From NCBI GenBank assembly GCA_041650755.1, contig JBAZKN010000005.1:580-64579 (forward strand): a DNA stretch of 64,000 nucleotides, written 5' to 3'. How positions within the stretch are numbered: the first letter of the stretch is position 1; the number at the start of each line of letters is the position of its first letter. Source of the DNA: Patescibacteria group bacterium (GTDB taxonomy: Bacteria; Patescibacteriota; Patescibacteriia; UBA1558; GWA2-36-10). The translations under genes were made by a program, and so were the position numbers. Below, piece after piece: positions 1 through 64,000 of this stretch. The notes beneath the pieces were generated by a model. That model was not told the DNA's origin, did not search any database, and worked only from the letters and a program-made list of their open reading frames with translations.

Positions 1-612
1 ACACAGAAATATTTTATTAATTATTTATTCAAAAATAGAATCATTAGTTTTAAAATAAGATTTTTGGGGGTCACTTGGTTTTTATTTTATAAAATTGGTT
101 TAGTTAGTGATTTATATAAACCCATGAATTTTCTGCTAAATTTTTTAAAGGGCTATAGTATAGAAAAATATAATAATTTTTTTGATGATTTTTTTCAGAA
201 ATGTATTGTTAAGAATATTTATAATGACGCAATCCTAAATATTAAAAAGGACATTAATGGGGGTGCAAGAGTTATTTTGATATCGACTAGTCTAGAACCA
301 ATTATAATAAGAATCGCAAAATATTTAAATGTAAAAGACGTTATATCTACCAAAATTTCATTTAATAATAGTATTTGTCGGGGTACTGTGAATGGAAAAA
401 TTATTGATGGAGTGGAAAAAGTTAATTTTTTAGTTGATTATATAAAAAAGTTGGGGTTGTCAAGGGATGTAATTTATACCAGTTTTTACTCCGATAGTTA
501 TAGAGATTTAGCATTGTTAAATTTTGTTGACGATCCGCATGTAGTTAATCCAGATAATCAATTATTAAGAATGGCCAAATTAAATAATTGGCCCGTCGTC
601 CATTTTAATTAA
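1..612 (+). CDS. HAD-superfamily hydrolase, probably 5'-truncated at the window edge (TTG at 64 is an alternative start)
   Basis: Frame is open from nt 1. C-terminal HAD motifs are present: Lys-containing motif III and 'YSDSYRD' (motif IV, DxxxD). The N-terminal DxD motif is absent, so the gene likely starts upstream. Confidence 0.4.
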   Translation, partial: TQKYFINYLFKNRIISFKIRFLGVTWFLFYKIGLVSDLYKPMNFLLNFLKGYSIEKYNNFFDDFFQKCIVKNIYNDAILNIKKDINGGARVILISTSLEPIIIRIAKYLNVKDVISTKISFNNSICRGTVNGKIIDGVEKVNFLVDYIKKLGLSRDVIYTSFYSDSYRDLALLNFVDDPHVVNPDNQLLRMAKLNNWPVVHFN

Positions 613-622
613 TTCTTATAAG

Positions 623-3436
623 ATGATGAATAGTTTTGCTTTCTCAAGTCTAATAACAGGAATATTGAGCCTGTTTTTGTCTGGTTTTGTATATTTTCGT
701 AGAGGTGGTTTTGCTTTAAATAGAATATGGTCATTTGTTAGTTTTGCTGTTGCGTTTTGGAGCCTTGGTCTTTTTGGTGTTACATTTTTTAGAGATTTTA
801 AATATGCCTATATATCACAGATTATTTTAGATATATCAGCGATATTCGTGCCAGTTTTATTCTTTGAATTTGTCGTCACATTAATAGATAAAAAAATATT
901 GTATAAAAGAATTTTAAAATTTAGTTATATATTTTCTTTATTACTGGCTATTTTAAGTATAACAAAATTTTTTAAAAAAGGCTTAAAGCACATATTCGAA
1001 TTTAGTTATTGGGTTGATCCAGGAGTACTGTATCCATTGTTTCCAATATTTTTTATGGTTTTAGCAGTTTTTGCCGTTATATTATTGTTTAAATATTCAA
1101 AAAGTAGTACTGGTGTTAAGCAGCAACAAATAAAATATGTTATTTATGCCGCCTTCATTGGTTTTGGTGGTGGTATTTTTAATTTTTTACCCCAATTTTC
1201 TAGGATATACCCCATTGGAAACTATCTGGTTGGATTTTATATTATCATGATCACATACGCCATCGTAAAATACCGACTCATGAACATTCGCTTAATTTTG
1301 ACTCGCAGTATACTGTATGCGATTTTGGTGGCGGTAGTCGCAAGTTTTTTCGCTTTATCCGTATTTTTCGTGGGCAATGTTCTGGGTGGCACTAGTCAGG
1401 CCAGTAAAATTTTCACCTATATTATAAACTCTTTCATTATTGTCATTTTTCTTGACCCGCTTAAGAGAATTTTTGCCAAGATTACTGACCGTATTTTCTA
1501 TAAAGATAGAGTAGATTATCAAAATATTCTGCAGCAAGCCAGTGCTATTGTTGCCAGGGAAATTGATTTGAAAAAATTATCGCATGCCTTATCGAGGTTG
1601 ATCGCCCAACAGCTGAAAATCAAAGAAGTCTATATTTTGATTGCCCAAGGCAATAGTTTTGAATTAATCTCCAGTCTAAAGAAACATCAAAAGTCATTAA
1701 GCCTGACAGCAGACTTTATCGGCTTAATCAAAGAGCGCAAAGATTTTTTGATAGTTGAAGAGCTGATCCGCACCCAGAGCGATATTGGCAGCAGTTCGCC
1801 ATATTACCAGGTTTTGGAAAAGTTTATCAAAGAAGCCGAGAGCCTGAAGATAGAGATGGTGGTGCCGATTTTTGATGATAATAATAATTTAAGCTCCATA
1901 TTTTTGTTCAGCTCTAAAAGTTCTGGCGATCTATACAATCAGGATGACATCAATTTTTTAAAGATTCTGGTGCCGCAGATAGCCACGGCTATTGCCAAAT
2001 CCAAGCTTTATGAAGAGGTTCAGGCTTTTAATCGTGAATTGCAGGCTAAGGTAGAGGCCAGAACCAAGAGTCTCAAAGAGGCCAATCAGAGTTTAGAGGA
2101 GAGAAATAAGTTTTTGACCACCATGCAGGTTATTACCGGTCATGTTACCCGCACTCTGGACATGAAGCAGGTCAATCAGATGATTGCCAATAGCATAGCC
2201 TTGGAGCTTGGCTATATCGGTGGCGTTTTGAGCTTTGTTGATGAGGAAAATCATATTTTGCGGATTGGGGCTTTGACGGAAAATGAAAATACCAAAGCAG
2301 TAGTCAAAGTATTGGGCCGTGATCCGCGCAATTTTGAGGCCCAGCTGAAGATGGATTATTCGCTGGGGTCGCAGACCGTTTTGTCCGGAAAGATAAATTT
2401 TTCCGATAAAATGTCCGATTTTTTCTCGCCGCCGGTGGAAAAGCCAATCATGGATCAGATCCAAAGGAATTTGGGCGTCAAGACCATTGTCGGTTTGCCA
2501 ATCTTTTCGGAAAATAAAATTATCGGCATCATCCACTTTTTATTGGCAGTCGAGCGGCGGCAGGTGTCAGCTATTGATATCGAGATGATGACTGCTCTGA
2601 CCAACCAAGTCGGCATTGTTTCCCGCAATCTGCGCTTGTACAATAATCTGCAGTCAGCCAATCTGGAGTTGCAGGAAGCCAATATGCGCTTGCGCGAGCT
2701 GGATAAAGCCAAGTCAGAGTTTTTGTCTATTGCCAGCCATCAATTGCGTACGCCTATTTCCGCTCTCAAAGGCTATTTATCCATGATGATAGACGGAGAC
2801 TTTGGGCCTATCCCTGACAAAATCAAGCAAGTCATCAAAGACTTGTTTGAAAGCGCGTCTCGCTTGGCTCGCTTGATCAATGTCTTTTTAAATGTTTCTC
2901 GGATTGAGTCTGGCCGCCTGAAGCTGGAAAAGCACCCCCTTCAAGTCAATGATTTGATTATTAGCGTTATCAAAGAACTTGGCAACCAAGCTGAACAAAA
3001 GAAATTAAAACTTAGCTATCAGGAGCCAAAAACTGTTTTACCCCTAGTCAATGCTGATAGTGATAAATTACGTGAAGTCATCTTGAATCTTATTGATAAT
3101 TCTATTAAATACACGCTAGAAGGATCTATTACAACTTCAGCTTATACCGATGAGCATGGCTTTCATTTTGTGGTCAAAGATACTGGTATTGGCATTGATC
3201 CGGAAGAAGCCAAAACTTTATTTAGAAAATTTGTGCGCGGCACAGGCGTGGCCCAGATTCATACTGGTGGCTCTGGCCTCGGCTTATTTATCGCCCAAAA
3301 AATCATCAAAGAACACGGCGGCCAGGTATGGGCCGAAAGTCAGGGTAAAGGCAAAGGAAGCACCTTTCAATTTGTCATTCCCATAAATGGGGGAGATAGT
3401 GCACCGGAAACCTTGCCCGCGCCAGCAGAAAAATAG
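623..3436 (+). CDS. Membrane sensor histidine kinase (multi-TM N-terminus, GAF-like middle, HisKA + HATPase_c)
   Basis: About 8 N-terminal hydrophobic helices. H-box 'SHQLRTPISALKGY'. N-box 'LIDNSIKYT'. G1 'DTGIGI'. G2 'GGSGLGLFIAQKII'. No response regulator is adjacent. Confidence 0.85.
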   Translation: MMNSFAFSSLITGILSLFLSGFVYFRRGGFALNRIWSFVSFAVAFWSLGLFGVTFFRDFKYAYISQIILDISAIFVPVLFFEFVVTLIDKKILYKRILKFSYIFSLLLAILSITKFFKKGLKHIFEFSYWVDPGVLYPLFPIFFMVLAVFAVILLFKYSKSSTGVKQQQIKYVIYAAFIGFGGGIFNFLPQFSRIYPIGNYLVGFYIIMITYAIVKYRLMNIRLILTRSILYAILVAVVASFFALSVFFVGNVLGGTSQASKIFTYIINSFIIVIFLDPLKRIFAKITDRIFYKDRVDYQNILQQASAIVAREIDLKKLSHALSRLIAQQLKIKEVYILIAQGNSFELISSLKKHQKSLSLTADFIGLIKERKDFLIVEELIRTQSDIGSSSPYYQVLEKFIKEAESLKIEMVVPIFDDNNNLSSIFLFSSKSSGDLYNQDDINFLKILVPQIATAIAKSKLYEEVQAFNRELQAKVEARTKSLKEANQSLEERNKFLTTMQVITGHVTRTLDMKQVNQMIANSIALELGYIGGVLSFVDEENHILRIGALTENENTKAVVKVLGRDPRNFEAQLKMDYSLGSQTVLSGKINFSDKMSDFFSPPVEKPIMDQIQRNLGVKTIVGLPIFSENKIIGIIHFLLAVERRQVSAIDIEMMTALTNQVGIVSRNLRLYNNLQSANLELQEANMRLRELDKAKSEFLSIASHQLRTPISALKGYLSMMIDGDFGPIPDKIKQVIKDLFESASRLARLINVFLNVSRIESGRLKLEKHPLQVNDLIISVIKELGNQAEQKKLKLSYQEPKTVLPLVNADSDKLREVILNLIDNSIKYTLEGSITTSAYTDEHGFHFVVKDTGIGIDPEEAKTLFRKFVRGTGVAQIHTGGSGLGLFIAQKIIKEHGGQVWAESQGKGKGSTFQFVIPINGGDSAPETLPAPAEK

Positions 3437-3507
3437 GCAGATTTGACTAAGACAAATGTTTTGGTATATTATGATAATTACTAAAGAAAAGTGATTTAAT
3501 AAAATTT

Positions 3508-3993
3508 ATGCCAAACAAGAAAAGCGACAAACAAGAAATTTTACAGGCAATCAGCGGCTTATCGGCAGCTGTATTTAATTTGACCAAAAAAGTCGATGAT
3601 TTATCGGTAAAATTAGATAAATTGACCGAACGGGTTGATGTCCTAACTGAGCGTGTCGATGTCCTAACTGAGCGTGTCGATGCTCTTACGGTAAGAGTTG
3701 AGAATCTAGAACAACAATATGAGGATATTTTATCAACTATCAATAATTTTGCCGATCAAGTGGAGCAAAGATTTTTGGCCATAGAAAAACGCTTAACTAT
3801 TTTAGAAACAAACTCTGTTACCAAAGATTATTTGGACCAAAAATTATTTGCTTTAAAAGGTGACATGATAGTTATGATGCGCCAGGAAAATACCAAGCTA
3901 GAGACCTTAGTAGAAGCTCTGCAAGAGCAGAGGAGTTTGTCTTTAGATAAAAGTAAAAGAGTATTGGCTTTAGAGCCGTTTCCTAAAATATAA
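3508..3993 (+). CDS. Coiled-coil hypothetical protein with perfect heptad tandem repeats (LTERVDV x3)
   Basis: A 21-nt unit 'gtcctaactgagcgtgtcgat' is repeated in tandem at 3640-3700. The protein is predicted alpha-helical. Confidence 0.5.
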   Translation: MPNKKSDKQEILQAISGLSAAVFNLTKKVDDLSVKLDKLTERVDVLTERVDVLTERVDALTVRVENLEQQYEDILSTINNFADQVEQRFLAIEKRLTILETNSVTKDYLDQKLFALKGDMIVMMRQENTKLETLVEALQEQRSLSLDKSKRVLALEPFPKI

Positions 3994-3996
3994 TGT

Positions 3997-4052
3997 TTTT
4001 TAACCAAGCCCCTCGCACTGCATCTACCTTTGGTAGGAAGGGCTGGGTTTTT
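3997..4052 (+). terminator. Rho-independent terminator-like hairpin followed by a T-run
   Basis: 'ccaagcccc...ggaagggctgggtttttt' has a GC stem followed by 6 T. Confidence 0.45.
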
Positions 4053-4093
4053 TGTTTGTGGATAAAATATTAGTCAGGCTCCCCTTAATATAC

Positions 4094-4122
4094 TTGACAT
4101 CTTTTTATGAGGGCGCTATATT
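4094..4122 (+). promoter_or_regulatory. Sigma70-like promoter for the RiPP-like precursor gene
   Basis: TTGACA (4094-4099), 17-nt spacer, TATATT (4117-4122). Flanked by direct repeats tttttatgagGGCGCtata / tttttatgagACGGCtata (4101-4120, 4146-4165). Confidence 0.45.
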
Positions 4123-4196
4123 TATATTATAAGTATAGACGGCTTATTTTTATGAGACGGCTATACAATGAACCTTAACACTAAGGAGGTGAACTC

Positions 4197-4388
4197 ATGC
4201 GCAAACTGAGGCGGATGAACTACTGGAGTGGATTAGCCGATCACAGGCATCCTCGCAGTGCTCAGGCGGTGTTGCGGCCATGCCTCGCGACAAGCAAGTC
4301 GAAGGGCGTTGCCAGTTCTTGCGGGCAAGGTGCCTGCAACTGCGGTGGTGGCTGCAACGGCGAATGTTCCACATCCTGTGAAGGGTGA
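4197..4388 (+). CDS. Cys-rich RiPP precursor peptide (SCIFF/ranthipeptide-like; 63 aa)
   Basis: Strong SD 'aaggaggtg' 6 nt upstream. Basic leader followed by C-terminal core 'SSCGQGACNCGGGCNGECSTSCEG' (6 Cys in 21 aa). GC is about 60% against a host of about 33%. Lies immediately upstream of a radical-SAM gene. Confidence 0.6.
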   Translation: MRKLRRMNYWSGLADHRHPRSAQAVLRPCLATSKSKGVASSCGQGACNCGGGCNGECSTSCEG

Positions 4389-4469
4389 CCAACGAGGCAA
4401 AGAGGGAGGAATATAAAAGTCAGTTATTTCTCCCTCTTACCCTTATCCTCAAATACCGGGAGGCAGAAA

Positions 4470-5489
4470 ATGTCTAGATCATTTGGATTACAGTGGCACC
4501 TAACCAACGATTGCGATCAGCGCTGTAAGCATTGTTACATCTGGCAAAAGCACGACAAGGAGGGGTTGACATCTACACCTACACTGGAACAGTGTCAGTC
4601 TATCATCGAGGACTTTTGTGCGTTCTGCGGGGAAATGGGAGTTATTCCTTATTTCTCCATAACCGGTGGTGACCCTTTGCTTTATCAACACATTTGGGAG
4701 GTGCTGGAAGTATTGCGTCGTAAGAGTATAAGTTTCACCATACTAGGCAATCCATTTCATCTGACCGACGACAGAGCTAAGTTGCTGAAGGACTTAGGTT
4801 GCGTCAGTTATCAGATGTCTTTGGACGGGCTTGAGAAAACACATGATTCTATGCGCAAGCCGGGATCGTTTCTGGCAACACTTGCAGCCTTGCCGCTGTT
4901 GCACGATGTTGGGATTAGAAGTATGATCATGTCAACAGCGTCCATGCTCAATTACCGCGAGCTTCCGGACGTTGCCAGGCTGTGTGTTGAGCATCATGTT
5001 GGCAACTTCGCATTTTCCCGGTACTGTCCGACACGGGGTGACACCGAGTTTAACATGTCACCACAGCTCTACCGTCAATTTTTGACGGAAATGTGGCAGG
5101 TTTTTAGCGAACTTGTTGATAGCGGTACCAACTTTGCTCTCAAGGATCACTTGTGGGTGCCCTACCTTTACGAGGAGGGGTTGTATCAGCTTGGTGAGGT
5201 TAAGGACCTTGTTCTCGACGGTTGCAACTGCGGCATTAGTCACATGACCTTACTGCCTAACGGCACGGTCTATGCGTGTCGTCGCTTTGAGAGCTTGGTC
5301 GGGAGTATTAAACAACGCAGTTTCAAGGAGATTTTTCTATCGCCAGAGATGGACACGTACCGCCAAATCGAGAATCTGTCTGGTTGTAAGGACTGTGTCT
5401 TGCTAAATTACTGCCGTGGTTGTCACGCAGTTTCCGCGGGCACAACTGGGGATTTTTTCAGCAAGGATCCTCAATGTTGGCGAGTTTAA
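4470..5489 (+). CDS. Radical SAM / SPASM-domain peptide-modifying enzyme (anSME-like, no N-terminal RRE)
   Basis: N-terminal CX3CX2C 'CDQRCKHC'. C-terminal Cys clusters 'CNCGISH...CRRF...CKDCVLLNYCRGCH' are typical of SPASM auxiliary Fe-S sites. High GC. Confidence 0.75.
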   Translation: MSRSFGLQWHLTNDCDQRCKHCYIWQKHDKEGLTSTPTLEQCQSIIEDFCAFCGEMGVIPYFSITGGDPLLYQHIWEVLEVLRRKSISFTILGNPFHLTDDRAKLLKDLGCVSYQMSLDGLEKTHDSMRKPGSFLATLAALPLLHDVGIRSMIMSTASMLNYRELPDVARLCVEHHVGNFAFSRYCPTRGDTEFNMSPQLYRQFLTEMWQVFSELVDSGTNFALKDHLWVPYLYEEGLYQLGEVKDLVLDGCNCGISHMTLLPNGTVYACRRFESLVGSIKQRSFKEIFLSPEMDTYRQIENLSGCKDCVLLNYCRGCHAVSAGTTGDFFSKDPQCWRV

Positions 5490-5493
5490 CTGA

Positions 5494-5528
5494 AATAGCG
5501 ATAGTAACTTCAAGAGTGCTATCGCTAT
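5494..5528 (+). terminator. Inverted repeat / hairpin downstream of the radical-SAM gene
   Basis: aatagcgatag ... ctatcgctatt forms an 11-bp perfect stem. Confidence 0.4.
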
Positions 5529-5567
5529 TATCTAAGTATAATTTCTATTATACTATATAATATAATT

Positions 5568-6191
5568 ATGAGTTATAATCAAATTTACAAAAAAAGATCA
5601 GTTTGGGGAGATGAGCCGAATATACTATTGCGGCAAATTTTTGAAAAATTGACGCCTAAAGACAAGTTTCTTGATTTAGGGTGCGGTCAAGGCAGAGATG
5701 TTTTATTTATGTTGGCCAAGGGATTCAGGGTGACCGGTGTTGATGCATCACCGGAATCTATAAATCATATAAAAAATTTAGTAAAGATAAATAGATTATC
5801 AACGGTAAATTTCGAGCTAGTTTGTGGCGACATTAGTAGCTACATTATAAAAGATGATATGTTTGACATTATTAATGCTTATAATTCTTTGCAATTTTTG
5901 TCCAAAAAGGATGCTTTCCGAGTATTAGAAAATATAAAGAACAATATCAAAAAAAATGGTTATATTATCATATCGGGTTTTACCATAGATGATCCGCTGT
6001 ACAAAAAAATTGGCAATGATAAACGCTGTTTTTTTGAACGAGGTGAGTTAAAAAAAATATTTTCCGAAGCAGATATTATTTTATATAACGAAGAAATTAT
6101 TAATGAAAATGGTCATGCGGGCAATCCAGAGCCGCACATACACGGAATTACAAGGATTATAGCACAAAAAAATATTGGATCAGATAGTTGA
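5568..6191 (+). CDS. Class I SAM-dependent methyltransferase (TehB-like)
   Basis: Motif I 'FLDLGCGQGRD'. Size matches a small-molecule or peptide methyltransferase. AT-rich, unlike the neighbouring RiPP genes. Confidence 0.6.
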   Translation: MSYNQIYKKRSVWGDEPNILLRQIFEKLTPKDKFLDLGCGQGRDVLFMLAKGFRVTGVDASPESINHIKNLVKINRLSTVNFELVCGDISSYIIKDDMFDIINAYNSLQFLSKKDAFRVLENIKNNIKKNGYIIISGFTIDDPLYKKIGNDKRCFFERGELKKIFSEADIILYNEEIINENGHAGNPEPHIHGITRIIAQKNIGSDS

Positions 6192-6245
6192 TTGTCTGCT
6201 AAATTGTAGAACCAGTTTTATTATCGATTTTTTTAAAATAAATAC

Positions 6246-6896
6246 ATGAAAAAATACCTTAGCTTAAAATCGGTGAAGGTTGATAAAAAGTTATCAGCAT
6301 TCCTAACTGCAACTAAGGAAGAGTTTGATAATTTTTATGATTTTAAGGCCACTGAACCACTGTTATTTTTTGTGCCCAGCCGACAAGATTTAGATTTGAT
6401 CATGGGGAAGAAAACTGAAAAATGGTTTGTTGGCGTGACTAAAAATAACGCTATCTTTATTTTGGACAAAAATATTTATGCCAAAGAATCAAATCATAAG
6501 GCAAAAAATTTTTGGTTAACACTCAAGCATGAATATAGTCATATTTACTACTCGCAAATGACCAATAGCCATTATCCTTGTTGGTTAAACGAGGGATTGG
6601 CCTGTTATCTGTCTGGTAAAAAATTAATTTTAAGCAAGGATTATAATAGCGCCCTGGATGTTTTTAATTATTTTGACAAGAGTGGTTCAAATGTATATAT
6701 GATAGGCCAATTTTGGGTTGAATTTTTAATTAAAAAATTTGGCAAGAAAAAACTTGTTAGGCTCATAAAAAGTTTAAATTTTGAAGCAAGAATAAGTGAA
6801 CGTCGATTTGCTAGTGAATTTTATAAAATATACGATTTTAGGTTTGATAAAAAATCTTTCACTAAAAAATTGGGAAAAAATAAAAATTTAATATAA
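6246..6896 (+). CDS. Hypothetical protein with an HExxH motif (possible zinc metallopeptidase)
   Basis: 'LKHEYSHIYY' matches HExxH. No other recognisable domain. Confidence 0.3.
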   Translation: MKKYLSLKSVKVDKKLSAFLTATKEEFDNFYDFKATEPLLFFVPSRQDLDLIMGKKTEKWFVGVTKNNAIFILDKNIYAKESNHKAKNFWLTLKHEYSHIYYSQMTNSHYPCWLNEGLACYLSGKKLILSKDYNSALDVFNYFDKSGSNVYMIGQFWVEFLIKKFGKKKLVRLIKSLNFEARISERRFASEFYKIYDFRFDKKSFTKKLGKNKNLI

Positions 6897-6934
6897 AAAA
6901 ACCAGGCATCCTTTAGTAATTAATTTTTAATAGG

Positions 6935-8062
6935 ATGCGAAAGAAAAGCGATTTGGAGGGCTGGCAATTGGCAGTCGTGGTTTTGCTACTGTTGATCCCT
7001 AGTTTTGGGACTTTAGCTAAAACAGCCAAGACTGTCACTAGCCAGACTAAGTACATTGATAAATACTATCAAGTAGATCAAAACGGCAAAACACAGGTCA
7101 ACATTTATTTGGGCGATGAGAAGATTGCCAGTCTAGATAGTGGGGGAAATTTCAGCTTCCCTATTGTTGATCATCTGGGCTCACCCACAATCATTACTGA
7201 TACCAAGGGCCAAATAGTGGCCACAAATGACTACAGAGCATTTGGTAGCTTACCTACCAGTACCAGTATGGCAGGGAGCAATCGGTATAAGTACACCGGC
7301 AAAGAGCTGGACGCGGAAAATAATTTGGAATATTTTGGCCAGCGCTATTATGATGCGATTTTGGGCAGATTTACTAGCATTGATCCAATGTTGCTCAAAA
7401 ATCCAAGCAAGTTTTTGGCTGATGTGCAAAGTTTAAATAGTTACGCCTATGCCAAGAATAACCCCATAACCTTTTTTGACCCCGTTGGCTTATTGACTAA
7501 GATTTACTTGGAGAAAAACAAAGATAAAGGCTGGTTTGAACCACGGTACGATCATGCTTTTATGGCTATTAACGGCAAAGTGTATAATTGGGAAAGTAAT
7601 GTGGGTCGAGAATATCATCAGCAGGATGGTCGTTGGTTGGGTGAAGACATGGACGTTGTCAATTGGACAAATTTTATGAACCGGGCAGATAACGCTAAAG
7701 CCGAATATGATATTTATACATTGGATACCAGCCGTAAGCAGGAAGAGGGGATGCAACGATATTGGCTCAATTTAGCTTGGGCTAACATGGCTGACCAGGG
7801 TGATTTGCGGACCATCTATAATAAATTTTTGCAGAGCACTGACGCAGTAGTTGAAGCGTTGCGGCGGGGCGGTGTAGTTAATCAGAATTTTAAAGTTGGT
7901 CGTCAGACCGCCAATCCGGAAAAATTGGGTTATGAGCTATGGTTTAAATATAATTTAGATAAAGAAAATAACCAGGCGAAAAATAAATATTATAATAATA
8001 TTCGTCCTAATAAATTTTTCGCGCCAGTTGTGGATCTCGCGACTTATAAATATCAACCTTAA
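6935..8062 (+). CDS. Small secreted RHS-repeat-associated core protein with a C-terminal toxin domain
   Basis: N-terminal signal/TM segment. 'YKYTGKELDAENNLEYFGQRYYDAILGRFTSIDP' and 'NSYAYAKNNPITFFDPVGLL' match the RHS core and DPxGL cleavage motif. About 190 aa of unique sequence follow it. Confidence 0.65.
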   Translation: MRKKSDLEGWQLAVVVLLLLIPSFGTLAKTAKTVTSQTKYIDKYYQVDQNGKTQVNIYLGDEKIASLDSGGNFSFPIVDHLGSPTIITDTKGQIVATNDYRAFGSLPTSTSMAGSNRYKYTGKELDAENNLEYFGQRYYDAILGRFTSIDPMLLKNPSKFLADVQSLNSYAYAKNNPITFFDPVGLLTKIYLEKNKDKGWFEPRYDHAFMAINGKVYNWESNVGREYHQQDGRWLGEDMDVVNWTNFMNRADNAKAEYDIYTLDTSRKQEEGMQRYWLNLAWANMADQGDLRTIYNKFLQSTDAVVEALRRGGVVNQNFKVGRQTANPEKLGYELWFKYNLDKENNQAKNKYYNNIRPNKFFAPVVDLATYKYQP

Positions 8063-8067
8063 TAAAT

Positions 8068-8940
8068 ATGAACAAGGGACAATTAAAAAATATATTAAGC
8101 AGTGATTATCAAGCTGAAAATTATGACAGCTTGAAGTTTTGGCAAAGCTACAGAACCTGGGCAATGATTGCCATGTTTATTTCTTTAGCAATTTCTGCTT
8201 GGGTATTTACTTATGACTTATGGATAGTTTTTTATCTATTGATACTTTATATTTTTTTAGCAATCTTGATAGTTCGTGGCTATAAATGGCCGCTAGTGGC
8301 CATGATGGTTGTTTGGCTTTTGGAAAAATATAATAATGATGGTTATTTGATAATAAAATTTTGGTCAGTGCCAATATTTTTGCTGATTGGCATTATTTTG
8401 TTCTGGTTGCTTTATGTTTCATTTAAGATTCAAGTCGCTCGCCGGCATAATAATGGGAAAAGTAGAAAACATTATTTAGTAGTGTTGATCGGCATTGCAC
8501 TAGTTTTACTGCTGTGGTATGGCTTGTCATGGGCGAAGTATTATGGATTTGGCCAGCCAAAATTTAATTTTGTTGTTCAGGAGCAGAATAACAAAACCAT
8601 TATTAGGGAAGAAGTATTTAATATTAAATTTCAGATCGATGCTAAGTGCCGTTTAGAATCAGATAATCTGGATCGGCAGGCGACTGCGGATCTATGGTCA
8701 GGTCAACTCTGGTGCCAAGGTTACGACGACTACGTTGATTTTTCCGTTGACCAAAATATTGATAGTAGCCATGGTCAGGATAAGCCGATAGGCACTCGAG
8801 CTTGGCTGTTTGATAAACCGGATGAATTTTGGGCCATAGATGTTTATGACAGTCAAAATAAATATCGTTTGTTGGTTGGTGGCTACAGCAATACGGATAA
8901 TATAAAAAATGATCTTGTCAGCAGTTTAATACAGGAATAA
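8068..8940 (+). CDS. Multi-TM membrane protein (candidate immunity protein for the upstream RHS toxin)
   Basis: 4-5 hydrophobic helices. Lies immediately downstream of the RHS-CT gene. Confidence 0.35.
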   Translation: MNKGQLKNILSSDYQAENYDSLKFWQSYRTWAMIAMFISLAISAWVFTYDLWIVFYLLILYIFLAILIVRGYKWPLVAMMVVWLLEKYNNDGYLIIKFWSVPIFLLIGIILFWLLYVSFKIQVARRHNNGKSRKHYLVVLIGIALVLLLWYGLSWAKYYGFGQPKFNFVVQEQNNKTIIREEVFNIKFQIDAKCRLESDNLDRQATADLWSGQLWCQGYDDYVDFSVDQNIDSSHGQDKPIGTRAWLFDKPDEFWAIDVYDSQNKYRLLVGGYSNTDNIKNDLVSSLIQE

Positions 8941-8967
8941 GATGTAATCATTATTAATTTTAATCAT

Positions 8968-11900
8968 ATGCCGAGTAAAAAATCTCTAAGTTTTCGCCCC
9001 ATTATTGGCTTAATGTTGGCGAGTTTGTTTTTATCAAATTTTTCGCTAATTTTAGCCAAAAAAGCTCAAGCGCAAGAATCAGAACCGGAAATTTCTAACC
9101 AAATAACGCCGGTTGATCCGATTATCCAGCCTGTGGATAACTCAAATGGGGAAATCATGGGTCTGCCGATAAAGGAAATAGCTAAACCAATACCCAGTCC
9201 GATATTTTTGGATCCAGTTGTCGAAGATCCGGTTTTGGATCCGATAATCGAGGAGCCGTCATTAGATCCGATTATTGAGCCGGGCGATCAGGCACCGATA
9301 AGCGATGATGGCGCAATAAGCAACGACACTGCTGAAGAAATGGACATGATGTCTGGCGAAGATGGTGTGGTTGATATGTATGGTAATCGAGATAATGTTG
9401 GCAAACAGCCAAAAGATAAGGTGGGCAGCTATAATATCGATGAATTGACCGGCTTATTTTCTTATTCTTATTCCCTGTCTATCCCCAAGGGTCGAACCAA
9501 TCTACAGCCAGATATCGCTCTGCAATACAATCATCGGCAGGTGAATATTGGCTCTATGGCAGGTTTTGGCTGGAGTCTGTATATGCCAAGTATCGAAAGA
9601 GACAACCGTACTGGTATTGATAATATATATAATGAGAAATATTTTATTTTAAACTTGGGCGGCAGCAGTCAATTGCAGCCGATAAGCGTGGATAGCAGCG
9701 GCTATGGCACCTATGGCAAGCTGGTTGATTCTAATTTCGCTAAAGTTGAATTTAGCAGTGAAAACAAGTGGATAGTCACTGATAGATTGGGCACAGCTTA
9801 TACCTTTGGCGCCGATATAAATGCTCGACAGGATAACCCCAATAACTCCACCCAGATTTATAAATGGATGCTTCAGGAAATCAGGGATACTAATGATAAT
9901 TTCGTAAGGTATGAATATTATAAAGATAGCGGGCAAATTTATCCCAAGAAAATATTTTACACCGGCTCAGGTGTGACCGACGGTATTTATGAAGTTGATT
10001 TTCAGCCCTTTGCTTCCGGTAGTTTGACGCAAAACAATATTGCCAACTCATCTTACCAAACGGGTTTTGAAGTTAAAACGCAATATTTATTGGATAGAAT
10101 TGAAATTAAAGTAGAGGGCCAGATAAAAACTGTTTATGATTTAGTGCAACATTTGAATGAAACCAGCAGCAAATATTTATTGCAATCAATAGTGCCTCAA
10201 TTTTATAATGGCGGCGCAGGATTTACCAAAGATCAGGTGGATTTTCAGTATTCATATCAAGCAACCACGTATTCAGCTACTAGTCAGTACGACCTGCCAA
10301 ATAATATGATTTTAGGTGCCGAGAGCCAACAGGGATATGGCAAACAGGATTACTTTTTAGATTTAAATAGTGATAGTTATACTGATTTTATTCGGGTCAG
10401 TTGTTCCAGTGGACAAGTCGATGTTGACGCTTGGCTCAACAATGGTCAAGGAGCGTGGGCAACTAGCACAGCCTTTGATTTGAGCACTAGTTTTAGCGGT
10501 AATTGCGGCGGCGTGTTTGGTGGTACGTATTATTCCTTGCCTCTTACTTTTGCCAATCTAAACGGCGATCATTTTATGGATATGGCTATGGATGATCGTT
10601 TTTATATCAATAGCGGCAGTGGTTGGCAACAGTCATCTAGCACTCTGCCGGTATCATTGACTCAAGTATCGCATGCCGGTTTACCACCCATGAATCTAGT
10701 AATTTTTCAAGACATGAATGCTGACGGCTATGATGATATTATTTATAATAACCATACCGACCTTACGGCCAACATAGATGTTTATTTGCGTAATATCGGT
10801 ACCGGCGGCTGGATTCTGGATAATGATTATCATAATTCAGTGACCATGGAATCTAGTGATTGTCTGGCTTATGGGGGTGATCCTTATGGTTTTGCCGATC
10901 TAAATAATGATGGTCTGGGTGATGTGTTTTATAAATATAGCTGTCAATATGGCGAGCATCATGAGCAAGGCGAAGGCATACTTTTTAATACCGGTAGTAG
11001 CTTTATTTCCGGTACGGTGAGTATGGACTTGCCAATTATGAGTTATTTTTTAGACATAGCCACTCCAGAGCAAACAGTAAATTATTTTAGCGATTTGGAT
11101 GGAGATGGCTTGAGTGATCGTGGTTATTATCACAAGGTTGAGGAAAACAGCACATGGTCTCAAGGAAATTTGTCTTTAATGGGTCAAACTGTGTTTGATA
11201 CGGGGGATATAGAAGATTATGGGGACTATTATAAATTATCTTTACCAGTGGCCATCGCTGATTTCAATGGCGATCAGGTGCAAGATATCATTCATTCCGG
11301 CGGCTCATTTGCCGATACATATTTTGGCAAAGGAGAAAAATTGGATATCATGCGAGAGATTGATAATCAATCTGGTTCTAAGATATATATTAGCTATGGT
11401 TTTTCCGCTCAAGAAAAAAATACCGATGGCAGCCTGGCTAATCCGGATTTGCCGTTTAATATGTATGTAGCCAGAGAAGTAGTCATCGATGATGGCGTCA
11501 ATAATTGGTCTGGCTACCAATATCAGTACGCCGCTGGTAAAACAATGGAAATTGCCAGCGAGAAATTGCGCGATGTATATGGTTTTGCCAAAGTTACCAA
11601 TCGGCAGGGTCAGGCTTTGCCGATTGATTTGGGGGATGGAAGTGACGGTGTTTATGTATCTACCGGCAATGATATCTGGGAAACAGACAAAAATTTTACT
11701 TCTATATTAATCAATGAGGGGCACACTGTAGTTGTAAAAAATGGTATTAAGATAAAAAATCAAGGAGTCGCCGTCATTAATGGCATTTTGTCTGCGCTTG
11801 GCCAAGGGTACCAATATGATGAATCTGGCCCTGGTCAAGGCGGCAGCGGCTTGCTTTGCGGCATATATAACGCGGCCGGCGGCGGCGGCGGTTCGTATGG

Positions 11901-14900
11901 CGGTTTGGGAACCGCCGGCCAGGAGCCAAGCGGCTGCTCCAATAAAGCTGGCCAGCCCGGACCAACTTATGGTTATGAAGATTTAAATATAATGTTTTTG
12001 GGGTCTAGCGGCGGCAATGGCGGCGATGTTGGCCGAGGCGGCGGCTATGGAGATGCTGGCGCCGGCGGCAATGGCGGCGGTATTATAATATTAAATTCTT
12101 TATCTTTAGAGCTTGGCATCAACGGCCAGATCAATGCCAATGGCCAAGATGGCGGTTCAGCTACTTTGGATAGCGGTCTTTGGTCTGGCGCCGGCGGCGG
12201 CGGCGGATCGGGCGGATCAATATATATTCAAACCATTGAAACAACTAGTATCGGAAGTGGCCAGGTAAAGGCCTTGGGTGGCCAGGGCGGCAATGAATAC
12301 CATTCAGTCGGTATGGAACCCTCTGGTAATGGCGGCGTGGGCGGCGATGGCCGCATTAGAATAGAGTCGTACAATGGCCAGATCAATGGATCATCCCAAC
12401 CAAATTATTTTTCTAATACTGAATTTATTCCGTCTGTGAGCAATATCTACAATGACATAAATTTACAGAAAATAGTAAATGATTATAACATCGCTTCAGA
12501 CGCGGGCCTGTATCTGCACGGCAAAGTAAAGTATAGCAGCCGTTATGACTGGCAGGATAATATGTTGGGCAAGAAAATTGTTCAATGGCAGACAGAGGAT
12601 CTGGGTCAGAACAGAAGGTTTGTTTATAGTGATCAAGATACCGATACTCAGATTCATTTATTGGAGGGTGGGCCTTTGCGTGAGTATGATGTCGACGCCA
12701 ACACAGTAGCGCTATACCATATGAATGGTATTGTTGGCACGCAAGATAAAAAAGATAATGCCCAGGGCAATGGCACTTATGATTTGGTAGAGGAGGGTTT
12801 TGGCAGCGCCAACGTAGATACTGGCTTTAATGGCCAGGCTAACGGCGCCTATAAAGGAGTTTCCACTAATACTAGAGCATATGCACCAGTATATGGTATT
12901 GGCGACGATGCTTTTACTTTGGAAATGTGGATCAAGTATAATGGCAGCGTTTTGACTATGCGGCCGTTTGGCAAGATTAATAATAGTAATCTCGGTTTTG
13001 TGGCCGAATATGATAATAATCAAAATTATATTTGGTTTTATTCTCAATCTGACAAATATACCTGGACAGTGCATTCAGCGCAAAACTCCATACATTTGGG
13101 TCAATGGCAACATTATGCTTTTGTGGTGGATACGCAGAACGCCTATATTTATATTGATGGCGATTTATCTGGCCAAGGCCCAGTGACATATAATGGCGGT
13201 GATGCAGTCAACGAAAAGTTGTATCTATTTTGCCATAAGGCAAATTGTAATGATGCCGGGCCATTTTCTATTGATGAATTGCGTATCTCTAATATAGCCA
13301 GAAATAGCCAGGAAATATTTGATTATTATCACAACACGCAGGAGCCATACTATGAAACTAGCGTCGCTTCGCAATATGAATATAATACTGATAATGGCAA
13401 TTTGCTGACTAAACATGATTTAGGTAAAGTAACGGTTAATTTAAATACCGGTCAAATCACCGATCAGCTTACTGGTGACGAAAAAGACACCAACTACGAA
13501 TATGCCCAAAATACCACCAAGCATATCCTGGCTGCCCCGAAGAATAAGGAAATCAGCAGCATTGCCGAAAGTAAAGATCAGGATTTATATTATGATAATT
13601 TACCTTTGGGCCAAGTAGAAAAAGTCAATCTTACCAAAGAAGATTATAAAACAGACGCGGTCGAAGTAAAACGAGTTTTCAACAGCTATGGTTTGGTCAG
13701 CGCCGAGATTGATCCAAAAAATGCCACCACCACCATCGTCTACGACAGCCCCAATCTTTATCCGGCTTCTGCGACCAATGCCTTGAATCAGGTGACTTTG
13801 ACTGACTACAATTTATTCAACGGCCAAGTAGCCAGCTCCACCGATCCCAATGGCTCAAGAACCGTAAATACATTTGACGCTTTTGGCCGCCTGGTCCTAA
13901 CGCAGATTTCCGATCCTGGCAATCCGACAACTTTGCTGACCAAGCAAGAAATAAGTTATCAAGACACGATTTTGCCTAGATACAAAGAAGTCAAAGATTA
14001 TTATACCGCCAGTCAATATCAGACTAGCAGGGAATACTATGATGGTCTTAATAGAGTGGTTCAGAAAAAATCCCAGACCGGAAATTCCGGCGAATATGCC
14101 ACAGTAGATATTAGCTATGATGCTCAAGGCAGAGTAGAGCGCCAGTCTTTGCCCTATATGACCAGCAGTTTGGCCTATAGCTCGGCAGATCTGTCCAAAC
14201 CAGCTAAAACCTATACTTATGATGCTCAAGACAGGATTTTGACCGAAACAACGCCGGTTGGCACAAGCAGCTATGAGTATGACGGCTTCATTACTGTTAT
14301 CACTGACGCCAATGGCCACGTCAAAGAATTGACCAAAGATGCCTATGGCAATTTAGTCCAAGTCAAAGAGCACAATGGCGCCAGTGTCTATACTACCAAC
14401 TACGAATATACATTGACAAACAAGCTCAAGAAAATCACGGACAGTGCTGGCAATATTCGCAACTTTAGCTATGATGCTCTGGACAATTTGACTTGGCAGG
14501 ACATGGTGCATAAGCCCAGTGTTGCAAATCCCGCCAAGATCCAATACACCTATGACAAAAATGGCAATGTCTTAACAGAAACATCTTTTAAGAACGATGC
14601 CATATCCTATACTTATGATAATTTAAACAGAGTCCTGAATGAAAAATTGTCCGGCGCTACTAAAATAAACTACACTTATGACAATGGCCAGTATAATAAA
14701 GGCAAGCTTATTTTCGCTGATTATGGCTTAGGCAATTCTAAGCGCTATAACTATGATATTTTGGGCCGCCTGACTACCGCCACCACTACCATTGCCAATG
14801 AGCCCTTTGTCTTAAAGTACGAGTACAATCTAGCCGGCGCTCTATCCAAAGTCACTTATCCAAACAATTGGCAAGTAGCTTACAGCTTCAATGATATCGG

Positions 14901-16722
14901 CCAAGTAAGCTCTATATCTCTGGACAAAGGCCAAGGCCCAATAAATATAGCCACCAATATCATTTACAACCAAAATGGCCAGATGACTCACCTGGAAAGG
15001 GACAATGACGCCATAACCGACTATACCTATGACCCCAATCAAGCCTTTAGACTGACCAGGATTCTGACTACTTCTGGCCAGGACACTCTGCAAGACCTCA
15101 ACTATACCTATGACGATGTAGGCAATATCTTGAACATAGTAGATAACGCCAATACTGATCTCAAGAAATCAGCTACCTACACCTACGATGACTTAAATAG
15201 GTTGCTTTCAGCTACAGTAAGCTACACCAACCACCCAGATAAAAACTACACCCAGACATTTACCTATGACAGTATTGGTAATATGACAGCAAACTCTGAT
15301 CTAGGTACAATGAACTATCTAAATAACAATCCTCATCAGCTCACCTCTGTAGGCTCAAGGAACTTTGTCTATGACAATGCCGGCAACCTTAATAGGGAAA
15401 TAGGCCTAAGAAAGTACTACTGGGACCATAGAAACAGACTAAAGAATACTTTTGATATAGCTTCAGAAGACAACACCTACTATCTCTATGACCATAATAA
15501 CCAAAGATTCATAAAATGGACTGAAGACTACCTCTACTACCCTCCAGATCCAGAAATACCCACTGAATCTCTATCTATTCCCGACAGAGGCCTGGATAAT
15601 CTAGATTCTACTGAAGAACTGACCCTAGACGGTGGCACAGGCTACTGGGCTTGGACTGTGGTATCACAGGATAAGTATGTTGATAAATACTTTGAGAAGA
15701 ACCTTAATAACCAGACTAAAACCCACCTATACCTCGATAATATTAAATTAGCTACTATAAATAATAATGGTAATCCAAACTACATACTATCTGACCACTT
15801 AAGCTCTTCAGATATTATTATAGACAGCTCTGGATCTATTATGGAGTCAACTGATTACAAACCTTTTGGTAGTATACAAGCTGAATATACTGTTACAGAC
15901 CCCATTTCAGACTACAAGTTTTCAGGGAAAGAGGTGGACGAGGAGAGTGCTTTACAATATTTTGGGGCAAGGTATAATGATAATCAGTTGGGGAGGTTTA
16001 TAACGATAGATCCATTACTCTTAGATTTGGAAGATAGTGAAAATTACAATAAGCAAATATTAGAACTATTTATAGATCCTCAACAACTGAACTCATACAG
16101 CTATGCCAGGAATAACCCAATTATTTACACTGATCCATCTGGTCAGTATGTAGAAACAGCCCTTGATTTGATTTCCCTAGCTTTATCTTATTACGATTAT
16201 CAACATAAAAAGAGTACCTGGAACATGGTATTTCTGGGGCTAGATATAGTAGGCGTTGCAGCTCCTTTGCCATCGTTAGGACTAGCAAAGAATGGATACA
16301 GAACATACAAAATAGCTGATTATTTCCATGGTATTGCCAAAAATGTTGATGATGTTATAAACTTAGGGGAGCTATTTGTTAAGAATGCAAATTTTAAGTT
16401 CACTCAAAGAGCCTGGTCTGCTGGTGAAGCTGGAAATGATGTAGCTAGTTTAGTCGGGCATTATTATAAACATGGAGCAGAAGTTGGGGCTAAGAATGTT
16501 GATGAGTATTATAGTATGGCTAATAGTTTAATCAATTCCGCAGATAATACAACCGTCTTCAAACTTGATGGTGTTTATGGCAAGGGTTATGTTGATTATT
16601 TTAATCCTACAACACGTGAGTTAGTCGGTTTAAATAAGAGTGGCCAAATAAGTTCCTATCAAATGGTCTATGATCAAGTAAAATTTGATAAGTTAAGCGA
16701 TGCTGTTAATAATTTAAGGTAA
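8968..16722 (+). CDS. Giant secreted RHS/YD-repeat polymorphic toxin, a fused Tc-toxin TcB/TcC-like protein (SpvB-N, FG-GAP-like propeller, Gly-rich beta-helix-like segment, LamG-like, YD repeats, RHS core, C-terminal toxin)
   Basis: Signal peptide. SpvB-like 'GFGWSLYMPSIERD' with 'LQPDIALQYNHRQ'. FG-GAP-like 'DLNGDHFMD / DMNADGYDD / DLNNDGLGD / DFNGDQVQD'. 'ELRISNIARN' is LamG-like. Many YD repeats (YTYDAQDRIL, YEYDGFITV, YTYDKNGNVL...). RHS core 'YKFSGKEVDEESALQYFGARYNDNQLGRFITIDP ... NSYSYARNNPIIYTDPSGQY'. A unique C-terminal domain of about 190 aa follows. Confidence 0.85.
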   Translation: MPSKKSLSFRPIIGLMLASLFLSNFSLILAKKAQAQESEPEISNQITPVDPIIQPVDNSNGEIMGLPIKEIAKPIPSPIFLDPVVEDPVLDPIIEEPSLDPIIEPGDQAPISDDGAISNDTAEEMDMMSGEDGVVDMYGNRDNVGKQPKDKVGSYNIDELTGLFSYSYSLSIPKGRTNLQPDIALQYNHRQVNIGSMAGFGWSLYMPSIERDNRTGIDNIYNEKYFILNLGGSSQLQPISVDSSGYGTYGKLVDSNFAKVEFSSENKWIVTDRLGTAYTFGADINARQDNPNNSTQIYKWMLQEIRDTNDNFVRYEYYKDSGQIYPKKIFYTGSGVTDGIYEVDFQPFASGSLTQNNIANSSYQTGFEVKTQYLLDRIEIKVEGQIKTVYDLVQHLNETSSKYLLQSIVPQFYNGGAGFTKDQVDFQYSYQATTYSATSQYDLPNNMILGAESQQGYGKQDYFLDLNSDSYTDFIRVSCSSGQVDVDAWLNNGQGAWATSTAFDLSTSFSGNCGGVFGGTYYSLPLTFANLNGDHFMDMAMDDRFYINSGSGWQQSSSTLPVSLTQVSHAGLPPMNLVIFQDMNADGYDDIIYNNHTDLTANIDVYLRNIGTGGWILDNDYHNSVTMESSDCLAYGGDPYGFADLNNDGLGDVFYKYSCQYGEHHEQGEGILFNTGSSFISGTVSMDLPIMSYFLDIATPEQTVNYFSDLDGDGLSDRGYYHKVEENSTWSQGNLSLMGQTVFDTGDIEDYGDYYKLSLPVAIADFNGDQVQDIIHSGGSFADTYFGKGEKLDIMREIDNQSGSKIYISYGFSAQEKNTDGSLANPDLPFNMYVAREVVIDDGVNNWSGYQYQYAAGKTMEIASEKLRDVYGFAKVTNRQGQALPIDLGDGSDGVYVSTGNDIWETDKNFTSILINEGHTVVVKNGIKIKNQGVAVINGILSALGQGYQYDESGPGQGGSGLLCGIYNAAGGGGGSYGGLGTAGQEPSGCSNKAGQPGPTYGYEDLNIMFLGSSGGNGGDVGRGGGYGDAGAGGNGGGIIILNSLSLELGINGQINANGQDGGSATLDSGLWSGAGGGGGSGGSIYIQTIETTSIGSGQVKALGGQGGNEYHSVGMEPSGNGGVGGDGRIRIESYNGQINGSSQPNYFSNTEFIPSVSNIYNDINLQKIVNDYNIASDAGLYLHGKVKYSSRYDWQDNMLGKKIVQWQTEDLGQNRRFVYSDQDTDTQIHLLEGGPLREYDVDANTVALYHMNGIVGTQDKKDNAQGNGTYDLVEEGFGSANVDTGFNGQANGAYKGVSTNTRAYAPVYGIGDDAFTLEMWIKYNGSVLTMRPFGKINNSNLGFVAEYDNNQNYIWFYSQSDKYTWTVHSAQNSIHLGQWQHYAFVVDTQNAYIYIDGDLSGQGPVTYNGGDAVNEKLYLFCHKANCNDAGPFSIDELRISNIARNSQEIFDYYHNTQEPYYETSVASQYEYNTDNGNLLTKHDLGKVTVNLNTGQITDQLTGDEKDTNYEYAQNTTKHILAAPKNKEISSIAESKDQDLYYDNLPLGQVEKVNLTKEDYKTDAVEVKRVFNSYGLVSAEIDPKNATTTIVYDSPNLYPASATNALNQVTLTDYNLFNGQVASSTDPNGSRTVNTFDAFGRLVLTQISDPGNPTTLLTKQEISYQDTILPRYKEVKDYYTASQYQTSREYYDGLNRVVQKKSQTGNSGEYATVDISYDAQGRVERQSLPYMTSSLAYSSADLSKPAKTYTYDAQDRILTETTPVGTSSYEYDGFITVITDANGHVKELTKDAYGNLVQVKEHNGASVYTTNYEYTLTNKLKKITDSAGNIRNFSYDALDNLTWQDMVHKPSVANPAKIQYTYDKNGNVLTETSFKNDAISYTYDNLNRVLNEKLSGATKINYTYDNGQYNKGKLIFADYGLGNSKRYNYDILGRLTTATTTIANEPFVLKYEYNLAGALSKVTYPNNWQVAYSFNDIGQVSSISLDKGQGPINIATNIIYNQNGQMTHLERDNDAITDYTYDPNQAFRLTRILTTSGQDTLQDLNYTYDDVGNILNIVDNANTDLKKSATYTYDDLNRLLSATVSYTNHPDKNYTQTFTYDSIGNMTANSDLGTMNYLNNNPHQLTSVGSRNFVYDNAGNLNREIGLRKYYWDHRNRLKNTFDIASEDNTYYLYDHNNQRFIKWTEDYLYYPPDPEIPTESLSIPDRGLDNLDSTEELTLDGGTGYWAWTVVSQDKYVDKYFEKNLNNQTKTHLYLDNIKLATINNNGNPNYILSDHLSSSDIIIDSSGSIMESTDYKPFGSIQAEYTVTDPISDYKFSGKEVDEESALQYFGARYNDNQLGRFITIDPLLLDLEDSENYNKQILELFIDPQQLNSYSYARNNPIIYTDPSGQYVETALDLISLALSYYDYQHKKSTWNMVFLGLDIVGVAAPLPSLGLAKNGYRTYKIADYFHGIAKNVDDVINLGELFVKNANFKFTQRAWSAGEAGNDVASLVGHYYKHGAEVGAKNVDEYYSMANSLINSADNTTVFKLDGVYGKGYVDYFNPTTRELVGLNKSGQISSYQMVYDQVKFDKLSDAVNNLR

Positions 16723-16726
16723 AATT

Positions 16727-17032
16727 ATGATAAAAGAAGACATTATTGAGAAGTATAAAGATTTTCGTCTTGGGTATCGTGATTATGAGAAAGATGACAA
16801 ATATGTGGGCGACTTCAAAAATTTTAATGTTGTAGTTAAATGGATTTTATTGATGCCAGAGAGGTATACAGATTTAACAAAAGAGGGGTTTATGTTTATT
16901 GACGAATATCATGGGATTGATAATATTTTGAAAAAAATTTTAGAGGACTATCCAGATTTTCCATTTGATGGAAACGATCCTAAAAAGTATATGAAAGAAG
17001 TGTTAACAAATGCTGTATCTGGAAAAAGATAA
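16727..17032 (+). CDS. Candidate immunity protein for the main RHS toxin
   Basis: Small acidic ORF 4 nt downstream of the RHS stop. The toxin/immunity arrangement is typical. Confidence 0.4.
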   Translation: MIKEDIIEKYKDFRLGYRDYEKDDKYVGDFKNFNVVVKWILLMPERYTDLTKEGFMFIDEYHGIDNILKKILEDYPDFPFDGNDPKKYMKEVLTNAVSGKR

Positions 17033-17039
17033 GGATATT

Positions 17040-17270
17040 AGCTTTTTTTATAAGCAAATATCGTGTAAGTAATTATCGCTAAAATAAATATCCTCGCCTA
17101 GCCAAGGTGAGCTAGAAATTTAGAGACGAGTCAGAGCGTTACGAAGTAAGCGACGCAATGTTTGAGCGCAGCGAGTTTTGCGTTGCTAGTGATGACGAGT
17201 CCTAAATTCTGTGAACCTTGGCTCAAGCGAGCGACTTTTTTGGCTACTTTTTTGGTCGTACAAAAAAGTA
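17040..17270. repeat. GC-rich palindromic intergenic element (MITE/REP-like)
   Basis: GC-rich block in an AT-rich background with nested inverted repeats (gcgacgcaa...ttgcgttgc; tacttttttg...caaaaaagta). Confidence 0.4.
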
Positions 17271-17276
17271 GCATAA

Positions 17277-18296
17277 GACAAATACATTGATAAGTACTTT
17301 GAGAAGAATCTGAATAACCAGACTAAGTCTCATATTTATTTGAATGATATAAAGATAGCTACGGTGAATAACAATAATGACCCATATTATATACTATCAG
17401 ATCATTTGAGTTCTAGCTCAATACTGACTGATAGTACTGGCACCACAGCTCAATTGTCAGATTACAAGCCATTTGGTAATATTAACTATGATAATGAGAT
17501 CATTGACTTAAAGAATGATTATAAGTTCACTGGACGGGAGTATGACGAAGAGACCAATATTCAGTATTTTGGAGCGAGGTATTATGATAACCAGTTGGGT
17601 AGATTTACGGCTATAGATCCGTTAATGATTGATATCTTAGATGCTAAGAAGTATAATAAGAATACTGATGAAATTTTAGCTAATCCCCAAGAATTAAATT
17701 CTTATTCTTATGTAGCCAATAATCCTGTGGTATATGTAGATCCAACAGGAGCCATCAAAGTGAATTATGATGATGCCACTGATGAGCAGAAAACTCAATT
17801 CAAAGAGGCGCTAGTTAAATTGCATGATTTGGTTCAAAATAATCAAGAGATACAGGATTATTTTAAATCATTTGATAAAGATATTGATATTGTTAAGATT
17901 TTGAGCAGTGACGAAAAATATGGTCCGGACGTATTTATAGGAGTGGATGATAACCCCGATAAACCGCTAGCTGGGTCATATAATGGAGATTGGTGGTTTA
18001 ATGATGTAAACATATATGATCTTGGATTAGAGGGTGATTCTGAGTCAATTGGTAGCACTTTAATTCACGAACTGAGCCACTGGGCTAATGATGCAGGTAG
18101 TTGGTTCGGTGATAAAAATCCAAATATAAGTGGATTTAAATCCTATGAACATTTTATGAGTCAGCAAAACTCCAAAGACCAGGGATTATCAGGTTATGAA
18201 AAGCAGCAACGATTTAATACATATTATAAGGTTATGAGTGATTGGGGAGGGCCTTATGGATATTTCGCTGAGGATATTCTATACGGTAAATATTAA
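17277..18296 (+). CDS. Orphan RHS C-terminal cassette 1 (no ATG; RHS core fragment plus HExxH metallopeptidase-like toxin tip)
   Basis: Frame is open from 17277 directly after a stop. About 75% nucleotide similarity to 15680-15860 of the main rhs. 'YKFTGREYDEETNIQYFGARYYDNQLGRFTAIDP ... VYVDPTGA'. Toxin region carries 'HELSHW'. Confidence 0.7.
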   Translation, partial: DKYIDKYFEKNLNNQTKSHIYLNDIKIATVNNNNDPYYILSDHLSSSSILTDSTGTTAQLSDYKPFGNINYDNEIIDLKNDYKFTGREYDEETNIQYFGARYYDNQLGRFTAIDPLMIDILDAKKYNKNTDEILANPQELNSYSYVANNPVVYVDPTGAIKVNYDDATDEQKTQFKEALVKLHDLVQNNQEIQDYFKSFDKDIDIVKILSSDEKYGPDVFIGVDDNPDKPLAGSYNGDWWFNDVNIYDLGLEGDSESIGSTLIHELSHWANDAGSWFGDKNPNISGFKSYEHFMSQQNSKDQGLSGYEKQQRFNTYYKVMSDWGGPYGYFAEDILYGKY

Positions 18297-18301
18297 AATA
18301 T

Positions 18302-18709
18302 ATGATTATGAATAAGAAAATTAATCTGATTTTAACAATTTTAATTGGTTTAGGACTTCTGCTTTTTGGTCTATCGCCCATGACTCCTTATACACCTTAC
18401 GTTCTGCTAGTATTATTGATTATTTTATTTACTTCTACCTTTAAGTTTCGTGAAAAGAAAATAATCAGTTCACTTTTCTATATCATGTTGGTGTTATCTG
18501 TATTATATATGATAATACCATTTAAGATCATAAATATAAACAATGCAGAAGATGTTAAATTATTTTTTGTAGGAGATGAAAAGGTTAAAATTTTACCTAT
18601 CGTAAATGCAGATTTGGAATATCTAGATAAGCGTCCACTGGAAGTTTACCCGGTTGGTGATGTTATTATTAGAATAGCCCCTCATTACGTAGTGCTTATA
18701 AGGAACTAA
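18302..18709 (+). CDS. Membrane protein, candidate immunity for orphan cassette 1
   Basis: 3 TM helices. Lies immediately downstream of the toxin tip. Confidence 0.4.
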   Translation: MIMNKKINLILTILIGLGLLLFGLSPMTPYTPYVLLVLLIILFTSTFKFREKKIISSLFYIMLVLSVLYMIIPFKIININNAEDVKLFFVGDEKVKILPIVNADLEYLDKRPLEVYPVGDVIIRIAPHYVVLIRN

Positions 18710-18716
18710 TAAATAC

Positions 18717-18745
18717 AAAAAACCGCCTTTCTGGCGGTTTTTTGA
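18717..18745 (+). terminator. Rho-independent terminator
   Basis: aaaaccgcc-tttct-ggcggtttttt. Confidence 0.6.
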
Positions 18746-18749
18746 TGTA

Positions 18750-19075
18750 GGTAAGCTGTTGGTAACTAGAGCCTTCGCAAGACCTCAAAAGTGAGCTAAG
18801 CTAAAGGTGGACTTTTAGTTCTTTTTTAGCTAAAATATAGTTAACAATTAAATAACATTGGCTTAACAGCCAAGCGCCTAAACTTAAGGATTTTCCTTGG
18901 GCATGGTGCAAAAACCTATAACAGTAAATGGCTCGTCGTCAGAGCACTGTTATAGGTCATGCCTCGAAAGGGGTATGGGTCTCCGTAAGGGGATCGCTGG
19001 CGGCGGGCTTTTTGCATCTCCGGCAGCCCTCTCACTTAGGTCGAAAGTGAGTCTAGGAATTAATTATTAATCAAA
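18750..19075. ncRNA. Candidate structured RNA or island-border element (unassigned)
   Basis: GC-rich. Nested perfect stems (ggcatgg...cctataacagt / actgttatagg...tcatgcc), GNRA-like 'cgaaagg' and 'tcgaaagtga' loops, no ORF. Confidence 0.25.
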
Positions 19076-19083
19076 ATAATTTT

Positions 19084-19578
19084 ATGGAAACAGGAAAAAA
19101 GAAAATGGGTTTTTTCAAAAAGATGTTAATTGGTGCGGGCGTTACACTTGTTGTTATCATCGTTATCGCTGCTTCAAGTGACAATGATAATGAAAATACT
19201 AATCAATCCAATCAGCAAGCAGCGACTACTAACCAACAACAAGGTCAGCAACCAGAACAATCTATAATAAAAGTTACCGCTGTTAAACTCAGTGAGGAAT
19301 ATGATACTAATAGCGTGGCCGCTGACGCAAAGTATAAGAATGAAATGGTAGAAGTCTCTGGTGTTATTGATAATATAGGTAAGGATATTATTGATACGCC
19401 GTATGTTACTTTATATGGCCCATCTAGTAGTTTATTTGGTATTCAGTGTATGTTTAATAAAGAAGACGAAGTTCAATTAGCGGCCTTATCAAAAGAACAA
19501 AACATTGTTCTTAGGGGTAAAGTGGAAGGAGAAATTATTGGCAATGTCATTGTTAGAGGTTGTAGCATAGTTAAATAG
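19084..19578 (+). CDS. Membrane-anchored hypothetical protein with a Q/N-rich linker and a small beta-rich domain
   Basis: N-terminal TM 'GAGVTLVVIIVIAAS', then a low-complexity NQ-rich stretch. Possibly an OB-fold-like domain. Confidence 0.3.
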   Translation: METGKKKMGFFKKMLIGAGVTLVVIIVIAASSDNDNENTNQSNQQAATTNQQQGQQPEQSIIKVTAVKLSEEYDTNSVAADAKYKNEMVEVSGVIDNIGKDIIDTPYVTLYGPSSSLFGIQCMFNKEDEVQLAALSKEQNIVLRGKVEGEIIGNVIVRGCSIVK

Positions 19579-19587
19579 CCACACTAA

Positions 19588-21033
19588 TTATCCCAACATA
19601 GTCAACCTTGGCATACTAAACTGATGCTCCAGTATCTTCATAATCAGCATAGAAAAAGCATCGGCTAGGTCATCGTGTTTTTCGACCCCAAAGTTAGTTA
19701 TTTCCTGTATAAGTTCTTCGGCTCCGTGACGAGGGAAAACTACATAACCTCGTTTAACAGAATTTGAAGCTATGGCTAATCGTGATCTCTTGTCTAAGCG
19801 TCCGAAATTAACTCCTTCTACTTGCATACAGTAATCATCTTGTAATTGGTGGATAAAAGCCCGTTGGTACCCAACGTCTTCTACATAAACATCAGGATAA
19901 TCTCCTTTACGTATACTATTAGCTAAACTTTTAACTGCTTGAATAGCGTCTGGGAAAGTCAGACGTTGGTTAATGGGATGGGGCAGAATATAGATTAGGG
20001 GACGTTCGTCAACAATATAAACTAAAGCCGCGACCATAGCTGTATAATCAGCTGTGGTCTTTTCAGAAATAGCTAAGTCAATACCAATAGCTGGGAAGAA
20101 AAAATGTTCTCGACTTTTAGGGATCTCATCATAGTAGCATAGCCACTCTGGATGAATCACTCTTTCCGAGTTAGAGATAATACGCAGTAAATACTCCCTA
20201 TACCAGGCTGTATCATTTCCCACTCGCTTTTTAAGATTTCCAATACTTTCGTTATCTGGATATTTCCCAGGCCAAGCACACTGGTTGTTGTCATCTAACA
20301 GAGGATAGGAACGATATATGCCTTTGAGATTATTATCTTTAATACCCTGTTGTAATCGCATTAACACTGAATCTTCGTGTAAAAGATTGCCCACTACAAT
20401 AATGCGAGTGTTTAAGTCTCCGGCTGGAATAACATCTCCTACCAGCCATTGATGAGTCTTGTCCCGACTTTCTTTGGTCTTTACAGATTCCAAATCTTCC
20501 ACATCATCGCAAATAATTAAATCTGGTCTATATTGCCCATGTCTTAAACCCCTAATACTTTGTTCAGTAGAAGCGGCTATGATCCTAGCGTCATATTTAG
20601 GGATAACTAGAGCATAAGAACCCCATTCATCAGCTTGCTCTTCAAAAGGTCCTAAGTCAGCTCTAAGTAGTTTATTTTGCTCTAATTCTCGTTTAAGGTT
20701 CATTAAGTGCTGCCTAGCCTGTCTTTGGGTCTGACTAAGCATAACCACAAACTTCTTTTTCTGTTGTCCTAGTATTGCCCAAATTGGGTATGACATATTC
20801 ATAATCGTGGATTTTCCGGATCCACGGAAGGCCACTATAACAGCCATAGGAATACTTTCGTCTTCGGTTATAGAAAATAATTCTTTATGAAATCTGGCCG
20901 TCTCGTGAGTCACATACTTGGCAAAGTAGAGATGGAAAAATAGTAAATGACTTTGTCTAGTGATGGCTGTCCGGACTTTCCGGTCTTGGTAGACTTGCCT
21001 CAGTAGTTGAGGCGTTAACATTGTTGGGTTCAT
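19588..21033 (-). CDS. Phage terminase large subunit-like ATPase/nuclease
   Basis: Walker A 'AFRGSGKST'. Walker B-like 'LIICDDVED'. Acidic residues in the C-terminal nuclease-like half. Size and order fit terS-terL. Confidence 0.55.
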   Translation of the reverse strand: MNPTMLTPQLLRQVYQDRKVRTAITRQSHLLFFHLYFAKYVTHETARFHKELFSITEDESIPMAVIVAFRGSGKSTIMNMSYPIWAILGQQKKKFVVMLSQTQRQARQHLMNLKRELEQNKLLRADLGPFEEQADEWGSYALVIPKYDARIIAASTEQSIRGLRHGQYRPDLIICDDVEDLESVKTKESRDKTHQWLVGDVIPAGDLNTRIIVVGNLLHEDSVLMRLQQGIKDNNLKGIYRSYPLLDDNNQCAWPGKYPDNESIGNLKKRVGNDTAWYREYLLRIISNSERVIHPEWLCYYDEIPKSREHFFFPAIGIDLAISEKTTADYTAMVAALVYIVDERPLIYILPHPINQRLTFPDAIQAVKSLANSIRKGDYPDVYVEDVGYQRAFIHQLQDDYCMQVEGVNFGRLDKRSRLAIASNSVKRGYVVFPRHGAEELIQEITNFGVEKHDDLADAFSMLIMKILEHQFSMPRLTMLG

Positions 21034-21439
21034 ATATTTGTTGTTCTTTCTCGTCAGAGTCAGCGTGCAAGGCGGCTAGTTTTAAGGCCTCGGTCACGAC
21101 TGCTTGTTGCTCTGGCGTTAATACCTGGTTAGATTCTTCAAGTTTGGCGGTTACTTGGAGTTTAGTGGTGTATTGCGGATGGTGATGTTTGAGCCACATA
21201 ATAATGGCTGTCAGATTACGATCTTTAATAGCGGTAATTAATTGGGACTCCGCCATGTCGTTTATGAGCAGTGATCCTTGTAGTATGGCCTGATCAGCTT
21301 CTTTGGCAAAAGATTCGTTGTCTTTACGCAGACGATAATAGGTCGCTCTACTGATGCCAGACTTTTCACACGCTATTTGCACTATAGGAGTTTTCTTGAG
21401 CTGTTCAATCAACTCATTTTTTTGTTGCTTACTTATCAT
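20957..21439 (-). CDS. HTH DNA-binding protein (possible terminase small subunit)
   Basis: 'IACEKSGISRATYYRLRK' helix-turn-helix. Overlaps the terL start. Confidence 0.4.
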   Translation of the reverse strand: MISKQQKNELIEQLKKTPIVQIACEKSGISRATYYRLRKDNESFAKEADQAILQGSLLINDMAESQLITAIKDRNLTAIIMWLKHHHPQYTTKLQVTAKLEESNQVLTPEQQAVVTEALKLAALHADSDEKEQQIYEPNNVNASTTEASLPRPESPDSHH

Positions 21440-22766
21440 GACCGTGTAATTTAATAGTTTTTTTACCAGTTAGTTTTTTCCAACGCTTTTTGATCACTTC
21501 TGTATAGACGGGGGATTTTTCCATGATATAGCATCTGCGCTTCATTTTGGTGGCCGCTATTAACGTTGAACCAGAGCCACCAAATGGCTCGACAATGAGG
21601 TCATCGCGCTTGGTAAGGACTTTGATATATGGAATAAGAATTTCTACTGGTTTGGTGCCGAAAATCACTCCTTGACCAGAGCTTTTCTCGTCCGAGGCCT
21701 TATAGTCAATAAAGTCAGTTGGGGCGTACTTCTTGCCTTTTTGATAGCCTTCCCAATGGGGTTTACCGGCTATGGCGTATAAGGCGGTTTCGTATTCATT
21801 TTGAAGTGGCGTTTCTTCTGTGGATAGATTTAGTTCTAAACTGTCTTTACTACTGCCCACCATAGCTATATCGTGTTTTGAGAAAAATTTATACTTAGCC
21901 GCAAAGCCCTGGGTTCTATTGGGTAGTCGCCAAACTATCATATTTTTAACCTTCCAATACTTTTCCATTTCTGCCCAAATAGTTCTAAGATTTTTCCAAT
22001 TCTCATAGACTATGATATGAAAATCATCTTTGGCTATTTTGGCAATATTTTTCATCCACAATTCAGTAAAATTATCAGGCAAACTATCTGTACCCAAATA
22101 CCGTCTATCTCGCTTATAGCCGAAGCCCTCGCTAGACTTATGTTTCTTTTTACCTTTTAAATAATTTAATATATAAGGTGGATCGGTTAGACACATGTCA
22201 GCACTAACACCATTCATTAATTTTAGCATGTCGGCCTCAATAGTGGAGTCACCACACATCAGGCGACTGCCATCTAACTCATAAACATCACCTTTTTTAG
22301 TTTGAATGTTTTTAATATCTAATTTAGCCAGTTCTTTTTGGAGGTCAAATTTTTCTGGTTCTATATCTATATCAAAGATATCATCCAGTTCTTCGCTGCT
22401 GAAACCAAGATTTACTAGGAACGACTCGTCAAATTCAGCTAGTAGCTTAAAGTCAAATTCACCAGTGTTTTTATTGAGCCTTAGATTAAGCTCTTTTTCT
22501 TTTTCTAGATTAGGAATATTGACATAGACTACTGGCACTGTCTTATATCCCAAATCTTTAGCTATTTTGAGTCTAAAATGACCGCCAATGACCACATTCT
22601 CCCGACCTTTGGCTGAATTGCAGATAATAGGGTCTACTAGTCCATATCTGTTAATGCTGTCTGTTAAGTCCTGGATAGCCTTTTGACTCCACTTCCTAGG
22701 GTTGTAGGAAGCGGGACTTAATACCTTAGGATCAAGGTATTGGATTTTGAGGTTGTTTTTGTCCAT
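21429..22766 (-). CDS. ParB-like nuclease domain fused to an N6-adenine/N4-cytosine DNA methyltransferase
   Basis: N-terminal ParB-N 'VVIGGHFRLKIAKDLGY'. Methyltransferase motif IV 'CLTDPPYILNY'. Motif I 'VEPFGGSGST'. Confidence 0.7.
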   Translation of the reverse strand: MDKNNLKIQYLDPKVLSPASYNPRKWSQKAIQDLTDSINRYGLVDPIICNSAKGRENVVIGGHFRLKIAKDLGYKTVPVVYVNIPNLEKEKELNLRLNKNTGEFDFKLLAEFDESFLVNLGFSSEELDDIFDIDIEPEKFDLQKELAKLDIKNIQTKKGDVYELDGSRLMCGDSTIEADMLKLMNGVSADMCLTDPPYILNYLKGKKKHKSSEGFGYKRDRRYLGTDSLPDNFTELWMKNIAKIAKDDFHIIVYENWKNLRTIWAEMEKYWKVKNMIVWRLPNRTQGFAAKYKFFSKHDIAMVGSSKDSLELNLSTEETPLQNEYETALYAIAGKPHWEGYQKGKKYAPTDFIDYKASDEKSSGQGVIFGTKPVEILIPYIKVLTKRDDLIVEPFGGSGSTLIAATKMKRRCYIMEKSPVYTEVIKKRWKKLTGKKTIKLHGHDK

Positions 22767-22793
22767 GGTTTTATTGGTTAATAATTAATCTTA

Positions 22794-23153
22794 TTATCGT
22801 TTTTTATCTAGAATTCCGGCTAGCTTAAGGAACATTTCAACGGCCTTTGGATTACCTTTAGTTGAGGCATTGCTATATAGCCCTCCGATGGCATCGGGAA
22901 CGCGATCTTTTACCCAAACACTTATTTCGCTTTGCACAAGTGGCCAGAATTGCACGTCTTTCGTCCAATCAGTTAAGGTGTCCTCACAGACTCCGATTTG
23001 TTTTGCAAATTCCTTTTGTGTTTCGGGATTACGAAACTTATAAGGCGTAGCAAACCATTTGGCAAATAGTATAAATTCAGATACCCGCTGAACCCCGGGC
23101 ACGACTTTTATAGAATCGGAGTCAATCGGAGCGAGGGTTTTGTTTTTAGTCAT
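22794..23153 (-). CDS. Small HTH-containing phage-like protein
   Basis: 'TQKEFAKQIGVCEDTLTDW'. Confidence 0.3.
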   Translation of the reverse strand: MTKNKTLAPIDSDSIKVVPGVQRVSEFILFAKWFATPYKFRNPETQKEFAKQIGVCEDTLTDWTKDVQFWPLVQSEISVWVKDRVPDAIGGLYSNASTKGNPKAVEMFLKLAGILDKKR

Positions 23154-23252
23154 AGCTTAGTAATTAGTTAAATGAAAAAAGAGCCATTATTATCATAGCT
23201 CTTTTTCAAATAGTCCATTCCGAGTTCCGCTCGAGTTCCGTTTTGTAATGTT

Positions 23253-24392
23253 TTAGCTTATCTTAGCAATTTTTCTTTTGCTTCTTTTTAAGTCATTTCG
23301 ATGGGCCTTTACACATGCGATTGATCCACATGTTATTTGCCATTTGTTGCGGGGCTTAAAATTACTCTTACAAATAGGGCATGTTTTATTAATAAATCCA
23401 GTTAAAACTTGCTTTACAGTTTCTTCTTTTTCAGTCAGAAAATATAAGAAAGCATTAATAATATAAATCATGTAATGCGTGTCCTCAAGACTAGCAATAT
23501 CATTGTCGTTTAGAGATTTAATATATGCTGTTTTAATTTTATTACTGCGAGCAGATTCGTTAATCAAGCTTTTTTTCGAAATAAATTCTCGCCAGTCATA
23601 TATAAATTCTTTGGTTAGTTTATACTTATCTAAGATTTTTTTTGCCCGTTCTTTAAAAATAGGGGATATATCAAAATCGTACTCCTGTCCCCATTCTATT
23701 TTTGAAGGTTTATGTCCATATGCCTCTCGGTATTGTGTATATTTTTCTCTTTTTTTCTTTTCAAATAATTTATGTATTTTTTCCATCTCATGGTATATCT
23801 CTAGAAATTTATATAAGTCAGCTATCCTTTTCTGGATGGACGCTATTATTTTTTTTCTATCAATATCATTTTTGTGTTCTTTAATCCATATCAAATATGG
23901 TAGAGCAATTTTTATGGCAAGTATTTGCTTTTTATCGTATAAAAATTCATATTGTTTTTTTATGGCACTAGCACTGGTGTAAAAATCAGAAAACTGTCTT
24001 TGCTTCCAGGCAAAAGATTTCTGTTGCGACGGCCACTCTACCATATTGTTATCAAAATAATAATCGAGCCAATGATCATTAAGTTTTCCGAGACTACCGA
24101 TGCAATAGTAATTTTTTCTGTCCAATTTTATAATTTTAAATTTGTCTAAATCCTTAGGGTGGATATAACGCCATTCATTTAGTCCGTTAAAAGAAGCATA
24201 TACTCTTTTAAACTCCACAACCCCTAAATATACTTTTAAGGCGGGGAAGACTAATTTATGCTTATGTAGCTCCTCTAGGGTATTTTTATCAATCTTAAGC
24301 CCGTTATCTTGGCAGTAGCCAACGAAAAAAGACATATGGATTAAACCCCCCTGATTGAGCGGCATTTGGGTTTTAAACTCTGTAGCTTCCAT
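23253..24392 (-). CDS. Hypothetical protein with a C-terminal Cys4 zinc-ribbon
   Basis: 'CPICKSNF...CGSIACVKAH'. No other motifs recognised. Confidence 0.3.
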   Translation of the reverse strand: MEATEFKTQMPLNQGGLIHMSFFVGYCQDNGLKIDKNTLEELHKHKLVFPALKVYLGVVEFKRVYASFNGLNEWRYIHPKDLDKFKIIKLDRKNYYCIGSLGKLNDHWLDYYFDNNMVEWPSQQKSFAWKQRQFSDFYTSASAIKKQYEFLYDKKQILAIKIALPYLIWIKEHKNDIDRKKIIASIQKRIADLYKFLEIYHEMEKIHKLFEKKKREKYTQYREAYGHKPSKIEWGQEYDFDISPIFKERAKKILDKYKLTKEFIYDWREFISKKSLINESARSNKIKTAYIKSLNDNDIASLEDTHYMIYIINAFLYFLTEKEETVKQVLTGFINKTCPICKSNFKPRNKWQITCGSIACVKAHRNDLKRSKRKIAKIS

Positions 24393-24458
24393 TTATTTAA
24401 CGTTTTTCTTAGTATTTTTTATTTTATTCGCAAATCCCTAATTTACGGGGTAGAGTAT

Positions 24459-24487
24459 TTGACAATCTTTGTATATTTGTATATAAT
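24459..24487 (+). promoter_or_regulatory. Consensus sigma70-like promoter upstream of the lexA-like gene
   Basis: TTGACA (24459-24464), 17 nt spacer, TATAAT (24482-24487). ATG lies at 24496. Confidence 0.5.
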
Positions 24488-24495
24488 ACTAGTGT

Positions 24496-25167
24496 ATGAA
24501 ATATACCAAAAAACCAACAAAAGGGCAACTGGAAGTACTGGATTTTATTCAGAAATATATAGAAAAGCACAATATTCCACCACTTATTGAGGACATAAAA
24601 TCAGCTTTTCAGTTTAAATCAACACGCTCTGTCACCCAATATCTAGATGCTTTAACCAGACAAGGGTACATAGAAAGGAATCGTAAACAAAAAAGAGGCA
24701 TACAGTTAGTTAATCATTATCAAGAACCAGGGCTAGACACTGTTTTAGTTCCTTTGCGTGGCACAGTTTCCTGTGGTCAGCCTAGTTTCTACGCTGATGA
24801 CAACATAGAGAATTTTTATTCAGTTGATAGCAGGTTATTGACCAGTAAAGTGAATAATTATTTTTTGGTGAGATCTTGCGGAAACTCCATGAACAGAGCG
24901 GGTATAGAAGATAATGATTTGGTGTTGGTAGAAAAAACTGATTATTTTGCAAACGGAGATAGGGTTGTAGCAGTTATTGATGGTCTGGCTACTATAAAGA
25001 ATTTTTCCAAGGGAGATTCTTCAATAGTGTTATACCCAGCTTCTTCTGATGATAAGCATAAGCCTTTAATAGTTAAAGACGATTTTAATCTGGTAGGTAG
25101 GGTAGTCGATATATTGCCAGATCCGGAATCTTTTAATGATATCAGGTATGAACCTGTAAACCAATAA
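24496..25167 (+). CDS. lexA: LexA-family repressor (winged-helix N-terminus + S24 peptidase C-terminus), either host LexA or a prophage CI-like repressor
   Basis: N-terminus 'QLEVLDFIQKYIEKHNIPPLIEDIKSAFQFKSTRSVTQYLDALTRQGYIER'. Catalytic Ser in 'CGNSM'. Lys in 'VVAVIDGLATIKNF'. Confidence 0.75.
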   Translation: MKYTKKPTKGQLEVLDFIQKYIEKHNIPPLIEDIKSAFQFKSTRSVTQYLDALTRQGYIERNRKQKRGIQLVNHYQEPGLDTVLVPLRGTVSCGQPSFYADDNIENFYSVDSRLLTSKVNNYFLVRSCGNSMNRAGIEDNDLVLVEKTDYFANGDRVVAVIDGLATIKNFSKGDSSIVLYPASSDDKHKPLIVKDDFNLVGRVVDILPDPESFNDIRYEPVNQ

Positions 25168-25181
25168 TTAATCAAGCAAGC

Positions 25182-25424
25182 ATGGCAAATTATCACGTAA
25201 CAAAAAACAAAGATATTGGCAAATGGCAGGCTAAGAAAGAAAAGGCCGATAGAGTCGCCGGCTTTTATGACACACAAGCGGAAGCCGAGGCAGCAGCGAA
25301 ACAATTTTCAGCTAATAGCGGCGGTGGTGAGGTAAGGATCCACAGCCCGAAAGGTCCAATTAGGGATAGTGATACAGTTCCACCAGGAAATGATCCTAAT
25401 CCGCCTAAAGACAGGAGATTTTAA
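25182..25424 (+). CDS. DUF2188 family protein
   Basis: 'YHVTKNKDIGKWQAKKEK...GFYDTQAEAEAAAKQ...GEVRIHSPKGPIRDSDTVPPGNDPNPPKD' matches the DUF2188 consensus pattern. Confidence 0.6.
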   Translation: MANYHVTKNKDIGKWQAKKEKADRVAGFYDTQAEAEAAAKQFSANSGGGEVRIHSPKGPIRDSDTVPPGNDPNPPKDRRF

Positions 25425-25428
25425 TCGT

Positions 25429-25857
25429 ATGGAAAAAAAATTAAAACATTTAGAATTCATACAAAACGTTATTAGCAGGATGGCTAATAACCTTTTTCTG
25501 TTGAAAGGATGGGTAGTTACTTTGGTAGCAGCACTTTTGGCTTTATTGGCATCAAATAATGCTGGTACCCAATTTATCTTTATAGCTCTAGTTCCAATTA
25601 TAATTTTCTGGCTTCTAGACGGCTATTTCTTGTCTCAAGAAAGAATGTATAGGGATCTATACAAGGATGTTGCCAAGAAGCAAGAGGATCAAATTGATTT
25701 CTCAATGGATGCTAGTAAATATAATACAGGTAGAAACAGATGGCTTAACTGCTTCTTTTCTAAAACACTGGTAATATTTTATGGTCTGCTTCTGCTATTA
25801 TTTTTAATAATTATTTACTACAATTTTGATATAAAAATTTCAATAAGTATAGGATAA
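25429..25857 (+). CDS. Small 2-3 TM membrane protein, candidate pore-forming/SLATT-like effector
   Basis: Amphipathic N-helix then TM1 'WVVTLVAALLALLAS', TM2 'FIFIALVPIIIFWLL', and a C-terminal hydrophobic helix. Start taken at ATG 25429, immediately after the DUF2188 stop. Confidence 0.35.
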   Translation: MEKKLKHLEFIQNVISRMANNLFLLKGWVVTLVAALLALLASNNAGTQFIFIALVPIIIFWLLDGYFLSQERMYRDLYKDVAKKQEDQIDFSMDASKYNTGRNRWLNCFFSKTLVIFYGLLLLLFLIIIYYNFDIKISISIG

Positions 25858-25861
25858 ACAT

Positions 25862-26422
25862 ATGTCAAGAAAAGTTTTTTACAGTTTTCATTATGAGCGG
25901 GACGCTTGGCGTGCTGGTCAGGTGCGAAACTTCAATTTACTCGCTGATGAGGATGAATATGGAATTATCGATTCAGTCGAGTGGGAAAAAATTAAGAAAA
26001 AAGGTGATGAGGCCGTAAAAAGTTGGATAAAAGATCAGCTTAAAAATACCTCTGTCACAGTTGTGTTGATTGGTGCAGAAACATCGGAAAGGCCATGGGT
26101 CAAATACGAAATTGAACAAAGCATAGAAAAAGGCAATGCTTTGTTGGGCGTTAGAATACACTCGGTTAAAACCCAGAAAAAAGAGACTGATTCTCCAGGA
26201 AAAAATCCTTTAGATTTGATTTCTCTAAAAAATGGTAAGCCTGCATCATCATTATACAAAACTCATGACTGGGTATCTGATGATGGTAGAAAGAATTTAG
26301 GTCAATGGGTTGAGGATGCATATAAAATTAGTGAATCTAAAACTAATTTAGGTACCCACGACACTAGCCCTACGCCAACCCCACGTAGCTTTACGCCTAA
26401 ATCACCCTGGTCTGTTTTATGA
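25862..26422 (+). CDS. TIR-like domain protein (DUF1863 / Thoeris ThsB-like)
   Basis: 'KVFYSFHYERDAWRAGQVRN' and 'NTSVTVVLIGAETSERPWVKYEIEQSIEKGNALLGVRIH ... GKNPLDLI' closely mirror the ThsB/DUF1863 TIR consensus, as far as it can be recalled. Confidence 0.6.
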   Translation: MSRKVFYSFHYERDAWRAGQVRNFNLLADEDEYGIIDSVEWEKIKKKGDEAVKSWIKDQLKNTSVTVVLIGAETSERPWVKYEIEQSIEKGNALLGVRIHSVKTQKKETDSPGKNPLDLISLKNGKPASSLYKTHDWVSDDGRKNLGQWVEDAYKISESKTNLGTHDTSPTPTPRSFTPKSPWSVL

Positions 26423-27105
26423 TATCAGATCAGGATAAGGATTGGTTAAGTAAATATTATCCTGGTTTGATAGTAAGCGGGAAAGAAATTTCTGGCGATA
26501 TTGAATTTGTAGCTAACTATAATAAAGACACTGACCAGTTTTCAATTTTGTATAATGGTACACCAGACTCCATTGATGGTTTAAAGTTAAGTGGTAAGTT
26601 TTCCGTTATTATTTCTGAGAGAACTAACAAAGCTTCTTCAGATCTTCCGGCACTGATTGTTAAAAATATAGATACAACTACGGATCGTCATTTTAATCAA
26701 ATGGACAAATCAGCTTGCCTTTGTAGTCCTTTAGAGGAGGGAGAGTATCTATTGCCAGAATTTAGTTTCAAGCTTTTTTTGGAAGAGCTGGTCATTCCAT
26801 TCTTGTATGGTCAAGTTTTTTATGATAAAAATGGTAAGTGGCCGTGGTCTGAATACTCACATGGTGCCGTTGGCATACTGGAATCATATTTAGATATATC
26901 CGATGCAAGTAAAGCCAGGGCTTCTATTGAAAAATTACGTTATGATACAAATTGGCCACGAGTTGAACAGGTATTAAAGCAAAAATCTTATATTAAAGGG
27001 CATACCCCTTGTTTTTGTCCAAAGGCTGATCAGATCAGGCGTTGCCATCCAAAGGCTTGGCAGGGTATTAATAAACTAAAGAATGATATAAAAGATTCAT
27101 ACTAG
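26419..27105 (+). CDS. Hypothetical protein, translationally coupled to the TIR gene (ATGA overlap)
   Basis: No recognisable motif. Cys/His pairs 'CLCSP' and 'CFCP...CHP'. Confidence 0.35.
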   Translation: MISDQDKDWLSKYYPGLIVSGKEISGDIEFVANYNKDTDQFSILYNGTPDSIDGLKLSGKFSVIISERTNKASSDLPALIVKNIDTTTDRHFNQMDKSACLCSPLEEGEYLLPEFSFKLFLEELVIPFLYGQVFYDKNGKWPWSEYSHGAVGILESYLDISDASKARASIEKLRYDTNWPRVEQVLKQKSYIKGHTPCFCPKADQIRRCHPKAWQGINKLKNDIKDSY

Positions 27106-27107
27106 AT

Positions 27108-27311
27108 ATGGGTAGGTATAGGGGAAAAAGTAGTTTTCATCGTAACTTAGGACATGATCTATATACAATAATATATTGTTCATTATTTTTTCTTTGTATA
27201 AAAATTTGGGGGGCAAATGTTATTTTAAGCAGCTGGCTTGTTTTGCTATGGCCTATAAGTTATTTCTTAGTAGGCTTTATATTAAGAAAAATAGGAGTTT
27301 GGAAGTATTAA
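27108..27311 (+). CDS. Small 2-TM membrane protein
   Basis: 67 aa with two hydrophobic helices. Confidence 0.3.
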   Translation: MGRYRGKSSFHRNLGHDLYTIIYCSLFFLCIKIWGANVILSSWLVLLWPISYFLVGFILRKIGVWKY

Positions 27312-27327
27312 TATATGCTCACAGAAT

Positions 27328-28293
27328 ATGTCATTAATATTGGGTATAAATCTTACAGATAGAATAATTTTAGCAACTGATAGTAAAGTTACTAAATCAG
27401 TTAATGGTAAACGAGAGGTAGTTGGCTATTGTACAAAATTAGTTCAGTATAATGATCGGGTTTTAAATGAAGATAAGGTTGTAAAAAATAGAAAGGATTT
27501 AGGTAACTTTATTTCCTGTATGTATGCTGGAAACAAAGATTTTTCTTTTTTTATACATCAAAAATTATCGGTTGCTTTTGAAAAGGGCGTATTATCTACA
27601 GACATCAATGTTTTACAGACACAAATTGATGATTTTTTTAAAAAAATTACTCCTGAATATGATGGAGTAAAAAAATGTCTTATGATATTTGCAGGCGTAT
27701 CATTGAGTGGTTCCATAAAGATATTTAGTTTTAAGCGTCTATCAGATTTAATAGGTCCCCAAGCTGGCCACGTAGAAGATCCTAATATAGTAGGGGCATT
27801 ACAATTTGCATCACAAGATTCAGATACTACTCCATTGATGAATAGAGAAAACAATTATTTTGTGCCGGATCAGAAATTATTTTCTTTTGAGATAGACGAA
27901 GATAGACATAAATTTGGCATAGGAAAAATTGGTGGTACTTATTCAGTTGTAGCTGGCGGGTCAACCACCATTGATGAGAATCTGGAAAACAAGATTCTAA
28001 AATATTTTTTAACCAAAAGGGATATTAAAGCCGAGGCTTCGGATATTATAAACTTTATTAGAAGTAATTTTTCCGATAGTATTGGTGGTGCAGTAGTATT
28101 AGGGTATATTGATACAAGGGGTATTCTGACCAATGTGAGTTATCAAGTTGATAGATCAGGAGAAATTAATGATAAAAACTGGTCCATAGAAATTAATGGT
28201 AAAGATTTTATAGCTTTAGATCCGGAAAGCAAAAGAATTGATTTATTAGAATATTTTTTTAATGGTTCAGGCGATAGCGATTGTTTGTTATAG
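27328..28293 (+). CDS. HslV/proteasome-beta-like Ntn-hydrolase-fold protein with a C-terminal extension
   Basis: The N-terminus 'MSLILGINLTDRIILATDSKVT...KLVQYNDRV...YAGNKDFSFF' parallels HslV '[21 protein letters not shown]...RRLYNDKV...FAGGTADAFTLF'. Residue 2 is Ser rather than Thr. Confidence 0.4.
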   Translation: MSLILGINLTDRIILATDSKVTKSVNGKREVVGYCTKLVQYNDRVLNEDKVVKNRKDLGNFISCMYAGNKDFSFFIHQKLSVAFEKGVLSTDINVLQTQIDDFFKKITPEYDGVKKCLMIFAGVSLSGSIKIFSFKRLSDLIGPQAGHVEDPNIVGALQFASQDSDTTPLMNRENNYFVPDQKLFSFEIDEDRHKFGIGKIGGTYSVVAGGSTTIDENLENKILKYFLTKRDIKAEASDIINFIRSNFSDSIGGAVVLGYIDTRGILTNVSYQVDRSGEINDKNWSIEINGKDFIALDPESKRIDLLEYFFNGSGDSDCLL

Positions 28294-29943
28294 GATTTTA
28301 TCCTCAATAAGAAAATCAATCTTGCTAACCTTACTCGGCTGATTTGGATCATTATAAGCTTTAAGTTTTATAGGAAGTGACCCATATAGGGTTATTTTTT
28401 TGTTTAGAAAAACTATCTTATCTATATAGTCCAGTAAAAACTCTCTTTTAGTATTAAAGTTGGTAGCTTGCTCAAATCTTGTTTTAGCTACTTCATAGAA
28501 TTGTTTGACGCTTGTTTCTATTACTTGCTTCTTGTGTAGTCTAGGCATTTTATTTATAAGCTGATTTTTTTGTGTTTTTAGATTATCTATTTCTTTTTCA
28601 CACAGGGAGCAATTTTTGGAATATAAGGTTCTAGTAATTTTGCTCTTGGCGTAATCATCTAGATATTGTTTTTTATCTTTGGTAATTTTTAATATACTAT
28701 TTTCAATATCGCTGATTTCATTTTCTACTTTTTCATGAGTTAAGCCATTTTTAGTTTTCATGTAGTCAGTACAAAGTAGTAATCTGTCAGGATCAAGTAG
28801 CGTGTCTTTAATCATTTTAAAAACACATTTTTCTATTTTTGGTGCTGATACCTCGGGATTTTTACACAAGTATTTATCCATTTTCTTAGAGTGCATCCTG
28901 TTTTTTACCTTTAGCCCACAGTGATAGGCAACTTTGTAAGTTATTTTAGAAGATCCATCTACTAGTTTATATTTATAATATCTCTGATAGGGTATATAGT
29001 TTCTACCGCAATTACCACATCGTATTAATCCAGATAGTAATTGTTCTTCTGATTTTTTCTTATAGACCTTTTTATTTTTGTCCAGTCTCTTTTGGACTTT
29101 ATCAAATAAGCCTTTGGAAATAATAGCTGGAACTTTGACGGCAATCCACTCTGATTTGTCTTTTTCTATTCTTTTGCCATATTTAATTTTATAAATAGAC
29201 TTCTCAGGTTTTTTCTCATATTTAGTTTTATTAAAATATTTTATGCCATAGTAGGTGGTATTGGTCAGTATGTGCCTTAATTTTTCGGTATCCCATAATT
29301 TTAAACCTAAATGAGTTTTAATACCTTTTTCTTCTAAATATACAATTAGTTGTTTCCAGCTTATTCCCTTAGCATATTGCTCATATATGTATTTAACTAT
29401 TTTAGCTTCATCCTTGTTGATTATCATTTTAGCCGGAGTTTTGTTTGTGCGTTTGATATAAGTATAGCCAAACATATTAGCACCACTGTTTAATACCTGA
29501 CCTTGTTTTAGTTTATGGATTTTACCTCTTAGGCTTCTTTCAATTATTTTGGCACGCTCCAGTTCAGAAACCGCACCCAGAACCGTTAAAGCAAATTTGT
29601 TCTCTGGATTATGGACATAATCCTTGCCGTTTATAATAATCTGCTTTTTGTATTTTAGAATCTCAGCAATGATAATTGTCTGGTAAGTTACTTCTCTGGC
29701 AATTCGGTCAGTATTTAAAAAATAAATCGTATCAAATAAATCGCTTTTTAAGTCATCTCTTAACTTATTCATTCCTGGTCTATCCAACTGTGCACCAGAG
29801 TATCCGTCGTCAATATACTCTTTGATTAAAACGTCATTATTTTCTTTTATTTGTTTTTTAAGCTCAGCGATTTGGCTCTCTATGGTTCTTTCTTTTTCCT
29901 GCAGAGCCGAACTAACTCGGGCGTATAGTACTGCTTTTTTCAT
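28288..29943 (-). CDS. Large serine recombinase (resolvase/invertase N-domain + recombinase + zinc-ribbon)
   Basis: 'KKAVLYARVSSALQ' catalytic Ser. Cys-rich zinc ribbon 'CGNCGRNY...YHCG'. C-terminal coiled-coil. Confidence 0.8.
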   Translation of the reverse strand: MKKAVLYARVSSALQEKERTIESQIAELKKQIKENNDVLIKEYIDDGYSGAQLDRPGMNKLRDDLKSDLFDTIYFLNTDRIAREVTYQTIIIAEILKYKKQIIINGKDYVHNPENKFALTVLGAVSELERAKIIERSLRGKIHKLKQGQVLNSGANMFGYTYIKRTNKTPAKMIINKDEAKIVKYIYEQYAKGISWKQLIVYLEEKGIKTHLGLKLWDTEKLRHILTNTTYYGIKYFNKTKYEKKPEKSIYKIKYGKRIEKDKSEWIAVKVPAIISKGLFDKVQKRLDKNKKVYKKKSEEQLLSGLIRCGNCGRNYIPYQRYYKYKLVDGSSKITYKVAYHCGLKVKNRMHSKKMDKYLCKNPEVSAPKIEKCVFKMIKDTLLDPDRLLLCTDYMKTKNGLTHEKVENEISDIENSILKITKDKKQYLDDYAKSKITRTLYSKNCSLCEKEIDNLKTQKNQLINKMPRLHKKQVIETSVKQFYEVAKTRFEQATNFNTKREFLLDYIDKIVFLNKKITLYGSLPIKLKAYNDPNQPSKVSKIDFLIEDKIL

Positions 29944-31621
29944 AGCTTAGTTTATTATATTCTTTATTAGTTATTTGCTTATTATCTAATAATCCATCTT
30001 TTTTATCTTGTCGTTGTAGTTTCTTAAGGGCTTGTAGTCTATTTATCTTATTGGTTATTACAAAAGCTAGTTTAGTATTTTTAATAGTCACAAAGCCGTA
30101 TAGTTTTATTTCATCAACACCTTTGTTATGGATATATTCTATTTTAGAGACGTATCTTTGTAAGAAATCTTTTGTTTTTAATTTAGAAAAATCAGCTTTA
30201 GCATGGTTGGAATAACTCAGCACACTATTTCCTATTTCTTGAGGATTATTAAAAACTGGCATCGATTGTGCCAGTTCTTTGTTTGTTTTTTCCAGTGATT
30301 GTATGTTTTTGTCATAACCATTAACTTTTTCTACATAGGTTTCTCTTTCCAGATCTCCTAAGGAGTATAGATCAACAATTCTTTGCTTTTGTTTTTGGAT
30401 AGATTTTATCTGGGTTTTGATTTGTTTGATTTCTTTTTCAACTTTAGCTTGGTTAACAGCATTGCTTTTGGAAAAATAATCCATACAGTTTTTTAGTTTA
30501 TCGGGATCAAAGACATATTTTTCAATCATCTTGAATATTTGCGGTTCTAATATTTTACTGTTAATTTCCCGGTTGTGGGCTTTATATAAACTACCGCCGC
30601 ATTTATATATTGTTCTTTGATAAATTTTTGTTTCTTTTTTCCTATATACTTTATAACACCTATGATAAGCAAAACATCTTTTATGACATACGCCGCAAAA
30701 AACTATATTGGATAAGGGCTGAGTGTTTTTAGCGTTGCGGTAGCACTCCAAATTATATTTAATTTTACTCTGCACTTTATCAAATAAATCTTTATCAATA
30801 ATTTGCGGAATCTTGATGCCAATCCAAGTTGACCTGTCTGTTGGCACTCGTCGTATAGTTTTACTTCTACCCTCAAGCCGATTTAAAGCATTGGTGTCAG
30901 TTGTAGTATTAAAATATCTTATACCAGTGTATGTTTCGTTATCTAACATTATTCTTATATGATACCAAGTCCATTTTCTACCTCGACGAGGTGGAATATT
31001 TTTTTCTTTTATCTTTTTAACTATTTCTCTGAAACTTATATTACCCTGGGCATAAAGTTTAAAAATATAGTTAACAACCTTAGCTTCTTTAGGATTGATT
31101 TCATATGAAGGAAAGGACTTATCACTTTTGGGAATATAATTGTAGCCATAAATGTTGCATCCGTGTGATAGTAGTTGCCCTTGCTTTAATCTATATTGCC
31201 TGCCTCGCATACTACGTTCTAGTATTTTAGTTTTTTCCAGCTCGGCTACAGCCCCAAGCACCGTTAAAGTAAACTTGTTCTCGGGGTTATGAATATAGTC
31301 CTCGCCGTTAATAATAATCTGTTTCTTATGCCGCAGAATTTCCCCGATGATGATATTTTGGTAAGTGACATCTCGGGCGATTCTGTCAGCGTTATGGAAA
31401 TAGATGCTATCAAATTTATTAGTTTTAATATCTTCCCGTAATTTATCCATCCCAGGTCTACTGAGCATAGCTCCGCTGTAGCCGTCATCTACATATTCTT
31501 TTACTAGAATATTGCCGACTTTTTTGATCTGCTTTTTGAGCTCGTCTACCTGACTTTCTATAGTTCTTTCCTTTTCTTGCAGGCTTGAGCTTACCCTAGC
31601 GTATAATACTGCTTTTTTCAT
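29912..31621 (-). CDS. Large serine recombinase (second tandem copy)
   Basis: 'KKAVLYARVSSSLQ' and 'CGVCHKRCFAYHRC...YKCG'. About 45% identity to its neighbour. Confidence 0.8.
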   Translation of the reverse strand: MKKAVLYARVSSSLQEKERTIESQVDELKKQIKKVGNILVKEYVDDGYSGAMLSRPGMDKLREDIKTNKFDSIYFHNADRIARDVTYQNIIIGEILRHKKQIIINGEDYIHNPENKFTLTVLGAVAELEKTKILERSMRGRQYRLKQGQLLSHGCNIYGYNYIPKSDKSFPSYEINPKEAKVVNYIFKLYAQGNISFREIVKKIKEKNIPPRRGRKWTWYHIRIMLDNETYTGIRYFNTTTDTNALNRLEGRSKTIRRVPTDRSTWIGIKIPQIIDKDLFDKVQSKIKYNLECYRNAKNTQPLSNIVFCGVCHKRCFAYHRCYKVYRKKETKIYQRTIYKCGGSLYKAHNREINSKILEPQIFKMIEKYVFDPDKLKNCMDYFSKSNAVNQAKVEKEIKQIKTQIKSIQKQKQRIVDLYSLGDLERETYVEKVNGYDKNIQSLEKTNKELAQSMPVFNNPQEIGNSVLSYSNHAKADFSKLKTKDFLQRYVSKIEYIHNKGVDEIKLYGFVTIKNTKLAFVITNKINRLQALKKLQRQDKKDGLLDNKQITNKEYNKLSYEKSSTIRPS

Positions 31622-31771
31622 AGTTTTTTGCTATACTTAGCTTATTACGAGGGGATGATACCGCAGGGGTGGATAAAGTCCAACTTATAATTGGTAAAGC
31701 CATATTAGACAATGAACGTCCAAGTCAGTCAAGTTTTGGAAAAACCGTAGTTCTTTTACAAATCTAAGAAA

Positions 31772-32650
31772 ATGAGACAGTCCCAAAACCCTTTTATACT
31801 GTCTCATTTGTCTCATTTTGGTGGAGCGAGTGTCGTGCAAGCAACCTTCACTGGACAGGAGTATGACGAAGAAAATGCACTTCAGTATTATGGGGCTAGG
31901 TATATGGATAATGAGACGGCGAGGTTTGCTAGTATTGACCCCATCATCATAAAAGTAGATTCTGTAAGTAAAGTTTTGAGCGATCCTCAGGCTTTAAATA
32001 GCTATGCCTATTCTAGGAATAACCCAATTATTCTGGTAGATAAGGATGGTAATTTTTATGTGCCATTTTTATCAAATTATATAAATAAAGTGGTTGGTGG
32101 TGCTATAGGTAGATGGATAGTAAATAATCCGAAACAATCAGCTGAAATTGGTTTAGGTTTTGTTCCAGTAGCCGGAGAAGCCAATGATTTAACAGAAACT
32201 ATTAGAGGCAGAGAAACTATCACTGGTAAAGAACTTAGCACCAATGAGAGACTGGTAACCGGTGGAGCAACATTGTTACCTTTTGTTGGAGGTAAGGTTG
32301 CTAGAGAGATGTTAAATAAGAGTGATGAGATTGTTACTTTATATCATGGGACGGGGCATTTTTTTACAGATATAGGTAATGAAGGATTTAAAAATGGAAA
32401 ACTTTGGTTAACTAATTCGTCGGCTTTAGCAGAACATTATTCTGATAATTGGTTGGGAGAAAATTTAGACAAAGGAGTTGTTAGGGTCATGTTGCCGAAA
32501 AGTATTTATGAAAGATTTATAAAAAACGGGAGTTTAATTATAGATAATAAAAATATTGATTCTGATAAATTTTGGAGTGGACTTAATATTAATGAATTAA
32601 AAACAACTTCAGAAGAGGTTATTAATACAATTAATAAATATATACAATAA
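31772..32650 (+). CDS. Orphan RHS C-terminal cassette 2 (short RHS-core remnant + toxin tip)
   Basis: 'FTGQEYDEENALQYYGARYMDNETARFASIDP ... NSYAYSRNNPIILVDKDGN' followed by a unique domain of about 200 aa. Confidence 0.6.
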   Translation: MRQSQNPFILSHLSHFGGASVVQATFTGQEYDEENALQYYGARYMDNETARFASIDPIIIKVDSVSKVLSDPQALNSYAYSRNNPIILVDKDGNFYVPFLSNYINKVVGGAIGRWIVNNPKQSAEIGLGFVPVAGEANDLTETIRGRETITGKELSTNERLVTGGATLLPFVGGKVAREMLNKSDEIVTLYHGTGHFFTDIGNEGFKNGKLWLTNSSALAEHYSDNWLGENLDKGVVRVMLPKSIYERFIKNGSLIIDNKNIDSDKFWSGLNINELKTTSEEVINTINKYIQ

Positions 32651-32651
32651 T

Positions 32652-33092
32652 ATGGACAAAACAGTATTTAAAGATAGATTTCGACGGGCAATAAAAAAAA
32701 CTATTGAATTAGCACAGAAATATGTAAAAGAAAAAATTCCCAAAGATTTTATTATTGATTTGTCGAGGATAGATAGTAAGGATACACATAAGTCTAAGTA
32801 TGAAGGTCGTTATGAGGATTTAGAAAAGGTGATCGAAAAGTTATATCAAGATGGTAGTGTGCCCAGGTGGGTTGATTTAAATGTTAAGACTGTGGAAAAC
32901 GACCTGTCGATTATTAGGTGTGAATATAGTAATATTTTTTTTAATGATGAGAGTAATCTTTTACATGAGGATGAGGGAGTGCCACCATTTCATATATTAA
33001 GTCCACATATACCACCCAGTCATTTCGATTTTGATAAAAATAAAGTTAAAGAGGGTAAATTTAGTATTAAAGATATTCCAAAGGAAGATTAG
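32652..33092 (+). CDS. Candidate immunity protein for cassette 2
   Basis: Starts 2 nt after the toxin stop. Confidence 0.4.
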   Translation: MDKTVFKDRFRRAIKKTIELAQKYVKEKIPKDFIIDLSRIDSKDTHKSKYEGRYEDLEKVIEKLYQDGSVPRWVDLNVKTVENDLSIIRCEYSNIFFNDESNLLHEDEGVPPFHILSPHIPPSHFDFDKNKVKEGKFSIKDIPKED

Positions 33093-33113
33093 TTTTATTT
33101 TGTTAGTAAATAA

Positions 33114-34640
33114 AAATCAGCTACCTATACCTACGATGACTTAAATAGGTTGCTTTCAGCTACAGTAAGCTATATTAATCATCCAGACAAAAACTACACC
33201 CAAACCTTTATTTACGACTCTATTGGTAATATGACCTCAAACTCTGATCTGGGTACAATGAACTATCTAAATAACAATCCTCATCAGCTCACCTCTGTAG
33301 GCTCAAGAAACTTTGTCTATGACAATGCCGGCAACCTTAATAGGGAAATAGGCCTAAGAAAGTACTACTGGGATCATAGAAATAGGCTAAAAAACACCTA
33401 TGATATAGCTTCAGAAAACAATACTTACTATCTCTATGACCATAATAACCAAAGATTCATCAAATGGACTGAAGACTATCTCTACTACCCTCCTGATCCA
33501 GAAGAGCCAACAGAAAGCATAGCAACCAGAGATCTACCTAGTATATCTGAAGAAAGTCTTAGCCAAGAAACCCTTGCTTTAGATGGCACGGGCTACTGGG
33601 CTTGGACTGTGGTTAGTCAAGACAAGTATGTTGATAAGTATTACGAGAAGAATCTCAATAATCAAACCAAGTCTCATGTCTTCCTAAATGGCATTAAAAT
33701 TGCTACAATTAATAATAATGATAATCCCTATTATATTATCAGTGATCATTTAAATTCTAGCAATTTGCTCACTACCCCTACTGGTACTATAGCTGAAGTG
33801 GAGGATTATAAGCCATACGGTACTACTAATTACCAGAATACTATTCAGGATTTATCTGATAATTATGGTTTCACCTCAAAAGAAAAAGATCCTGAAAGTA
33901 ATCTGCAATACTATGGGGCAAGGTATATGGATAATGAGATTGGGAGGTTTACCAGTATAGACCCATTATTGGTAAAGCTTCATAATCCCCAAGAAGTTAG
34001 CAGAATCACAGAGAAAGATTTAAGAATATTGTTAGCTGATCCTCAAAAGTTGAATAGTTATAGTTATGCCTATAACAATCCAATGATAATGAATGACCCA
34101 ACAGGCGAGGGTCCAGTTATAGTATTAATTGTAGTTGGTGTTGTTGAGTTAGTTTTCTCTGCTTGGGATGCCTTAGATACTAGTAATGCTTTATTTGGAG
34201 AAAATGTTAGTACAGGAGATAAAGTAGAATCTGGCGGGTATCTAGTAGCAGGGTTGGCACTTCCAGGTGGAGGTTATGGTCATGTTGATGAGGGTGTCTC
34301 TGCATTGAAAGCGGTCGATAAAACAGTTAGTAAATCTATTAATAATGCTGTAAATAAAATTGGTAATACTATATCTGATCATCTTACTAAGACCGATTAT
34401 GCAGGATTTATCAGAGATTTGAGTAAGGCGCCAGTTTGGAGTGATAATTTGAGAAGAAATTTTGACCATTATGATGAAGTGATGTCTGCATATAAAGGTT
34501 TGCAAAATAACGTGTCAAAGCTCACAAGATATTTAGATAATTATAATTTAGATAAAAAGACAGTTGATACTATAAATAAAGCCATTGATACAGCCAAAAG
34601 CCATATAGACAGAATAGATAATATATTAAGATCACATTAG
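33114..34640 (+). CDS. Orphan RHS C-terminal cassette 3 (no ATG; long RHS homology arm + TM-containing toxin tip)
   Basis: Frame is open from 33114. 33121-33420 is nearly identical at DNA level to 15181-15480 of the main rhs. 'YMDNEIGRFTSIDP...NDPTGEG', then TM 'PVIVLIVVGVVELVF'. Confidence 0.7.
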   Translation, partial: KSATYTYDDLNRLLSATVSYINHPDKNYTQTFIYDSIGNMTSNSDLGTMNYLNNNPHQLTSVGSRNFVYDNAGNLNREIGLRKYYWDHRNRLKNTYDIASENNTYYLYDHNNQRFIKWTEDYLYYPPDPEEPTESIATRDLPSISEESLSQETLALDGTGYWAWTVVSQDKYVDKYYEKNLNNQTKSHVFLNGIKIATINNNDNPYYIISDHLNSSNLLTTPTGTIAEVEDYKPYGTTNYQNTIQDLSDNYGFTSKEKDPESNLQYYGARYMDNEIGRFTSIDPLLVKLHNPQEVSRITEKDLRILLADPQKLNSYSYAYNNPMIMNDPTGEGPVIVLIVVGVVELVFSAWDALDTSNALFGENVSTGDKVESGGYLVAGLALPGGGYGHVDEGVSALKAVDKTVSKSINNAVNKIGNTISDHLTKTDYAGFIRDLSKAPVWSDNLRRNFDHYDEVMSAYKGLQNNVSKLTRYLDNYNLDKKTVDTINKAIDTAKSHIDRIDNILRSH

Positions 34641-34641
34641 T

Positions 34642-35082
34642 ATGATAAATTTAGAAAAGTCATTAAATGAATTAGAAGGCCATATTAACTCTAGCGATCC
34701 TAATGATGCACTTGTTAAAAAAGTGGAAGAAATTAGGAAAAAGAGATTAAAGGATTTAACAGTAGAAGATTTAGCTTTGTTGTTAAGACAGAAAATTAGT
34801 TTGGAGTTTGTAGTGCCATTATGTTTAAACAAATTGGATAAGGACATACTAATTGAAATGGAACGTAGTGGACTTCGCCTGCTGCCAACCTTATTGAAAA
34901 TCGAAAAAGATTTTTGGTCTGTTAATCAAGATTTGTATAATCAAACGGCTGATTTAATGAATGGTAAAATGGATGAAATTATGAACCCAGAAATGGATAA
35001 TCCAGTGGAGCTAGATAGTTATATATCTGATCAGTTGCCAGAGATTTTGAAGTCATATCAAAATTTTAGAGATTTAGAATAA
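34642..35082 (+). CDS. Candidate immunity protein for cassette 3
   Basis: Starts 2 nt after the toxin stop. Acidic helical protein. Confidence 0.4.
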   Translation: MINLEKSLNELEGHINSSDPNDALVKKVEEIRKKRLKDLTVEDLALLLRQKISLEFVVPLCLNKLDKDILIEMERSGLRLLPTLLKIEKDFWSVNQDLYNQTADLMNGKMDEIMNPEMDNPVELDSYISDQLPEILKSYQNFRDLE

Positions 35083-35186
35083 TAAATATACCTTCACTGG
35101 ACAAATAATTTCCCAACAATAAGACAGCACAACTACCTATTATAAATCATCTATACTCCGAGCCTATAAAATTTTCATAATAATTT

Positions 35187-35340
35187 GCCCCTCGACTTCG
35201 CCCTCTCGACTTCGCTCGAGGACTCCGTTCGGGGCATTCTCCTCGTCTAATATATTATAATTGGTTGAAGCTCCTCATGATGAATGAGGAGCTGAAACCA
35301 TGAGCGAGGAGTCCCAAATAGGGACGACGAGTCGAATGGG
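35187..35340. repeat. GC-rich MITE-like element (inverted copy of the element at 63116-63275)
   Basis: 'ctcgacttcgctcgaggactccgttcggggc' and 'ctcctcatgatgaatgaggagctgaaaccatgagcgaggagtc' are the reverse complement of 63140-63250, with the AT-rich centre replaced. Confidence 0.55.
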
Positions 35341-36623
35341 ATCATAGAAATAGGCTAAAAAACACCTATGATATAGCTTCAGAAGACAACACCTACTATC
35401 TCTATGACCATAATAATCAGAGGTTTATTAAATGGACTGAAGACTATCTCTATTATCCTCCTGATCCAGAAGAGCCAACAGAAAACATAGCAACCAGAGA
35501 TCTGCCCAGTATATCTGAAGAAAGCCTTAGCCAAGAACCCCTTGCTTTAGATGGTGCTGGCTACTGGGCTTGGACTGTGGTATCACAAGATAAGTATGTT
35601 GATAAATACTTTGAGAAGAATTTGAATAACCAGACTAAAACCCACCTATACCTCGATAATATTAAATTAGCTACTATAAATAATAATGGTAATCCAAACT
35701 ACATACTATCTGACCATCTAAGCTCTTCAGATATTATTATAGACAGCTCTGGATCTATTATGGAGTCAACTGATTACAAACCTTTTGGCAGTATACAAGC
35801 TGAATATACTGTTACAGACCCTATTTCAGACTACAAGTTTTCAGGGAAAGAGGTCGATGAAGAGAGTGCTTTACAATATTTTGGGGCAAGGTATAATGAT
35901 AATCAGTTGGGGAGGTTTGTAAGTATCGATCCAGCTACACTATCTATAAGTGATGAAAAAGAGTTTAAAGACAAGTATAATCGTAGTGTAGAGTCCCATT
36001 TATCTGATCCACAAAACTTGAATTCTTATTCTTACGTTGCTAATAATCCTTTAAAGAATACAGATCCAGATGGGGAAATAGTAGAGACCGTAGTAGACGT
36101 GGGTTTTGTTACTTATGATACTGGAAATACTTTATATAAAGGAGGCCAGTTTGTGGGTTCATTATTTTCTGGTGACTTTCAAAAAGTATCAGGTGCTTCA
36201 AATGCTTTTTTGGGGTCATTTGTTGATTTGAGTGTTGATGCTGGAGCTACGTTAATACCATTTGTGCCGGCTGGGTTAACTAGGGTTGATGATGCTGCTA
36301 AACTTGTTAATAAAGCCAAAGATTTTGATGCATTGGCCCAGCAGAGTAAAATGTTGAAAGGAATAGAGAACAGCAAGGCCATCAACACAATTAAAGCCGT
36401 ATTTAAGCCAAGTGACACAATCCCTGGCGGTACAATAGGTGCATTAAGGAATGAAATAATGACCGGTAATAAGACGAAAGACATATTTCACACTGAAAAG
36501 GCCAAAAATGTTATCAGTAATATAAGAAATGTTTTTAAGAGCGAAAATTTAAACAAAGTAGAATCAAGCCGTCTAAACAGTATTAGTAATAGCCTTCAAT
36601 CATTAATTAAACACATTAAATAA
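35322..36623 (+). CDS. Orphan RHS C-terminal cassette 4 (no ATG; RHS homology arm + toxin tip)
   Basis: Frame is open from 35322, inside the MITE end. 35341-35900 is nearly identical to 15421-15980 of the main rhs. 'GRFVSIDP...NTDPDGEIVE' followed by a unique C-terminus. Confidence 0.7.
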   Translation, partial: GRRVEWDHRNRLKNTYDIASEDNTYYLYDHNNQRFIKWTEDYLYYPPDPEEPTENIATRDLPSISEESLSQEPLALDGAGYWAWTVVSQDKYVDKYFEKNLNNQTKTHLYLDNIKLATINNNGNPNYILSDHLSSSDIIIDSSGSIMESTDYKPFGSIQAEYTVTDPISDYKFSGKEVDEESALQYFGARYNDNQLGRFVSIDPATLSISDEKEFKDKYNRSVESHLSDPQNLNSYSYVANNPLKNTDPDGEIVETVVDVGFVTYDTGNTLYKGGQFVGSLFSGDFQKVSGASNAFLGSFVDLSVDAGATLIPFVPAGLTRVDDAAKLVNKAKDFDALAQQSKMLKGIENSKAINTIKAVFKPSDTIPGGTIGALRNEIMTGNKTKDIFHTEKAKNVISNIRNVFKSENLNKVESSRLNSISNSLQSLIKHIK

Positions 36624-36633
36624 CAAATATTTT

Positions 36634-36951
36634 ATGAAATTATTTACGGTAACCACTACATTTTCGGACTTTACTTTTGCAGTAGAGCAATACGAAGTTA
36701 ATTCGCCAGAAGAAGCGGTTGAAAAGCATTTTAAAGAAGCGGGATGTTTTAGTGATTACAATAGAGATGAAATAGTAGCAATTATAATGAAAAGACTGGA
36801 GGAAAAAAACGCCCTTGTACACGCAAAAGGCCCAAGAGGTGTATGGCAGATTAATACAGGGGCAGAATTTTTAGATTTTGAGGGAGATCTTGAATCAATA
36901 TACGGTGGCTTAGTTATACAAACAGATCCACACGGGCCTAGATGGTCTTAA
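36634..36951 (+). CDS. Candidate immunity protein for cassette 4
   Basis: Small ORF 10 nt downstream of the toxin. Confidence 0.35.
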   Translation: MKLFTVTTTFSDFTFAVEQYEVNSPEEAVEKHFKEAGCFSDYNRDEIVAIIMKRLEEKNALVHAKGPRGVWQINTGAEFLDFEGDLESIYGGLVIQTDPHGPRWS

Positions 36952-36991
36952 ATAGTGAAAAGCCGATAATATGGAAATAGAAAATTAATTT

Positions 36992-37417
36992 ATGAAATTA
37001 ACTTATGAAAATGTATTTGCAGAGTTAAAGACTTCTATTCCAGAGCTTTATAAACATCCAGATTATGATGAAATATCCCCTGATTATAGTGGTAATCTAC
37101 CATATGTTGTGTTTAGCTATCTACAAATGTTTTATAAGGAATCTTTTAATAATGGAGATATTGAAACTGTTAAAAAAATTGCCGACTTCCTTGAAAGGGT
37201 TAGCTCGGTCGAAGATAATGATCTAAGGAGTTTATTAATGTTTGGTTTTATGGAAGTGCTATATGGTAACTATGATGATTTTGATAAAGATATGTTGGAT
37301 TATTTTGGAGAGAAAACCAAACAGGTTTTAATTGACACAGTGGAGCATAATTCTAAAATAGGCATGGAGGATAGGAATAAAGTATATAAGCTATTTGGTG
37401 ATAAACTAAAGAAATAG
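36992..37417 (+). CDS. Hypothetical acidic protein (second possible immunity-type gene)
   Basis: Position within the cassette. No motifs. Confidence 0.3.
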   Translation: MKLTYENVFAELKTSIPELYKHPDYDEISPDYSGNLPYVVFSYLQMFYKESFNNGDIETVKKIADFLERVSSVEDNDLRSLLMFGFMEVLYGNYDDFDKDMLDYFGEKTKQVLIDTVEHNSKIGMEDRNKVYKLFGDKLKK

Positions 37418-37611
37418 TTAAAGAGCCGTCTACATAGCGGCTTTTTGATAAACAATCTCCGAGCCTATAAAATTTTCATAATAATTTGCTAATGAGGTTG
37501 AGCGTTTTGCTTCAGCAAAATATTTAAGAAGAGAATAGTCCTAGCTTTAGAAAAATCAGTATACTCGACCATTTTTTTGCGAAATTTGGATTATTTTGTT
37601 AGTATTAAACC

Positions 37612-38346
37612 ATGAGTAACTACAATTTTTGGAATCGTTGGCAACATAAAACCAGAATAGAAAAAATAGCCATCCAACAAGTCATCAAAACCAGAAGGCT
37701 TGTGAGGAAGGCTGTGCCAGCCAAGGGGCTGGTAGCTATTTATATTAAGGGCAGTTTTGTCAGGCGGGAGATGACCCCGGTCAGTGATGTTGACATGGTG
37801 CCAATAGTTACAGCCAATAGTTATGAAGGACAAGTTTTTGAGCTGAATGATAAAGATATTAGTCCGGTAATGATAATACCCCTGTCCTTGTGGGAGCTCA
37901 AACATAATCGTTTATTTTCCCAAACAGATATAACGCCTGACACTAGGGCTCTACCCGATATTTTTTTAAAGAAATTAGATCAATATAAATTAATCTACGG
38001 TCGGCCGCTTGATCCAAATAAATTTCCTATTAGATCCGATAAAGTTTTGTTGCGGTCAGCTATCCAGAAAATAAAAAAAGCATATATTCCGGCCTATCTT
38101 TCTGGTAAGATTGGCTTGGCTACTTTAGCCAAAGAGTTTTTTTGGCTTGTGGAGCTAGAACAAAATATTCAAGGCCAGAAAGTACAGCATTCCTTTAGTG
38201 GTATCATGAAGGCTGTATCAGACAAAGAACACCTTGTCCACAAAGCTTATTATCTAAAAAATAGTTCTCGCTTAAGTAAACTGGTAAAGCAAAAATTTAT
38301 ATATCAGTTAAAAAAATATTTACAAAACTTAGAGAAATCGTCATAA
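37612..38346 (+). CDS. Nucleotidyltransferase-domain protein (Pol-beta superfamily; ANT/KNTase-like)
   Basis: 'GSFVRREMTPVSDVDMV' matches the G[SG]...[DE]hD[hv] nucleotidyltransferase motif. Confidence 0.45.
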   Translation: MSNYNFWNRWQHKTRIEKIAIQQVIKTRRLVRKAVPAKGLVAIYIKGSFVRREMTPVSDVDMVPIVTANSYEGQVFELNDKDISPVMIIPLSLWELKHNRLFSQTDITPDTRALPDIFLKKLDQYKLIYGRPLDPNKFPIRSDKVLLRSAIQKIKKAYIPAYLSGKIGLATLAKEFFWLVELEQNIQGQKVQHSFSGIMKAVSDKEHLVHKAYYLKNSSRLSKLVKQKFIYQLKKYLQNLEKSS

Positions 38347-38458
38347 TTTGGTGACACAAAAAAGTAGCATAAAACTCTTTTAATTTAATACAAAAAATGT
38401 TATAATACCTCTACCTTCAAGAGGTTTTTTGAGTGTTTATTTTTAAATTATAGTATAT

Positions 38459-38830
38459 ATGAAAGTTGGGCATTCGGCCGTTATCTATGTCATTATTTTT
38501 GTAGTTTTAGCCGGTTTTTTCTTCTTGTTTTATGATAAAGGCAGTTCCCAGAATAAAATTTTACTCCAGACCCTGTCTTGCCAGTCAGACAAAATTGATA
38601 AAAGCGTGCTTGATTTAGATGGCCGCACCAGCCTGATAGGCGCGTTTATTAGCTTCAAGCAGGTGCCCATCAGTCAGGATACCAGACAGCATTTGGCCAA
38701 ATTAGACATAAAAATAGACGAAAATAGCTGGATTTTTGACTATGCACGGGCAGAAATTCCTACCCGCAGTCTTTGCGGTTTAGTCAAAGACGATAATATC
38801 ATCTCGGTCTTTATACCGAAATTAAATTAA
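38459..38830 (+). CDS. Membrane-anchored hypothetical protein
   Basis: N-terminal TM helix. Confidence 0.3.
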   Translation: MKVGHSAVIYVIIFVVLAGFFFLFYDKGSSQNKILLQTLSCQSDKIDKSVLDLDGRTSLIGAFISFKQVPISQDTRQHLAKLDIKIDENSWIFDYARAEIPTRSLCGLVKDDNIISVFIPKLN

Positions 38831-38833
38831 AGT

Positions 38834-39994
38834 ATGCAATTAAAAAAAATCCAAGACATTGACGAATTTGACTCGCAGAGAGTTTTGTTGCGTCTGGATC
38901 TAAATGTGCCCATCAAGAATGGCCAGGTAGCCAAAGGAGGAGAAGAGCGCTTGTTGAGATCTTTGCCGACTATAAAATATTTGCGCGCTCAAGGAGCTAA
39001 AATTATAATTGTGGCTCACCTGGGCAGGCCGGAGGGCAGGACGGTCAGAAAATATTCTTTGCGTCCGGTAGCCAATAAATTGAGCAAGATGCTGCGCGCT
39101 CCGGTGGAGTTTTGGCCGGGCAACATCTCAAAATATTATTCCGCTAGCCGTCGACTGTCAGCCGGCCAAGTAGTGATGCTGGAAAATATCCGTTTCCAAC
39201 CCAAAGAACAGAAGAATTGCAAAAAATTAGCCAAGCGCCTCAGCCAATTGGCTGATATCTATGTCAATGATGCTTTTGGCAATATTCATCGCCTTGACAG
39301 CTCCATGCATGCCATCACTTATTTTCTGCCCAGCTATGCCGGATTTTTGCTGCAGGATGAAGTAAAATATTTATCCGAAGTTTTGGCTACTCGCGATGGC
39401 CTGATGGTCATCTTGGGTGGCGCCAAAGTATCTACCAAGATTGATCTGATCAAAAAATTTGTACAGATTGCCGATCGCATACTGATGGGCGGCGCCATAG
39501 CCAATACTCTACTAGCGGCCAGGGGTCTGCATGTGGGCCATTCGGTCTATGATACTGATATGGTAGATAGCGCCAAGTATTTATTATTCAAAAAAGTGAT
39601 TTTACCACAAGATCTAGTGGTCTGCAACACTTTGAATAGCAAGCAGTGCCGGACAGTGCCGGTCGATAAGGTGGCCGATAAAGATGTGATTGTCGACTTG
39701 GGGCCCCAGACCATCAAGTATTACCTGGGGATTTTGAAAAAGGCCAAGCTGATAGTTTGGAATGGGCCGCTGGGTTATTTTGAAAATTCCAAGGGTGCCC
39801 GGGCTTCAGAGATATTACTGAAGTCAATCCACAAATTGCCCGGCAAGACTATTGTAGGTGGCGGTGAGACTGTAGAGCTGGTCAATCGCCTGAAAATAAA
39901 AAATAAATTTACTTTTGTTTCCACTGGCGGCGGTGCCATGCTGGCTTTTTTGCAGGGCGATAAGCTGCCGGTTTTGGAACGACTTATCATTTAG
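38834..39994 (+). CDS. pgk: Phosphoglycerate kinase
   Basis: 'VLLRLDLNVPI', 'IIIVAHLGRP', C-terminal 'STGGGA'. Confidence 0.9.
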   Translation: MQLKKIQDIDEFDSQRVLLRLDLNVPIKNGQVAKGGEERLLRSLPTIKYLRAQGAKIIIVAHLGRPEGRTVRKYSLRPVANKLSKMLRAPVEFWPGNISKYYSASRRLSAGQVVMLENIRFQPKEQKNCKKLAKRLSQLADIYVNDAFGNIHRLDSSMHAITYFLPSYAGFLLQDEVKYLSEVLATRDGLMVILGGAKVSTKIDLIKKFVQIADRILMGGAIANTLLAARGLHVGHSVYDTDMVDSAKYLLFKKVILPQDLVVCNTLNSKQCRTVPVDKVADKDVIVDLGPQTIKYYLGILKKAKLIVWNGPLGYFENSKGARASEILLKSIHKLPGKTIVGGGETVELVNRLKIKNKFTFVSTGGGAMLAFLQGDKLPVLERLII

Positions 39995-40036
39995 CAACTT
40001 TTGACTTTATAAGCTTCTAACTTTGTACTGAATATC

Positions 40037-41314
40037 ATGCCATTGAAAATAAAAAAAATTAGCGCCTTGGAGATTCTGGATTCGCGTGGCAATCCAACTG
40101 TCGAAGTGACCGTGACTTTAAACAACGGTCTGGTGGGCGTGTCGGCTGTGCCATCAGGCGCTTCTACCGGGCGCTGGGAAGCCTTTGAATTGCGCGATAA
40201 TGATCAGTCTCGTTATAATGGCCAGGGAGTGCTCAAGGCCGTGCAAAACGTAAATACAGTTATTAATCAGGCTTTAACTGGCCTGGATGTCAACGAACAA
40301 GCAAAAATTGACCAACTGATGATCAAGCTGGACGGCACGAAAAATAAAAGCAAATTAGGGGCCAATGCTATTTTGGGAGTGTCCTTGGCTTGCGCTATCA
40401 GCGCTGCTAAAGCCAATAATTTGCAGCTCTTCCAATATTTGCGCCAATTATATGACAATAAGATAAAAGAGTATAAATTGCCTACGCCAGTGGTCAATGT
40501 GATCAATGGCGGCAAGCACGGCAGCACCAATATAAACATCCAGGAATTTTGGCTGGTGCCCATTAAAGCTAAGACTTTTGCCGAAAAGTTGAGGCAGGCC
40601 AGCGAGGTTTTTCATAATTTAGGTGCGTGTCTGCAGGAAGTGGGCTTGGATACTGATTTGGGCAACGAAGGCGGCTACTCTCCGGAAGTAAAATCCCATA
40701 GCCAAATTTTTGAGTTGCTGATGCAGGCCATTGCCAAAACTAAATTGGTGGCAGATCAGGACATGGTCTTGGGTATCGATGCTGGCGCTTCTGTTTTTTA
40801 TGACAGCGCCAAGGAGCTATATAGCTTGCCTTTGGAGGGCGGCCTATTTAGCGCCGAGGAGCTGATGGATTTTTATCTGCATTGGATGAGCATCTATCCC
40901 ATACATTTTTTAGAAGACCCTTTTGATCAAGAGGATTGGAATGCCTGGCAGCAATTTACTGTCGATGATTATGTCAGAAATAATGAGATCAGGGTGATTG
41001 GCGATGATTTGTTTGTCACCAATGTAAAGCGTCTGGAAAAAGGGGCGTCTTTGGGTGCAGCAAATACTATCCTCATAAAGCCCAATCAAATAGGCACCTT
41101 GTCAGAAACTTTGGCTACTATACGCTATGCTCAAAAGCACAAGTATCAGGTGATGGTCTCTCATCGCAGCGGTGAAACCGAGGATACTACTATTGCCGAT
41201 TTGGCGGTGGCTGTCAATGCTGATTATATCAAGATCGGCTCGACTGCCAGGGGCGAGCGGATAGTAAAATATAATCGTTTGCTGAATATTGAAGACAGAT
41301 TAAAACATTATTAA
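40037..41314 (+). CDS. eno: Enolase
   Basis: 'ILDSRGNPTVEV', 'SHRSGETEDTTIADLAVA', 'IKPNQIGTLSET'. Confidence 0.95.
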   Translation: MPLKIKKISALEILDSRGNPTVEVTVTLNNGLVGVSAVPSGASTGRWEAFELRDNDQSRYNGQGVLKAVQNVNTVINQALTGLDVNEQAKIDQLMIKLDGTKNKSKLGANAILGVSLACAISAAKANNLQLFQYLRQLYDNKIKEYKLPTPVVNVINGGKHGSTNINIQEFWLVPIKAKTFAEKLRQASEVFHNLGACLQEVGLDTDLGNEGGYSPEVKSHSQIFELLMQAIAKTKLVADQDMVLGIDAGASVFYDSAKELYSLPLEGGLFSAEELMDFYLHWMSIYPIHFLEDPFDQEDWNAWQQFTVDDYVRNNEIRVIGDDLFVTNVKRLEKGASLGAANTILIKPNQIGTLSETLATIRYAQKHKYQVMVSHRSGETEDTTIADLAVAVNADYIKIGSTARGERIVKYNRLLNIEDRLKHY

Positions 41315-41320
41315 TTTTTT

Positions 41321-42901
41321 ATGCCAAAATTTCATCTTGATATTAGTAAGGATAATTTACCAATTGTGCTGGTTATTTTGGATGGCTGGGGCTTGAACCG
41401 CGAGGTGACTGGCAATGCCATAGCGCTAGCCAAAACGCCGGTGATCAACAATTTATATAAAAAATATCCCAATATAAAATTGCACGCCTCAGGCAAATCA
41501 GTGGGCCTGCCTTTGCATCAGCCGGGCAACTCCGAAGCGGGGCATATGAATATTGGTGCTGGTCGTTTGGTGGAGCAGGATGCGGTTTTGATATCGCGCT
41601 CTATCAACAATGGCACTTTTTTCAAAAATCCGGCCTGGTTGCAGGTAGCCAAGCACGTTGCCAAACATCAATCAAACATTCATTTGATGGGACTTTTGTC
41701 GGATGTTTCTAGTCCGCATTCGGATATGGATCATCTTTTATCCTTGATTAATTTTTTTACGCGCAAGAGCAAGCGGCCGATTTATTTGCATTTATTTACC
41801 GATGGCCGCGACAGCCCGCGTTTTGCTGCCCTAAAAATTTTGGCTCATTACCAAAAGATATTCAATAACGACCGTCTGCACATTGCTAGCATTATGGGCC
41901 GTTTTTATTCCATGGATCGCAAAAAAGCCTGGGAGCGTACCCAAGCCGCCTATGAGGCCATGGTTTCGGGTAAGGGTTTGACTGCTGAATCTGCTGAATC
42001 TGCTGTCAGCCAAGCCTATAATCGCGGCGAGAGTGATGAGTTTATCAAACCCACGGTGATCATGGAAAATCATAAGCCAATAGGTCTCATCGGTGATCAG
42101 GACGCGGTGGTGTTTTTTAACCTGCGGTCAGACAGAGCCAGGCAATTGTCCAAGGCTTTTGTCCAGCCGGATTTTAATAAAAAAAATCCCGGCTCTTTTA
42201 AGCGTAGCAAGTGGCCAAAGAATTTACTCTTTGTCGCTTTGACCGATTTTGGGCCAGACCTTGATAGCATCATGACTGCTTATCCAGGCATTGATATAAA
42301 CGATACTTTAGTGATGGCCTTGCACGATTTTCGCCAGCTGTATATTGCCGAAACAGAAAAATATGCCCATGTCACTTATTTTTTCAATGGCGGCTACGAC
42401 CATGCTTTGGTTGGTGAAAAAAGGGTCAATATTCCTTCGGTGCTGGTTGACTCTTATGACCAGCAGCCGGCCATGTCGGCCAAAGAAATCACTAAGTATG
42501 TTATTAAGGCCCTGAAAAATAAGGCTTATGACTTTATCGCTATCAACTTTGCCAACCCAGATATGGTGGGGCATACCGGTAATTTGCAGGCCGGCATCAA
42601 AGCAGTGGAAACGGTTGATCAATCTTTGGGTGAAATAGTTAAAGAAGTCGGCAAACAGCACGGCACGGTTGTCATTACTGCCGATCATGGCAATGTCGAA
42701 GAAATGATAAATCTAAAAACTGGCGAAGTTGATACTGAGCACTCTAGCAATCTAGTGCCTTTAATCATTGTCAATGATCATGTTAAATTTAAATTAAAAG
42801 ACAGCGGCAGTTTGTCGAATATTGCTCCGACGATTTTGGATATCATGCAGGTTTACCAGCCTGAAGGTATGACTGCCAAATCATTAATTGTTAAAAAATA
42901 A
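41321..42901 (+). CDS. gpmI: 2,3-bisphosphoglycerate-independent phosphoglycerate mutase (paralog 1)
   Basis: 'LVILDGWG', 'HVTYFFNGG', 'NFANPDMVGHTG', 'TADHGN'. Confidence 0.85.
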   Translation: MPKFHLDISKDNLPIVLVILDGWGLNREVTGNAIALAKTPVINNLYKKYPNIKLHASGKSVGLPLHQPGNSEAGHMNIGAGRLVEQDAVLISRSINNGTFFKNPAWLQVAKHVAKHQSNIHLMGLLSDVSSPHSDMDHLLSLINFFTRKSKRPIYLHLFTDGRDSPRFAALKILAHYQKIFNNDRLHIASIMGRFYSMDRKKAWERTQAAYEAMVSGKGLTAESAESAVSQAYNRGESDEFIKPTVIMENHKPIGLIGDQDAVVFFNLRSDRARQLSKAFVQPDFNKKNPGSFKRSKWPKNLLFVALTDFGPDLDSIMTAYPGIDINDTLVMALHDFRQLYIAETEKYAHVTYFFNGGYDHALVGEKRVNIPSVLVDSYDQQPAMSAKEITKYVIKALKNKAYDFIAINFANPDMVGHTGNLQAGIKAVETVDQSLGEIVKEVGKQHGTVVITADHGNVEEMINLKTGEVDTEHSSNLVPLIIVNDHVKFKLKDSGSLSNIAPTILDIMQVYQPEGMTAKSLIVKK

Positions 42902-42920
42902 AAATTAAATTTCTAACGGA

Positions 42921-44498
42921 ATGAATAGACCCAGACCAGTAGTTTTGATTATTTTAGATGGTTTTGGTATTGCTCCCCCCAGCCGCGCTAATGCTATATC
43001 TTTGGCTAAAACTCCAAATTTTGATAAATACTCAAATCATTATCCGCTCATGCCGATTGCGGCGGCTGGCGAAGCAGTGGGTTTGTCTTGGGGTGAGATG
43101 GGCAACTCGCAGGTCGGCCACTTGTCTTTGGGGTCTGGCCTTATTCCTTATCAAAATTTACCGCGCATCAACAAAGCGATTACCGATGGCAGCTTTTTTA
43201 AGAATGAGGCTTTTTTGGCAGCCATCAAGCACGCTAAAGACAAAAATAGCGCTTTGCATCTGATTGGCCTAGTCAGTTCGGGCGGTGTGCACAGCTACAA
43301 TGAGCATTTATACGCTTTGATTGAATTGGCTCATCAGCATAAAGTCAGTCGTGTTTGCATACATGCTTTTTTGGATGGTCGCGATACTTTGTATAATAGC
43401 GGTTTGAATTTTATCATCAAATTGCAGGAAAAGCTGGTCAGTGTCGGCACCGGAGTGATCGCCACCATTAGCGGCCGCTTTTGGGCTATGGACAGGGACA
43501 ATCGCTGGGACAGGATAGCCAAAGCTTATGCAGCCATGGTTGATGGCCAGAGTGATGAGCTGGCTAGTGATCCGGCGATTGCTATCCAAAAATCTTATGC
43601 GCAAAATATTTATGATGAGCAATTAGTGCCGACAGTGATTATTGATGACTTGGGTAAGCCCAAGGGAAAGATTAGCGACGGTGATGCTGTGATATTTTTT
43701 AATTTTCGTTCTGATCGGGCCAGACAGTTGACCGAGGCTTTGACTGTGCCGGGTTTTGAGAAATTTTCTCGAACATATTTCAAAAATTTATCGATGGTCA
43801 CCATGACCGAATATGAAAAGGACTTGCCGGTTAAGGTAGCTTTTCCGCCCCTGACCATTGACACGCCTTTGGCGCGGGTGATTTCTGAAGCCGGACTCAA
43901 GCAGTTGCACATTGCTGAAACGGAAAAGTATGCCCATGTCACTTATTTTTTTAATGGTGGCCAAGAGCAGATCTACCCCGGAGAAGACAGGATTTTAGTG
44001 CCGTCGCCGCAAGTTGCTTCATACGATCAAAAACCTGATATGTCAGCCAGAGAGATTACCAGCAAAGTCAGCCAGGCCATCAAAGAGGGCAAATATGATT
44101 TTATTGTGATAAATTTTGCCAATCCAGATATGGTGGCCCATACCGGCAATATTCAGGCTACGGTGCAAGCCATTGAAACCCTTGATCAATTGGCCGGGGA
44201 GATAGTGGATACCACCTTGTCTTATGAGGGCGTGGTTTTGATCACTGCCGATCATGGCAATGCCGAAGGTTTGTTTGATCTGCAGACTGGCGAGATAGAC
44301 AAAGAACACAGCAGCAATCCTGTGCCTCTGTTTATCGTCGGTAAAGATTTTACCGGTAAAAGCGTTTTGGCCGGCATGACCAGCACTGATTTGAGCCGCA
44401 TCACTCCAGTGGGAGTGCTGGCCGATGTGGCGCCGACTATTTTAAAAATTATGGGTCTCAAAAAGCCGCCCCAGATGACGGGCAGCCCATTGATATAA
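42921..44498 (+). CDS. gpmI: 2,3-bisphosphoglycerate-independent phosphoglycerate mutase (paralog 2, tandem duplicate)
   Basis: 'LIILDGFG', 'HVTYFFNGG', 'NFANPDMVAHTG', 'TADHGN'. Confidence 0.85.
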   Translation: MNRPRPVVLIILDGFGIAPPSRANAISLAKTPNFDKYSNHYPLMPIAAAGEAVGLSWGEMGNSQVGHLSLGSGLIPYQNLPRINKAITDGSFFKNEAFLAAIKHAKDKNSALHLIGLVSSGGVHSYNEHLYALIELAHQHKVSRVCIHAFLDGRDTLYNSGLNFIIKLQEKLVSVGTGVIATISGRFWAMDRDNRWDRIAKAYAAMVDGQSDELASDPAIAIQKSYAQNIYDEQLVPTVIIDDLGKPKGKISDGDAVIFFNFRSDRARQLTEALTVPGFEKFSRTYFKNLSMVTMTEYEKDLPVKVAFPPLTIDTPLARVISEAGLKQLHIAETEKYAHVTYFFNGGQEQIYPGEDRILVPSPQVASYDQKPDMSAREITSKVSQAIKEGKYDFIVINFANPDMVAHTGNIQATVQAIETLDQLAGEIVDTTLSYEGVVLITADHGNAEGLFDLQTGEIDKEHSSNPVPLFIVGKDFTGKSVLAGMTSTDLSRITPVGVLADVAPTILKIMGLKKPPQMTGSPLI

Positions 44499-44509
44499 TT
44501 TTGCAGGAT

Positions 44510-44995
44510 TTATTTTGGCCAAACTTGGATTAGTATTATAGTCACCACTAGACCAAGCAGGATACCGACTATCACTTCGCTATTTTTATGGCCAAAACGT
44601 TCTTCTAGGACCGGATAATGATATTCTCTCTCATCGGGCAATTCTTTGATCAGCTGATTGATCAATCGGCTGTTTTTGCCGATCTGCCATCTGATGCCGG
44701 TGGCATCGCGGATGATCAGCAGAGCAAGAACCAGAGCCAGGGCAAAGGCCGGGGAATTTAATCCCTGATAATAGGCCATGCAATAAACCAAAGAAGTCAC
44801 AGTAGCCGCATGTGAAGATGGCATGCCGCCATAGCTTAGGATAGAAAACCAGGTAAAACGGCCGCGAAATATTTCTAGCAGCACTTTGACTATTTGATTG
44901 ACAAACATGACCACCAAAGGGATGAGAAATAGTTGATACATATTGATTTTTATTATAAACTTTAATCTGTGGAATGCTAGTTTGTTTTGATCCAC
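44510..44995 (-). CDS. Divergent PAP2/acid-phosphatase-like membrane protein (DUF212/YuiD-like)
   Basis: 'GGMPSSHAATVTSL' PSGH-type motif. 3-4 TM helices. The true start may be the internal Met (MYQLF...). Confidence 0.55.
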   Translation of the reverse strand: MDQNKLAFHRLKFIIKINMYQLFLIPLVVMFVNQIVKVLLEIFRGRFTWFSILSYGGMPSSHAATVTSLVYCMAYYQGLNSPAFALALVLALLIIRDATGIRWQIGKNSRLINQLIKELPDEREYHYPVLEERFGHKNSEVIVGILLGLVVTIILIQVWPK

Positions 44996-45028
44996 AGGTA
45001 AATTATAGCAAACTTAGGGCAAAAAACA

Positions 45029-45781
45029 ATGAATCCGATACAAATAATTATTTTGGGCGCTGTTCAAGGCATTACCGAGTGGCTGCCGATATCCAGCGAT
45101 GGGCATCTAGTGGTTTTAGAAAAAATCATGCGTTTGGCAGTGACCGTATCTTTTGATGTCTTTTTGCATCTGGGAAGTTTGTTGGTGATTTTAATTTTTT
45201 TCCGCCAGCCGCTGGTGGAGTTTCTAAAACATCTTTTTGGCCGACCGAGTCAGTGGCCTATTGAGAGAAACAGGTGGTGGCTATATTTATTGATTAGCAC
45301 AGTAGTGACCGGCATTTTGGGCTTGTCATTTTATCCTTATATTGAAAACTTTCGAACTATTGGTTTTGCTGCTAATGGATTTTTATTCACTAGTCTGTTT
45401 TTATTGGCTACTCGCTGGTCAAAGTCAGGCCGCTCAATCGGCTACCCAGAGGCATTTGTACTAGGTTTGGTGCAGGGTTTGGCTGTTTTGCCCGGAGTTT
45501 CACGCAGTGGCTTAGTTTTATCTCTGGCTTTATTGCTGGGTGCCAAGAAAGAAGATGCTTTTGATTATACTTTTTTCTTGGCTGTGCCGGCTATTATAGC
45601 CGCTTTTGTTTTGGCCGTTAAAGATCTCGCCTGGCAGCCGATATACTTGCTTGGTTTATTGATGACAATAATTGTCGGTTTGCTGGCTCTGTTTTTGCTA
45701 AGAAATATTGTGCAGCGCGATAAACTTTATTGGTTCTGCATATATACTTTTGTTTTAGCCATGGTTTTAAAATTATTATAA
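45029..45781 (+). CDS. uppP: Undecaprenyl-diphosphatase
   Basis: 'ILGAVQGITEWLPISSDGHL', 'PGVSRSG'. Confidence 0.9.
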   Translation: MNPIQIIILGAVQGITEWLPISSDGHLVVLEKIMRLAVTVSFDVFLHLGSLLVILIFFRQPLVEFLKHLFGRPSQWPIERNRWWLYLLISTVVTGILGLSFYPYIENFRTIGFAANGFLFTSLFLLATRWSKSGRSIGYPEAFVLGLVQGLAVLPGVSRSGLVLSLALLLGAKKEDAFDYTFFLAVPAIIAAFVLAVKDLAWQPIYLLGLLMTIIVGLLALFLLRNIVQRDKLYWFCIYTFVLAMVLKLL

Positions 45782-45788
45782 ATTTTTT

Positions 45789-46787
45789 ATGAAAACTTGG
45801 CGAAGAATATTTTTCTTTATTGTGCTGCTGGGTATTATCTTGATTGGCGGGTTTGCCTATGGCTTGTTTAGCGGCAATGATAAAGCGGCTCAAAATCTTG
45901 TCATCAGTAGCGGCCAGGGAGTCAACCAAGTGAGCGCTGACCTTAAGGCAGTCGGTTTAATAAAAAGCAAGCTGGTTTTTGAAACTTGGCTGTGGCTTTT
46001 GCATTCAGAAAATAGAGTGGTAGCCGGAGCTTATAATCTGCCGGCCGATATCTCTATTTACCGTCTGGTGAATCTGATTACTTCTCTGCCGGTCAATCAG
46101 CAGCAGTCAATACTTTTGCCCGAGGGCTTGGATCGCCAAATGATTGCCGATATTTTGGATAAAAAAGGCTTGTCGGGCGATGATTTTTTATCGGTGACTA
46201 AAAAAATTGCCGACTGGCAGCTGGCCTATGATTTTTTGGCTGATGCCCCCAAAAACGCTACTTTAGAGGGCTATATTTTTCCTGATACTTATTTTGTGGA
46301 TAATTATACTACCATTATAGATTTTATCGACAAAACTTTGAATAATTTTGATAAAAAATTGACAGCCGGCCTGCGCCAAGAAATAAAAAACCAACGCAAA
46401 ACTATTTTTGCAGTAGTTACCCTAGCCTCTATTATTGAAAGGGAAGTGCCGAATGACCAAGATAAAAAAATGATTGCCGATATTTTTTTGAAGCGCCTGA
46501 AAATCGGCATGGCCCTGCAATCTGATGCCACGATCAATTTTATTACCGGCAAAGGCTTGGTCCAGCCCACGGCCAAAGATCTGGCAGTTGATTCACCCTA
46601 CAATACGTATAAAAATCCAGGGCTGCCGCCCGGACCGATTTCTAACCCGGGGATAAAGAGCATAGAGGCAGTCTTATATCCGACTGATAATCCTTATTAT
46701 TATTTTTTGACTACCAAAGAGGGGAAAGTGATTTATAGTAAGACTTATCAGGAACACTTGAAGAATAAGGCGAAGTATTTGGATTAG
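45789..46787 (+). CDS. mltG: Endolytic murein transglycosylase MltG (YceG-like)
   Basis: N-terminal TM. 'GYIFPDTY', 'LASIIEREV'. C-terminal 'YNTYKNPGLPPGPISNPG'. Confidence 0.85.
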   Translation: MKTWRRIFFFIVLLGIILIGGFAYGLFSGNDKAAQNLVISSGQGVNQVSADLKAVGLIKSKLVFETWLWLLHSENRVVAGAYNLPADISIYRLVNLITSLPVNQQQSILLPEGLDRQMIADILDKKGLSGDDFLSVTKKIADWQLAYDFLADAPKNATLEGYIFPDTYFVDNYTTIIDFIDKTLNNFDKKLTAGLRQEIKNQRKTIFAVVTLASIIEREVPNDQDKKMIADIFLKRLKIGMALQSDATINFITGKGLVQPTAKDLAVDSPYNTYKNPGLPPGPISNPGIKSIEAVLYPTDNPYYYFLTTKEGKVIYSKTYQEHLKNKAKYLD

Positions 46788-46790
46788 GAC

Positions 46791-46958
46791 TTTTTATGTC
46801 GGCGATACCTCCGGCGACATAGAGGCGGGTAAATATGCCGGCGTAAAGACTATTGGCATTAGTTGTGGTTTTCAGGATAAAGTCATTTTAGCTGGTTCTA
46901 AGCCTGATCATCTTATTGATGATATTAGAGAGATTAAAGATATAATAAACAATATATA
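46791..46958 (+). pseudogene. Remnant of a HAD phosphatase C-terminus (frameshifted fragment, no start)
   Basis: Translates 'FYVGDTSGDIEAGKYAGVKTIGI' (HAD motif IV). A 1-nt frameshift near 46860 follows, then 'SCGFQDKVILAGSKPDHLIDDIREIKDIINNI*'. Confidence 0.45.
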
Positions 46959-47164
46959 AAAAAATTATATAATGATTGTTTATAATTTTTTGTAATAAAA
47001 TAGGGGACTCGGTTGAGCCCCCCTTGCCCTGAGGTAGGGGTGCAAATTGCACTACTATTAAACATAACACAATATCATATTTTTTTAATTTTGTCAATAG
47101 TTTAATAAAATAAATATTTGACAACTTTTATTTTTTCCTTTATAATATCTACACAATTAATTTT

Positions 47165-47322
47165 AAATAACCGTAGACAGTGGGTTTTTTGGCTAATATT
47201 GGCCCCAATTAGACATAAGTGTCTAACGGGGTAAACCAAAATATAAATCCTACCGAGGTACAAAATACTTTTATTTAGTGTTTTAATGTCTGCGGTTGAT
47301 CGCAGATTTTTTAATAAAAAAC
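47165..47322 (+). promoter_or_regulatory. Putative rplJ (L10) leader / autoregulatory attenuator
   Basis: Structured 5' region directly upstream of rplJ. Ends in hairpin 'gtctgcggttgatcgcagat' plus a T6 run. Confidence 0.35.
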
Positions 47323-47323
47323 T

Positions 47324-47848
47324 ATGCCAAAGAATAAGCAACAAAAAGCCGAGATCTTAAAGAAAATTGAGGAAAAATTAAGCAAAAGTAAGACTATTGT
47401 TTTCAGTACTGACCAGGGTTTGAATGTCAAAGCTGTTCAGACTTTGCGCCAGCAATTAAAGCAAGAGGGCGCAGAATATTTGGTAGCCAAAAAGACTTTG
47501 GTCAAAAAAGCCACTAAAGATTTATTGGCTCCGGAAAAATTAGATGAGATTGAAGGTTCGGTTGGCTTAGTCTTGTCTTATGATGACGAAGTTACTGGTG
47601 CCAAGATTTTACACAAATTCGTCAAAGGCAACGAAAAGCTGGATATTGTCGGCGGTGTTTTGGAAAATAAATTTATCGATCGAGCCATGGTGCAGCGTTT
47701 GGCTATCTTGCCCGGACGCAATGAATTGCTGGCCAAGTTGCTGGGCTCTATCAAGTCGCCGATTAGCGGTTTGGTCGGAGTTTTGAGCGGCAATACCAGA
47801 AAATTGGTCTACGCCTTGAGCGCCATCAGGGATAAAAAAGCAAGTTAA
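47324..47848 (+). CDS. rplJ: 50S ribosomal protein L10
   Basis: Sequence and position upstream of rplL. Confidence 0.9.
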   Translation: MPKNKQQKAEILKKIEEKLSKSKTIVFSTDQGLNVKAVQTLRQQLKQEGAEYLVAKKTLVKKATKDLLAPEKLDEIEGSVGLVLSYDDEVTGAKILHKFVKGNEKLDIVGGVLENKFIDRAMVQRLAILPGRNELLAKLLGSIKSPISGLVGVLSGNTRKLVYALSAIRDKKAS

Positions 47849-47892
47849 TATTACATAACAAGCATTGATTAATTATTAATAATCATATAATT

Positions 47893-48297
47893 ATGTCAGA
47901 AGAAAAAAAGAATGTGACTGTACCCGCCAAATTCAAGGGTATTGTCGAAGAGATTGAAAAGATGTCAGTCTTGGATTTATCCGAATTAGTCTCAATTTTG
48001 GAGGAAAAATTCGGCGTTTCCGCAGCTGCCCCAGTAATGATAGGTGCCGTCGCAGGCGCTGCTCCAGCTGAAGCTGCTGAGGAGAAAACTTCTTTCGGCG
48101 TTGAATTGACCAGTGCTGGCAGCAACAAGATCGGCGTCATCAAAGTCATCCGCGAGATCACGCAGCTTGGCCTCAAAGAAGCCAAAGACTTAGTTGATGG
48201 TGCACCTAAGATGGTCAAGGAAGGTGTGGCCAAAGAAGAGGCTGAAAAAATCAAAGCCCAGCTTACTGAAGCAGGCGCTACTGTCACCTTGAAATAA
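47893..48297 (+). CDS. rplL: 50S ribosomal protein L7/L12
   Basis: '[19 protein letters not shown]', Ala-rich hinge, '[13 protein letters not shown]'. Confidence 0.95.
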
Positions 48298-48339
48298 TTT
48301 TTTTTAAGAACAAAAAATCCAACCACTACAGCGAGGCTG

Positions 48340-48485
48340 GATTTTTTGATTGGATTTTGAGCCGCCCGCTGGCCTATTGCCATAGTGTCATTGCGAGCGA
48401 AGCGAAGCAATCCACAAACTTATAGATTGCTTTGTCTCCCTCGACTACGCTCGGGATCCTCGCAATGACAACCGGGCCAGCGGGC
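48340..48485. repeat. Large nested palindromic GC-rich element (MITE-like / complex terminator)
   Basis: Outer inverted repeat 'ccgcccgctggcc...ggcccagcgggcgg' and inner inverted repeat 'gtcattgcgag...ctcgcaatgac'. Confidence 0.5.
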
Positions 48486-48490
48486 GGTAT

Positions 48491-50581
48491 TTATTGATTA
48501 ATCGCTAAGAGATATAGATGCTGGCCGTTTAAGAGGTAGATGGCTTTTTCGGCCGGATCGATAGTCAAATCTAAGAGATTATCGAATTTTGGCGAAGTAT
48601 ATTGATCTTTAATATTGCCGTCTTTATTTAAGATAATGACGCGTTTGTTTTGCGGATCAATAATATACAAGAATTTTGAGTCCCGAAAAGTTTGGATAGT
48701 GGCACCTTTGCCAATCTGCGGTCTGGGCATTTGATAGGTAAATTTTTCTTCTGCTCCTTTGGTAAATTTTTTGATAATTCCCTGATTGTCGATACTATAT
48801 ATACTGCCGTCAATGGCAAAGCTATTTACATCTCGGACATCGCTGTCGCCTTTGAGCCATTTCTGGCCATTAGTAAAGCTGTTATTTACCCCCGGATATT
48901 TGAAAAATTGATTGGCCTGAGTGTCCAAAACATAAAGATTGTCGCTATAAATATTAAGGTCTTGGACAGAATTATTGCCGGCGGATTTGGCAAAAGCAAA
49001 AGCGTCCATAGTTTTGTTTTGGATATTGAAGATAAAATATTTTTCATTGTTTCCCAAAATTAGATTTGGTTTATTTGGCCAATCAGCCAGTAGTTTGCCT
49101 TCATTGAAATCAGCCATTGGCTCTACTGACTGGTTTTTGACTTGATATAATTTTTGTTGATCCAAAATATAAAATTGACCTTGTTTTTGGGCGATTTGGC
49201 GGGGCGAAGCTAGATTAGCCAGACTAGCCAGCTCGACTGGCTCAGGCACTTCATGTATGCGTCGGATGGTATTGAGCTGGTGAGCCACCTTGTCTTTGAT
49301 GGCGTCAATTTCTGCCTGTTGGCGCGGCGAGCTGACATTCAGGTTTTGCAGGCTGTTTTCAATTTCTAAGATTAGGCTCTCGGCCGCCATTTGGTCATTG
49401 TAGATCATTTTGCTTTCTGCCTCGGCAAATTTGGCATTGATAGTTTGAATCAACTCTTGATAAACCTGACTTTTTTTATCAAGAGATTTTTTCTGCGTCA
49501 AAATAACCAGGCTTTGCATAAAAATCAGCACGGTGATCACTAGGCCCACCAAGGCTATTTTTTTGGCCAAATTCAATCTTTGCCACCAGTTATAGCGTTC
49601 ATCAATTTTGCTTTTGACCGTATTGATGGCCTGGTCTTCTTTTTCTTGCCGGAAACGTCCGGAGAAGATGAATAAAACGGTGTTTTTGATCTGTCGATAA
49701 ATCCAAGCCAACATTTGCCAGATTGATTTGAAAAATATGGCGATCAGACTGAAGAAATTTTTGCCGCCCCTAAACCAGCGATTGCGCTTGATCACGCCAA
49801 GGTCAAGGACAGTTTTAGTGTGAGTTTGGCCCATGATATCAGCCGGGCTGGAAACGATATTGCCGCTTTCGGCTCCCACCTCTGATCCTTCAGGGCTTAG
49901 TCGCATTTGTTCGGGCCGGAGCTCGATATCGGTACTGGATGGGTTTTTTATAAACAGGGAATTAAAAGTGACAAAATCAGGCACGGTTTCTAGGAGTGAG
50001 CCGATCTTATTGGTGGCTGACATTGGGGTGTAGCGGCGGATCAATTGCTTGATTTTTTCTTTGGCAATATAGTCAAACAAGGAATTGGTTGAGACAATCA
50101 GAGCATCGCCTTCTTCCAAGCGACCGCTGACTACATCAGCAAAAGCCTTGGCTGGGTTAAAACTGGTATTTTTTTTGGTGATAGGCAAATATTGGGCCTT
50201 GGTTATCAGCCAGGCATTGATATTGCCAATAGTGGAGATAAATACTTGATCCTGATAAAAAATGCCCACGGCCATATCCAGGGTATAAAGCCAATTGCGC
50301 AGGCGGCTCAAAGAGCTTAGCTCGGGCAGAGATTGGTTTAGCTGCCGCAGGATTTCTTCCAAGACCGTTTCCGGGTCCGGGTTGTTGGTAGAGGCAAAAT
50401 GATTGGCTGCTCGGTTGACCAGTTCGTCCAGCAAAGGCTGTTGATCTATTTTGTTTTTGGGAACTTCGAGAATGATAAAAAGCTGGCCGCATTCATTTTG
50501 GTCACTTAGATAGTTGGTAGACAATTCTCGGCCGTTTAAAGAGTCGTGGCGGAATAATTTATGGTGCTGCAAAATAGGCAT
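48491..50581 (-). CDS. Large membrane protein with a possible PP2C-like N-terminal domain and a C-terminal beta-rich domain
   Basis: Central TM helices. The N-terminus weakly resembles PP2C/SpoIIE. Function unknown. Confidence 0.3.
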   Translation of the reverse strand: MPILQHHKLFRHDSLNGRELSTNYLSDQNECGQLFIILEVPKNKIDQQPLLDELVNRAANHFASTNNPDPETVLEEILRQLNQSLPELSSLSRLRNWLYTLDMAVGIFYQDQVFISTIGNINAWLITKAQYLPITKKNTSFNPAKAFADVVSGRLEEGDALIVSTNSLFDYIAKEKIKQLIRRYTPMSATNKIGSLLETVPDFVTFNSLFIKNPSSTDIELRPEQMRLSPEGSEVGAESGNIVSSPADIMGQTHTKTVLDLGVIKRNRWFRGGKNFFSLIAIFFKSIWQMLAWIYRQIKNTVLFIFSGRFRQEKEDQAINTVKSKIDERYNWWQRLNLAKKIALVGLVITVLIFMQSLVILTQKKSLDKKSQVYQELIQTINAKFAEAESKMIYNDQMAAESLILEIENSLQNLNVSSPRQQAEIDAIKDKVAHQLNTIRRIHEVPEPVELASLANLASPRQIAQKQGQFYILDQQKLYQVKNQSVEPMADFNEGKLLADWPNKPNLILGNNEKYFIFNIQNKTMDAFAFAKSAGNNSVQDLNIYSDNLYVLDTQANQFFKYPGVNNSFTNGQKWLKGDSDVRDVNSFAIDGSIYSIDNQGIIKKFTKGAEEKFTYQMPRPQIGKGATIQTFRDSKFLYIIDPQNKRVIILNKDGNIKDQYTSPKFDNLLDLTIDPAEKAIYLLNGQHLYLLAINQ

Positions 50582-50652
50582 TTTACATTTATAACAAATA
50601 ATATTATACTATATTTAGCTATTTTAGTAAATAAAATCCATAATTAATTTCT

Positions 50653-51291
50653 ATGCTTGAACAAATTTTTGGTTCAGCTGCCCGCACGGAGATTTTGAAG
50701 TTTTTTTGCGTCCATGCCCAGGAAAAAGTTTTTATCCGAGAATTAGCCAGACGCCTTAATTTACAGCTCAATTCTATCCGCCGGGAGCTTGATAATCTGG
50801 AGGATTTTGGTTTACTCAAATCAGCCGAGGATAATGGCAAAAAATTCTATTTTGCCAATCAGGATTTCCCCTTATTTTTGGAAGTGAAAAATTTGGTTCT
50901 CAAGGCCATCACATTGGAGGAAATGTTTTTGGCTGATAAAATGTCTAAAGTGTCCGGATTGAAATTGCTGATTTTTACCGGTTTGCTTACCAAAGCCCCG
51001 ACTTTGACAGATATCCTGATAGTCGGTAAGATCAGGAAAAGGGATTTTGACAAGTATTTGCGAAAAATAGCAGCCGGCTTAAGCCATGAGTTGCGCTTTA
51101 CTTTTTTAAGCACCGAAGATTATCTATATCGTTTGTCAATAGTTGATAAATTTATCTATGATATTTGGGCGCACAACAAGATAGTAGTGGTTGATAAGAT
51201 TTCCAAAGAACAGGAAAAAAGAAGGGCCAAGGATTTTGGCCTGAAGCACTTCAAGGAAGAGGCCGGAGCGGAAAAACCAAGGAAAAATTAA
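50653..51291 (+). CDS. Hypothetical protein with an N-terminal winged-helix-like region
   Basis: 'FIRELARRLNLQLNSIRRELDNLEDFGLL'. Confidence 0.3.
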   Translation: MLEQIFGSAARTEILKFFCVHAQEKVFIRELARRLNLQLNSIRRELDNLEDFGLLKSAEDNGKKFYFANQDFPLFLEVKNLVLKAITLEEMFLADKMSKVSGLKLLIFTGLLTKAPTLTDILIVGKIRKRDFDKYLRKIAAGLSHELRFTFLSTEDYLYRLSIVDKFIYDIWAHNKIVVVDKISKEQEKRRAKDFGLKHFKEEAGAEKPRKN

Positions 51292-51302
51292 TTAATTATT
51301 TT

Positions 51303-51671
51303 ATGACCGATATTATACATCCAGATTTTAGAGCCAAAAAAATTATTAAAGTAGAAAAAGTGTCCGGGTCAGGCGAGGGAGGACAGCCCAAAAAGGAAAA
51401 ACAGTTGTCTGAGCGTGATTTTTTGACAGCTGATGAGATGAGGGCTTATTTGGCAGATAATAGCCAGGGTATTGATTTTCAAGCGCTATTGTCTTTGAAG
51501 GTTGATAGAATCTCCGTAGCTGAGGCCAGAAAAAAAATAATAGATTGGTTTGATCGTGATTTGATAGATGAGTTGTTGGCGGCTAGGCAAAAATGGCCAG
51601 AAGAGCCGGTCAAATTCCGCGCCCTTTATGAAGAGATTCTGTTCCGGATAGAGACTAAGCCAGCAGAATAA
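51303..51671 (+). CDS. Hypothetical protein
   Basis: ORF only. Confidence 0.25.
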   Translation: MTDIIHPDFRAKKIIKVEKVSGSGEGGQPKKEKQLSERDFLTADEMRAYLADNSQGIDFQALLSLKVDRISVAEARKKIIDWFDRDLIDELLAARQKWPEEPVKFRALYEEILFRIETKPAE

Positions 51672-51676
51672 ATATT

Positions 51677-52105
51677 ATGCTAGTTATTCTCAATATTTTA
51701 AATAGGCGTTCAGCCCAATGGTTGTTGGTCCGGCAGGATAAGATTGTTGCCCAAGTTAATTTCATTTTATCGACTGATCAGGACAAGTTGCTTTTTACTT
51801 TAGATAAATTATTGAAAAAAAATAAAATTTCCCTAGCTAAAGTCAAGGGTTTATTTTTATTGGTGCATGAAACCAGTTTAACGCAGATAAAATTATTTAC
51901 GGCTACCATAAATACTTTGGCTTGGTATCACAGTCTGCCAGTCATGGCCGATTGGCATTATTTGGGCAAAATAGAGGATGATCTCAAAAAAATAACAGCC
52001 AGTTTTAAAAAAGTGAAAAAATTCAAACCACTGGTAGTTACCTATCAGCGTCCGCCAGACATTACTATCAGTAAAAAAAGGCCAAAATTTACTATTCACA
52101 GATAA
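51677..52105 (+). CDS. Hypothetical protein
   Basis: ORF only. Confidence 0.25.
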   Translation: MLVILNILNRRSAQWLLVRQDKIVAQVNFILSTDQDKLLFTLDKLLKKNKISLAKVKGLFLLVHETSLTQIKLFTATINTLAWYHSLPVMADWHYLGKIEDDLKKITASFKKVKKFKPLVVTYQRPPDITISKKRPKFTIHR

Positions 52106-52134
52106 TAGACCATAAAAAACCATTTAAATCACGT

Positions 52135-52349
52135 TGTGGATAAGTGGTTTTTTGTTATTTAACAAAAAAGTGGCAAACATGGTCTAATATATGGCGGCTT
52201 GCATCAAGCATGCTATTTTTTAGTAATGTCGTGTGGATAAGTTAAGCTTTATTTTTATTGACATTTTGTGAGCTGGTGGGGTATAATGTATTAAGAAAGT
52301 AAAATTGTGGTAAAAAGTGGGGAATTATTAACACCACCTGTGGATAAGT
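52135..52349 (+). promoter_or_regulatory. Three identical 11-mers TGTGGATAAGT (perfect DnaA-box complement TGTGGATAA) upstream of mraZ
   Basis: 52135-52145, 52232-52242, 52339-52349. TTATCCACA is the DnaA box consensus. Confidence 0.45.
52258..52287 (+). promoter_or_regulatory. Consensus promoter of the mraZ / division-cell-wall operon
   Basis: TTGACA (52258-52263), 18 nt spacer, TATAAT (52282-52287). Confidence 0.45.
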
Positions 52350-52356
52350 ATAGTTT

Positions 52357-52788
52357 ATGTTTATTGGTGAGTACAAATATAATCTAGACGACAAAAATCG
52401 TTTGGCTATTCCTAGCAAATTTCGTCAACAGTTTGCTGGCGGAGCAGTGATTACCAAGGGCTTGGATAATTGTCTGTTTATTTATACTGCTAAAGAGTGG
52501 CAGAAGTTAGTTGAGAAGCTAGCCAATTTACCTATTAGTCAAGCTAAATCCAGAGCTTTTTCCCGTTTGATGCTGGCAGGAGCCATGGACGCGTCTCTAG
52601 ACAGGCAAGGCAGGATTATTTTGCCTGATTATTTGAAAGATTTTGCTAGTTTGAATAAACAAGTAGTAGTAGCTGGTTTATACAACCGTTTAGAGGTTTG
52701 GGATGATAAGTTATGGACTAAATATCAAAGATTATCAGAAAAAGACACTAATCAGATGGCCGAAGGTTTGGTTGACTTAGGTATTTAA
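52357..52788 (+). CDS. mraZ: Transcriptional regulator MraZ
   Basis: 'LDDKNRLAIPSKFR' and a second 'DRQGRIILP' half-domain. Confidence 0.85.
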   Translation: MFIGEYKYNLDDKNRLAIPSKFRQQFAGGAVITKGLDNCLFIYTAKEWQKLVEKLANLPISQAKSRAFSRLMLAGAMDASLDRQGRIILPDYLKDFASLNKQVVVAGLYNRLEVWDDKLWTKYQRLSEKDTNQMAEGLVDLGI

Positions 52789-52789
52789 T

Positions 52790-53788
52790 ATGGCCGTCTA
52801 TAGCCATCAAAGCGTTTTGGTCAAAGAATTGATTCAGTTTTTGCGGCCAAAACCCGGGCAGCACTATGTTGATTGTACTCTGGGAGGTGGGGGACACACG
52901 GAAGCTATTTTGCAGCTTACTAGTCCCAAGGGCAAGGTTTTGGCTTTTGAGCTGGACGAAAGAGCCATAGCCGCTGCTAAAAAAAGATTAAATAAATATT
53001 CCCATAGATTAGAGATAATTCGAGATTCTTACGCACATTTACAGACAACCATAGAAAAAAGACGGCCCCAGTGGCCGAAAATTTCCGGCGTGATTTTGGA
53101 CTTGGGTCTTTCCTCTGATCAGCTAGAGCAAGCGCAACGAGGATTTTCTTTTCAAGAGGACAGCCCTCTAGATATGCGCTTTGATACCAGACAGACTTTG
53201 ACCGCCAGCGACATTGTTTTGACTTGGCCGGAAGAAAAAATTCGAGCAATATTGCGCGAGTATGGTGAAGAAGTTCAGGCAAAACGCCTAGCCAAAGGCA
53301 TTGTTCTTTGGCGCGACAATTTAATCTCTGCCAGGGGATCATCATCTTCTGGACAAAAACAAAAACAAAAGATTGTCAGAACTTCCATGCTTGTCTCCAC
53401 CATACTCGCCATATTGAATATCAAAACGGCTGATTTAAAAAAATATAGACGGCATCCAGCCACTAAAGTTTTCCAAGCTTTGCGCATTGCCGTCAATCAA
53501 GAATTAGAAAATTTACAAGCAATTTTGCCACAAGCAATTGATATCTTGGCTCCGGGCGGGCAGCTGGCGGTGATCAGCTTCCATTCCCTAGAAGACAGAA
53601 TTGTCAAAAAGTTTTTTCAGGGCCAGACTAAAAAATGTGTCTGCCCGCCCGACTCACCCATTTGCGTTTGTGGCGCCAAAGCTCGTTTGCAGATTATGAC
53701 CAAAAAGCCGATTCGCCCCAGCTGGGTAGAGATAGCTTCAAACCCCAGGAGCCGCAGTGCTTTATTGCGGGTAGCCAAAAAGCTATAG
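52790..53788 (+). CDS. rsmH: 16S rRNA (cytosine1402-N4)-methyltransferase
   Basis: 'HQSVLVKE', 'YVDCTLGGGGH', 'DLGLSSDQL'. Confidence 0.85.
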   Translation: MAVYSHQSVLVKELIQFLRPKPGQHYVDCTLGGGGHTEAILQLTSPKGKVLAFELDERAIAAAKKRLNKYSHRLEIIRDSYAHLQTTIEKRRPQWPKISGVILDLGLSSDQLEQAQRGFSFQEDSPLDMRFDTRQTLTASDIVLTWPEEKIRAILREYGEEVQAKRLAKGIVLWRDNLISARGSSSSGQKQKQKIVRTSMLVSTILAILNIKTADLKKYRRHPATKVFQALRIAVNQELENLQAILPQAIDILAPGGQLAVISFHSLEDRIVKKFFQGQTKKCVCPPDSPICVCGAKARLQIMTKKPIRPSWVEIASNPRSRSALLRVAKKL

Positions 53789-53826
53789 TCAATTTTTTAA
53801 ATAAAAACAAAAATAAAAATTCTTTT

Positions 53827-54147
53827 ATGTTTAAATCAAAAAAATTATCTACTATGTGGTCGCAAATCAAGAGGCATAATACTTTGTGGGCAGTGTTGAT
53901 AGTTGTTTTTTGGATGTTTGGTTTGGCTTTGAGCAATTTTGCCAATAATCAAAATTTGGAGCGCTCCGAGCTGAACAGGAATGTGCGCTTAGCCGAAGAT
54001 CAATCCAGGATTTTGGATGCCCAGGTGAGCGAATTGCAGGCCATGGACAGGATAGAGACCGAGAGCCAGAGGCTAAACTTGGTCAAGGTGGATAGCCGCG
54101 ACATCATTTATCTCAAAATCAGTGATGACAAAGTGGCTTTAAAATAA
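53827..54147 (+). CDS. ftsL: FtsL-like cell-division protein (TM + coiled coil)
   Basis: Single TM 'AVLIVVFWMFGLAL'. Position between rsmH and ftsI. The 53635 upstream extension overlaps rsmH and is rejected. Confidence 0.5.
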   Translation: MFKSKKLSTMWSQIKRHNTLWAVLIVVFWMFGLALSNFANNQNLERSELNRNVRLAEDQSRILDAQVSELQAMDRIETESQRLNLVKVDSRDIIYLKISDDKVALK

Positions 54148-54171
54148 CCCTATTAAACTGGTAGAAGTATT

Positions 54172-55980
54172 ATGAACTTAGGTCGTTGGCATCACAATCA
54201 GACTACCAATACCAGAATTAATACCCTGCAAAGGGTTATTTTTTTCTTTGTGCTGATAATCATTGGCCGTTTGTTTTATTTGCAGATTATCCAGAACAAA
54301 CAGTACGTCAAACTTGGCGCAGAACAGCGGGCCATTGAACAAGAGGTCAAGCCGGAAAGAGGCAGGATTTTGGCTCTGACCGATGCTTCAACTTCGGACC
54401 AACTGTATCCCTTGGCTGTCAATCGCGTGTATTATGAGGTGGCTTTGGATCCAGCCAAAATTACCCGACCACAGAATATTACTGATATCGTGGCGCCGAT
54501 TTTGGGCATAGATGCCCAATTGGTTTTAGATAAATCCAATCAAACGGACAAGCGCTATGAAGTTTTGGCTAAAGCGGTGACCGAAGAAAAAGTTGCGGCT
54601 ATAAAAAATAAACTGGAAATATTACTGGCGGATGTCAATAAAAATAGAGCCAAGAAAGATGTTTTGACTCGCCTTGAGGACTTGGGAGTGATTTTTACTA
54701 AAAATGTTCTGCGCTATTATCCTGATAAAGAAGTCGGTGCTCATGTTTTGGGATTTTTGGGCTATGATGAGCAGGGCTTAAATCGGGTAGGTAAATACGG
54801 CTTGGAAGGATACTTTGATAAGGATTTATCTGGTCAGATAGGTATGATTATAGGCGAAAAAGATGTGTCGGGAATTTTACTGACAGCTGGGCAAGCAGAA
54901 GATGTTGTCAATGGTGCAGATGTTGTTTTGACCATTGATCATACAGTCCAATACAAGGCTTGTAAAATGCTGGAAAAAGCAGTGTTGAAAAATATGGCTG
55001 ACAATGGCACCTTGATTATCATGGAAAGCAACACCGGCGCCATTCGTGCCATGTGTAATTATCCCAGCTTTGATCCCAATGAGTATAATAAAGTTGATTC
55101 AATTGACGTATACAATAATATAGCTGTTTATCAGGCTTATGAGCCGGGTTCAGTGATGAAAGCGGTTGCTATGGCTATAGCTGTTGATCAGGGAAAAGTA
55201 AGCCCCAACACAGCTTATGAAGACAAGGGTGAGGTGAAGTTTGCCGGCGGGCAGGTGATCCGTAATGCCGGCGATAAAATTTATGGCTGGTCGGACATGA
55301 AGAAGGTTTTGACTTATTCTATCAATACCGGCATTATTTTTGCCACCCAAGATGTGCCCAATAAAGTTTTTGCAGAATATATGGAGAATTTTGGCTTTGG
55401 TAAATTAACAGGCCTTTCTATCAGTCAGGAGATGGGCGGTGATATCAGTTCTTTGTCTAAGAGAGGCGATATCTTCAAAGCTACTGCTTCTTATGGCCAG
55501 GGCATCACAGCTACACCCTTGCAGATGCTTAATGCTATCAATGTGATTGCCAACCGGGGAAATTTGATGCAGCCATATATTATCAATGAAATCAGATACA
55601 ATGATAAAGTTTTGCAGAAAACCGAACCGAAAATTTTACATCGGGGCGTGATTTCGGCCAATACTGCTTCGCAAGTTTCAGCTATGATGGTCAATGTGGT
55701 TGATGGCGAGCATGCGGTTGCGGCTCGGGTGCCGGGTTATTATGTGGCCGGAAAATCCGGTACAGCCCAGGTAGCCAATTCGCAGACTGGTAAATACGAT
55801 AACAGCAGAACTATCCATAGTTTTATCGGCTTTGCCCCTCAGGATAATCCGAAGTTCACCATGCTGGTAAAACTTGACAATCCTAAAACTGCACAATATT
55901 CTGAAGGCACGGCCATTCCCTTATTTGGCGAAATCGCCAAATTCTTGTTAGAATATTATCAGGTGCCGCCTAGCCGTTAA
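54172..55980 (+). CDS. ftsI: Penicillin-binding protein 2 / FtsI transpeptidase
   Basis: N-terminal TM. 'SVMK' (SxxK), 'SIN' (SxN), 'KSGT' (KTG). Confidence 0.85.
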   Translation: MNLGRWHHNQTTNTRINTLQRVIFFFVLIIIGRLFYLQIIQNKQYVKLGAEQRAIEQEVKPERGRILALTDASTSDQLYPLAVNRVYYEVALDPAKITRPQNITDIVAPILGIDAQLVLDKSNQTDKRYEVLAKAVTEEKVAAIKNKLEILLADVNKNRAKKDVLTRLEDLGVIFTKNVLRYYPDKEVGAHVLGFLGYDEQGLNRVGKYGLEGYFDKDLSGQIGMIIGEKDVSGILLTAGQAEDVVNGADVVLTIDHTVQYKACKMLEKAVLKNMADNGTLIIMESNTGAIRAMCNYPSFDPNEYNKVDSIDVYNNIAVYQAYEPGSVMKAVAMAIAVDQGKVSPNTAYEDKGEVKFAGGQVIRNAGDKIYGWSDMKKVLTYSINTGIIFATQDVPNKVFAEYMENFGFGKLTGLSISQEMGGDISSLSKRGDIFKATASYGQGITATPLQMLNAINVIANRGNLMQPYIINEIRYNDKVLQKTEPKILHRGVISANTASQVSAMMVNVVDGEHAVAARVPGYYVAGKSGTAQVANSQTGKYDNSRTIHSFIGFAPQDNPKFTMLVKLDNPKTAQYSEGTAIPLFGEIAKFLLEYYQVPPSR

Positions 55981-55990
55981 AGCCTATATT

Positions 55991-57268
55991 ATGAAGCGAA
56001 TTTTCCAATCAATTTTATTCTTTTTTATCAAATTACCGGCCCAAGCCACGCTGCGTAAATATCATCCGCAGATTGTAGCTATTACCGGTAGTGTTGGCAA
56101 AACTTCCGCTAAAGAAGCGATTTTTTGCGTTTTGGGCAGCAAATATTCGGTGCGCCGGTCTTTAAAGAATTATAATAATGAGTTAGGTTTGCCCATGACA
56201 ATCTTGGGCCAGGATAAAACAGCCGGGAAGAATATTTTCAAGTGGCTGGGGATTTTTATTGCAGCTATAAAAAATTTATTGTTTAGCGATAAAAATTATC
56301 CGCAAATTTTGATTTTGGAAATGGGTGCTGATCGGCCAAATAATATAAAATATCTGACGAAAATTGCCCGGCCGAATTTGGCAGTGATCACTACTATTGG
56401 TCAAAGCCACATCCAATACTTTGGTAGCGAAGCCAATATTGCCAAAGAGAAAGCCACTATTTTTGTTCGTTTGCATAAAGATGAGTGGGCTATATTAAAT
56501 TATGATGATAGCAGATTGCGCGAGCTTGTGTCCGGCTTAAAGTGCAAAGTTTTGACTTTTGGCCAAGAGCAGGGCAGTGATGTGCAGATCAGCCAGGTAC
56601 ATCTGACCAAAAAAGAAAATAGCATTGGCACGACTTTTAAGCTGCATTATGGCGGGGCTGATGTACCTATTTTCTTGCCCAATGTCTTGGGTGCACAGCA
56701 TGCTCAAGCGGCAGCTACAGCGGCAGCCGTAGGCTTGGCTTGGGGGCTTAATTTGGTCGAGATTAGCCAGGCTTTGCAGGGATATAAGCCAGCTGCCGGC
56801 CGAACCAATTTGATAGCTGGCGTCAAAAATACTTGGATTATCGATGATACTTATAATGCTTCACCGCAATCAGCCAAAGTCGCCCTGGATATATTAAAGG
56901 ACTTTCCCCAAGCCCAGCGTAAGATAGCTATATTTGGTGATATGTTGGAGTTGGGTAGCTTTACAGAAATTGGCCATCAAAAAGTAGGCGAGTGGGTAGC
57001 GCAGCTGGGTATTGATTATTTATTCGTGGTTGGTGAAAAGTCTCGCGATATAGCCAGAGGCGCCAAGGCTGCCGGTATGCTTGACGATCGGATATATCAT
57101 TTTCCCAAAACCATTGAGGCAGGCATATTTTTACAAGAAAGATTGAAGTCCGGCGATGTTATTTTGATCAAAGGTTCCCGCGGCAGTAGAATGGAGCAGG
57201 TAGTGTATGAAATTATGGCTAGGCCATGGGAAGCTGATGATTTACTAGTCGGACCAATTAGCCGCTAG
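55991..57268 (+). CDS. murF: UDP-N-acetylmuramoyl-tripeptide--D-alanyl-D-alanine ligase
   Basis: 'ITGSVGKTSAKE' P-loop. Mur ligase middle and C-terminal regions. Confidence 0.85.
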   Translation: MKRIFQSILFFFIKLPAQATLRKYHPQIVAITGSVGKTSAKEAIFCVLGSKYSVRRSLKNYNNELGLPMTILGQDKTAGKNIFKWLGIFIAAIKNLLFSDKNYPQILILEMGADRPNNIKYLTKIARPNLAVITTIGQSHIQYFGSEANIAKEKATIFVRLHKDEWAILNYDDSRLRELVSGLKCKVLTFGQEQGSDVQISQVHLTKKENSIGTTFKLHYGGADVPIFLPNVLGAQHAQAAATAAAVGLAWGLNLVEISQALQGYKPAAGRTNLIAGVKNTWIIDDTYNASPQSAKVALDILKDFPQAQRKIAIFGDMLELGSFTEIGHQKVGEWVAQLGIDYLFVVGEKSRDIARGAKAAGMLDDRIYHFPKTIEAGIFLQERLKSGDVILIKGSRGSRMEQVVYEIMARPWEADDLLVGPISR

Positions 57269-57299
57269 CTAGATTGACATAAGTCTATAATTTTGGTAG

Positions 57300-57420
57300 A
57301 AATATTTAAGTTTTGGCCCTATTGTCTAACGGTTACCTACCTGCCCTGCCTACCGGCAGGCAGGGGACACTAGGTTTTCCCGCCTTCGCTAAAGCTTCGG
57401 CGGGCAGGCATCCTTTCTTG
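57300..57420 (+). pseudogene. tRNA-Glu-like fragment interrupted by a palindromic insertion
   Basis: 'ggccctattgtctaacggtta' and 'ggacactaggtt' match the 5' half of the downstream tRNA-Glu. They are separated by 'cctgccctgcctaccggcaggcagg'. Confidence 0.3.
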
Positions 57421-57447
57421 TAAAAGCTATTTTCTTTTGGTTATTAT

Positions 57448-57522
57448 GGCCTCTTCGTCTAGCGGTTAGGACACTAGGTTCTCATCCTAGTAACAGGGGT
57501 TCGATTCCCCTAGAGGTCACCA
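57448..57522 (+). tRNA. tRNA-Glu (anticodon CTC)
   Basis: Cloverleaf read by eye: acceptor ggcctct/agaggtc, D-loop tagcggtta, anticodon loop ttCTCat, T-loop ttcgatt, CCA end. Confidence 0.85.
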
Positions 57523-57652
57523 AAAGAAAATAGCTTTGCGAGTTAAGGGTTTTTACACTCCGAAGCCCGAAGGGCGTAGGATGGGCGATTCCCTGCTGTG
57601 CCCCGCGAAGTCCCGTGGAGCGGGACGGAGTGGGGTGGGGTCACCATTTTAG

Positions 57653-57729
57653 GGGTGCATAGCTCAGTTGGTTAGAGCGTTGCGTTCACATCGCAAAGGT
57701 CCCTGGTTCGAGTCCAGGTGTACCCACCA
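57653..57729 (+). tRNA. tRNA-Val (anticodon CAC)
   Basis: Acceptor gggtgca/tgtaccc, D-loop agttggtta, anticodon loop ttCACat, T-loop ttcgagt, CCA end. Confidence 0.8.
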
Positions 57730-57732
57730 TTC

Positions 57733-57840
57733 GATTCCCCTGCACCATGCGGTGCAGGGTCGCTCGTGGTCTTCGACCATTCGATAGTTAATTTATGCTA
57801 CGAAGTCGAGGGGTATTCGCCGCAAGATCACTGTTACAAG
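57733..57840. repeat. tRNA T-arm fragment (ttcgattcccct) plus a perfect hairpin cctgcaccatgcggtgcagg (related copy at 59365-59388)
   Basis: Duplicate of tRNA-Glu positions 57499-57510. The hairpin motif recurs downstream of the GT39 gene. Confidence 0.4.
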
Positions 57841-57867
57841 TCAGTGGTTTTTTGATATAATATAATC

Positions 57868-59349
57868 ATGAAAATATTAAATAAAATTTGGGCTGTCTGC
57901 AAAACAGAAAAGTTTCTTTTATTTGCTTTGTTTGTTTTAGTTTTCCTTTCTCGAGTTTTTTATCTGGGCACTAGTTTGTGGCATGACGATGCTTTTAATT
58001 TTGTTGATAAAGCCATTAATTTAGCAATCAATGGCCAGTATATCAGTGCTCACTCCAGCGGCTATCCTTTGTGGCTATTGATTTTAGCTTTGGGCCTCAA
58101 AATCGGGCACCACTTGACTGGTCAGTGGATGCTAGTTTTTATACCAAATTTTATTGTGGTGATTTTTGGCTCGTTGTTAGTCTTTCCGATTTTTATTTTA
58201 GCCAAAAGGCTGTTAGCTAATTATTATTATGCATTTTTGGCTACAATCGTAGTTTTACTTAATCCAGTCATTTGGCGCTGGAGCACGGTAGCTATGAGCG
58301 ATATTCCGGCTTTATTTTTTGCCCTGCTAGCTATTGTTTATTTTTTATATTATTTAGATAAAACCAAAAGCAGGGATTTGTTTTTTTCCAACCTTTGGCT
58401 TTTTATGGCCATGATGATCCGGCCGCAGTATGGTTTGCTGTTTTTGATATTTTTGATATTTTCGTTGATAAATTTTAAATTTGATATAAAAAGAATATTG
58501 CCCGTAGGTTTGTCCTGGGTGCTGGCGGTACTTGGGCTGGTCATTGGCTACGCGGCCTTTAATGATTGGCATTGGTTTTATTTTGGTAATACCTATGGTT
58601 CTTTTTTCCCTAATGCCGGGGAAGTTTTGACCACTCTACTCATCTTATCAAAAAGCATCGGTTTGTTTTGGGTAATTTTATTTTTGCTTGGCGCTTTTTA
58701 TTTATTTAAAAAAGACCGCCGTCATTTTTATTATTACAATTTGCTTTGGCTAATATCCGGCCTGTATCTGGCATCAACTTTTAGATTAAGGCATTTTGAT
58801 ATTGAGCGCTACGGATTATTGGTGACAATTTTTTTGCTGCTGATTGCCAGCTATGTTTTAAAAATAAACAAATTTACCAGAGCCGCTTTTTTGGCGGCGG
58901 CGGTGATTTCCTGCTTGATTTTGTGGCGGGGCCTAGTGTTGCCGGTAAATTTTTATAATGTTTATTTGCATGATGCTAATTTTTTTAAGGATTATAAACT
59001 AAAGGCCCAACAGCTGGCTGAGCAGAGGCTAGAGGACGGTGACCTGTCTAATTATCAGGATTTGGCTACTATTTTGAGGGATCAAGATGTAGTTTTTCAT
59101 ATTGGTATTGATTGGTCCATGCCAAAATTATTGTTGGCCGGAGCGCATTTGCCCCAGCATCCGACTTTAGTGCCCATTGATGATGAAAATCAATTAAAAC
59201 AAGCCCTAGAAAAATATAAGGGCCACCGTTTGTATTTATTGCGCGGAGTTTATGAAATGTATGAAGCTATGCCAGAGAGCAAAGATAGGCCAGTGGCTGA
59301 TGTGATACTTTATGGTCGATCTAGAATACATGTTTTGAGTAATAAATAA
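57868..59349 (+). CDS. GT-C superfamily membrane glycosyltransferase (GT39/ArnT/PMT-like)
   Basis: About 11 TM helices. 'WHDDAFNF' acidic motif in the first periplasmic loop. Confidence 0.55.
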   Translation: MKILNKIWAVCKTEKFLLFALFVLVFLSRVFYLGTSLWHDDAFNFVDKAINLAINGQYISAHSSGYPLWLLILALGLKIGHHLTGQWMLVFIPNFIVVIFGSLLVFPIFILAKRLLANYYYAFLATIVVLLNPVIWRWSTVAMSDIPALFFALLAIVYFLYYLDKTKSRDLFFSNLWLFMAMMIRPQYGLLFLIFLIFSLINFKFDIKRILPVGLSWVLAVLGLVIGYAAFNDWHWFYFGNTYGSFFPNAGEVLTTLLILSKSIGLFWVILFLLGAFYLFKKDRRHFYYYNLLWLISGLYLASTFRLRHFDIERYGLLVTIFLLLIASYVLKINKFTRAAFLAAAVISCLILWRGLVLPVNFYNVYLHDANFFKDYKLKAQQLAEQRLEDGDLSNYQDLATILRDQDVVFHIGIDWSMPKLLLAGAHLPQHPTLVPIDDENQLKQALEKYKGHRLYLLRGVYEMYEAMPESKDRPVADVILYGRSRIHVLSNK

Positions 59350-59415
59350 TTTTTATAAAAAGAAAACCGCCCCGCACCATACGGTGCAGGACGGCACTTG
59401 TCCGCGAATGCTAGT

Positions 59416-59814
59416 CTAGTTCCTATGCCAGACGTGGGTAGGCACCCACCCCAGCTCCTTGAGGCCGTAGTCACTATCCTCCATGATCGGTTCAGCGATC
59501 CTGACGCCTACCAGACGACGATCCTGGCTACTCGGGTTGAGATGCCGAGCAGCCACGCTGTCGATCAAGGCGTCCACGCTTTCGGGAGTGACAGTGAAGG
59601 ATGCCCAGGCCGGCGAGTCAACGTTCTGGGGATCGAAAGCCCAGTAAAACGTGACGTGCCGGAAGTGGACGTCAGGGAGCCTGGCATCCAGCTCTTCCTG
59701 TGTCGCCTGGAAGGGCGACATGGTGATCAGGTGAGGCTGGTAGTAGACGGTATTGTGGCCGCAACCAGCACTCAAGCCGATCAGAGCTAGGAGAGATATC
59801 GCAATGATCTTCAT
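59416..59814 (-). CDS. Lipoprotein of unknown function in a high-GC islet
   Basis: Signal peptide plus lipobox 'LSAGC'. RBS AAAGGA. Local GC is about 55% against a host of about 33%. Confidence 0.5.
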   Translation of the reverse strand: MKIIAISLLALIGLSAGCGHNTVYYQPHLITMSPFQATQEELDARLPDVHFRHVTFYWAFDPQNVDSPAWASFTVTPESVDALIDSVAARHLNPSSQDRRLVGVRIAEPIMEDSDYGLKELGWVPTHVWHRN

Positions 59815-60032
59815 TGAGAATCCTTTCTGTGCTAAGGTCCTTCTTTTGCATTCTGTTTTTTGTGCTTTCGCACATTCCAGGGAACATTTGCCTTGCGGCA
59901 GTTTACAATTAATATTATATCATATATAGTATATTTTGTCAAGAATAGTAAAAATCAACCTTTTATTATTGACATTAAGTCTTTTTTTTGTTAATATTGA
60001 ACGCGTATTTTAAGAAGCAATAAAATTAATCT

Positions 60033-60350
60033 ATGTTAGCAGTAATAAAAACTGGTGGTAAACAATACTTAGTCAAAAAAGATGATGTTTTGAAAATAGA
60101 AAAACTGGCCGTGGAAAAAGGCGCCAGCCTAGTTTTTGATAAAGTTTTATTATTAGTCGATGAAAAAGGCGCCGTTACTTTGGGCAAGCCATATTTAGAC
60201 AAGGTTAGTGTTGAGGCTACTTGTGTTCGTAATTTTAAAACTAAAAAAATAGACGTTTTGAAATATAAAAACAAAACTCGCTATCGCAAGCGCTATGGCC
60301 ATCGCCAACAGCAAACTGAAGTCAAAATAACGAAAATCAATTCTAAATAA
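60033..60350 (+). CDS. rplU: 50S ribosomal protein L21
   Basis: 'LAVIKTGGKQYLV'. Confidence 0.9.
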   Translation: MLAVIKTGGKQYLVKKDDVLKIEKLAVEKGASLVFDKVLLLVDEKGAVTLGKPYLDKVSVEATCVRNFKTKKIDVLKYKNKTRYRKRYGHRQQQTEVKITKINSK

Positions 60351-60380
60351 AAAAATGGGCTCGCTAGTTGAGTCCATTTT
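60351..60380. terminator. Bidirectional terminator hairpin between rplU and recR
   Basis: aaaaatgggctc-gctagtt-gagtccatttt. Confidence 0.5.
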
Positions 60381-60975
60381 ATAATTTTTTTCTATTTTCT
60401 AGGGCCGAGCTTAAAGTCACTTCATCGGTGTATTCAATGTTGGCCCCCATGGGTATGCCGCGAGCCAATTGGCTGACTGTGACCGGATAATTTTTTAATA
60501 TTTTGGTAAGGTAAAGGCTGGTTGCTTCGCCTTCGAGGCTTTGATCCAAAGCCAGGATGACTTCTTTGATGGGGTCTTTATTGAGGCGGTTTTCCAATTC
60601 TTTGATTTTTAGTTTATCGGGCGTAATGCCGTCAATCGGGCTGAGCAAGCCGTTGAGCAGATGATAAGTGCCATTGTAGTGGTTGGTTTTTTCTATGGCT
60701 TCAATATCTTGGTGATGAGCGATTATGCAAACTGTGCCTTGATCTCTTTTTTGGTCTTGGCAGATATTACATAGTTCGTTGTCGCTAAGATTGAAACAAC
60801 GCGGACAAAAATGAACTTTCTGGTAAGCCTCATTCAGGCTATCAGCAAAATTTTTGAGATCCTCGCGGCGCTGGAGCAAATCAAAAGCTAGCCGGAGCGA
60901 AGTTTTTGGGCCAATGCCCGGCAGTTTGTCAAATTCGGCTACCAGCCGTGCTATGAAGTCAGGTAAGCGTTGCAT
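60379..60975 (-). CDS. recR: Recombination protein RecR
   Basis: C4 zinc finger 'CPRCFNLSDNELCNICQD'. Toprim region 'VCIIAHHQD'. Confidence 0.9.
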   Translation of the reverse strand: MQRLPDFIARLVAEFDKLPGIGPKTSLRLAFDLLQRREDLKNFADSLNEAYQKVHFCPRCFNLSDNELCNICQDQKRDQGTVCIIAHHQDIEAIEKTNHYNGTYHLLNGLLSPIDGITPDKLKIKELENRLNKDPIKEVILALDQSLEGEATSLYLTKILKNYPVTVSQLARGIPMGANIEYTDEVTLSSALENRKKL

Positions 60976-61268
60976 TATTTAAGACCAGGTAAATTTAAGT
61001 CACCGCGTTGTTGCATGGTCATGGCCATCTTGCGCTGTACTTTTTTGATAACATCAGCAATGGCTTCTTTGGTCAGTTTTTCCAGCTCAGCCTTGTGATC
61101 GTGAGATAAATATTCTCTTTTGATTTCCAATTCTTTTACTTCTTGGTTTCCATCCATGGTGATTTTGACGGCTTTATTTTCAGCCGTGACATTTTCTTTT
61201 GCCAAAACACCTTTGAGATCATTGGCTTGTTTGCGCAAATCATTGAATTGCTTGAGCTTGTTGAACAT
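60975..61268 (-). CDS. ybaB: Nucleoid-associated protein YbaB/EbfC
   Basis: Size, 'MFNKLKQFNDLRKQANDLK', and synteny with recR. Confidence 0.8.
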   Translation of the reverse strand: MFNKLKQFNDLRKQANDLKGVLAKENVTAENKAVKITMDGNQEVKELEIKREYLSHDHKAELEKLTKEAIADVIKKVQRKMAMTMQQRGDLNLPGLK

Positions 61269-61397
61269 AAAATTTAGTTTAAGATTAAAAAGTTATGAAA
61301 GTATTATACCTGTGTTTTGTTTAAATCTCAAGATAAGGCTTAATTATTTGATCAAGGTTTATACTTGTTAACTTTTTGCTTTATAATTTTGAACTAA

Positions 61398-62852
61398 TTA
61401 AGGTATATTTTGCCAGCCGCCGGCTATAGGGAAATCTTCCGTGGAGAGTGGTGATTCTAGTGAGCTCTCAGATTCTGTGATGGGCGGTGGAGTCAGGCTG
61501 CCGGCCGCTCTATCAGTATCTAGATTTTTGAAAGTCACTTTATTTTCGTCAAAGAACAGGCGTACTAGGCCGGTGGGTCCATTGCGGTGCTTATCAATAT
61601 GGATTTCCGCCACGTGTTTTTCTTCCTCCGGGCACTCGCCGCGGGTTTTATCTTTGACGCGGCGGTAGATGAACATTACAATATCAGCATCTTGTTCTAT
61701 GGATCCGGATTCACGCAAATCAGCCAGCTTTGGTATGGCCGGAGAGCGGCTTTCTACGGCCCGTGATAATTGGGAAAGAGCCAGCACCGGTATATCCAGT
61801 TCACGAGCGATTTGTTTTAGGCCGCGAGAAATTTCGGATATTTCTTGGACACGGTTTTCTTGGCGGCCGCCATTGTCCATTAGTTGCAGATAATCAACCA
61901 CTAGAAAGCCAAGGTTATGCTCCATTTTTAGGCGCCTAGCTTTGGTGCGTATTTCCATGACATTGGCGTTGGGCGAGTCATCGATAAAGATTGGCGCTTC
62001 TGATAATACGCCCATAGCTCTGCCAATGCGCGGGAAGTCATCATCTTCTTCTTTGTCAGATAGCTTGCCGGTGCGCATGCGCCACAAGTCAACTTCTGCT
62101 TCAGCGGCCAGTAATTTATCGACCAGCTGTTCTTTGGACATTTCCAGAGAAAACAAGCCGACTGGCACCTTAGCTTTGACGGCAATGCTGCGCACCAGAT
62201 CAAGGGCTAGAGTGGTTTTGCCGATAGACGGACGGGCAGCCAAAATGATTAAATCAGAATTTTGCAAGCCTGACAGTAAGCGGTCTAAACCAATGAAGTT
62301 GGTGGGTATGCCCCGAGTGCCTTGGCCGCCCTGCTTGTGCAATTCATCGATACGGTTGAAAGCCTCACCCAAAATATTTTTGATAGGAATAAAGTTGCGC
62401 TTGAGAGACTCCTGGGAAATAGCAAATAGTTTTTGCTCGGCTTTATCCAATAATTTATCAACATCTTCGTCTTCAGCAAAGCTGAATTCACTGATTTCTG
62501 CGGCAGCTTGCTCTAGTTTGCGCAGGGTAGCTTTTTTGTGGATGATATTGCCATAGTTGACCACATGGGCGGAGTTTGGTACGGCCGCTGTCAGCTCGGC
62601 TAGATACGCTTTGCCACCGACAGCTTCTAGTTGTTTTTTATCATGCAGGCGGTTGCTGACCGACAAGATATCGATTGGCTCATGATTTTCAAACAAATCC
62701 AAAATTGCTCGATAAATCATAGAGTGAGCATCTTTGTAAAAATCGCTAGCCCTTAGGGTGTCAGCTACTTTAATAACGGCTTCTTTGTCAATTAATAAAG
62801 CACCCAAAATACTGGCTTCAGCTTCTAAATTGTGCGGAGGAACTTTAGGCAT
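61398..62852 (-). CDS. dnaB: Replicative DNA helicase DnaB
   Basis: 'PHNLEAEASILGALL', Walker A 'ARPSIGKTT', 'LVVDYLQLM'. Confidence 0.9.
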   Translation of the reverse strand: MPKVPPHNLEAEASILGALLIDKEAVIKVADTLRASDFYKDAHSMIYRAILDLFENHEPIDILSVSNRLHDKKQLEAVGGKAYLAELTAAVPNSAHVVNYGNIIHKKATLRKLEQAAAEISEFSFAEDEDVDKLLDKAEQKLFAISQESLKRNFIPIKNILGEAFNRIDELHKQGGQGTRGIPTNFIGLDRLLSGLQNSDLIILAARPSIGKTTLALDLVRSIAVKAKVPVGLFSLEMSKEQLVDKLLAAEAEVDLWRMRTGKLSDKEEDDDFPRIGRAMGVLSEAPIFIDDSPNANVMEIRTKARRLKMEHNLGFLVVDYLQLMDNGGRQENRVQEISEISRGLKQIARELDIPVLALSQLSRAVESRSPAIPKLADLRESGSIEQDADIVMFIYRRVKDKTRGECPEEEKHVAEIHIDKHRNGPTGLVRLFFDENKVTFKNLDTDRAAGSLTPPPITESESSLESPLSTEDFPIAGGWQNIP

Positions 62853-62988
62853 GGGTCTGGTTTATTGGTAGAGTTAGCTTAACCTATTTTAAGGCTTTTT
62901 TCAAGGTAAAAATATAGACAGTTTATGCCCAAGTTATGAGCAAATTCAGCGAAATTATCTGGTCATTTACATACACACTTCCACTTTA

Positions 62989-63017
62989 TTGACAGTTTAT
63001 AAAATATTGGGTATAAT
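62989..63017 (+). promoter_or_regulatory. Consensus promoter for tRNA-Lys
   Basis: TTGACA (62989-62994), 17 nt spacer, TATAAT (63012-63017). Confidence 0.5.
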
Positions 63018-63038
63018 TTTCCCGTATTTTTACATTTT

Positions 63039-63115
63039 GCGCCTATAGCTCAGCCCGGTAGAGCAGTTGCCTTTTAAGCAAACGGTCCTAGGTTCGAATC
63101 CTAGTGGGCGCACCA
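63039..63115 (+). tRNA. tRNA-Lys (anticodon TTT)
   Basis: Acceptor gcgccta/tgggcgc, D-loop agcccggta, anticodon loop cTTTTaa, T-loop ttcgaat, CCA end. Confidence 0.8.
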
Positions 63116-63275
63116 CTCGACTCGTCGTCGTTTTACTACTCCTCGCTCGTGGTTTCAGTTCCTCACTTTGTTCGGAACCTCAACCATCATTCATGCAAGA
63201 CGAGGCGAGTGTCCCGGACAGAGTCCTCGAGCGAAGTCGAGAGGGCGTAGCCGAGGGACATTCGAGTCATAAGGC
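63116..63275. repeat. GC-rich MITE-like element abutting the tRNA-Lys 3' end (inverted copy of 35187-35340)
   Basis: Shared blocks: 'cgactcgtcgtc..actcctcgctcgtggtttcag' and 'gagtcctcgagcgaagtcgagagggcg'. Confidence 0.55.
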
Positions 63276-63412
63276 ACGAGATATTGCATAGTTAATAAGT
63301 TCAACCCATTTTGGTTGTTTTTTTATTTGACCGAAATTTTAATTTATGGTAAAAACTAGACAAATTGTTCCTGTCAAAAGGTCTGCCAAACCCTTTAGAA
63401 AGGGGGTGTGCC

Positions 63413-63994
63413 ATGCTGCTGGCATTAGATTGCGATGGAGTGATGACCGATATCATGGAGCTCAGGTCACGGGTTCTACTGATCAAGTATAAGATCTGCA
63501 TAGAGCCCCGTCTGTGCAACCGACAGCATCTCATTGGTCAGGGCATCTTGCCCGAAACAGCCTATGAAGAGTTCTGCCAGACAGTATATCATGATCCGAA
63601 GTATGGCCATCTCCTGCGTTTGGCAGGTGGCGCTGCTTTTCACGTTGCGCGGCTTCAGTCAATGGGCCATGCAATCAAGATTGCTACCCGTCGGTCAAAC
63701 ACCGGTCTAGTAATCGTCCGCAGCTTGTTTGACCGCTACAACCTGTCTATCCCCATGCAGTCTGTACCGCGTGGCCAGAGCAAGGCTGAAGCCATTGCCG
63801 GCGCTTACGCTTATGTTGACGATGATAGGCGTGAGCTGGACATGCTTCTGGATGACGGGGTTTTGCCCACGCAGACCAGGCTGTATCTCTGGCGTCACAA
63901 CTACAATCAGGCGGCTAGCCTAGTTGGTTTGACTGGCGAAGTTCGGTCTTTTGCTGAGTATGCTCAGCTGGTCACTTCGTGGCAGCGCGAGTGA
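63413..63994 (+). CDS. HAD-like hydrolase in a high-GC islet
   Basis: HAD motif I 'LALDCDGVMTD'. Motif IV 'YVDDD'. GC is about 55%. RBS 'agggggtg' before ATG 63413. Confidence 0.5.
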   Translation: MLLALDCDGVMTDIMELRSRVLLIKYKICIEPRLCNRQHLIGQGILPETAYEEFCQTVYHDPKYGHLLRLAGGAAFHVARLQSMGHAIKIATRRSNTGLVIVRSLFDRYNLSIPMQSVPRGQSKAEAIAGAYAYVDDDRRELDMLLDDGVLPTQTRLYLWRHNYNQAASLVGLTGEVRSFAEYAQLVTSWQRE

Positions 63995-64000
63995 GAGCGT

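Follow-up and report, generated by a model that had tools for sequence, protein, structure and literature searches.

We propose that the window, that is the whole 64,000-nucleotide stretch of DNA analysed here, carries on its + strand a three-gene RiPP-type cassette (4197–6191) of the 'ACGX system' kind, which represents a distinct subtype centred on the Patescibacteria (probability roughly 0.7). Judging from the sequence, it is quite probable that this is a RiPP cassette of the ACGX family with Cys-directed radical chemistry. The enzyme family already bears a name ('ACGX system'), while the CNCGGGC-type peptide class and its methyltransferase partner are without one. The three genes are as follows:

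4197–4388, + strand: precursor peptide of 63 aa, an open reading frame with the SD sequence AAGGAGG at 4183–4189
4470–5489, + strand: radical-SAM/SPASM maturase of 339 aa, of the ACGX-system family by TIGR04340 and Pfam, with no RRE
5568–6191, + strand: TehB-like class I SAM methyltransferase of 207 aa (Pfam TehB), the third cassette gene

An earlier, sequence-only reading had described the first two genes as a precursor and radical-SAM/SPASM maturase pair with RiPP architecture. This description is supported: both open reading frames are present, the domains were found and the pairing recurs in relatives. It had also recognized the 63-aa open reading frame, its strong SD and a six-Cys core, and the core SSCGQGACNCGGGCNGECSTSCEG is indeed present in the product of 4197–4388. 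The Cys spacing, however, had been given as x3/x1/x3/x3/x3 and is really x4/x1/x3/x3/x3 (C42, C47, C49, C53, C57 and C61), with the layout C42-G-Q-G-A-C47-N-C49-G-G-G-C53-N-G-E-C57-S-T-S-C61-E-G.

The search for homologues of this peptide in other genomes, which the same reading had recommended, was productive: 55 homologous clusters were found, each 'hypothetical' or unnamed, with no functional name in public annotation. The core CNCGGGCNGEC is near-invariant across 50 unnamed peptide clusters, and residues C47, N48, C49, G50, C53 and C57 are invariant in the 50 aligned precursor sequences. Three core positions other than Cys, namely N48, N54 and E56, likewise vary little or not at all. Screening of the precursor with Pfam and NCBIfam gave no match, and TIGR04341 did not hit it even at E≤10, while as a control the canonical precursors of two related loci, L079 and L076, scored 32 and 52 bits on this model (cutoff 28). 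The window precursor is consequently not a TIGR04341 peptide. Its leader (L4, N8, W10, SAQ21–23 and L26) is nevertheless homologous to those of the ACGX-repeat peptides, with which it shares the motif L..NxW...SAQ..L; W10 and Q23 never vary, and conservation of A22 is at least 90%, over all precursor classes, the TIGR04341 matches included. Conservation is stronger in the core than in the leader, which suggests a conserved physiological role (for example metal binding, a cofactor or a signal) rather than that of an arms-race antibiotic.

The assignment of the enzyme rests on TIGR04340, which matches residues 4–338 of the 339 with 430.1 bits (E 6.3e-129, cutoff 400), and NCBI names an identical protein in a Patescibacteria MAG 'radical SAM/SPASM, ACGX system'. 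Pfam reports Radical_SAM (73.5 bits) and SPASM (34.6 bits) domains. The SAM-cluster motif is C15-x3-C19-x2-C22; both this CX3CX2C motif and the SPASM Cys clusters, which characterize TIGR04340, had been correctly read from the sequence earlier. The auxiliary cysteines (C252/C254-x10-G265-x4-C270; C306-x2-C309-x5-C315-x2-C318; C336 and C186) are invariant or at least 90% conserved among 39 homologues, in which C15, C19, C22, C186, C252, C270, C306, C309, C315, C318 and C336 are invariant. By this alignment the conserved cysteines suffice for two auxiliary clusters. As had been suspected, there is no N-terminal RRE, since no domain precedes CX3CX2C and the radical-SAM domain starts at residue 11.

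The second-best model is SbtM (TIGR04082; 208.5 bits, E 1.7e-61), aligned over model positions 197–515 of 516; the score falls below the cutoff of 350 and the N-terminal ~196 residues of SbtM are missing, which places the enzyme outside that family. The SbtM score is nonetheless twice that of the next families, the heme-modifying AhbD and NirJ (~100 bits). Placement among the SCIFF, ranthipeptide or sactipeptide systems, as proposed earlier, had to be abandoned: PapB (NF047865) scores 57.4 bits against a cutoff of 340, StsB 54.9 against 625 and SkfB 47.7 against 300, and TIGR03974, the model for SCIFF maturases, does not appear in the best 25 profile matches. The AlphaFold model (pLDDT 90) shows a compact, anSME-like fold with no extra domain. 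Its best PDB matches in Foldseek are anSME (4K37) and SuiB with TM scores of 0.76–0.77, the identity to anSME being 17–18%. SuiB, SkfB, TigE and ChlB match nearly as well as anSME, and the chemistry therefore cannot be read from the fold.

The product of the third gene matches Pfam TehB with 66.1 bits (cutoff 20.4) and falls below the cutoffs of the TehB equivalogs NF008405 (68.9 versus 218 bits) and TIGR00477 (59.6 versus 219.5 bits). Because the domain model and the closest PDB structures, which are TehB, fit while the equivalogs fail, we call it TehB-like rather than TehB. It is an obligate partner of the CNCGGGC-type peptide class and a conserved member of the cassette: its gene lies directly 3' of the maturase gene in all 11 non-redundant metagenome loci with CNCGGGC-type precursors, and again in L091–L093. 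None of 13 canonical ACGX-repeat loci has it, and methylation is therefore no general property of the family. From locus to locus, the identity of the methyltransferase varies with that of the enzyme (Spearman 0.59, p = 0.006), which indicates that the three genes travel as one unit and are not a foreign pair beside native genes.

The precursor gene lies immediately 5' of the enzyme gene in related loci, and the complete order precursor, enzyme, methyltransferase was found in L001, L002, L005, L007, L009, L014, L021, L024, L029 and L091–L093. These locus statistics derive from a metagenome scan; a scan of genome contigs gave four loci. With 55 homologous peptide clusters, a near-invariant core and the same adjacency in relatives, the pairing of peptide and enzyme is far above chance. 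The subtype occurs chiefly in Patescibacteria rather than in Firmicutes or methanogens. The related loci examined show no protease or transporter gene with a consistent link to the cassette. In the literature searched we found no experimental study of any ACGX-system enzyme, and searches on RiPPs and radical SAM enzymes in Patescibacteria turned up generic BGC surveys alone.

Two further genes lie near the cassette:

623–3436, + strand: HisKA_7TM-GAF-HisKA-HATPase histidine kinase, upstream (Pfam)
6246–6896, + strand: HExxH (HEYSH) protein of 216 aa; Peptidase_MA_2 at 29.5 bits, under the cutoff of 32.4

It had been suggested that the methyltransferase and the HExxH protein might be tailoring or processing enzymes. 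For the former the suggestion gains weight from its conservation. For the HExxH protein, a sequence comparison with the PDB found no relative; its homologues adjoin the cassette solely in L009/L010 (E 5e-35) and L032 (2e-4), and it recurs in only three independent loci. On these two grounds we rejected it as a core member of the cassette; it could conceivably act as an accessory or leader peptidase. In six independent loci (the window, L007, L009, L018, L022 and L093) a HisKA_7TM protein is encoded no more than ~3.5 kb from the cassette, whereas the distant loci have none. The kinase is thus a recurrent neighbour that may be linked to the cassette.

The noncoding features around the first two genes are, in order:

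4002–4060, + strand: terminator-like hairpin with T-run at the end of the upstream coiled-coil gene (fold, low confidence)
4089–4165, + strand: two direct repeats of 32 nt, 72% identical, with 45-nt spacing, overlapping the promoter and 5' UTR
4094–4122, + strand: sigma-70-type promoter TTGACA-17-TATATT, 11 of 12 matches, the best in 3900–7000
4394–4444, + strand: intergenic stem-loop, its inner stem 14 bp long, in the gap from the precursor stop to the SD of the maturase gene (inverted repeat, fold)
5494–5529, + strand: perfect 11-bp inverted repeat 3' of the maturase stop (dG -18.5, z -4.9)

The promoter, the two direct repeats and the downstream hairpin of the earlier description are all present. 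Related loci likewise have a TTGACA promoter 60–110 nt 5' of their precursor genes. The hairpin at 4002–4060 (dG -20.5, z -2.0) is followed by GGGTTTTTTGTTTG, and was missed by the consensus terminator scan because of its large loop; with low confidence, it may make the cassette a separate unit of transcription. The repeat copies occupy 4089–4120 and 4134–4165, and their 19-nt core TTTTTATGAGnnnGCTATA (4102–4120 and 4147–4165) occurs at these two places alone, where 0.16 occurrences would be expected over the 64 kb. Since the upstream regions of related loci do not share the repeat, we read it as either a regulator site or a promoter stretch that was duplicated locally; a family-wide regulatory site was rejected on this absence and on its occurrence nowhere else in the window. 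The stem-loop at 4394–4444 (arms 4395–4413 and 4425–4443; dG -27.7, z -4.6) has equivalents between precursor and enzyme genes in 12 of 13 related loci, with differing stem sequences and in some cases a following U-run. It is a candidate attenuator or mRNA-stabilizing hairpin. The repeat at 5494–5529 is not a canonical intrinsic terminator since no T-run follows, and an Rfam scan of 3900–5600 found no known RNA element.

The precursor and enzyme genes had been put at 55–60% GC in a genome of about 33% GC, and hence taken as recently acquired. On that view, they would have been transferred into an AT-rich genome beside unrelated native genes. These figures were overstated: the precursor gene is 59.4% GC, the enzyme gene 48.2% and the region 4094–5540 48.0%, in a window of 39.1%. 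Nowhere else in the first 37 kb is GC as high as in this pair, with an enzyme GC3 of 0.54 against 0.28–0.29 in the next two genes, and the cassette evidently moves between genomes because its flanking genes differ in every related locus. The enzyme GC3 (0.544), however, exceeds the mean of 52 window ORFs by just 1.6 sd, and values of 0.45–0.52 occur in a block at 38–63 kb. In the precursor gene, the high GC is a consequence of the codons for Cys, Gly and Ala (GC2 0.66). GC3 of the enzyme exceeds that of the methyltransferase in 15 of 19 related loci, which makes this step a family-wide feature, and the AT-rich methyltransferase is a conserved, co-evolving member of the cassette. The closest enzyme relatives that the sources name (58–78% identity) also carry a Patescibacteria label. 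Since the GC contrast is weaker than claimed and recurs in relatives, it does not establish that the pair was transferred recently. We rejected GC as proof of it on the window GC, the GC3 recurrence and the co-variation of identities, and consider such a transfer unlikely.

With regard to function, we suggest that the strong promoter would drive the precursor gene and that the hairpin after its stop would probably leave more precursor than enzyme mRNA. The RRE-less enzyme would recognize the conserved leader NxW...SAQ..L directly and act on the cysteines of the near-invariant core CG.G.CNCGGGCNGEC. A 5'-deoxyadenosyl radical would abstract a Cys C-beta hydrogen, and a thioaldehyde-like intermediate would cyclize onto the preceding carbonyl, so that each site would lose 4 Da on becoming a 5-thiooxazole. 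Methylation of the sulfur, a soft nucleophile, by the TehB/TPMT-like enzyme might follow and would add 14 Da at each site. This C-beta route was chosen because the closest characterized relative is SbtM, which forms thio(seleno)oxazoles at Gly-Cys by abstracting hydrogen from the Cys C-beta (PMC9204691), and the closest fold is anSME. From these comparisons, thiooxazole rather than thioether chemistry is put forward tentatively, as something short of an even chance, and S-methylation as the role of the methyltransferase is doubtful. Thiooxazole peptides of the bufferin type chelate metal, namely copper (PMC11626156), and S-methylation would prevent the metal binding that free thiooxazoles should show. 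Another possibility is that the invariant N48, N54 and E56 accept thioethers or methyl groups.

The sequence-only reading had favoured sactionine- or ranthionine-type thioethers. In such a case the six cysteines would be cross-linked to C-alpha, C-beta or C-gamma of acceptors such as Asn48, Asn54, Glu56 or Gln44, and the methyltransferase would modify a carboxylate, an amide or a leftover thiol. Most characterized pairs of Cys-rich precursor and SPASM enzyme do make thioethers, the candidate acceptors N48, N54 and E56 are highly conserved, and the SkfB, SuiB, CteB-type and PapB-type families are all detectable relatives of the enzyme. Yet PapB, StsB and SkfB reach only 57, 55 and 48 bits against 208 for SbtM, and the enzyme is without the RRE of most sacti- and ranthipeptide maturases. 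The canonical cores (ACGSACGAG) moreover place Ala, Gly and Ser around Cys, with no Asn or Glu, and chemistry common to the family therefore cannot depend on those residues. We regard thioether formation as rather unlikely. Much less plausible is an unmodified, metallothionein-like metal-binding peptide beside a radical-SAM enzyme that uses another substrate. The invariant four-Cys pattern C-x-C-x3-C-x3-C resembles a metal site, no conserved protease or transporter adjoins the cassette, and heme-modifying families are the next-best profile matches. Against this, the peptide gene adjoins the enzyme gene on the same strand across differing core classes with one leader motif, the signature of leader-guided modification, and in NCBIfam TIGR04340 and TIGR04341 are defined as the two partners of one system. 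Practically no weight is left for a Cys-to-formylglycine maturase with a sulfatase partner elsewhere. The best PDB match of the window enzyme is the anSME of C. perfringens (4K37, TM 0.76), and both enzymes are RRE-less and ~340–370 aa long, but with TIGR03942 the window enzyme reaches 56.5 bits (cutoff 349), the identity is low, and a dedicated peptide partner is conserved. No window ORF of at least 80 aa has the C/S-x-P-x-R sulfatase signature. The profile score and the missing signature, both bearing on an alternative raised beforehand, effectively refute an anSME identity.

Patescibacteria (CPR) have tiny genomes with few recognized biosynthetic clusters. Retention of a three-gene peptide-modification cassette by many of them, together with stronger conservation of the core than of the leader, suggests that its product is physiologically needed. 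On a broader and fairly improbable view, CNCGGGCNGEC peptides would be a conserved Patescibacteria-wide class in which radical-SAM Cys heterocycles and TehB-type S-methylation are newly combined, with a physiological metal-binding, redox or signalling role instead of antibiotic activity, and the neighbouring HisKA_7TM kinases could sense or regulate the product. With its compact enzyme that needs no RRE domain, its substrate of 63 aa and a methyltransferase of its own, the subtype is an easy system in which to learn the function of the whole family, and it could show whether SbtM-type thiooxazole chemistry reaches beyond Geobacter selenopeptides.

Among known systems, anSME offers the closest solved fold: it is compact and RRE-less, has two auxiliary clusters and abstracts hydrogen from Cys C-beta, but it acts on a sulfatase rather than on a dedicated small peptide, and shares only 17–18% identity. 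The SCIFF/ranthipeptide systems likewise set a short six-Cys precursor with a highly conserved core beside a SPASM enzyme; they differ in enzyme family and leader motif, and the window cassette has no RRE and adds a methyltransferase partner. If SbtM-like chemistry holds, the product would contain the same Cys-derived 5-thiooxazoles as the bufferins (PMC11626156), although these are made by an MNIO iron enzyme unrelated to radical-SAM enzymes, from different precursors, and no signal peptide was seen here. SbtM (TIGR04082) is the best-scoring characterized family, covers the whole radical-SAM/SPASM part and targets Cys with a small neighbour, as in Gly-Cys (PMC9204691), which resembles the window core. 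It differs in its N-terminal extension, absent here, in the score below its cutoff, and in a precursor with one or two sites, whereas the window peptide has many clustered cysteines and no selenocysteine. The closest system overall is the ACGX system, defined in silico by TIGR04340 and TIGR04341. Its cores are ACGSACGAG repeats with Pro/Lys/Glu-rich linkers instead of the compact CNCGGGCNGEC, its peptides match TIGR04341, and its canonical loci are without the TehB-like methyltransferase attached here; both have the same peptide-then-enzyme order, an enzyme that passes the family cutoff and has no RRE, and the NxW...SAQ leader.

The precursor gene, the radical-SAM/SPASM enzyme gene and the TehB-like methyltransferase gene, together the cassette, lie in the window with the following features.

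4089–4120 and 4134–4165, 32-nt direct repeat
4094–4122, promoter TTGACA-17-TATATT, 11/12 matches
4197–4388 (+), precursor, 63 aa, MRKLRRMNYWSGLADHRHPRSAQAVLRPCLATSKSKGVASSCGQGACNCGGGCNGECSTSCEG
4394–4444, 14-bp stem-loop between the precursor stop and the enzyme SD (dG -27.7 kcal/mol, z -4.6)
4470–5489 (+), enzyme, 339 aa, with C15-x3-C19-x2-C22 (Pfam Radical_SAM, 73.5 bits; SPASM, 34.6 bits)
5494–5529, perfect 11-bp hairpin
5568–6191, methyltransferase
6246–6896, HExxH protein

A sequence-only reading had described a RiPP-like precursor and radical-SAM pair here. The pair is real and that reading is right in outline: the 63-aa ORF is present with AAGGAGG 7 nt upstream of its ATG, as are the CX3CX2C and SPASM signatures, the promoter, the two repeats and the downstream hairpin. 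The Cys spacing of the precursor is x4/x1/x3/x3/x3, rather than the x3/x1/x3/x3/x3 originally given.

The assignment to SCIFF, ranthipeptide or sactipeptide systems has to be replaced. Against NCBIfam the enzyme matches TIGR04340, "radical SAM/SPASM domain protein, ACGX system", with 430.1 bits (cutoff 400), versus 57 for PapB (ranthipeptide), 55 for StsB and 48 for SkfB; the SCIFF maturase model is absent from its best 25 matches. An anSME-type enzyme, named beforehand as a refuting outcome, is not borne out by profile score (56 bits). The second-best family is SbtM, a thio(seleno)oxazole maturase (208 bits), with the alignment confined to model positions 197–515, so that the SbtM N-terminal domain is missing; AhbD, NirJ and TIGR04053 follow at ~100 bits. 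Eleven cysteines are invariant in 39 homologs (C15, C19, C22, C186, C252, C270, C306, C309, C315, C318 and C336) with C254 kept in at least 90%, which suffices for the SAM cluster and two auxiliary clusters. The AlphaFold model is compact (pLDDT 90, pTM 0.90); its best matches among solved structures are anSME (4K37, TM 0.76) and SuiB, with TigE, ChlB, SkfB and PqqE just behind, all at 15–20% identity. Family scores, conserved cysteines and compact model together identify a bona fide RRE-less SPASM enzyme of an already named family, and the lack of an RRE had been noted correctly. An identical protein is already in NCBI, annotated to the ACGX-system family, and relatives of 50–78% identity are, where sources give names, mostly Patescibacteria. 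No experimental paper on this family was found in the literature searched.

Neither Pfam nor NCBIfam gives a match to the precursor, even with the threshold relaxed to E<=10. As a control, canonical ACGX-repeat precursors adjoining distant family members (L079, 32 bits; L076, 52 bits) pass the 28-bit cutoff of the ACGX-repeat peptide model TIGR04341. The homology search proposed with the sequence-only reading returned 55 clusters, all unnamed or "hypothetical", e.g. from Candidatus Buchananbacteria and Patescibacteria. Across 50 aligned sequences the core residues C47, N48, C49, G50, C53 and C57 are invariant, and C42, G43, G51, G52, N54, G55 and E56 are at least 90% conserved; in the leader only N8, W10, Q23 and L26 are kept. 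W10 and Q23 are invariant in every precursor class aligned, including canonical ACGSACGAG-repeat peptides, and A22 is at least 90% conserved in the class alignment. The leader is thus homologous family-wide, and the core marks a separate precursor class. Further core types adjoin TIGR04340-like enzymes in methanogen-type and related loci, namely TSCCIDTTK and ACGSDINT repeats (L004, 7247–7444 (-); L042, 3631–3876 (+)), and show wide core diversity behind a single leader motif.

A hairpin at the position equivalent to 4394–4444 was found in 12 of 13 related loci (z -2.3 to -6.1), with varying stem sequences and in some cases a following U-run. Precursor, hairpin and enzyme in this order are the classic arrangement for producing more precursor than enzyme transcript, and the hairpin would have this function here. 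Upstream of the precursor, most related loci also carry a TTGACA promoter close to consensus. The 19-nt core of the window's direct repeat occurs at just two sites in 64 kb (0.16 expected) and the repeat is not conserved among related loci. One precursor sub-group has a TTAGTACA...TGTAC palindrome right after the promoter in the 5' UTR (L021, ~7650–7680; L024, ~600–635; L029, ~7650–7690; L031, ~870–890), a possible operator or RNA element that is absent from the window.

Related loci (4 genome, 80 metagenome and 10 via exact-protein look-ups) were freed of redundancy, sorted by precursor type and searched within 1 kb for homologs of the window methyltransferase. One was present in 11/11 loci with CNCGGGC-type precursors, to which the linkage is thus obligate, and in 0/13 non-redundant canonical ACGX-repeat loci; other Cys-dense precursors had one in 11 loci and lacked it in 9. 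In three more close relatives (L091–L093) the precursor is likewise followed by the enzyme and then by a TehB-like methyltransferase. Identity to the window methyltransferase (27–57%) tracks that to the enzyme (49–72%; Spearman 0.59, p = 0.006). Counts and correlation together make the methyltransferase a co-inherited cassette member. It matches Pfam TehB (66 bits), its nearest PDB entries are TehB proteins, and it scores under the TehB equivalog cutoffs. Both downstream genes had been proposed as possible tailoring or processing enzymes. The HExxH protein is a doubtful member of the cassette: its homologs adjoin related cassettes in L009/L010 (E 5e-35, there immediately 5' of the precursor) and L032 only. 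In six independent loci, HisKA_7TM kinases or 7TM-only paralogs lie no more than ~3.5 kb from the cassette, a suggestive raw count without background-frequency control; distant loci have none.

Window, 623–3436
L007, 1798–3426
L009, 7097–10562
L018, 4920–6557
L022, 4248–5723
L093, 9781–11991

These kinases may regulate or sense the peptide. In L009 four such genes in tandem precede an autoinducer-synthase-like gene (PF00765). Two independent loci (L007, 1–1687; L091, 1026–1625) have Fic-domain genes just 5' of the cassette.

Transcription-unit layout, cluster ligands, RRE absence, leader and core conservation and obligate methyltransferase linkage are computed rather than inferred. Mechanistically, the enzyme would bind the NxW...SAQ leader directly, and the 5'-deoxyadenosyl radical would take hydrogen from the C-beta of a Cys, as SbtM and anSME do. 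Two oxidations by C-beta H abstraction let SbtM turn Gly-Cys into a thio(seleno)oxazole (PMC9204691), and by this analogy the product may be 5-thiooxazoles (probability about 0.35). Thioether cross-links are the rival product, and only slightly less probable. The TehB/TPMT-like methyltransferase would methylate a soft nucleophile, in the simplest case the sulfur of the thiooxazole or of Cys, a tentative and somewhat doubtful assignment. Since copper is chelated by thiooxazole peptides that unrelated MNIO enzymes produce (PMC11626156), a metal-related role is one possibility; a signal sensed by the neighboring 7TM kinases is another.

The pair had been taken as recently acquired, at 55–60% GC in a 33% genome. 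We measured 59.4% for the precursor and 48.2% for the enzyme, versus 39.1% for the window. The pair is the GC peak of the first 37 kb; the enzyme GC3 (0.544) is only 1.6 sd over the mean of 52 window ORFs, the 38–63 kb block, a higher-GC3 block of core genes, reaches 0.45–0.52, and the high GC of the precursor is mostly a consequence of its codons for Cys, Gly and Ala (GC2 0.66). Enzyme GC3 exceeds that of the adjacent methyltransferase in 15/19 related loci, by up to 0.30 (L001–L049; window, 4470–6191), and enzyme GC exceeds the remainder of the locus in 10/15. The step at 5490–5567 therefore recurs with the cassette and was rejected as a junction of foreign and native DNA; the GC3 excess could stem from codon bias linked to expression, from mRNA structure or from repeated partial replacement. 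Recent acquisition of the pair alone is thus not supported. Flanking genes differ in every locus compared, which makes it probable that the cassette moves as a whole among Patescibacteria.

Just 5' of the cassette, a coiled-coil protein (3508–3993 (+)) with weak, sub-threshold, coiled-coil-only family matches contains three tandem 21-nt repeats near 3637–3700 (LTERVDV/LTERVDV/LTERVDA). Directly 3' are a small RHS/YD-repeat-like protein (6935–8062 (+)) and a 2584-aa RHS-type giant (8968–16722 (+)), which looks like a toxin-delivery-type variable region; a Gly-rich segment near 11.8–12.4 kb reaches 55% GC. Elsewhere are a full-length match to the Rfam LOOT RNA, an sRNA motif (RF03000; 18875–18995 (+); 89.4 bits, gathering score 46.4), and three tRNAs together with a leader of ribosomal protein L10 (47153–47321, 57448–57726 and 63039–63112).

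The enzyme is thus a known, annotated member of the ACGX-system family, itself uncharacterized; new here are the near-invariant CNCGGGCNGEC precursor class, the TehB-like methyltransferase obligately linked to it and the hairpin conserved between the precursor and enzyme genes. The cassette overturns no expectations and offers a compact, testable way into an unstudied radical-SAM peptide family widespread in candidate-phyla bacteria. Its precursor is more conserved in the core than in the leader, which is unusual among antibiotic RiPPs and recalls cofactor-type or SCIFF-type precursors.

Follow-up and report, generated by a model that had tools for sequence, protein, structure and literature searches.

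A main rhs gene and four rhs-CT/immunity cassettes form an orphan Rhs array in a Patescibacteria genome

A main rhs gene is followed by four cassettes that each contain a piece of rhs and a different tip. We analysed a 64-kb stretch of DNA (the window) from a metagenome-assembled genome of Patescibacteria, a tiny uncultured bacterium. It contains one main rhs gene, encoding 2584 aa, and its immunity gene, followed by rhs-CT/immunity cassettes C1, C2, C3, and C4, which start at 17277, 31772, 33114, and 35322 (features are on the plus strand unless indicated otherwise). Each cassette consists of an arm, which is a retained segment of the rhs 3' core, a tip that differs from those of the other cassettes, and one or two small immunity-type genes. 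All six modules (the main gene, C1-C4, and a short rhs gene at 6935) matched the Rhs-associated core domain (TIGR03696, Rhs_assc_core) above cutoff, and in each of these an NNPxxxxD(P)xG boundary is followed by a unique tip of 177-199 aa. Together with the small ORFs, these features uphold the proposal, made in an earlier note on this DNA, that there is an orphan rhs-CT/immunity array downstream of the main rhs. The arrangement is a classical orphan Rhs array, well known in other bacteria; the phylum is new for such arrays. The toxin and immunity roles are putative and, in five of the six pairs, assigned by position.

The main rhs gene (8968-16722), as defined by Pfam, TIGR03696, and the motif at the tip boundary, encodes a Sec-type signal, SpvB, FG-GAP, a Gly-rich region, LamG, RHS repeats, and the Rhs core. 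The protein is MFA5127231.1 in NCBI (Patescibacteria group bacterium), and it has sequence matches to TccC3 and YenC2 in the core region. The boundary motif, NNPIIYTDPSG, ends at nucleotide 16143 and precedes a tip of ~190 residues (16144-16722) whose homologues elsewhere are orphan-like fragments. Four nucleotides past the rhs stop is the immunity-type ORF for this tip (101 aa; 16727-17032), which has an ATG behind an AT-rich leader and had no match in a Pfam-type family search. By blastn and alignment, the part of the main gene that is homologous to the orphan arms is 15166-15999, with the onsets for C3, C4, and C1 at 15166, 15421, and ~15670-15680, respectively.

Three of the four cassettes have no ATG start. 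All four had been described as modules without an ATG, in frame from a stop codon. This was true of C1, C3, and C4, which are preceded by in-frame stops (TAA at 17274-17276, TAA at 33111-33113, and TAG at 35319-35321), but not of C2, which has an ATG at 31772 and an upstream stop at 31748. Genes of this genome have an ATG behind an AT-rich leader; C1, C3, and C4 have neither, and we found no signal peptide or export signal in them. The starts assigned to them mechanically are TTG, TTG, and GTG, in a context that is coding-like, and their ORFs open in the middle of a repeat, exactly at the onset of homology to the main gene. The frames of the orphans are intact (339-508 codons in DNA of ~35% GC); the probability of 433 stop-free codons by chance, calculated from base composition, is ~1e-14.

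C1 (17277-18296), which was recognized by TIGR03696, has an arm at 17277-17750 and a tip at 17751-18296. The tip contains HELSHW (18066-18083), which had been taken as the mark of a metallopeptidase-like toxin. The HExxH is invariant or nearly so across 14 homologues, the AF2 model of the tip has a pLDDT of 85, and the best PDB folds are zincins, all of which support the prediction of a zincin-like HExxH domain. A tip of this type is also found on P0133, a 2043-aa SpvB/FG-GAP/RHS protein of the database with no recorded origin. The immunity-type ORF of C1 (18302-18709) encodes 135 aa with ~3 TM helices, as judged from the sequence, and a terminator scan placed a bidirectional terminator 3' of it (18716-18744). 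The C1 arm is 62-65% identical to the resident main gene, below the ~75% that had been given for 17277-17480 against 15680-15860. Against the rhs of L016, a sister population, its identity is 85%, compared with 63% against the resident main gene.

A prophage remnant of 12 kb (19588-31621), identified with PHROGs, PADLOC, and Pfam, splits the array between C1 and C2. It contains genes for TerL, TerS, a ParB-methyltransferase, a CI/LexA-like repressor, PDC-M50A/B (ThsB-like TIR), an E2-like protein, and two tandem large serine integrases, both on the minus strand (28288-29943 and 29912-31621). We found no capsid, portal, or tail genes in the remnant, and it is not present in the syntenic relatives; IMG/VR relatives of its TerL module extend past TerL. 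The array that had been proposed at 17277-37417 does contain four cassettes, but ~13 kb of it (about 18.7-31.7 kb, which also holds LOOT RNA and a tRNA_anti-like gene) is not rhs.

C2 (31772-32650) adjoins the inserted remnant. Its ATG is behind an AT-rich leader typical of real genes here, and we consider the cassette to be truncated at its 5' end because the match to the core domain begins only at model position 16. Homology to Rhs begins only at ~31838 and the tip at 32051. The tip has a PT-TG pre-toxin domain (9e-11) and a weak ART-like match (ART-PolyVal, E = 0.1). The immunity-type ORF (146 aa; 32652-33092), assigned by position, had no match in a Pfam-type family search.

C3 (33114-34640) has an arm at 33114-34106, recognized by homology, and a tip from 34107 in which a hydrophobic pre-toxin linker is followed by an Ntox28-like domain (21.8 bits, under the 25-bit cutoff). 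The tip had been described as TM-containing (34120-34640). There is indeed a hydrophobic stretch at its beginning (about 34113-34166), but this is the pre-toxin linker, which also precedes other toxin domains. The immunity gene of C3 (34642-35082) is of the CdiI_3 family (PF18616, 5.6e-15; 55.5 bits versus a cutoff of 28).

C4 (35322-36623) has a mosaic arm at 35337-36074. Its tip begins at 36075 with a linker, followed by a ~100-aa domain (motif PGGTxGALRNE...FH) that matched no Pfam family and is conserved in 10 carriers. Two immunity-type ORFs follow. ORF A (105 aa; 36634-36951) also follows C4-type tips in L019 (71%), L008, and L017. ORF B (141 aa; 36992-37417) is a DUF7674 protein (PF24722, 6.8e-12) and is directly 3' of the C4-type tip in L023, with 90.8% amino acid identity and a dS of 0.83. 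In the syntenic relatives L019 and L023, the full-length main Rhs carries a C4-type tip, and this tip and ORF B (immB) are far less diverged than the backbone (75-88% versus 57% nucleotide identity).

The C4 unit is bracketed by a 33-nt exact direct repeat (35156-35188 and 37457-37489) that encloses a structured element, C4, its two small ORFs, and a terminator-like hairpin. The repeat had been thought to mark cassette 3' ends. Its copies at 35156 and 37457 are exact, but they are the only two with up to three mismatches (none expected by chance) and they flank the C4 unit; there is none after C1 or C2. A promoter-like site (TTGATA-17-TAAAAT) that precedes gene 37612 overlaps the second copy. 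The structured element is a 150-nt repeat on the minus strand (35189-35339) that adjoins the 5' edge of the C4 arm and was recognized by homology and by 6-7 compensatory pairs. It is 78% identical to 63113-63257, the sequence past the CCA end of tRNA-Lys, a partial copy is located 3' of tRNA-Thr in L023, and it had no match in Rfam.

The short rhs gene at 6935-8062 (C5; TIGR03696, 76.5 bits) encodes a mini-Rhs with an N-terminal signal-like segment, the Rhs-associated core, NNPITFFDPVG, and a 190-aa tip of no assigned type, and has an ATG behind an AT-rich leader. It had been counted as a fifth related module. We conclude that it is instead a conserved signal-peptide short Rhs gene and not an orphan, because it is syntenic in relatives with a different tip: the part before the tip is 47% conserved in L018, L020, and L021, and the tip is unconserved there. 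P0015 and P0023 are similar signal-peptide mini-Rhs proteins. The adjacent gene (8068-8940) encodes a multi-TM protein of 290 aa whose position makes it the candidate immunity protein for the C5 tip. It had no Pfam family and no homologue among the relatives, and it therefore appears to vary together with the tip. The syntenic relatives L018-L021 share pepMA, the mini-Rhs, main rhs, orf123, PGK, and enolase, and have 0-1 orphans.

The cassettes exchanged sequence through recombination, and the arms are a clear mosaic. A lack of similarity between the arms and the main rhs had been named as grounds for abandoning the idea of an array; the similarity is strong and far beyond chance (blastn E of 1e-158 and 0.0). 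Near identity had been claimed for 33121-33420 against 15181-15480 and for 35341-35900 against 15421-15980, and we found 91% (in register) for C3 and 87% overall for C4. The best tracts are 92.9% identical over 253 nt for main/C3 (main 15169-15421) and 96.6% over 298 nt for main/C4, windows reach 98-100%, and an 82-nt patch is only 44% identical in both comparisons. The longest exact matches to the main gene are 65 nt (C3), 92 nt (C4), and 14 nt (C1), and coordinates place all arms in codon register with it. The C4 arm is C3-like to 35555 and 96% main-like beyond that; the main/C3/C4 breakpoint is at main 15632-15663 (informative sites 46:5 versus 4:127; Fisher p = 1.4e-32).

The recombination in the arms does not appear to be very recent, as had been claimed. 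Differences in the arms are almost all synonymous (dS 0.17-0.51, dN/dS 0.04-0.07). The combination of a dS of 0.17-0.40 with a dN/dS of 0.04-0.06 indicates that the arms probably diverged while they belonged to functional genes of separate lineages, for which the C1 arm, closer to the rhs of L016 than to the resident main gene, is an example, and we infer that they are the 3' ends of diverged, once-functional alleles. Fresh gene conversion, with ongoing exchange from the main gene to the orphans within this genome, would account for the sharp mosaic and the high identity of the main/C4 tract, and the Salmonella precedent likewise involved 95% identity (PMC3967940). However, even that best tract has a dS of 0.17 and main/C3 a dS of 0.40, 12 of the 13 main/C4 differences are silent (1 of 121 residues differs), which fits selected divergence in separate functional genes, and there was no variant arrangement among the recovered contigs. 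We regard fresh conversion as quite unlikely. It is extremely improbable that strain variants of one rhs 3' end were co-assembled into a false tandem array, even though the sequence was assembled from a metagenome, the Logan k=31 contigs are interrupted precisely at the repeats (L007 ends at ~15210, L006 starts at ~35889, and L002 starts at ~37460), and the assemblies are possibly from one sample, leaving their independence unproven. No exact repeat is as long as the k=141 given in the ENA contig identifier (k141_...), so the assembly paths are unambiguous. In addition, a 250-kb ENA contig has the same order, proteins are common to JGI and NCBI records, each cassette has unique junctions and its own tip and immunity genes, and there are comparable arrays in L008 (a main gene and two start-less orphans) and L016.

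The orphans might also be independently expressed short Rhs-core toxins, as the signal-peptide mini-Rhs genes of this lineage appear to be, making the array a set of active toxin/immunity operons. The frames are intact, and the very low dN/dS of the arms could come from translation of the orphans in place. C2 has an ATG, a normal leader, and an NCBI protein annotation, none of the nearest database relatives of the C4 ORF reaches 700 aa, and Patescibacteria commonly have short proteins that combine a signal peptide with a fragment of the Rhs core and a tip (C5, P0005, P0012, P0013, P0015, P0016, and P0023). We nonetheless think this unlikely, based on the missing ATG, leader, and signal peptide of C1, C3, and C4 and on the opening of their ORFs at the very onset of homology. 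Many short database matches begin inside the arm (P0002, P0007, P0009, P0010, and P0150-P0153) and are likely orphans with starts chosen by the gene caller, and the stand-alone orphan product in Salmonella was undetectable (PMC3967940).

Based on these results, we believe, with a probability of roughly 85%, that this is a polymorphic-toxin (Rhs/YD-repeat) locus in which a main rhs is followed by cassettes that are the 3' ends of diverged alleles. Recombination within the conserved core would have brought these in from related lineages or moved them out of the expressed slot, and they would have spent little time as silent DNA. Their immunity genes may guard against neighbours that deploy those toxins. 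RecA-type recombination between an in-register arm and the main gene could bring a tip back into the expressed slot, and ongoing tip switching is possible. Against switching, a main/C3 or main/C4 crossover would remove 18-20 kb, including the main immunity gene, and we found no recombinant junction or alternative arrangement, with the same order in every recovered contig or assembly fragment. Arm identity is moderate and the exact matches are limited in length, so C1 and C2 would recombine poorly with the resident main gene. The cell has neither an outer membrane nor a T6SS; for delivery, the shell would be exported via Sec, would then be displayed on the surface or released, and would cleave itself at the core motif.

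The array resembles the orphan rhs-CT/rhsI of Salmonella Typhimurium LT2 (STM0291/STM0292; Koskiniemi et al. 2014, PMC3967940), in which start-less fragments lie downstream of a main rhs and its immunity gene. [quoted passage not shown] As in Enterobacteriaceae, the fragments have a conserved part of the core, a different tip, and their own immunity gene. Unlike in Enterobacteriaceae, the array is carried by a Patescibacteria MAG, a Sec-type signal and SpvB/FG-GAP/LamG in the main protein take the place of PAAR/VgrG-linked T6SS delivery, there are four cassettes with a prophage remnant between them, most differences between the arms and the main gene are synonymous, and no recombinants were observed.

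WapA/WapI of Bacillus subtilis represents the Sec-dependent YD-repeat toxins of Gram-positives. As in the locus described here, an Rhs/YD protein depends on a signal peptide, the cell lacks an outer membrane, and the C-terminal tips are polymorphic and have cognate immunity genes. Unlike WapA, the main Rhs has no detected wall-binding repeats, and its N-terminal half is SpvB/FG-GAP/LamG. SpvB and propeller-type repeats upstream of an RHS shell, and a hypervariable C-terminal toxin behind an autoproteolytic core, are shared with the TcB-TcC cocoon of Tc toxins (TcdB2-TccC3; PDB 4o9x/6h6e). Unlike for Tc toxins, there is no TcA-like gene within the window, and bacterial rather than eukaryotic targets are indicated because immunity genes adjoin and orphan cassettes are present. 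CDI systems reportedly have orphan cdiA-CT/cdiI arrays, which are likewise tandem start-less toxin-tip/immunity cassettes with homology arms. The scaffold here is Rhs and not the CdiA/CdiB two-partner secretion system, and the families of the C3 pair (CdiI_3 and Ntox28) are also found on CdiA.

The locus is a genuine, classical orphan rhs-CT/immunity array, found in an unusual host and built around a Sec-type scaffold with SpvB, LamG and RHS domains. The window matches a 249,924-bp metagenome contig in ENA (ERZ27247363, k141_2241731), the protein records bear the name 'MAG: Patescibacteria group bacterium', and the region is flanked by housekeeping genes (PGK, enolase, two iPGM genes, L10/L12 and mraZ-murF). 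Genes in the window start with ATG behind an AT-rich leader, and a Shine-Dalgarno signal is absent. The full-length rhs gene (8968-16722; protein record MFA5127231.1), here called main, encodes 2584 aa, beginning with the Sec-type signal MPSKKSLSFRPIIGLMLASLFLSNFSLILAKKAQA/Q. It matched SpvB, FG-GAP, Laminin_G_3 and RHS-repeat (PF05593, 6e-21) and the TIGR03696 Rhs-associated core, which is followed by NNPIIYTDPSG ending at nt 16143 and then by a 192-aa C-terminal toxin part (tip). A 101-aa ORF lies four bases 3' of the gene.

The predicted main protein belongs, by its RHS/YD repeats, core and boundary, to the Rhs/YD-repeat class. It does not appear to be a T6SS-delivered effector: its N-terminus is a Sec-type signal, the protein has no PAAR hit, unlike T6SS-linked Rhs effectors, and there are no vgrG, chaperone or T6SS genes among the window ORFs. 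It shares SpvB and FG-GAP with the TcB-TcC components of Tc toxins, but the 64-kb window contains no TcA-sized gene, and judged on that window the locus would not qualify as a Tc (ABC) toxin complex.

Downstream of main are four cassettes, C1 (17277-18296), C2 (31772-32650), C3 (33114-34640) and C4 (35322-36623), each with a core domain, a boundary motif, a unique tip of 177-199 aa and a small downstream ORF (more than one in C4), which is the anatomy described in the earlier note. TIGR03696 scored 53.8-76.5 bits (cutoff 32.5) across main, C1-C4 and C5, a mini-Rhs gene at 6935-8062, and the boundary NNPxxxxD(P/K)xG is present in all six, with the variant DKDG in C2. The six tips are mutually unrelated, and a small ORF, the putative immunity partner, lies 2-11 nt downstream of each.

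Three of the cassettes have the makeup of orphans. C1, C3 and C4 open right after an in-frame stop codon, with neither an ATG nor an AT-rich leader at the 5' end, and homology to main begins a few codons past the stop in the same codon register (blastn and alignment). They lie downstream of a full-length rhs gene, are without initiation and export signals, and carry a 5' piece (arm) that is homologous to the 3' core of main and shares its reading frame. All four modules had been described as start-less, but C2 starts at an ATG with a normal leader in front of it, its Rhs homology sets in only at ~31838, and its core-domain match runs from model position 16. Similarly, 17277-37417 does hold four cassettes, but 13 kb of this 20-kb range is non-rhs. 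C5, which had been taken for a fifth related module, also differs from the orphans: it has an ATG, a signal-like N-terminus, a core domain and a tip, and its pre-tip part is conserved at a syntenic position in the relatives L018, L020 and L021 (47%). In the same comparison, the C5 tip and the downstream 290-aa membrane protein were not conserved. C5 is a separate short Rhs toxin gene, itself polymorphic, and no orphan.

The array is very unlikely to be an assembly artefact, the outcome that would have undone the earlier reading. At 65 and 92 nt, the longest exact repeats fall short of the k=141 in the ENA contig identifier, and k=31 Logan contigs end precisely at these repeats, which real repeats would produce. 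The long ENA contig and the deposited MAG proteins agree, although the samples behind these assemblies are possibly not independent.

Sequences of main, C3 and C4 have recombined. Self-blastn confirmed the proposed similarity between arms and main: main 15166-15776 aligned to C3 33114-33727 (83.3%, ~620 nt), 15421-16014 to C4 35337-35933 (87.6%, ~600 nt), and 15680-15719 to C1 17287-17326 (92.5%, 40 nt only). Identities had been put at about 75% for C1 and near-identical for C3 and C4; on the same coordinates we obtained 62-65% for C1, 91% in register for C3, and 87% for C4. Along main, similarity changes in steps. Over 15169-15421 main and C3 are 92.9% identical; over 15430-15554 main, C3 and C4 are mutually 88-92% identical; over 15555-15636 C3 and C4 are 92.9% identical and main is 44% identical to either; over 15637-15999 main and C4 are ~96% identical, with C3 58% identical to both over 15702-15999; and beyond 16000 each copy is unique. 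A breakpoint falls at 15632-15663: on its left, C3 and C4 group together at 46 informative sites and main and C4 at 5, in contrast to 4 and 127 on the right (Fisher p = 1.4e-32). From these counts, historical recombination among these sequences is certain, and the proposed exchange of cassette sequence by recombination is borne out.

The arms appear to be old alleles that have been shuffled and are young as orphans. Nearly all differences between arms are synonymous: dS was 0.40 and dN 0.023 for main/C3 over 15169-15552, 0.17 and 0.007 for main/C4 over 15637-15999, and 0.51 and 0.034 for C3/C4, and the 13 nucleotide differences in the main/C4 tract alter 1 of 121 residues. Tracts with dS of 0.17-0.40 to main are not the near-identical, very recent ones that had been proposed. 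Synonymous and non-synonymous counts, unlike percent identity taken by itself, can tell old alleles that were parked recently apart from recent conversion. The arm dN/dS of 0.04-0.07, compared to an expectation of ~0.5 for one constrained and one neutral lineage, is hard to square with an orphan drifting as silent DNA for much of the divergence. The most economical reading has the arms diverging within working rhs genes of different lineages and being parked here recently; it is supported by the C1 arm, which is 85% identical to the rhs gene of a sister population (L016, ENA ERZ27247100) and 63% identical to the resident main. Low dN/dS may also come from selection in place, through translation of the orphans or selection for readiness. 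Very recent or ongoing switching, as had been suggested, did not emerge from the data: the recovered contigs contained no junction variants (main fused to a cassette), and the evidence for recombination of orphans with main, which might bring their tips into expression, is the historical mosaic. A search of metagenome contigs with the degenerate arm motif GGNTAYTGGGCNTGGACNGTNGT gave three unrelated chance matches and did not retrieve the source population. In L016 (k141_523578, 339-347, corresponding to window 15163-15171), TAA replaces a TCA Ser codon in an otherwise collinear rhs sequence, exactly where the C3 arm starts in the window; the change may reflect a nonsense allele or an error, or mark a recurrent boundary.

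Cassettes have been shared between lineages. Scanning species-representative genomes turned up relatives, namely L018-L021 and L023 (Candidatus Komeilibacteria) together with L022, which is short and covers rhs sequence only. The common order in L018-L021 is peptidase_MA-like, signal-peptide mini-Rhs, main rhs, immunity, orf123, PGK and enolase, with no prophage and 0-1 orphans, and this synteny delimits the variable region of the window to 16723-38458. The tips of the two orphans compared in this respect, C4 and C1, are on full-length Rhs proteins elsewhere. The C4-type tip is on the main Rhs of L019 (a 2280-codon open frame, then a homologue of immA, the C4 ORF at 36634-36951; 71%) and on that of L023 (a 2746-codon open frame, tip 77% identical, with immB, the ORF at 36992-37417, directly after; 91%), both with the SpvB/LamG/RHS architecture. 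The C1-type tip is the C-terminus of a 2043-aa SpvB/FG-GAP/RHS protein (P0133). Nucleotide identity between the window and L023 was 87.7% for immB (dS 0.83) and 75% for the tip, versus 57% with saturated dS for the arms, indicating that the C4-type cassette moved between lineages. The C4-type tip is also an orphan in L008, a contig with its own main gene and two start-less orphans, and a solitary fragment in L017. Homologues of the main tip were only short fragments beginning inside an arm, in other Patescibacteria. Salmonella orphans are reported to share tips with full-length Rhs proteins in the same pattern (PMC3967940). Historical recombination and cross-lineage sharing of cassettes at this locus are both clear.

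The tips include new candidate toxin domains. Family-level assignment of toxin and immunity was possible for only the C3 pair of the six, in which the tip is Ntox28-like, below the Pfam cutoff, and the partner is a clear CdiI_3, above cutoff. The HMM comparison that had been proposed was thus partly productive: in addition to C3, the C2 tip has a PT-TG pre-toxin domain and a weak ADP-ribosyltransferase-like match (E 0.1), but C1 and C4 match no Pfam family, and C1 matches no NCBIfam family. For C1, conservation and modeling favor the HExxH metallopeptidase-like character that had been noted. Across 14 homologues H106 and E107 never vary and conservation of H110 is at least 90%, and an AF2 model (pLDDT 85) suggests a zincin-like fold, with zincins as top but weak Foldseek matches in the PDB, headed by Grifola aspzincin (1g12, E 0.05, prob 0.96, TM 0.39). 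The 'TM-containing tip' of C3 is instead a hydrophobic linker, also found before other toxin domains in P0010, P0012 and P0014/L017, which indicates that the tips themselves are two-part and recombining. The C4 tip is a ~100-aa, highly conserved domain with the invariant motif PGGTxGALRNE...FH; its AlphaFold model (10 sequences, pLDDT 44.5) was too poor for a fold search, and a PDB profile search matched the Rhs core part and not the tip. Four other genomes carry this tip alongside immA or immB, and it has two alternative putative immunity families: immA follows in L019 (11573-11842), L008 and L017, and immB (DUF7674) in L023 (11462-11872). The two are unrelated and are in tandem in the window (36634-37417); in L021, immB is alone as an orphan immunity gene.

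A 33-nt repeat had been thought to mark cassette 3' ends. There are only two copies, both exact (0 expected by chance), and they bracket a single 2.27-kb unit made up of a 150-nt structured element, C4, immA, immB and a terminator-like hairpin; copy 2 overlaps a promoter-like site before the gene at 37612. As a general cassette signature, direct repeats gave a mixed picture: in L016 a 28-nt repeat (89%; 2353-2380 and 3836-3863) brackets an orphan and its immunity gene, but the 49-nt repeat of L017 (98%; 9829-9877 and 12433-12481) resembles REP-type hairpins around a Y1 transposase gene, which is within the unit. The ~150-nt GC-rich element is at 35189-35339 (-) and 63113-63257 (+), with 78% identity and 6-7 compensatory base-pair changes, and matches no Rfam family at E <= 1. 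The second copy is directly 3' of the CCA end of a tRNA-Lys gene, a partial copy follows tRNA-Thr in L023 (17126-17165), and the first lies against the 5' edge of the C4 arm, here too immediately following a CCA, which is the complement of a Trp codon. The element might be a tRNA-trailer RNA or else a MITE/REP-like element with target specificity.

Another reading, which we consider improbable, is that in Patescibacteria Rhs core, linker and toxin form an autonomous module, and that cassettes may also move as repeat-bracketed blocks, a route other than arm-mediated homologous recombination, which the repeats at C4 and in L016 and the tRNA-trailer-like element at the C4 arm edge would suggest. 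Both the giant Sec-exported shell protein and the shell-free, signal-peptide mini-Rhs would then draw on a shared module pool, and the array would be a place where cassettes are acquired and not just one where displaced tips end up. Blocks may have been inserted at a short repeat, but the bracketing pattern may be incidental.

The DNA between C1 and C2 is largely of phage origin. After a terminator at 18716-18744 there is a LOOT RNA (RF03000) at 18875-18995 (+), a full-length match with 89 bits versus a gathering score of 46, located in the variable region, with the C1 immunity terminator on one side and the gene of a tRNA_anti-like membrane protein on the other, and adjoining a prophage remnant. 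The remnant (19588-31621) codes for both terminase subunits (large and small), a ParB-methyltransferase, a CI/LexA-like repressor and defence cargo, namely PDC-M50A/B, with a PDC-M50A membrane protein and a ThsB-like TIR protein (25369-26422), and an E2-like protein (26419-27105). It also has two large serine integrases in tandem, with ~72% identical 5' ends (29576-29945 and 31253-31623). It contains no capsid, portal or tail genes. In related IMG/VR contigs the same module runs on beyond TerL, which shows that the window copy is cut short at this point, and its att sites therefore cannot be defined. Integration of the prophage into the C2 arm found no support, as the left edge, where the other half of the arm was sought, carries no rhs sequence. 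Main's immunity gene and C1 are separated by a spacer (17080-17270) that is GC- and hairpin-rich, unusual for this genome, with motifs such as 'gatgacgagtcc', and has no similar second copy in the rest of the window.

Main-plus-orphan Rhs loci have been described in Proteobacteria with a T6SS and, for WapA, in Bacilli. The array extends this architecture to ultra-small Patescibacteria, which are not known to have a T6SS or an outer membrane, and we found no description of Rhs orphan arrays in Patescibacteria in the literature searched. The locus takes ~17 kb of the genome, prophage remnant excluded, which implies real pressure from contact or proximity antagonism in this lineage, among epibionts or towards hosts.

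The contigs L019, L020 and L021 are titled 'uncultured Gammaproteobacteria bacterium' yet carry the locus and its housekeeping flanks: L019 and L021 have PGK (66-67% identical to the window) and enolase (72-73%), and L020 has peptidase_MA-like and mini-Rhs. The shared locus and these identities indicate that the three are probably mislabelled. In the window, 41321-44498 holds two tandem paralogous genes for 2,3-bisphosphoglycerate-independent phosphoglycerate mutase (526 and 525 aa), a duplication that is kept in syntenic relatives.

What the first reader, a model, noticed from the sequence alone, without database searches (positions are those of the whole stretch)
18750..31771. About 13 kb phage- or satellite-like island with tandem large serine recombinases, inserted inside the RHS orphan-cassette array
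Between orphan cassette 1 (ends 18709) and cassette 2 (starts 31772) lie several phage-like genes. These are terL-like and HTH genes on the minus strand, a ParB-N6/N4 methyltransferase fusion, the lexA-like repressor and the TIR operon. Two adjacent large serine recombinases (28288-31621, about 45% identical) follow. No capsid, portal or tail genes are present, so this looks like a degraded prophage or a PICI/satellite-like element that carries defence cargo. The candidate att regions are at 18750-19080 and 31622-31771.
Basis: partly seen in the sequence, partly recalled or inferred. Interest (0 to 1): 0.6.

Follow-up and report, generated by a model that had tools for sequence, protein, structure and literature searches.

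The report
Toxin-tip-carrying mobile island in RHS array
This is a real mobile element of an undescribed family in tiny "candidate phyla" bacteria: it has two paired recombinases, a phage DNA-packaging motor but no virus shell genes, defence cargo, and apparently its own RHS toxin tip and immunity gene, which it splices into the host's RHS toxin gene array.

Summary
These are a phage-type TerL, two TerS-like HTH proteins, a ParB–MTase fusion, a LexA-like repressor, a TIR/E2 cargo operon and two tandem large serine recombinases (LSRs) that are 44% identical. No capsid, portal or tail gene is present. It is not a decayed prophage. The same shell-less backbone recurs in other Patescibacteria contigs with different cargo, and close TerL homologues in 21 further loci are followed by LSRs or defence genes, never by structural genes.

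The boundaries need revising. The right end is a conserved element arm at 31822-31846. This arm abuts the RHS codons F-T-G in three loci and an idi look-alike site in a fourth. The left end is not at 18750. A 25/27-nt direct repeat (17526 and 31847) starts exactly at the FTG codons, so the insert is about 14.3 kb (17526-31846). It includes the toxin tip of "cassette 1", its immunity gene and a conserved terminator.

Best model: a CcrAB-like LSR pair integrates a satellite-like element at the RHS core/tip boundary. This installs a new toxin tip and orphans the old one. Packaging by a helper phage is inferred, not shown.

The parts
17268..17525 (+). Host 5' conserved part of the disrupted orphan RHS cassette (B side of attL). 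The ORF starts at 17340.
   Evidence: RHS homology families D2/D9. Upstream of 17526, c1 reads ..NDYK as other cassettes do, whereas c2 has the element arm.
17526..17552 (+). Left copy of the 27-nt direct repeat (TTCACTGGACGGGAGTATGACGAAGAG), starting at the FTG codons. Proposed attL core / P' half-site.
   Evidence: 25/27 identical to 31847-31873. The 45 nt upstream are 9/45 identical and the next 78 nt are 48/78 identical. D3 spacing is 14,321 bp.
17526..18296 (+). RHS toxin tip carried by the element (C-terminal 257 codons of the 'cassette 1' ORF).
   Evidence: Inferred from the repeat position, and from the fact that in W, L176, L015 and L175 the element's terminator end abuts an immunity-gene stop codon with no RHS 5' part at either junction.
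18302..18709 (+). Immunity gene paired with tip 1 (135 aa, membrane protein). Proposed element cargo.
   Evidence: Position is between the tip and the element's terminator.
18716..18744 (.). Bidirectional rho-independent terminator (CAAAAAACCGCC-N5-GGCGGTTTTTTG) belonging to the element.
   Evidence: Terminator scan. The identical stems occur at the same place in L176, next to an unrelated immunity gene.
18749..18800 (+). Conserved motif upstream of LOOT (AGCTGTTGGTAACT..CTTCGCAA..TAAGCTA). A regulatory region, not an att site.
   Evidence: Found 70-100 nt upstream of LOOT in L093, L015, L176, L035, L037 and L039.
18875..18995 (+). LOOT RNA (Rfam RF03000).
   Evidence: 89.4 bits against a gathering score of 46.4, full length. 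Found in ten related element loci.
19084..19578 (+). Membrane-anchored OB-fold protein (tRNA_anti-like), resembling superinfection-exclusion proteins.
   Evidence: PF12869 E=2.7e-24. phrog_8545 Sie-like E=8.5e-18.
19588..21033 (-). Terminase large subunit (TerL).
   Evidence: phrog_38 E=1.7e-75. Catalytic motifs are invariant. More than 3,000 homologues at E<=1e-40, many at about 53% identity, on CPR contigs.
20957..21439 (-). TerS-like HTH protein.
   Evidence: PHROG TerS families and HTH_Tnp_1_2. Conserved directly upstream of TerL in all relatives.
21429..22766 (-). ParB-N / N6-N4 DNA methyltransferase fusion.
   Evidence: PF02195 + PF01555. phrog_498 E=3e-81. Conserved in the module.
22794..23153 (-). 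Second small HTH (TerS-like) protein.
   Evidence: Weak HTH_Tnp_1_2 and phrog_7344 hits.
23253..24392 (-). 379-aa backbone protein with a C-terminal zinc ribbon. Function unknown.
   Evidence: No family hits. Only 8 homologues, all Patescibacteria or metagenomic. AF2 model has pLDDT 79.7 and no PDB fold match at E<=0.001, so no capsid or portal fold.
24459..24487 (+). Perfect sigma-70 consensus promoter in front of the repressor/cargo operon.
   Evidence: TTGACA-17-TATAAT, 12/12.
24496..25167 (+). LexA-like S24 repressor, divergent from the packaging operon.
   Evidence: PF01726 + PF00717. 82% identical orthologue at the same position in L176.
25182..25424 (+). DUF2188 protein (PADLOC PDC-S16). 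Backbone partner of the repressor.
   Evidence: 78% identical orthologue in L176.
25369..28293 (+). Variable cargo slot: TM protein (PDC-M50A), ThsB-like TIR (PDC-M50B), E2-like protein, 67-aa ORF and 321-aa ORF.
   Evidence: PADLOC hits. The same slot holds other genes in L176 and a GajB-like UvrD helicase in L093.
28288..29943 (-). Large serine recombinase LSR2.
   Evidence: Resolvase + Recombinase + Zn_ribbon_recom. LSR2-type orthologues always pair with LSR1-type ones.
29912..31621 (-). Large serine recombinase LSR1. It overlaps the LSR2 start by 32 nt.
   Evidence: Resolvase + Recombinase. 447 homologues at E<=1e-30, mostly Patescibacteria.
31770..31819 (.). Three copies of AATGAGACA (one forward copy, then two tandem inverted copies). 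Candidate protein-binding site near the element end.
   Evidence: Conserved in L015, L017, L024, L029, L035-39 and L174.
31822..31846 (+). Element end arm (P arm), TGGAGCGAGTGTCGTGCAAGCAACC.
   Evidence: Conserved with 0-2 mismatches in L013, L174 and L014 although the flanks differ (RHS, RHS, idi).
31847..31873 (+). Right copy of the 27-nt direct repeat (attR core / B' half-site).
31847..32650 (+). Displaced host toxin tip 2. The annotated ORF 31772-32650 is a chimera whose first 25 codons are element DNA.
   Evidence: PT-TG domain.

Best explanation
The island is an integrated copy of a conserved family of Patescibacteria mobile elements that have no virion genes.

**Backbone.** It consists of a co-translated pair of large serine recombinases (LSR1 and LSR2), a LexA-like repressor with DUF2188, and a divergent operon of a Zn-ribbon protein, an HTH protein, a ParB-methyltransferase, TerS and TerL. 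It also has a LOOT RNA in front of a surface or exclusion protein gene, and a variable cargo slot downstream of LSR2. Here that slot holds a TIR/E2 defence-like operon.

**Integration.** The circular form most likely also carries a promoterless RHS toxin tip plus immunity gene, placed next to its attachment site. The LSR pair recombines that site with the conserved F-T-G codons at the RHS core/tip boundary. The chromosomal RHS 5' part becomes fused in frame to the incoming tip (17526-18296, with immunity gene 18302-18709). The old tip (31847-32650) is pushed behind the element as an orphan. The insert is therefore 17526-31846 (about 14.3 kb), flanked by a 27-nt direct repeat.

**Regulation and transfer.** The repressor probably keeps the packaging operon off. 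On induction the element would excise, and its own terminase would package it into capsids supplied by a helper phage.

**Status of each step.** Shown: gene content, family conservation, the junction sequences and the repeat. Inferred: LSR catalysis, tip delivery, induction and helper-dependent packaging.
For: 1. **Family conservation.** L013/L176 has the same order (LSR1-LSR2-cargo-DUF2188-LexA-Zn-ribbon protein-ParB-MTase-TerS-TerL-secreted genes-LOOT-terminator). Backbone proteins are 51-82% identical and the cargo is different. L014/L093 and L175 are variants of it.
2. **No structural genes.** None is found here. None is found among 44 ORFs downstream of TerL in 21 related loci. These are instead integrases (12), reverse transcriptases, methyltransferases, nucleases and exclusion proteins. 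L026 and L030 carry type III restriction-modification, a reverse transcriptase and PIF1/DUF2779 there.
3. **Right junction.** The arm TTGCTTGCACGACACyyGCTCCA abuts RHS codons (A)T|FTG in the window, L013 and L174. In L014 it abuts idi codons ..LLLQQR. The idi flank matches the RHS flank at 15/20 positions, which is the pattern of a recombinase pseudo-site.
4. **Left junction.** The terminator is conserved between the window and L176. In the window, L176, L015 and L175 the element's terminator sits 3-10 nt after the stop codon of unrelated immunity genes. No RHS 5' fragment lies at either junction.
5. **Direct repeat.** It is 25/27 identical, starting exactly at FTG. The flanking identity is 9/45 upstream and 48/78 downstream, the lowest downstream value of any cassette pair.
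6. **RHS adjacency.** L015 shows a full-length RHS (2312 aa) with tip and immunity genes ending at the element's terminator, and a 5'-truncated orphan at the P-arm end. RHS adjacency is seen in 9 of 10 related tandem-LSR or LSR loci examined.
7. **Conserved LSR pairing.** In all 8 same-contig pairs, one member is LSR1-type and the other LSR2-type.
Against: - No empty site, circular junction or read-level evidence could be obtained. All four assemblies of this population carry the island in the same context.
- The 20-nt end overlap of the L013 contig fits either a circle or flanking repeats.
- In L015 the repeat flanking the element is weak, about 60%.
- The P arm and the host B arm show no similarity, and no clear dyad symmetry was visible by eye. 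This is unusual for LSR sites, and homologous recombination within the shared 27 nt cannot be excluded for the RHS cases.
- No replication module or directionality factor was identified.
- No helper phage is known.
- The closest relatives of the tandem LSRs are absent from IMG/VR, so there is no evidence of encapsidation.
Confidence: 0.6

Rival explanations
1. It is a degraded prophage remnant. A temperate phage integrated by its serine integrase lost its head, tail and lysis genes by deletion, leaving the packaging, regulation and integration genes plus morons.
For: TerL, TerS, ParB-MTase, the LexA-like repressor and the LSRs are typical prophage genes. No activity evidence exists. In L174 the LSR1 orthologue is truncated to 374 aa.
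Against: The same shell-less gene set and order recurs in independent elements with 50-80% protein identity and different cargo. Close TerL homologues in 21 loci are never followed by portal or capsid genes. TerL catalytic residues are intact and the family is large and conserved. Independent decay would not converge on one architecture of about 13-15 kb.
Confidence: 0.08
2. It is a simple site-specific insertion of a 13.1-kb element (about 18716-31846) between the immunity gene of cassette 1 and a 5'-truncated cassette 2. Tip 1 and its immunity gene are host DNA, and the 27-nt repeat reflects ordinary RHS conservation.
For: Homology with L176 and L093 on the left side is only demonstrable up to the terminator. 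The FTG region is generally conserved among RHS genes, for example c1 against L174 at 22/27.
Against: This model needs a pre-existing orphan that starts exactly at FTG immediately after an immunity stop codon, in four independent loci (W, L176, L015, L175). Otherwise it needs precise deletion of the orphan's 5' part each time. Other orphans in this array keep 60-230 codons of 5' homology. The c1-c2 pair is the least similar pair beyond the 27 nt but nearly identical within it.
Confidence: 0.15
3. It is a domesticated RHS tip-switching system. The LSR pair mainly serves the host by recombining FTG sites of different cassettes, shufflon-like, to change which toxin tip is expressed. The phage-like genes are a hitch-hiking or ancestral remnant.
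For: The LSRs are tightly and repeatedly linked to RHS arrays, including a second clade that uses another conserved RHS position. Because the P' and B' sides are nearly identical, attR resembles attP and could in principle react again with other FTG sites. The same locus is occupied in a distant relative, L174.
Against: The element arm is also found in a non-RHS gene, idi, in L014. The conserved terminase module and the variable defence cargo argue for horizontal mobility. No inverted or alternatively joined cassette variants were seen in the four assemblies.
Confidence: 0.12
4. It is an integrative element that moves without phage capsids. The TerL/TerS/ParB-MTase module works as a DNA-processing or anti-restriction module, not for encapsidation.
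For: No helper phage is known and there is no virion evidence. Close relatives of the tandem LSRs are absent from IMG/VR. TerL is at most 27% identical to the TerL of any sequenced phage.
Against: TerL keeps both the ATPase and nuclease motifs and is always preceded by a TerS-like gene. No conjugation or relaxase genes are present.
Confidence: 0.15

Closest known systems
SCC elements (SCCmec) with the CcrA/CcrB recombinase pair
   Same: Both have two adjacent, co-transcribed large serine recombinase paralogues that are conserved as a pair. Both insert site-specifically into the 3' part of a conserved ORF, so that the ORF is re-completed by element DNA. Both have direct repeats at the two junctions, variable cargo, and build-up of arrays at one locus. 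The best NCBIfam hits of both LSRs are CcrB, CcrC and XisF.
   Different: Scores are far below the Ccr cut-offs (about 105 against 900 bits). The target is the RHS core/tip boundary, not rlmH. The element also carries a terminase module, a LexA-like repressor and a LOOT RNA. The host is Patescibacteria.
Phage satellites (PICI, cfPICI, PLE, PICMI)
   Same: The size is about 13-15 kb. There is an integrase at one end (PLE also uses an LSR), a master repressor divergent from an operon that includes packaging genes, no complete virion module, and defence or accessory cargo.
   Different: It encodes a complete TerS+TerL holoenzyme but no capsid genes. PICIs have TerS only, and cfPICIs have TerL together with capsid genes. 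No primase or replication module was detected. It has a tandem LSR pair. Helper dependence is unproven.
RHS C-terminal displacement and orphan cassette arrays (described for Enterobacteria; recalled from the literature)
   Same: A new tip plus immunity gene joins the conserved core end, and the old tip remains downstream as an orphan. Cassettes 3 and 4 in this window look like classical products with long 5' homology.
   Different: Here the incoming tip appears to arrive on a site-specific integrative element, with the junction at one fixed codion position (FTG) and element DNA left between the new and old tips. Classical displacement is attributed to homologous recombination without a dedicated vehicle.
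Recombinase-associated toxin/immunity arrays (XerC/D next to polyimmunity loci, PMC3482391; rAID-1 islands, recalled from memory)
   Same: A site-specific recombinase is physically linked to arrays of polymorphic-toxin or immunity cassettes.
   Different: Those use tyrosine recombinases and accumulate immunity genes. They have no terminase, no LSR pair and no in-frame tip replacement.
Temperate phages with serine integrases (phiC31, Bxb1, A118 type)
   Same: An LSR gene lies next to the attachment site. There is a repressor and a terminase.
   Different: Those have a single LSR and a full structural and lysis module of about 40-50 kb. Their att sites have no long shared core.

Membership tests
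Large serine recombinases | N-terminal resolvase catalytic domain with the nucleophile serine | tested here: met
   PF00239 E about 1e-25 in both. The motif YARVSS is at residues 7-12.
Large serine recombinases | Recombinase domain plus zinc-ribbon domain C-terminal to the catalytic domain | tested here: met
   PF07508 in both. PF13408 passes in LSR2. In LSR1 the Pfam hit is missing, but the Cys residues are invariant among orthologues.
SCC-type (CcrAB) elements | Two adjacent LSR paralogues conserved as a pair | tested here: met
   The genes overlap. All 8 of 8 same-contig pairs are LSR1-type plus LSR2-type.
SCC-type (CcrAB) elements | Orthology to CcrA/CcrB/CcrC | tested here: not met
   NCBIfam CcrB/CcrC scores are 89-109 bits against a cut-off of 900.
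SCC-type (CcrAB) elements | Integration into the 3' end of rlmH (orfX) | tested here: not met
   The target is the RHS FTG codons, or idi in L014.
Tailed prophage | Portal, major capsid, tail and lysis genes | tested here: not met
   No hits in Pfam, PHROGs or NCBIfam. The only unknown backbone protein has no capsid or portal fold.
PICI-type phage satellite | Integrase, master repressor, replication (pri-rep/ori) module, packaging-redirection gene, size about 10-15 kb, no full virion module | tested here: inconclusive
   The integrase (serine type), repressor, TerS/TerL and size are met. No primase or replication gene was found.
PICI-type phage satellite | Helper-phage-induced excision and packaging | not testable with these tools
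   Needs experiments or virome read data.
cfPICI | Own capsid, portal and head-tail connector genes | tested here: not met
   None detected.
Phage terminase large subunit | ATPase Walker A/B motifs plus an RNaseH-like nuclease domain | tested here: met
   phrog_38 E=1.7e-75, and Terminase_6C at 22.5 bits against a cut-off of 22.6. The residues G71-T76, D176/D177/E179, D319 and D454/D455/D458 are invariant.
LOOT RNA (RF03000) | Covariance-model score above the gathering threshold over the full model | tested here: met
   89.4 bits against 46.4, model positions 1-121.
Thoeris defence system | ThsB (TIR) together with a ThsA effector | tested here: not met
   ThsB-like hit E=8e-64, but no ThsA among the neighbours. 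The pair matches the candidate system PDC-M50 instead.
RHS orphan cassette | Conserved core-end segment (FTGxExD..LQYxGARY..DP) followed by a variable tip and an immunity gene | tested here: met
   Five such sites lie in the window, at 15919, 17526, 31847, 33870 and 35838.

The most novel reading that the evidence does not exclude
A capsid-less, terminase-encoding satellite-like element of CPR bacteria is a dedicated vehicle for RHS toxin diversification. It uses a CcrAB-like pair of serine recombinases to splice its own toxin tip and immunity gene in frame into chromosomal rhs genes at the FTG codons. The previous tip is orphaned. Because attR stays attP-like, the element may also be able to pick up and shuffle resident tips. 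Transfer between cells would go through hijacked phage capsids.
Probability: 0.4. Interest if true: 0.88.

Novelty: new variant of a known kind. Interest (0 to 1): 0.78.

Why it matters
- **RHS toxin diversification.** How new RHS toxin tips enter genomes has been attributed to homologous recombination with unknown donor DNA. A site-specific element that carries tip and immunity genes would give a concrete, testable mechanism.
- **A CPR mobile-element family.** Candidate Phyla Radiation bacteria have few characterised mobile elements. This family is abundant there: TerL has more than 3,000 close homologues.
- **Genome-engineering leads.** It offers paired serine recombinases with a defined target sequence of about 50 bp.
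- **LOOT RNA.** It gives the orphan LOOT RNA its first consistent genetic context.
- **Defence cargo.** It marks a cargo slot that collects defence genes.

Tried and rejected
- **Empty site or alternative contexts.** Exact-protein look-ups of four window proteins returned only assemblies with the island in place.
- **Logan contig breaks.** Breaks at 31792-31815 and the 20-nt end overlap of the L013 contig were considered as evidence of excision or circularity. This was rejected as undecidable, because both fit short repeats shared with other copies in a k=31 graph.
- **The motif AGTTACCAACAGCT at the left end.** It was first taken for the P' arm of attP, because in L015, L021, L037 and L100 it lies just upstream of the LSR. 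This was rejected: it always lies 70-100 nt upstream of LOOT wherever LOOT is, including mid-element in L093.
- **Left boundary at about 18745.** This was rejected once the terminator proved conserved in L176 and the 27-nt repeat at 17526 was found.
- **JGI metagenome scan with an LSR1 alignment.** It gave only about 10 useful short loci.
- **IMG/VR scan with the same alignment.** It gave no close relatives.
- **Terminal repeats.** None were found on whole IMG/VR contigs of close relatives.
- **Literature searches.** Searches for RHS plus serine recombinase and for Patescibacteria plus terminase found nothing relevant.

Full report
**Source.** The window is part of a 249,924-bp Patescibacteria (CPR) metagenome contig, ena:ERZ27247363:k141_2241731. 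NCBI names its proteins as 'Patescibacteria group bacterium'.

**Checking the observation.**
- OB-fold/tRNA_anti-like membrane protein, 19084-19578 (PF12869; Sie-like phrog_8545).
- TerL, 19588-21033(-) (phrog_38, E=1.7e-75). The Walker A/B and nuclease aspartates are invariant among homologues.
- TerS-like HTH protein, 20957-21439(-).
- ParB-N/N6-N4 methyltransferase fusion, 21429-22766(-).
- Second small HTH protein, 22794-23153(-).
- 379-aa protein without family, 23253-24392(-).
- LexA-like S24 repressor, 24496-25167(+), behind a perfect sigma-70 consensus promoter.
- DUF2188.
- A cargo operon: TM protein and ThsB-like TIR that match the PADLOC candidate system PDC-M50, an E2-like protein, and ORFs of 67 and 321 aa.
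- Two large serine recombinases, 28288-29943(-) and 29912-31621(-). They are 44% identical and overlap by 32 nt.

No ORF matches a portal, capsid, tail or lysis family. The one unknown backbone protein gave a usable AlphaFold model (pLDDT 79.7) that matches no solved fold.

**Not a decayed prophage but a family.** LSR1 has 447 homologues at E<=1e-30, mostly from CPR bacteria. Eight contigs each carry two of them, and in every pair one is LSR1-type and the other LSR2-type. The pairing is therefore conserved, as with CcrA/CcrB.

The contexts fetched show the same backbone:
- L013/L176 (Logan SRR22387790, 15,340 bp) has LSR1-LSR2-[other cargo]-DUF2188-LexA-Zn-ribbon protein-ParB-MTase-TerS-TerL-[DUF4352, SNase]-LOOT-terminator. 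Backbone identity is 51-82%.
- L014/L093 has the LSR pair, a GajB-like UvrD helicase and other cargo, LOOT, two methyltransferases, TerS and TerL.
- L175 and L015 are module-permuted variants.

The TerL family is very large: more than 3,000 proteins at E<=1e-40, many about 53% identical, on CPR contigs up to 1.2 Mb. It is at most 27% identical to the TerL of any GenBank phage.

In 19 IMG/VR loci with close TerL homologues, the module ParB-MTase(-MTase)-TerS-TerL is usually followed by a serine recombinase, either directly or after 4-9 kb of cargo. In L026 and L030 that cargo is type III restriction-modification, a reverse transcriptase and PIF1+DUF2779. A PHROG scan covered 44 ORFs downstream of TerL in 21 loci. 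It found integrases (12), reverse transcriptases, methyltransferases, nucleases and exclusion proteins, and no structural protein. Independent decay cannot produce this uniform architecture of about 13-15 kb.

**Right junction.** I aligned the regions upstream of LSR1 in the window, L013, L174 and L014. All share a conserved arm, TTGCTTGCACGACACyyGCTCCA in LSR orientation, which is window 31822-31844 on the minus strand. Next to it lies an AATGAGACA repeat cluster.
- In the window, L013 and L174, the arm abuts RHS coding sequence at exactly the same codons: ..GA(S/G)VVQA|TFTG(Q/K/R)E.
- L174 comes from a distant relative with the same PGK-enolase-iPGM neighbourhood (host proteins 57-66% identical).
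- In L014 the arm abuts an IPP isomerase (idi) gene after ..LLLQQR. The idi flank matches the RHS flank at 15 of 20 positions.

A conserved element end joined to different host genes that resemble each other only over about 20 nt is the signature of site-specific recombination into a preferred site and a pseudo-site. It follows that the first 25 codons of the annotated 'cassette 2' ORF (31772-31846) are element DNA.

**Left junction.** I first took that motif for an att arm, but it follows LOOT wherever LOOT sits in ten related loci.

Homology with L176 continues leftward through the bidirectional terminator at 18716-18744. Its stems are identical in L176 although the adjacent immunity genes are unrelated. 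In the window, L176, L015 and L175, the element's terminator lies 3-10 nt after the stop codon of an immunity gene. In none of these loci is any RHS 5' fragment present at either junction. A plain insertion into an orphan cassette should leave that cassette's 5' part at the left junction.

The resolution comes from comparing the five FTG sites of the window. Cassette 1 (17526) and cassette 2 (31847) share 25 of 27 nt starting exactly at the first base of the FTG codons. They are unrelated upstream (9/45). Downstream they are the least similar of all cassette pairs (48/78). The repeat spacing is 14,321 bp (family D3).

The inserted DNA is therefore best defined as 17526-31846. It includes the toxin tip of 'cassette 1', its immunity gene (18302-18709) and the terminator. 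The ancestral orphan was the 5' part of cassette 1 joined to tip 2.

L015 shows the same logic with a full-length RHS. The 2312-aa protein's tip and immunity genes end at the element's terminator, and a 5'-truncated orphan sits at the arm end, although the flanking repeat there is weak. The L013 contig, whose ends overlap by 20 nt inside the RHS conserved segment, fits either the circular form (arm-FTG-tip-immunity-terminator-body) or an integrated copy between similar cassettes.

**RHS association.** Of ten related LSR loci inspected, nine lie next to RHS genes: the window, L013, L174, L015, L175, L100, L098, L102 and L103. The tenth is the idi case. The L098/L102/L103 clade joins RHS about 125 codons further upstream, so it is a second RHS-targeting specificity. 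More distant single-LSR relatives sit next to tRNA genes.

**Mechanism.**
- *Shown:* the gene content, the family conservation, the junction sequences, the direct repeat and the conserved LSR pairing.
- *Inferred:* the LSR pair recombines an attachment site made of the element arm plus the FTG region of the element's own tip with the FTG region of a chromosomal RHS gene. This fuses the host core to the incoming tip and orphans the old tip. I saw no obvious symmetry in the sites. If they are asymmetric, that may explain why two different recombinase paralogues are kept.
- *Inferred:* the LexA-like repressor, co-transcribed with the cargo from a consensus promoter and divergent from the packaging operon, suggests a lysogeny-type switch.
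- *Inferred:* the intact TerS/TerL, with no capsid genes, suggests packaging into a helper phage's capsids.
- *Missing:* no replication module, directionality factor or helper was identified.

**Comparison with known systems.** The closest analogue for integration is SCCmec with CcrA/CcrB. Both have paired LSRs, insert into the 3' part of a conserved ORF, have direct repeats and build arrays. The recombinases are not Ccr orthologues, however (about 105 against 900 bits). For lifestyle, the closest analogues are phage satellites (PICI, PLE), but this element has a full terminase, a serine recombinase pair and no recognised replication module. For the outcome, it resembles classical RHS C-terminal displacement, here with a dedicated vehicle. 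Literature searches found no description of such elements. The nearest precedent found was the note that XerC/D recombinases flank polyimmunity loci (PMC3482391).

**Limits.** There is no empty site, no circular junction, no read data and no experiment. Homologous recombination within the shared 27 nt cannot be excluded for the RHS cases. The tip-delivery step rests on junction architecture in four loci and one clean direct repeat.

**Verdict.** The finding is more interesting than proposed: a new variant of satellite-like or SCC-like integrative elements that appears to deliver RHS toxin tips.

Noticed in passing
window 18875-18995; L015 9748-9862; L027 6190-6308; L093 10276-10393; L100 9735-9852; L176 13147-13266; L037 2426-2543; L175 6916-7042; L039 4850-4979; L035 2646-2785: LOOT RNA (RF03000) is recorded by Rfam only as an sRNA. 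It occurs in eleven TerL/LSR element loci (the window plus ten relatives). It usually lies directly 5' of, and on the same strand as, a gene for a membrane, secreted or exclusion-type protein (OB/Sie-like, Ltp, SNase). A conserved motif (TAGCTTA..TTGCGAAG..AGTTACCAACAGCT) lies 70-100 nt upstream.
   Followed up: partly
window 25369-28293: The cargo operon combines a PDC-M50-like pair (TM protein and ThsB-like TIR) with an E2-like protein (PADLOC E2, 9e-30), a 67-aa ORF and a 321-aa ORF. By eye, the N-terminus of the 321-aa ORF resembles an Ntn/proteasome-beta hydrolase. This may be a TIR plus ubiquitin-like conjugation defence system. No ThsA is present. The single-sequence structure model was unusable.
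   Followed up: partly
window 35156-35188 and 37457-37489: A perfect 33-nt direct repeat flanks orphan cassette 4, its immunity gene and a DUF7674 gene. It may be a scar of another insertion or duplication.
   Followed up: no
window 15421-16014 versus 35337-35933; 33114-33727: The 3' core region of the main RHS gene is 83-88% identical to the long 5' parts of orphan cassettes 3 and 4. These are classical displacement products, in contrast with the sharp FTG junction of the element.
   Followed up: partly
L010 3035-6318; L016 1620-4813; L018 594-3752; L019 3809-6938; L031 3668-6812: GC-rich relatives carry two tandem TerL-like ORFs, each about 51-53% identical to the window TerL.
   Followed up: no
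L098 178-1392, L102 3-896, L103 548-1828: A second LSR clade (soil metagenomes) lies next to RHS orphans whose junction is about 125 codons upstream of FTG, at ..VVTTTYLYD... This is an independent RHS-targeting specificity.
   Followed up: partly
L026 3236-3324 and 18860-18931; L029 20244-20331; L021 6502-6556; L030 3744-3892: Single-LSR relatives of the element have tRNA genes at their ends. The wider family probably also uses tRNA genes as integration sites. L026 looks like a 15.5-kb element bounded by two tRNA genes.
   Followed up: no
window 24459-24487: A perfect sigma-70 consensus promoter (TTGACA-17-TATAAT) drives the LexA-like repressor and the cargo operon. That is unusually strong for a repressor gene.
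   Followed up: no
L174 7307-8390: In the syntenic locus of the related Parcubacteria genome, an IS3-family transposase lies between the RHS orphan and the PGK operon. The LSR1 orthologue there is truncated to 374 aa at the contig end.
   Followed up: no
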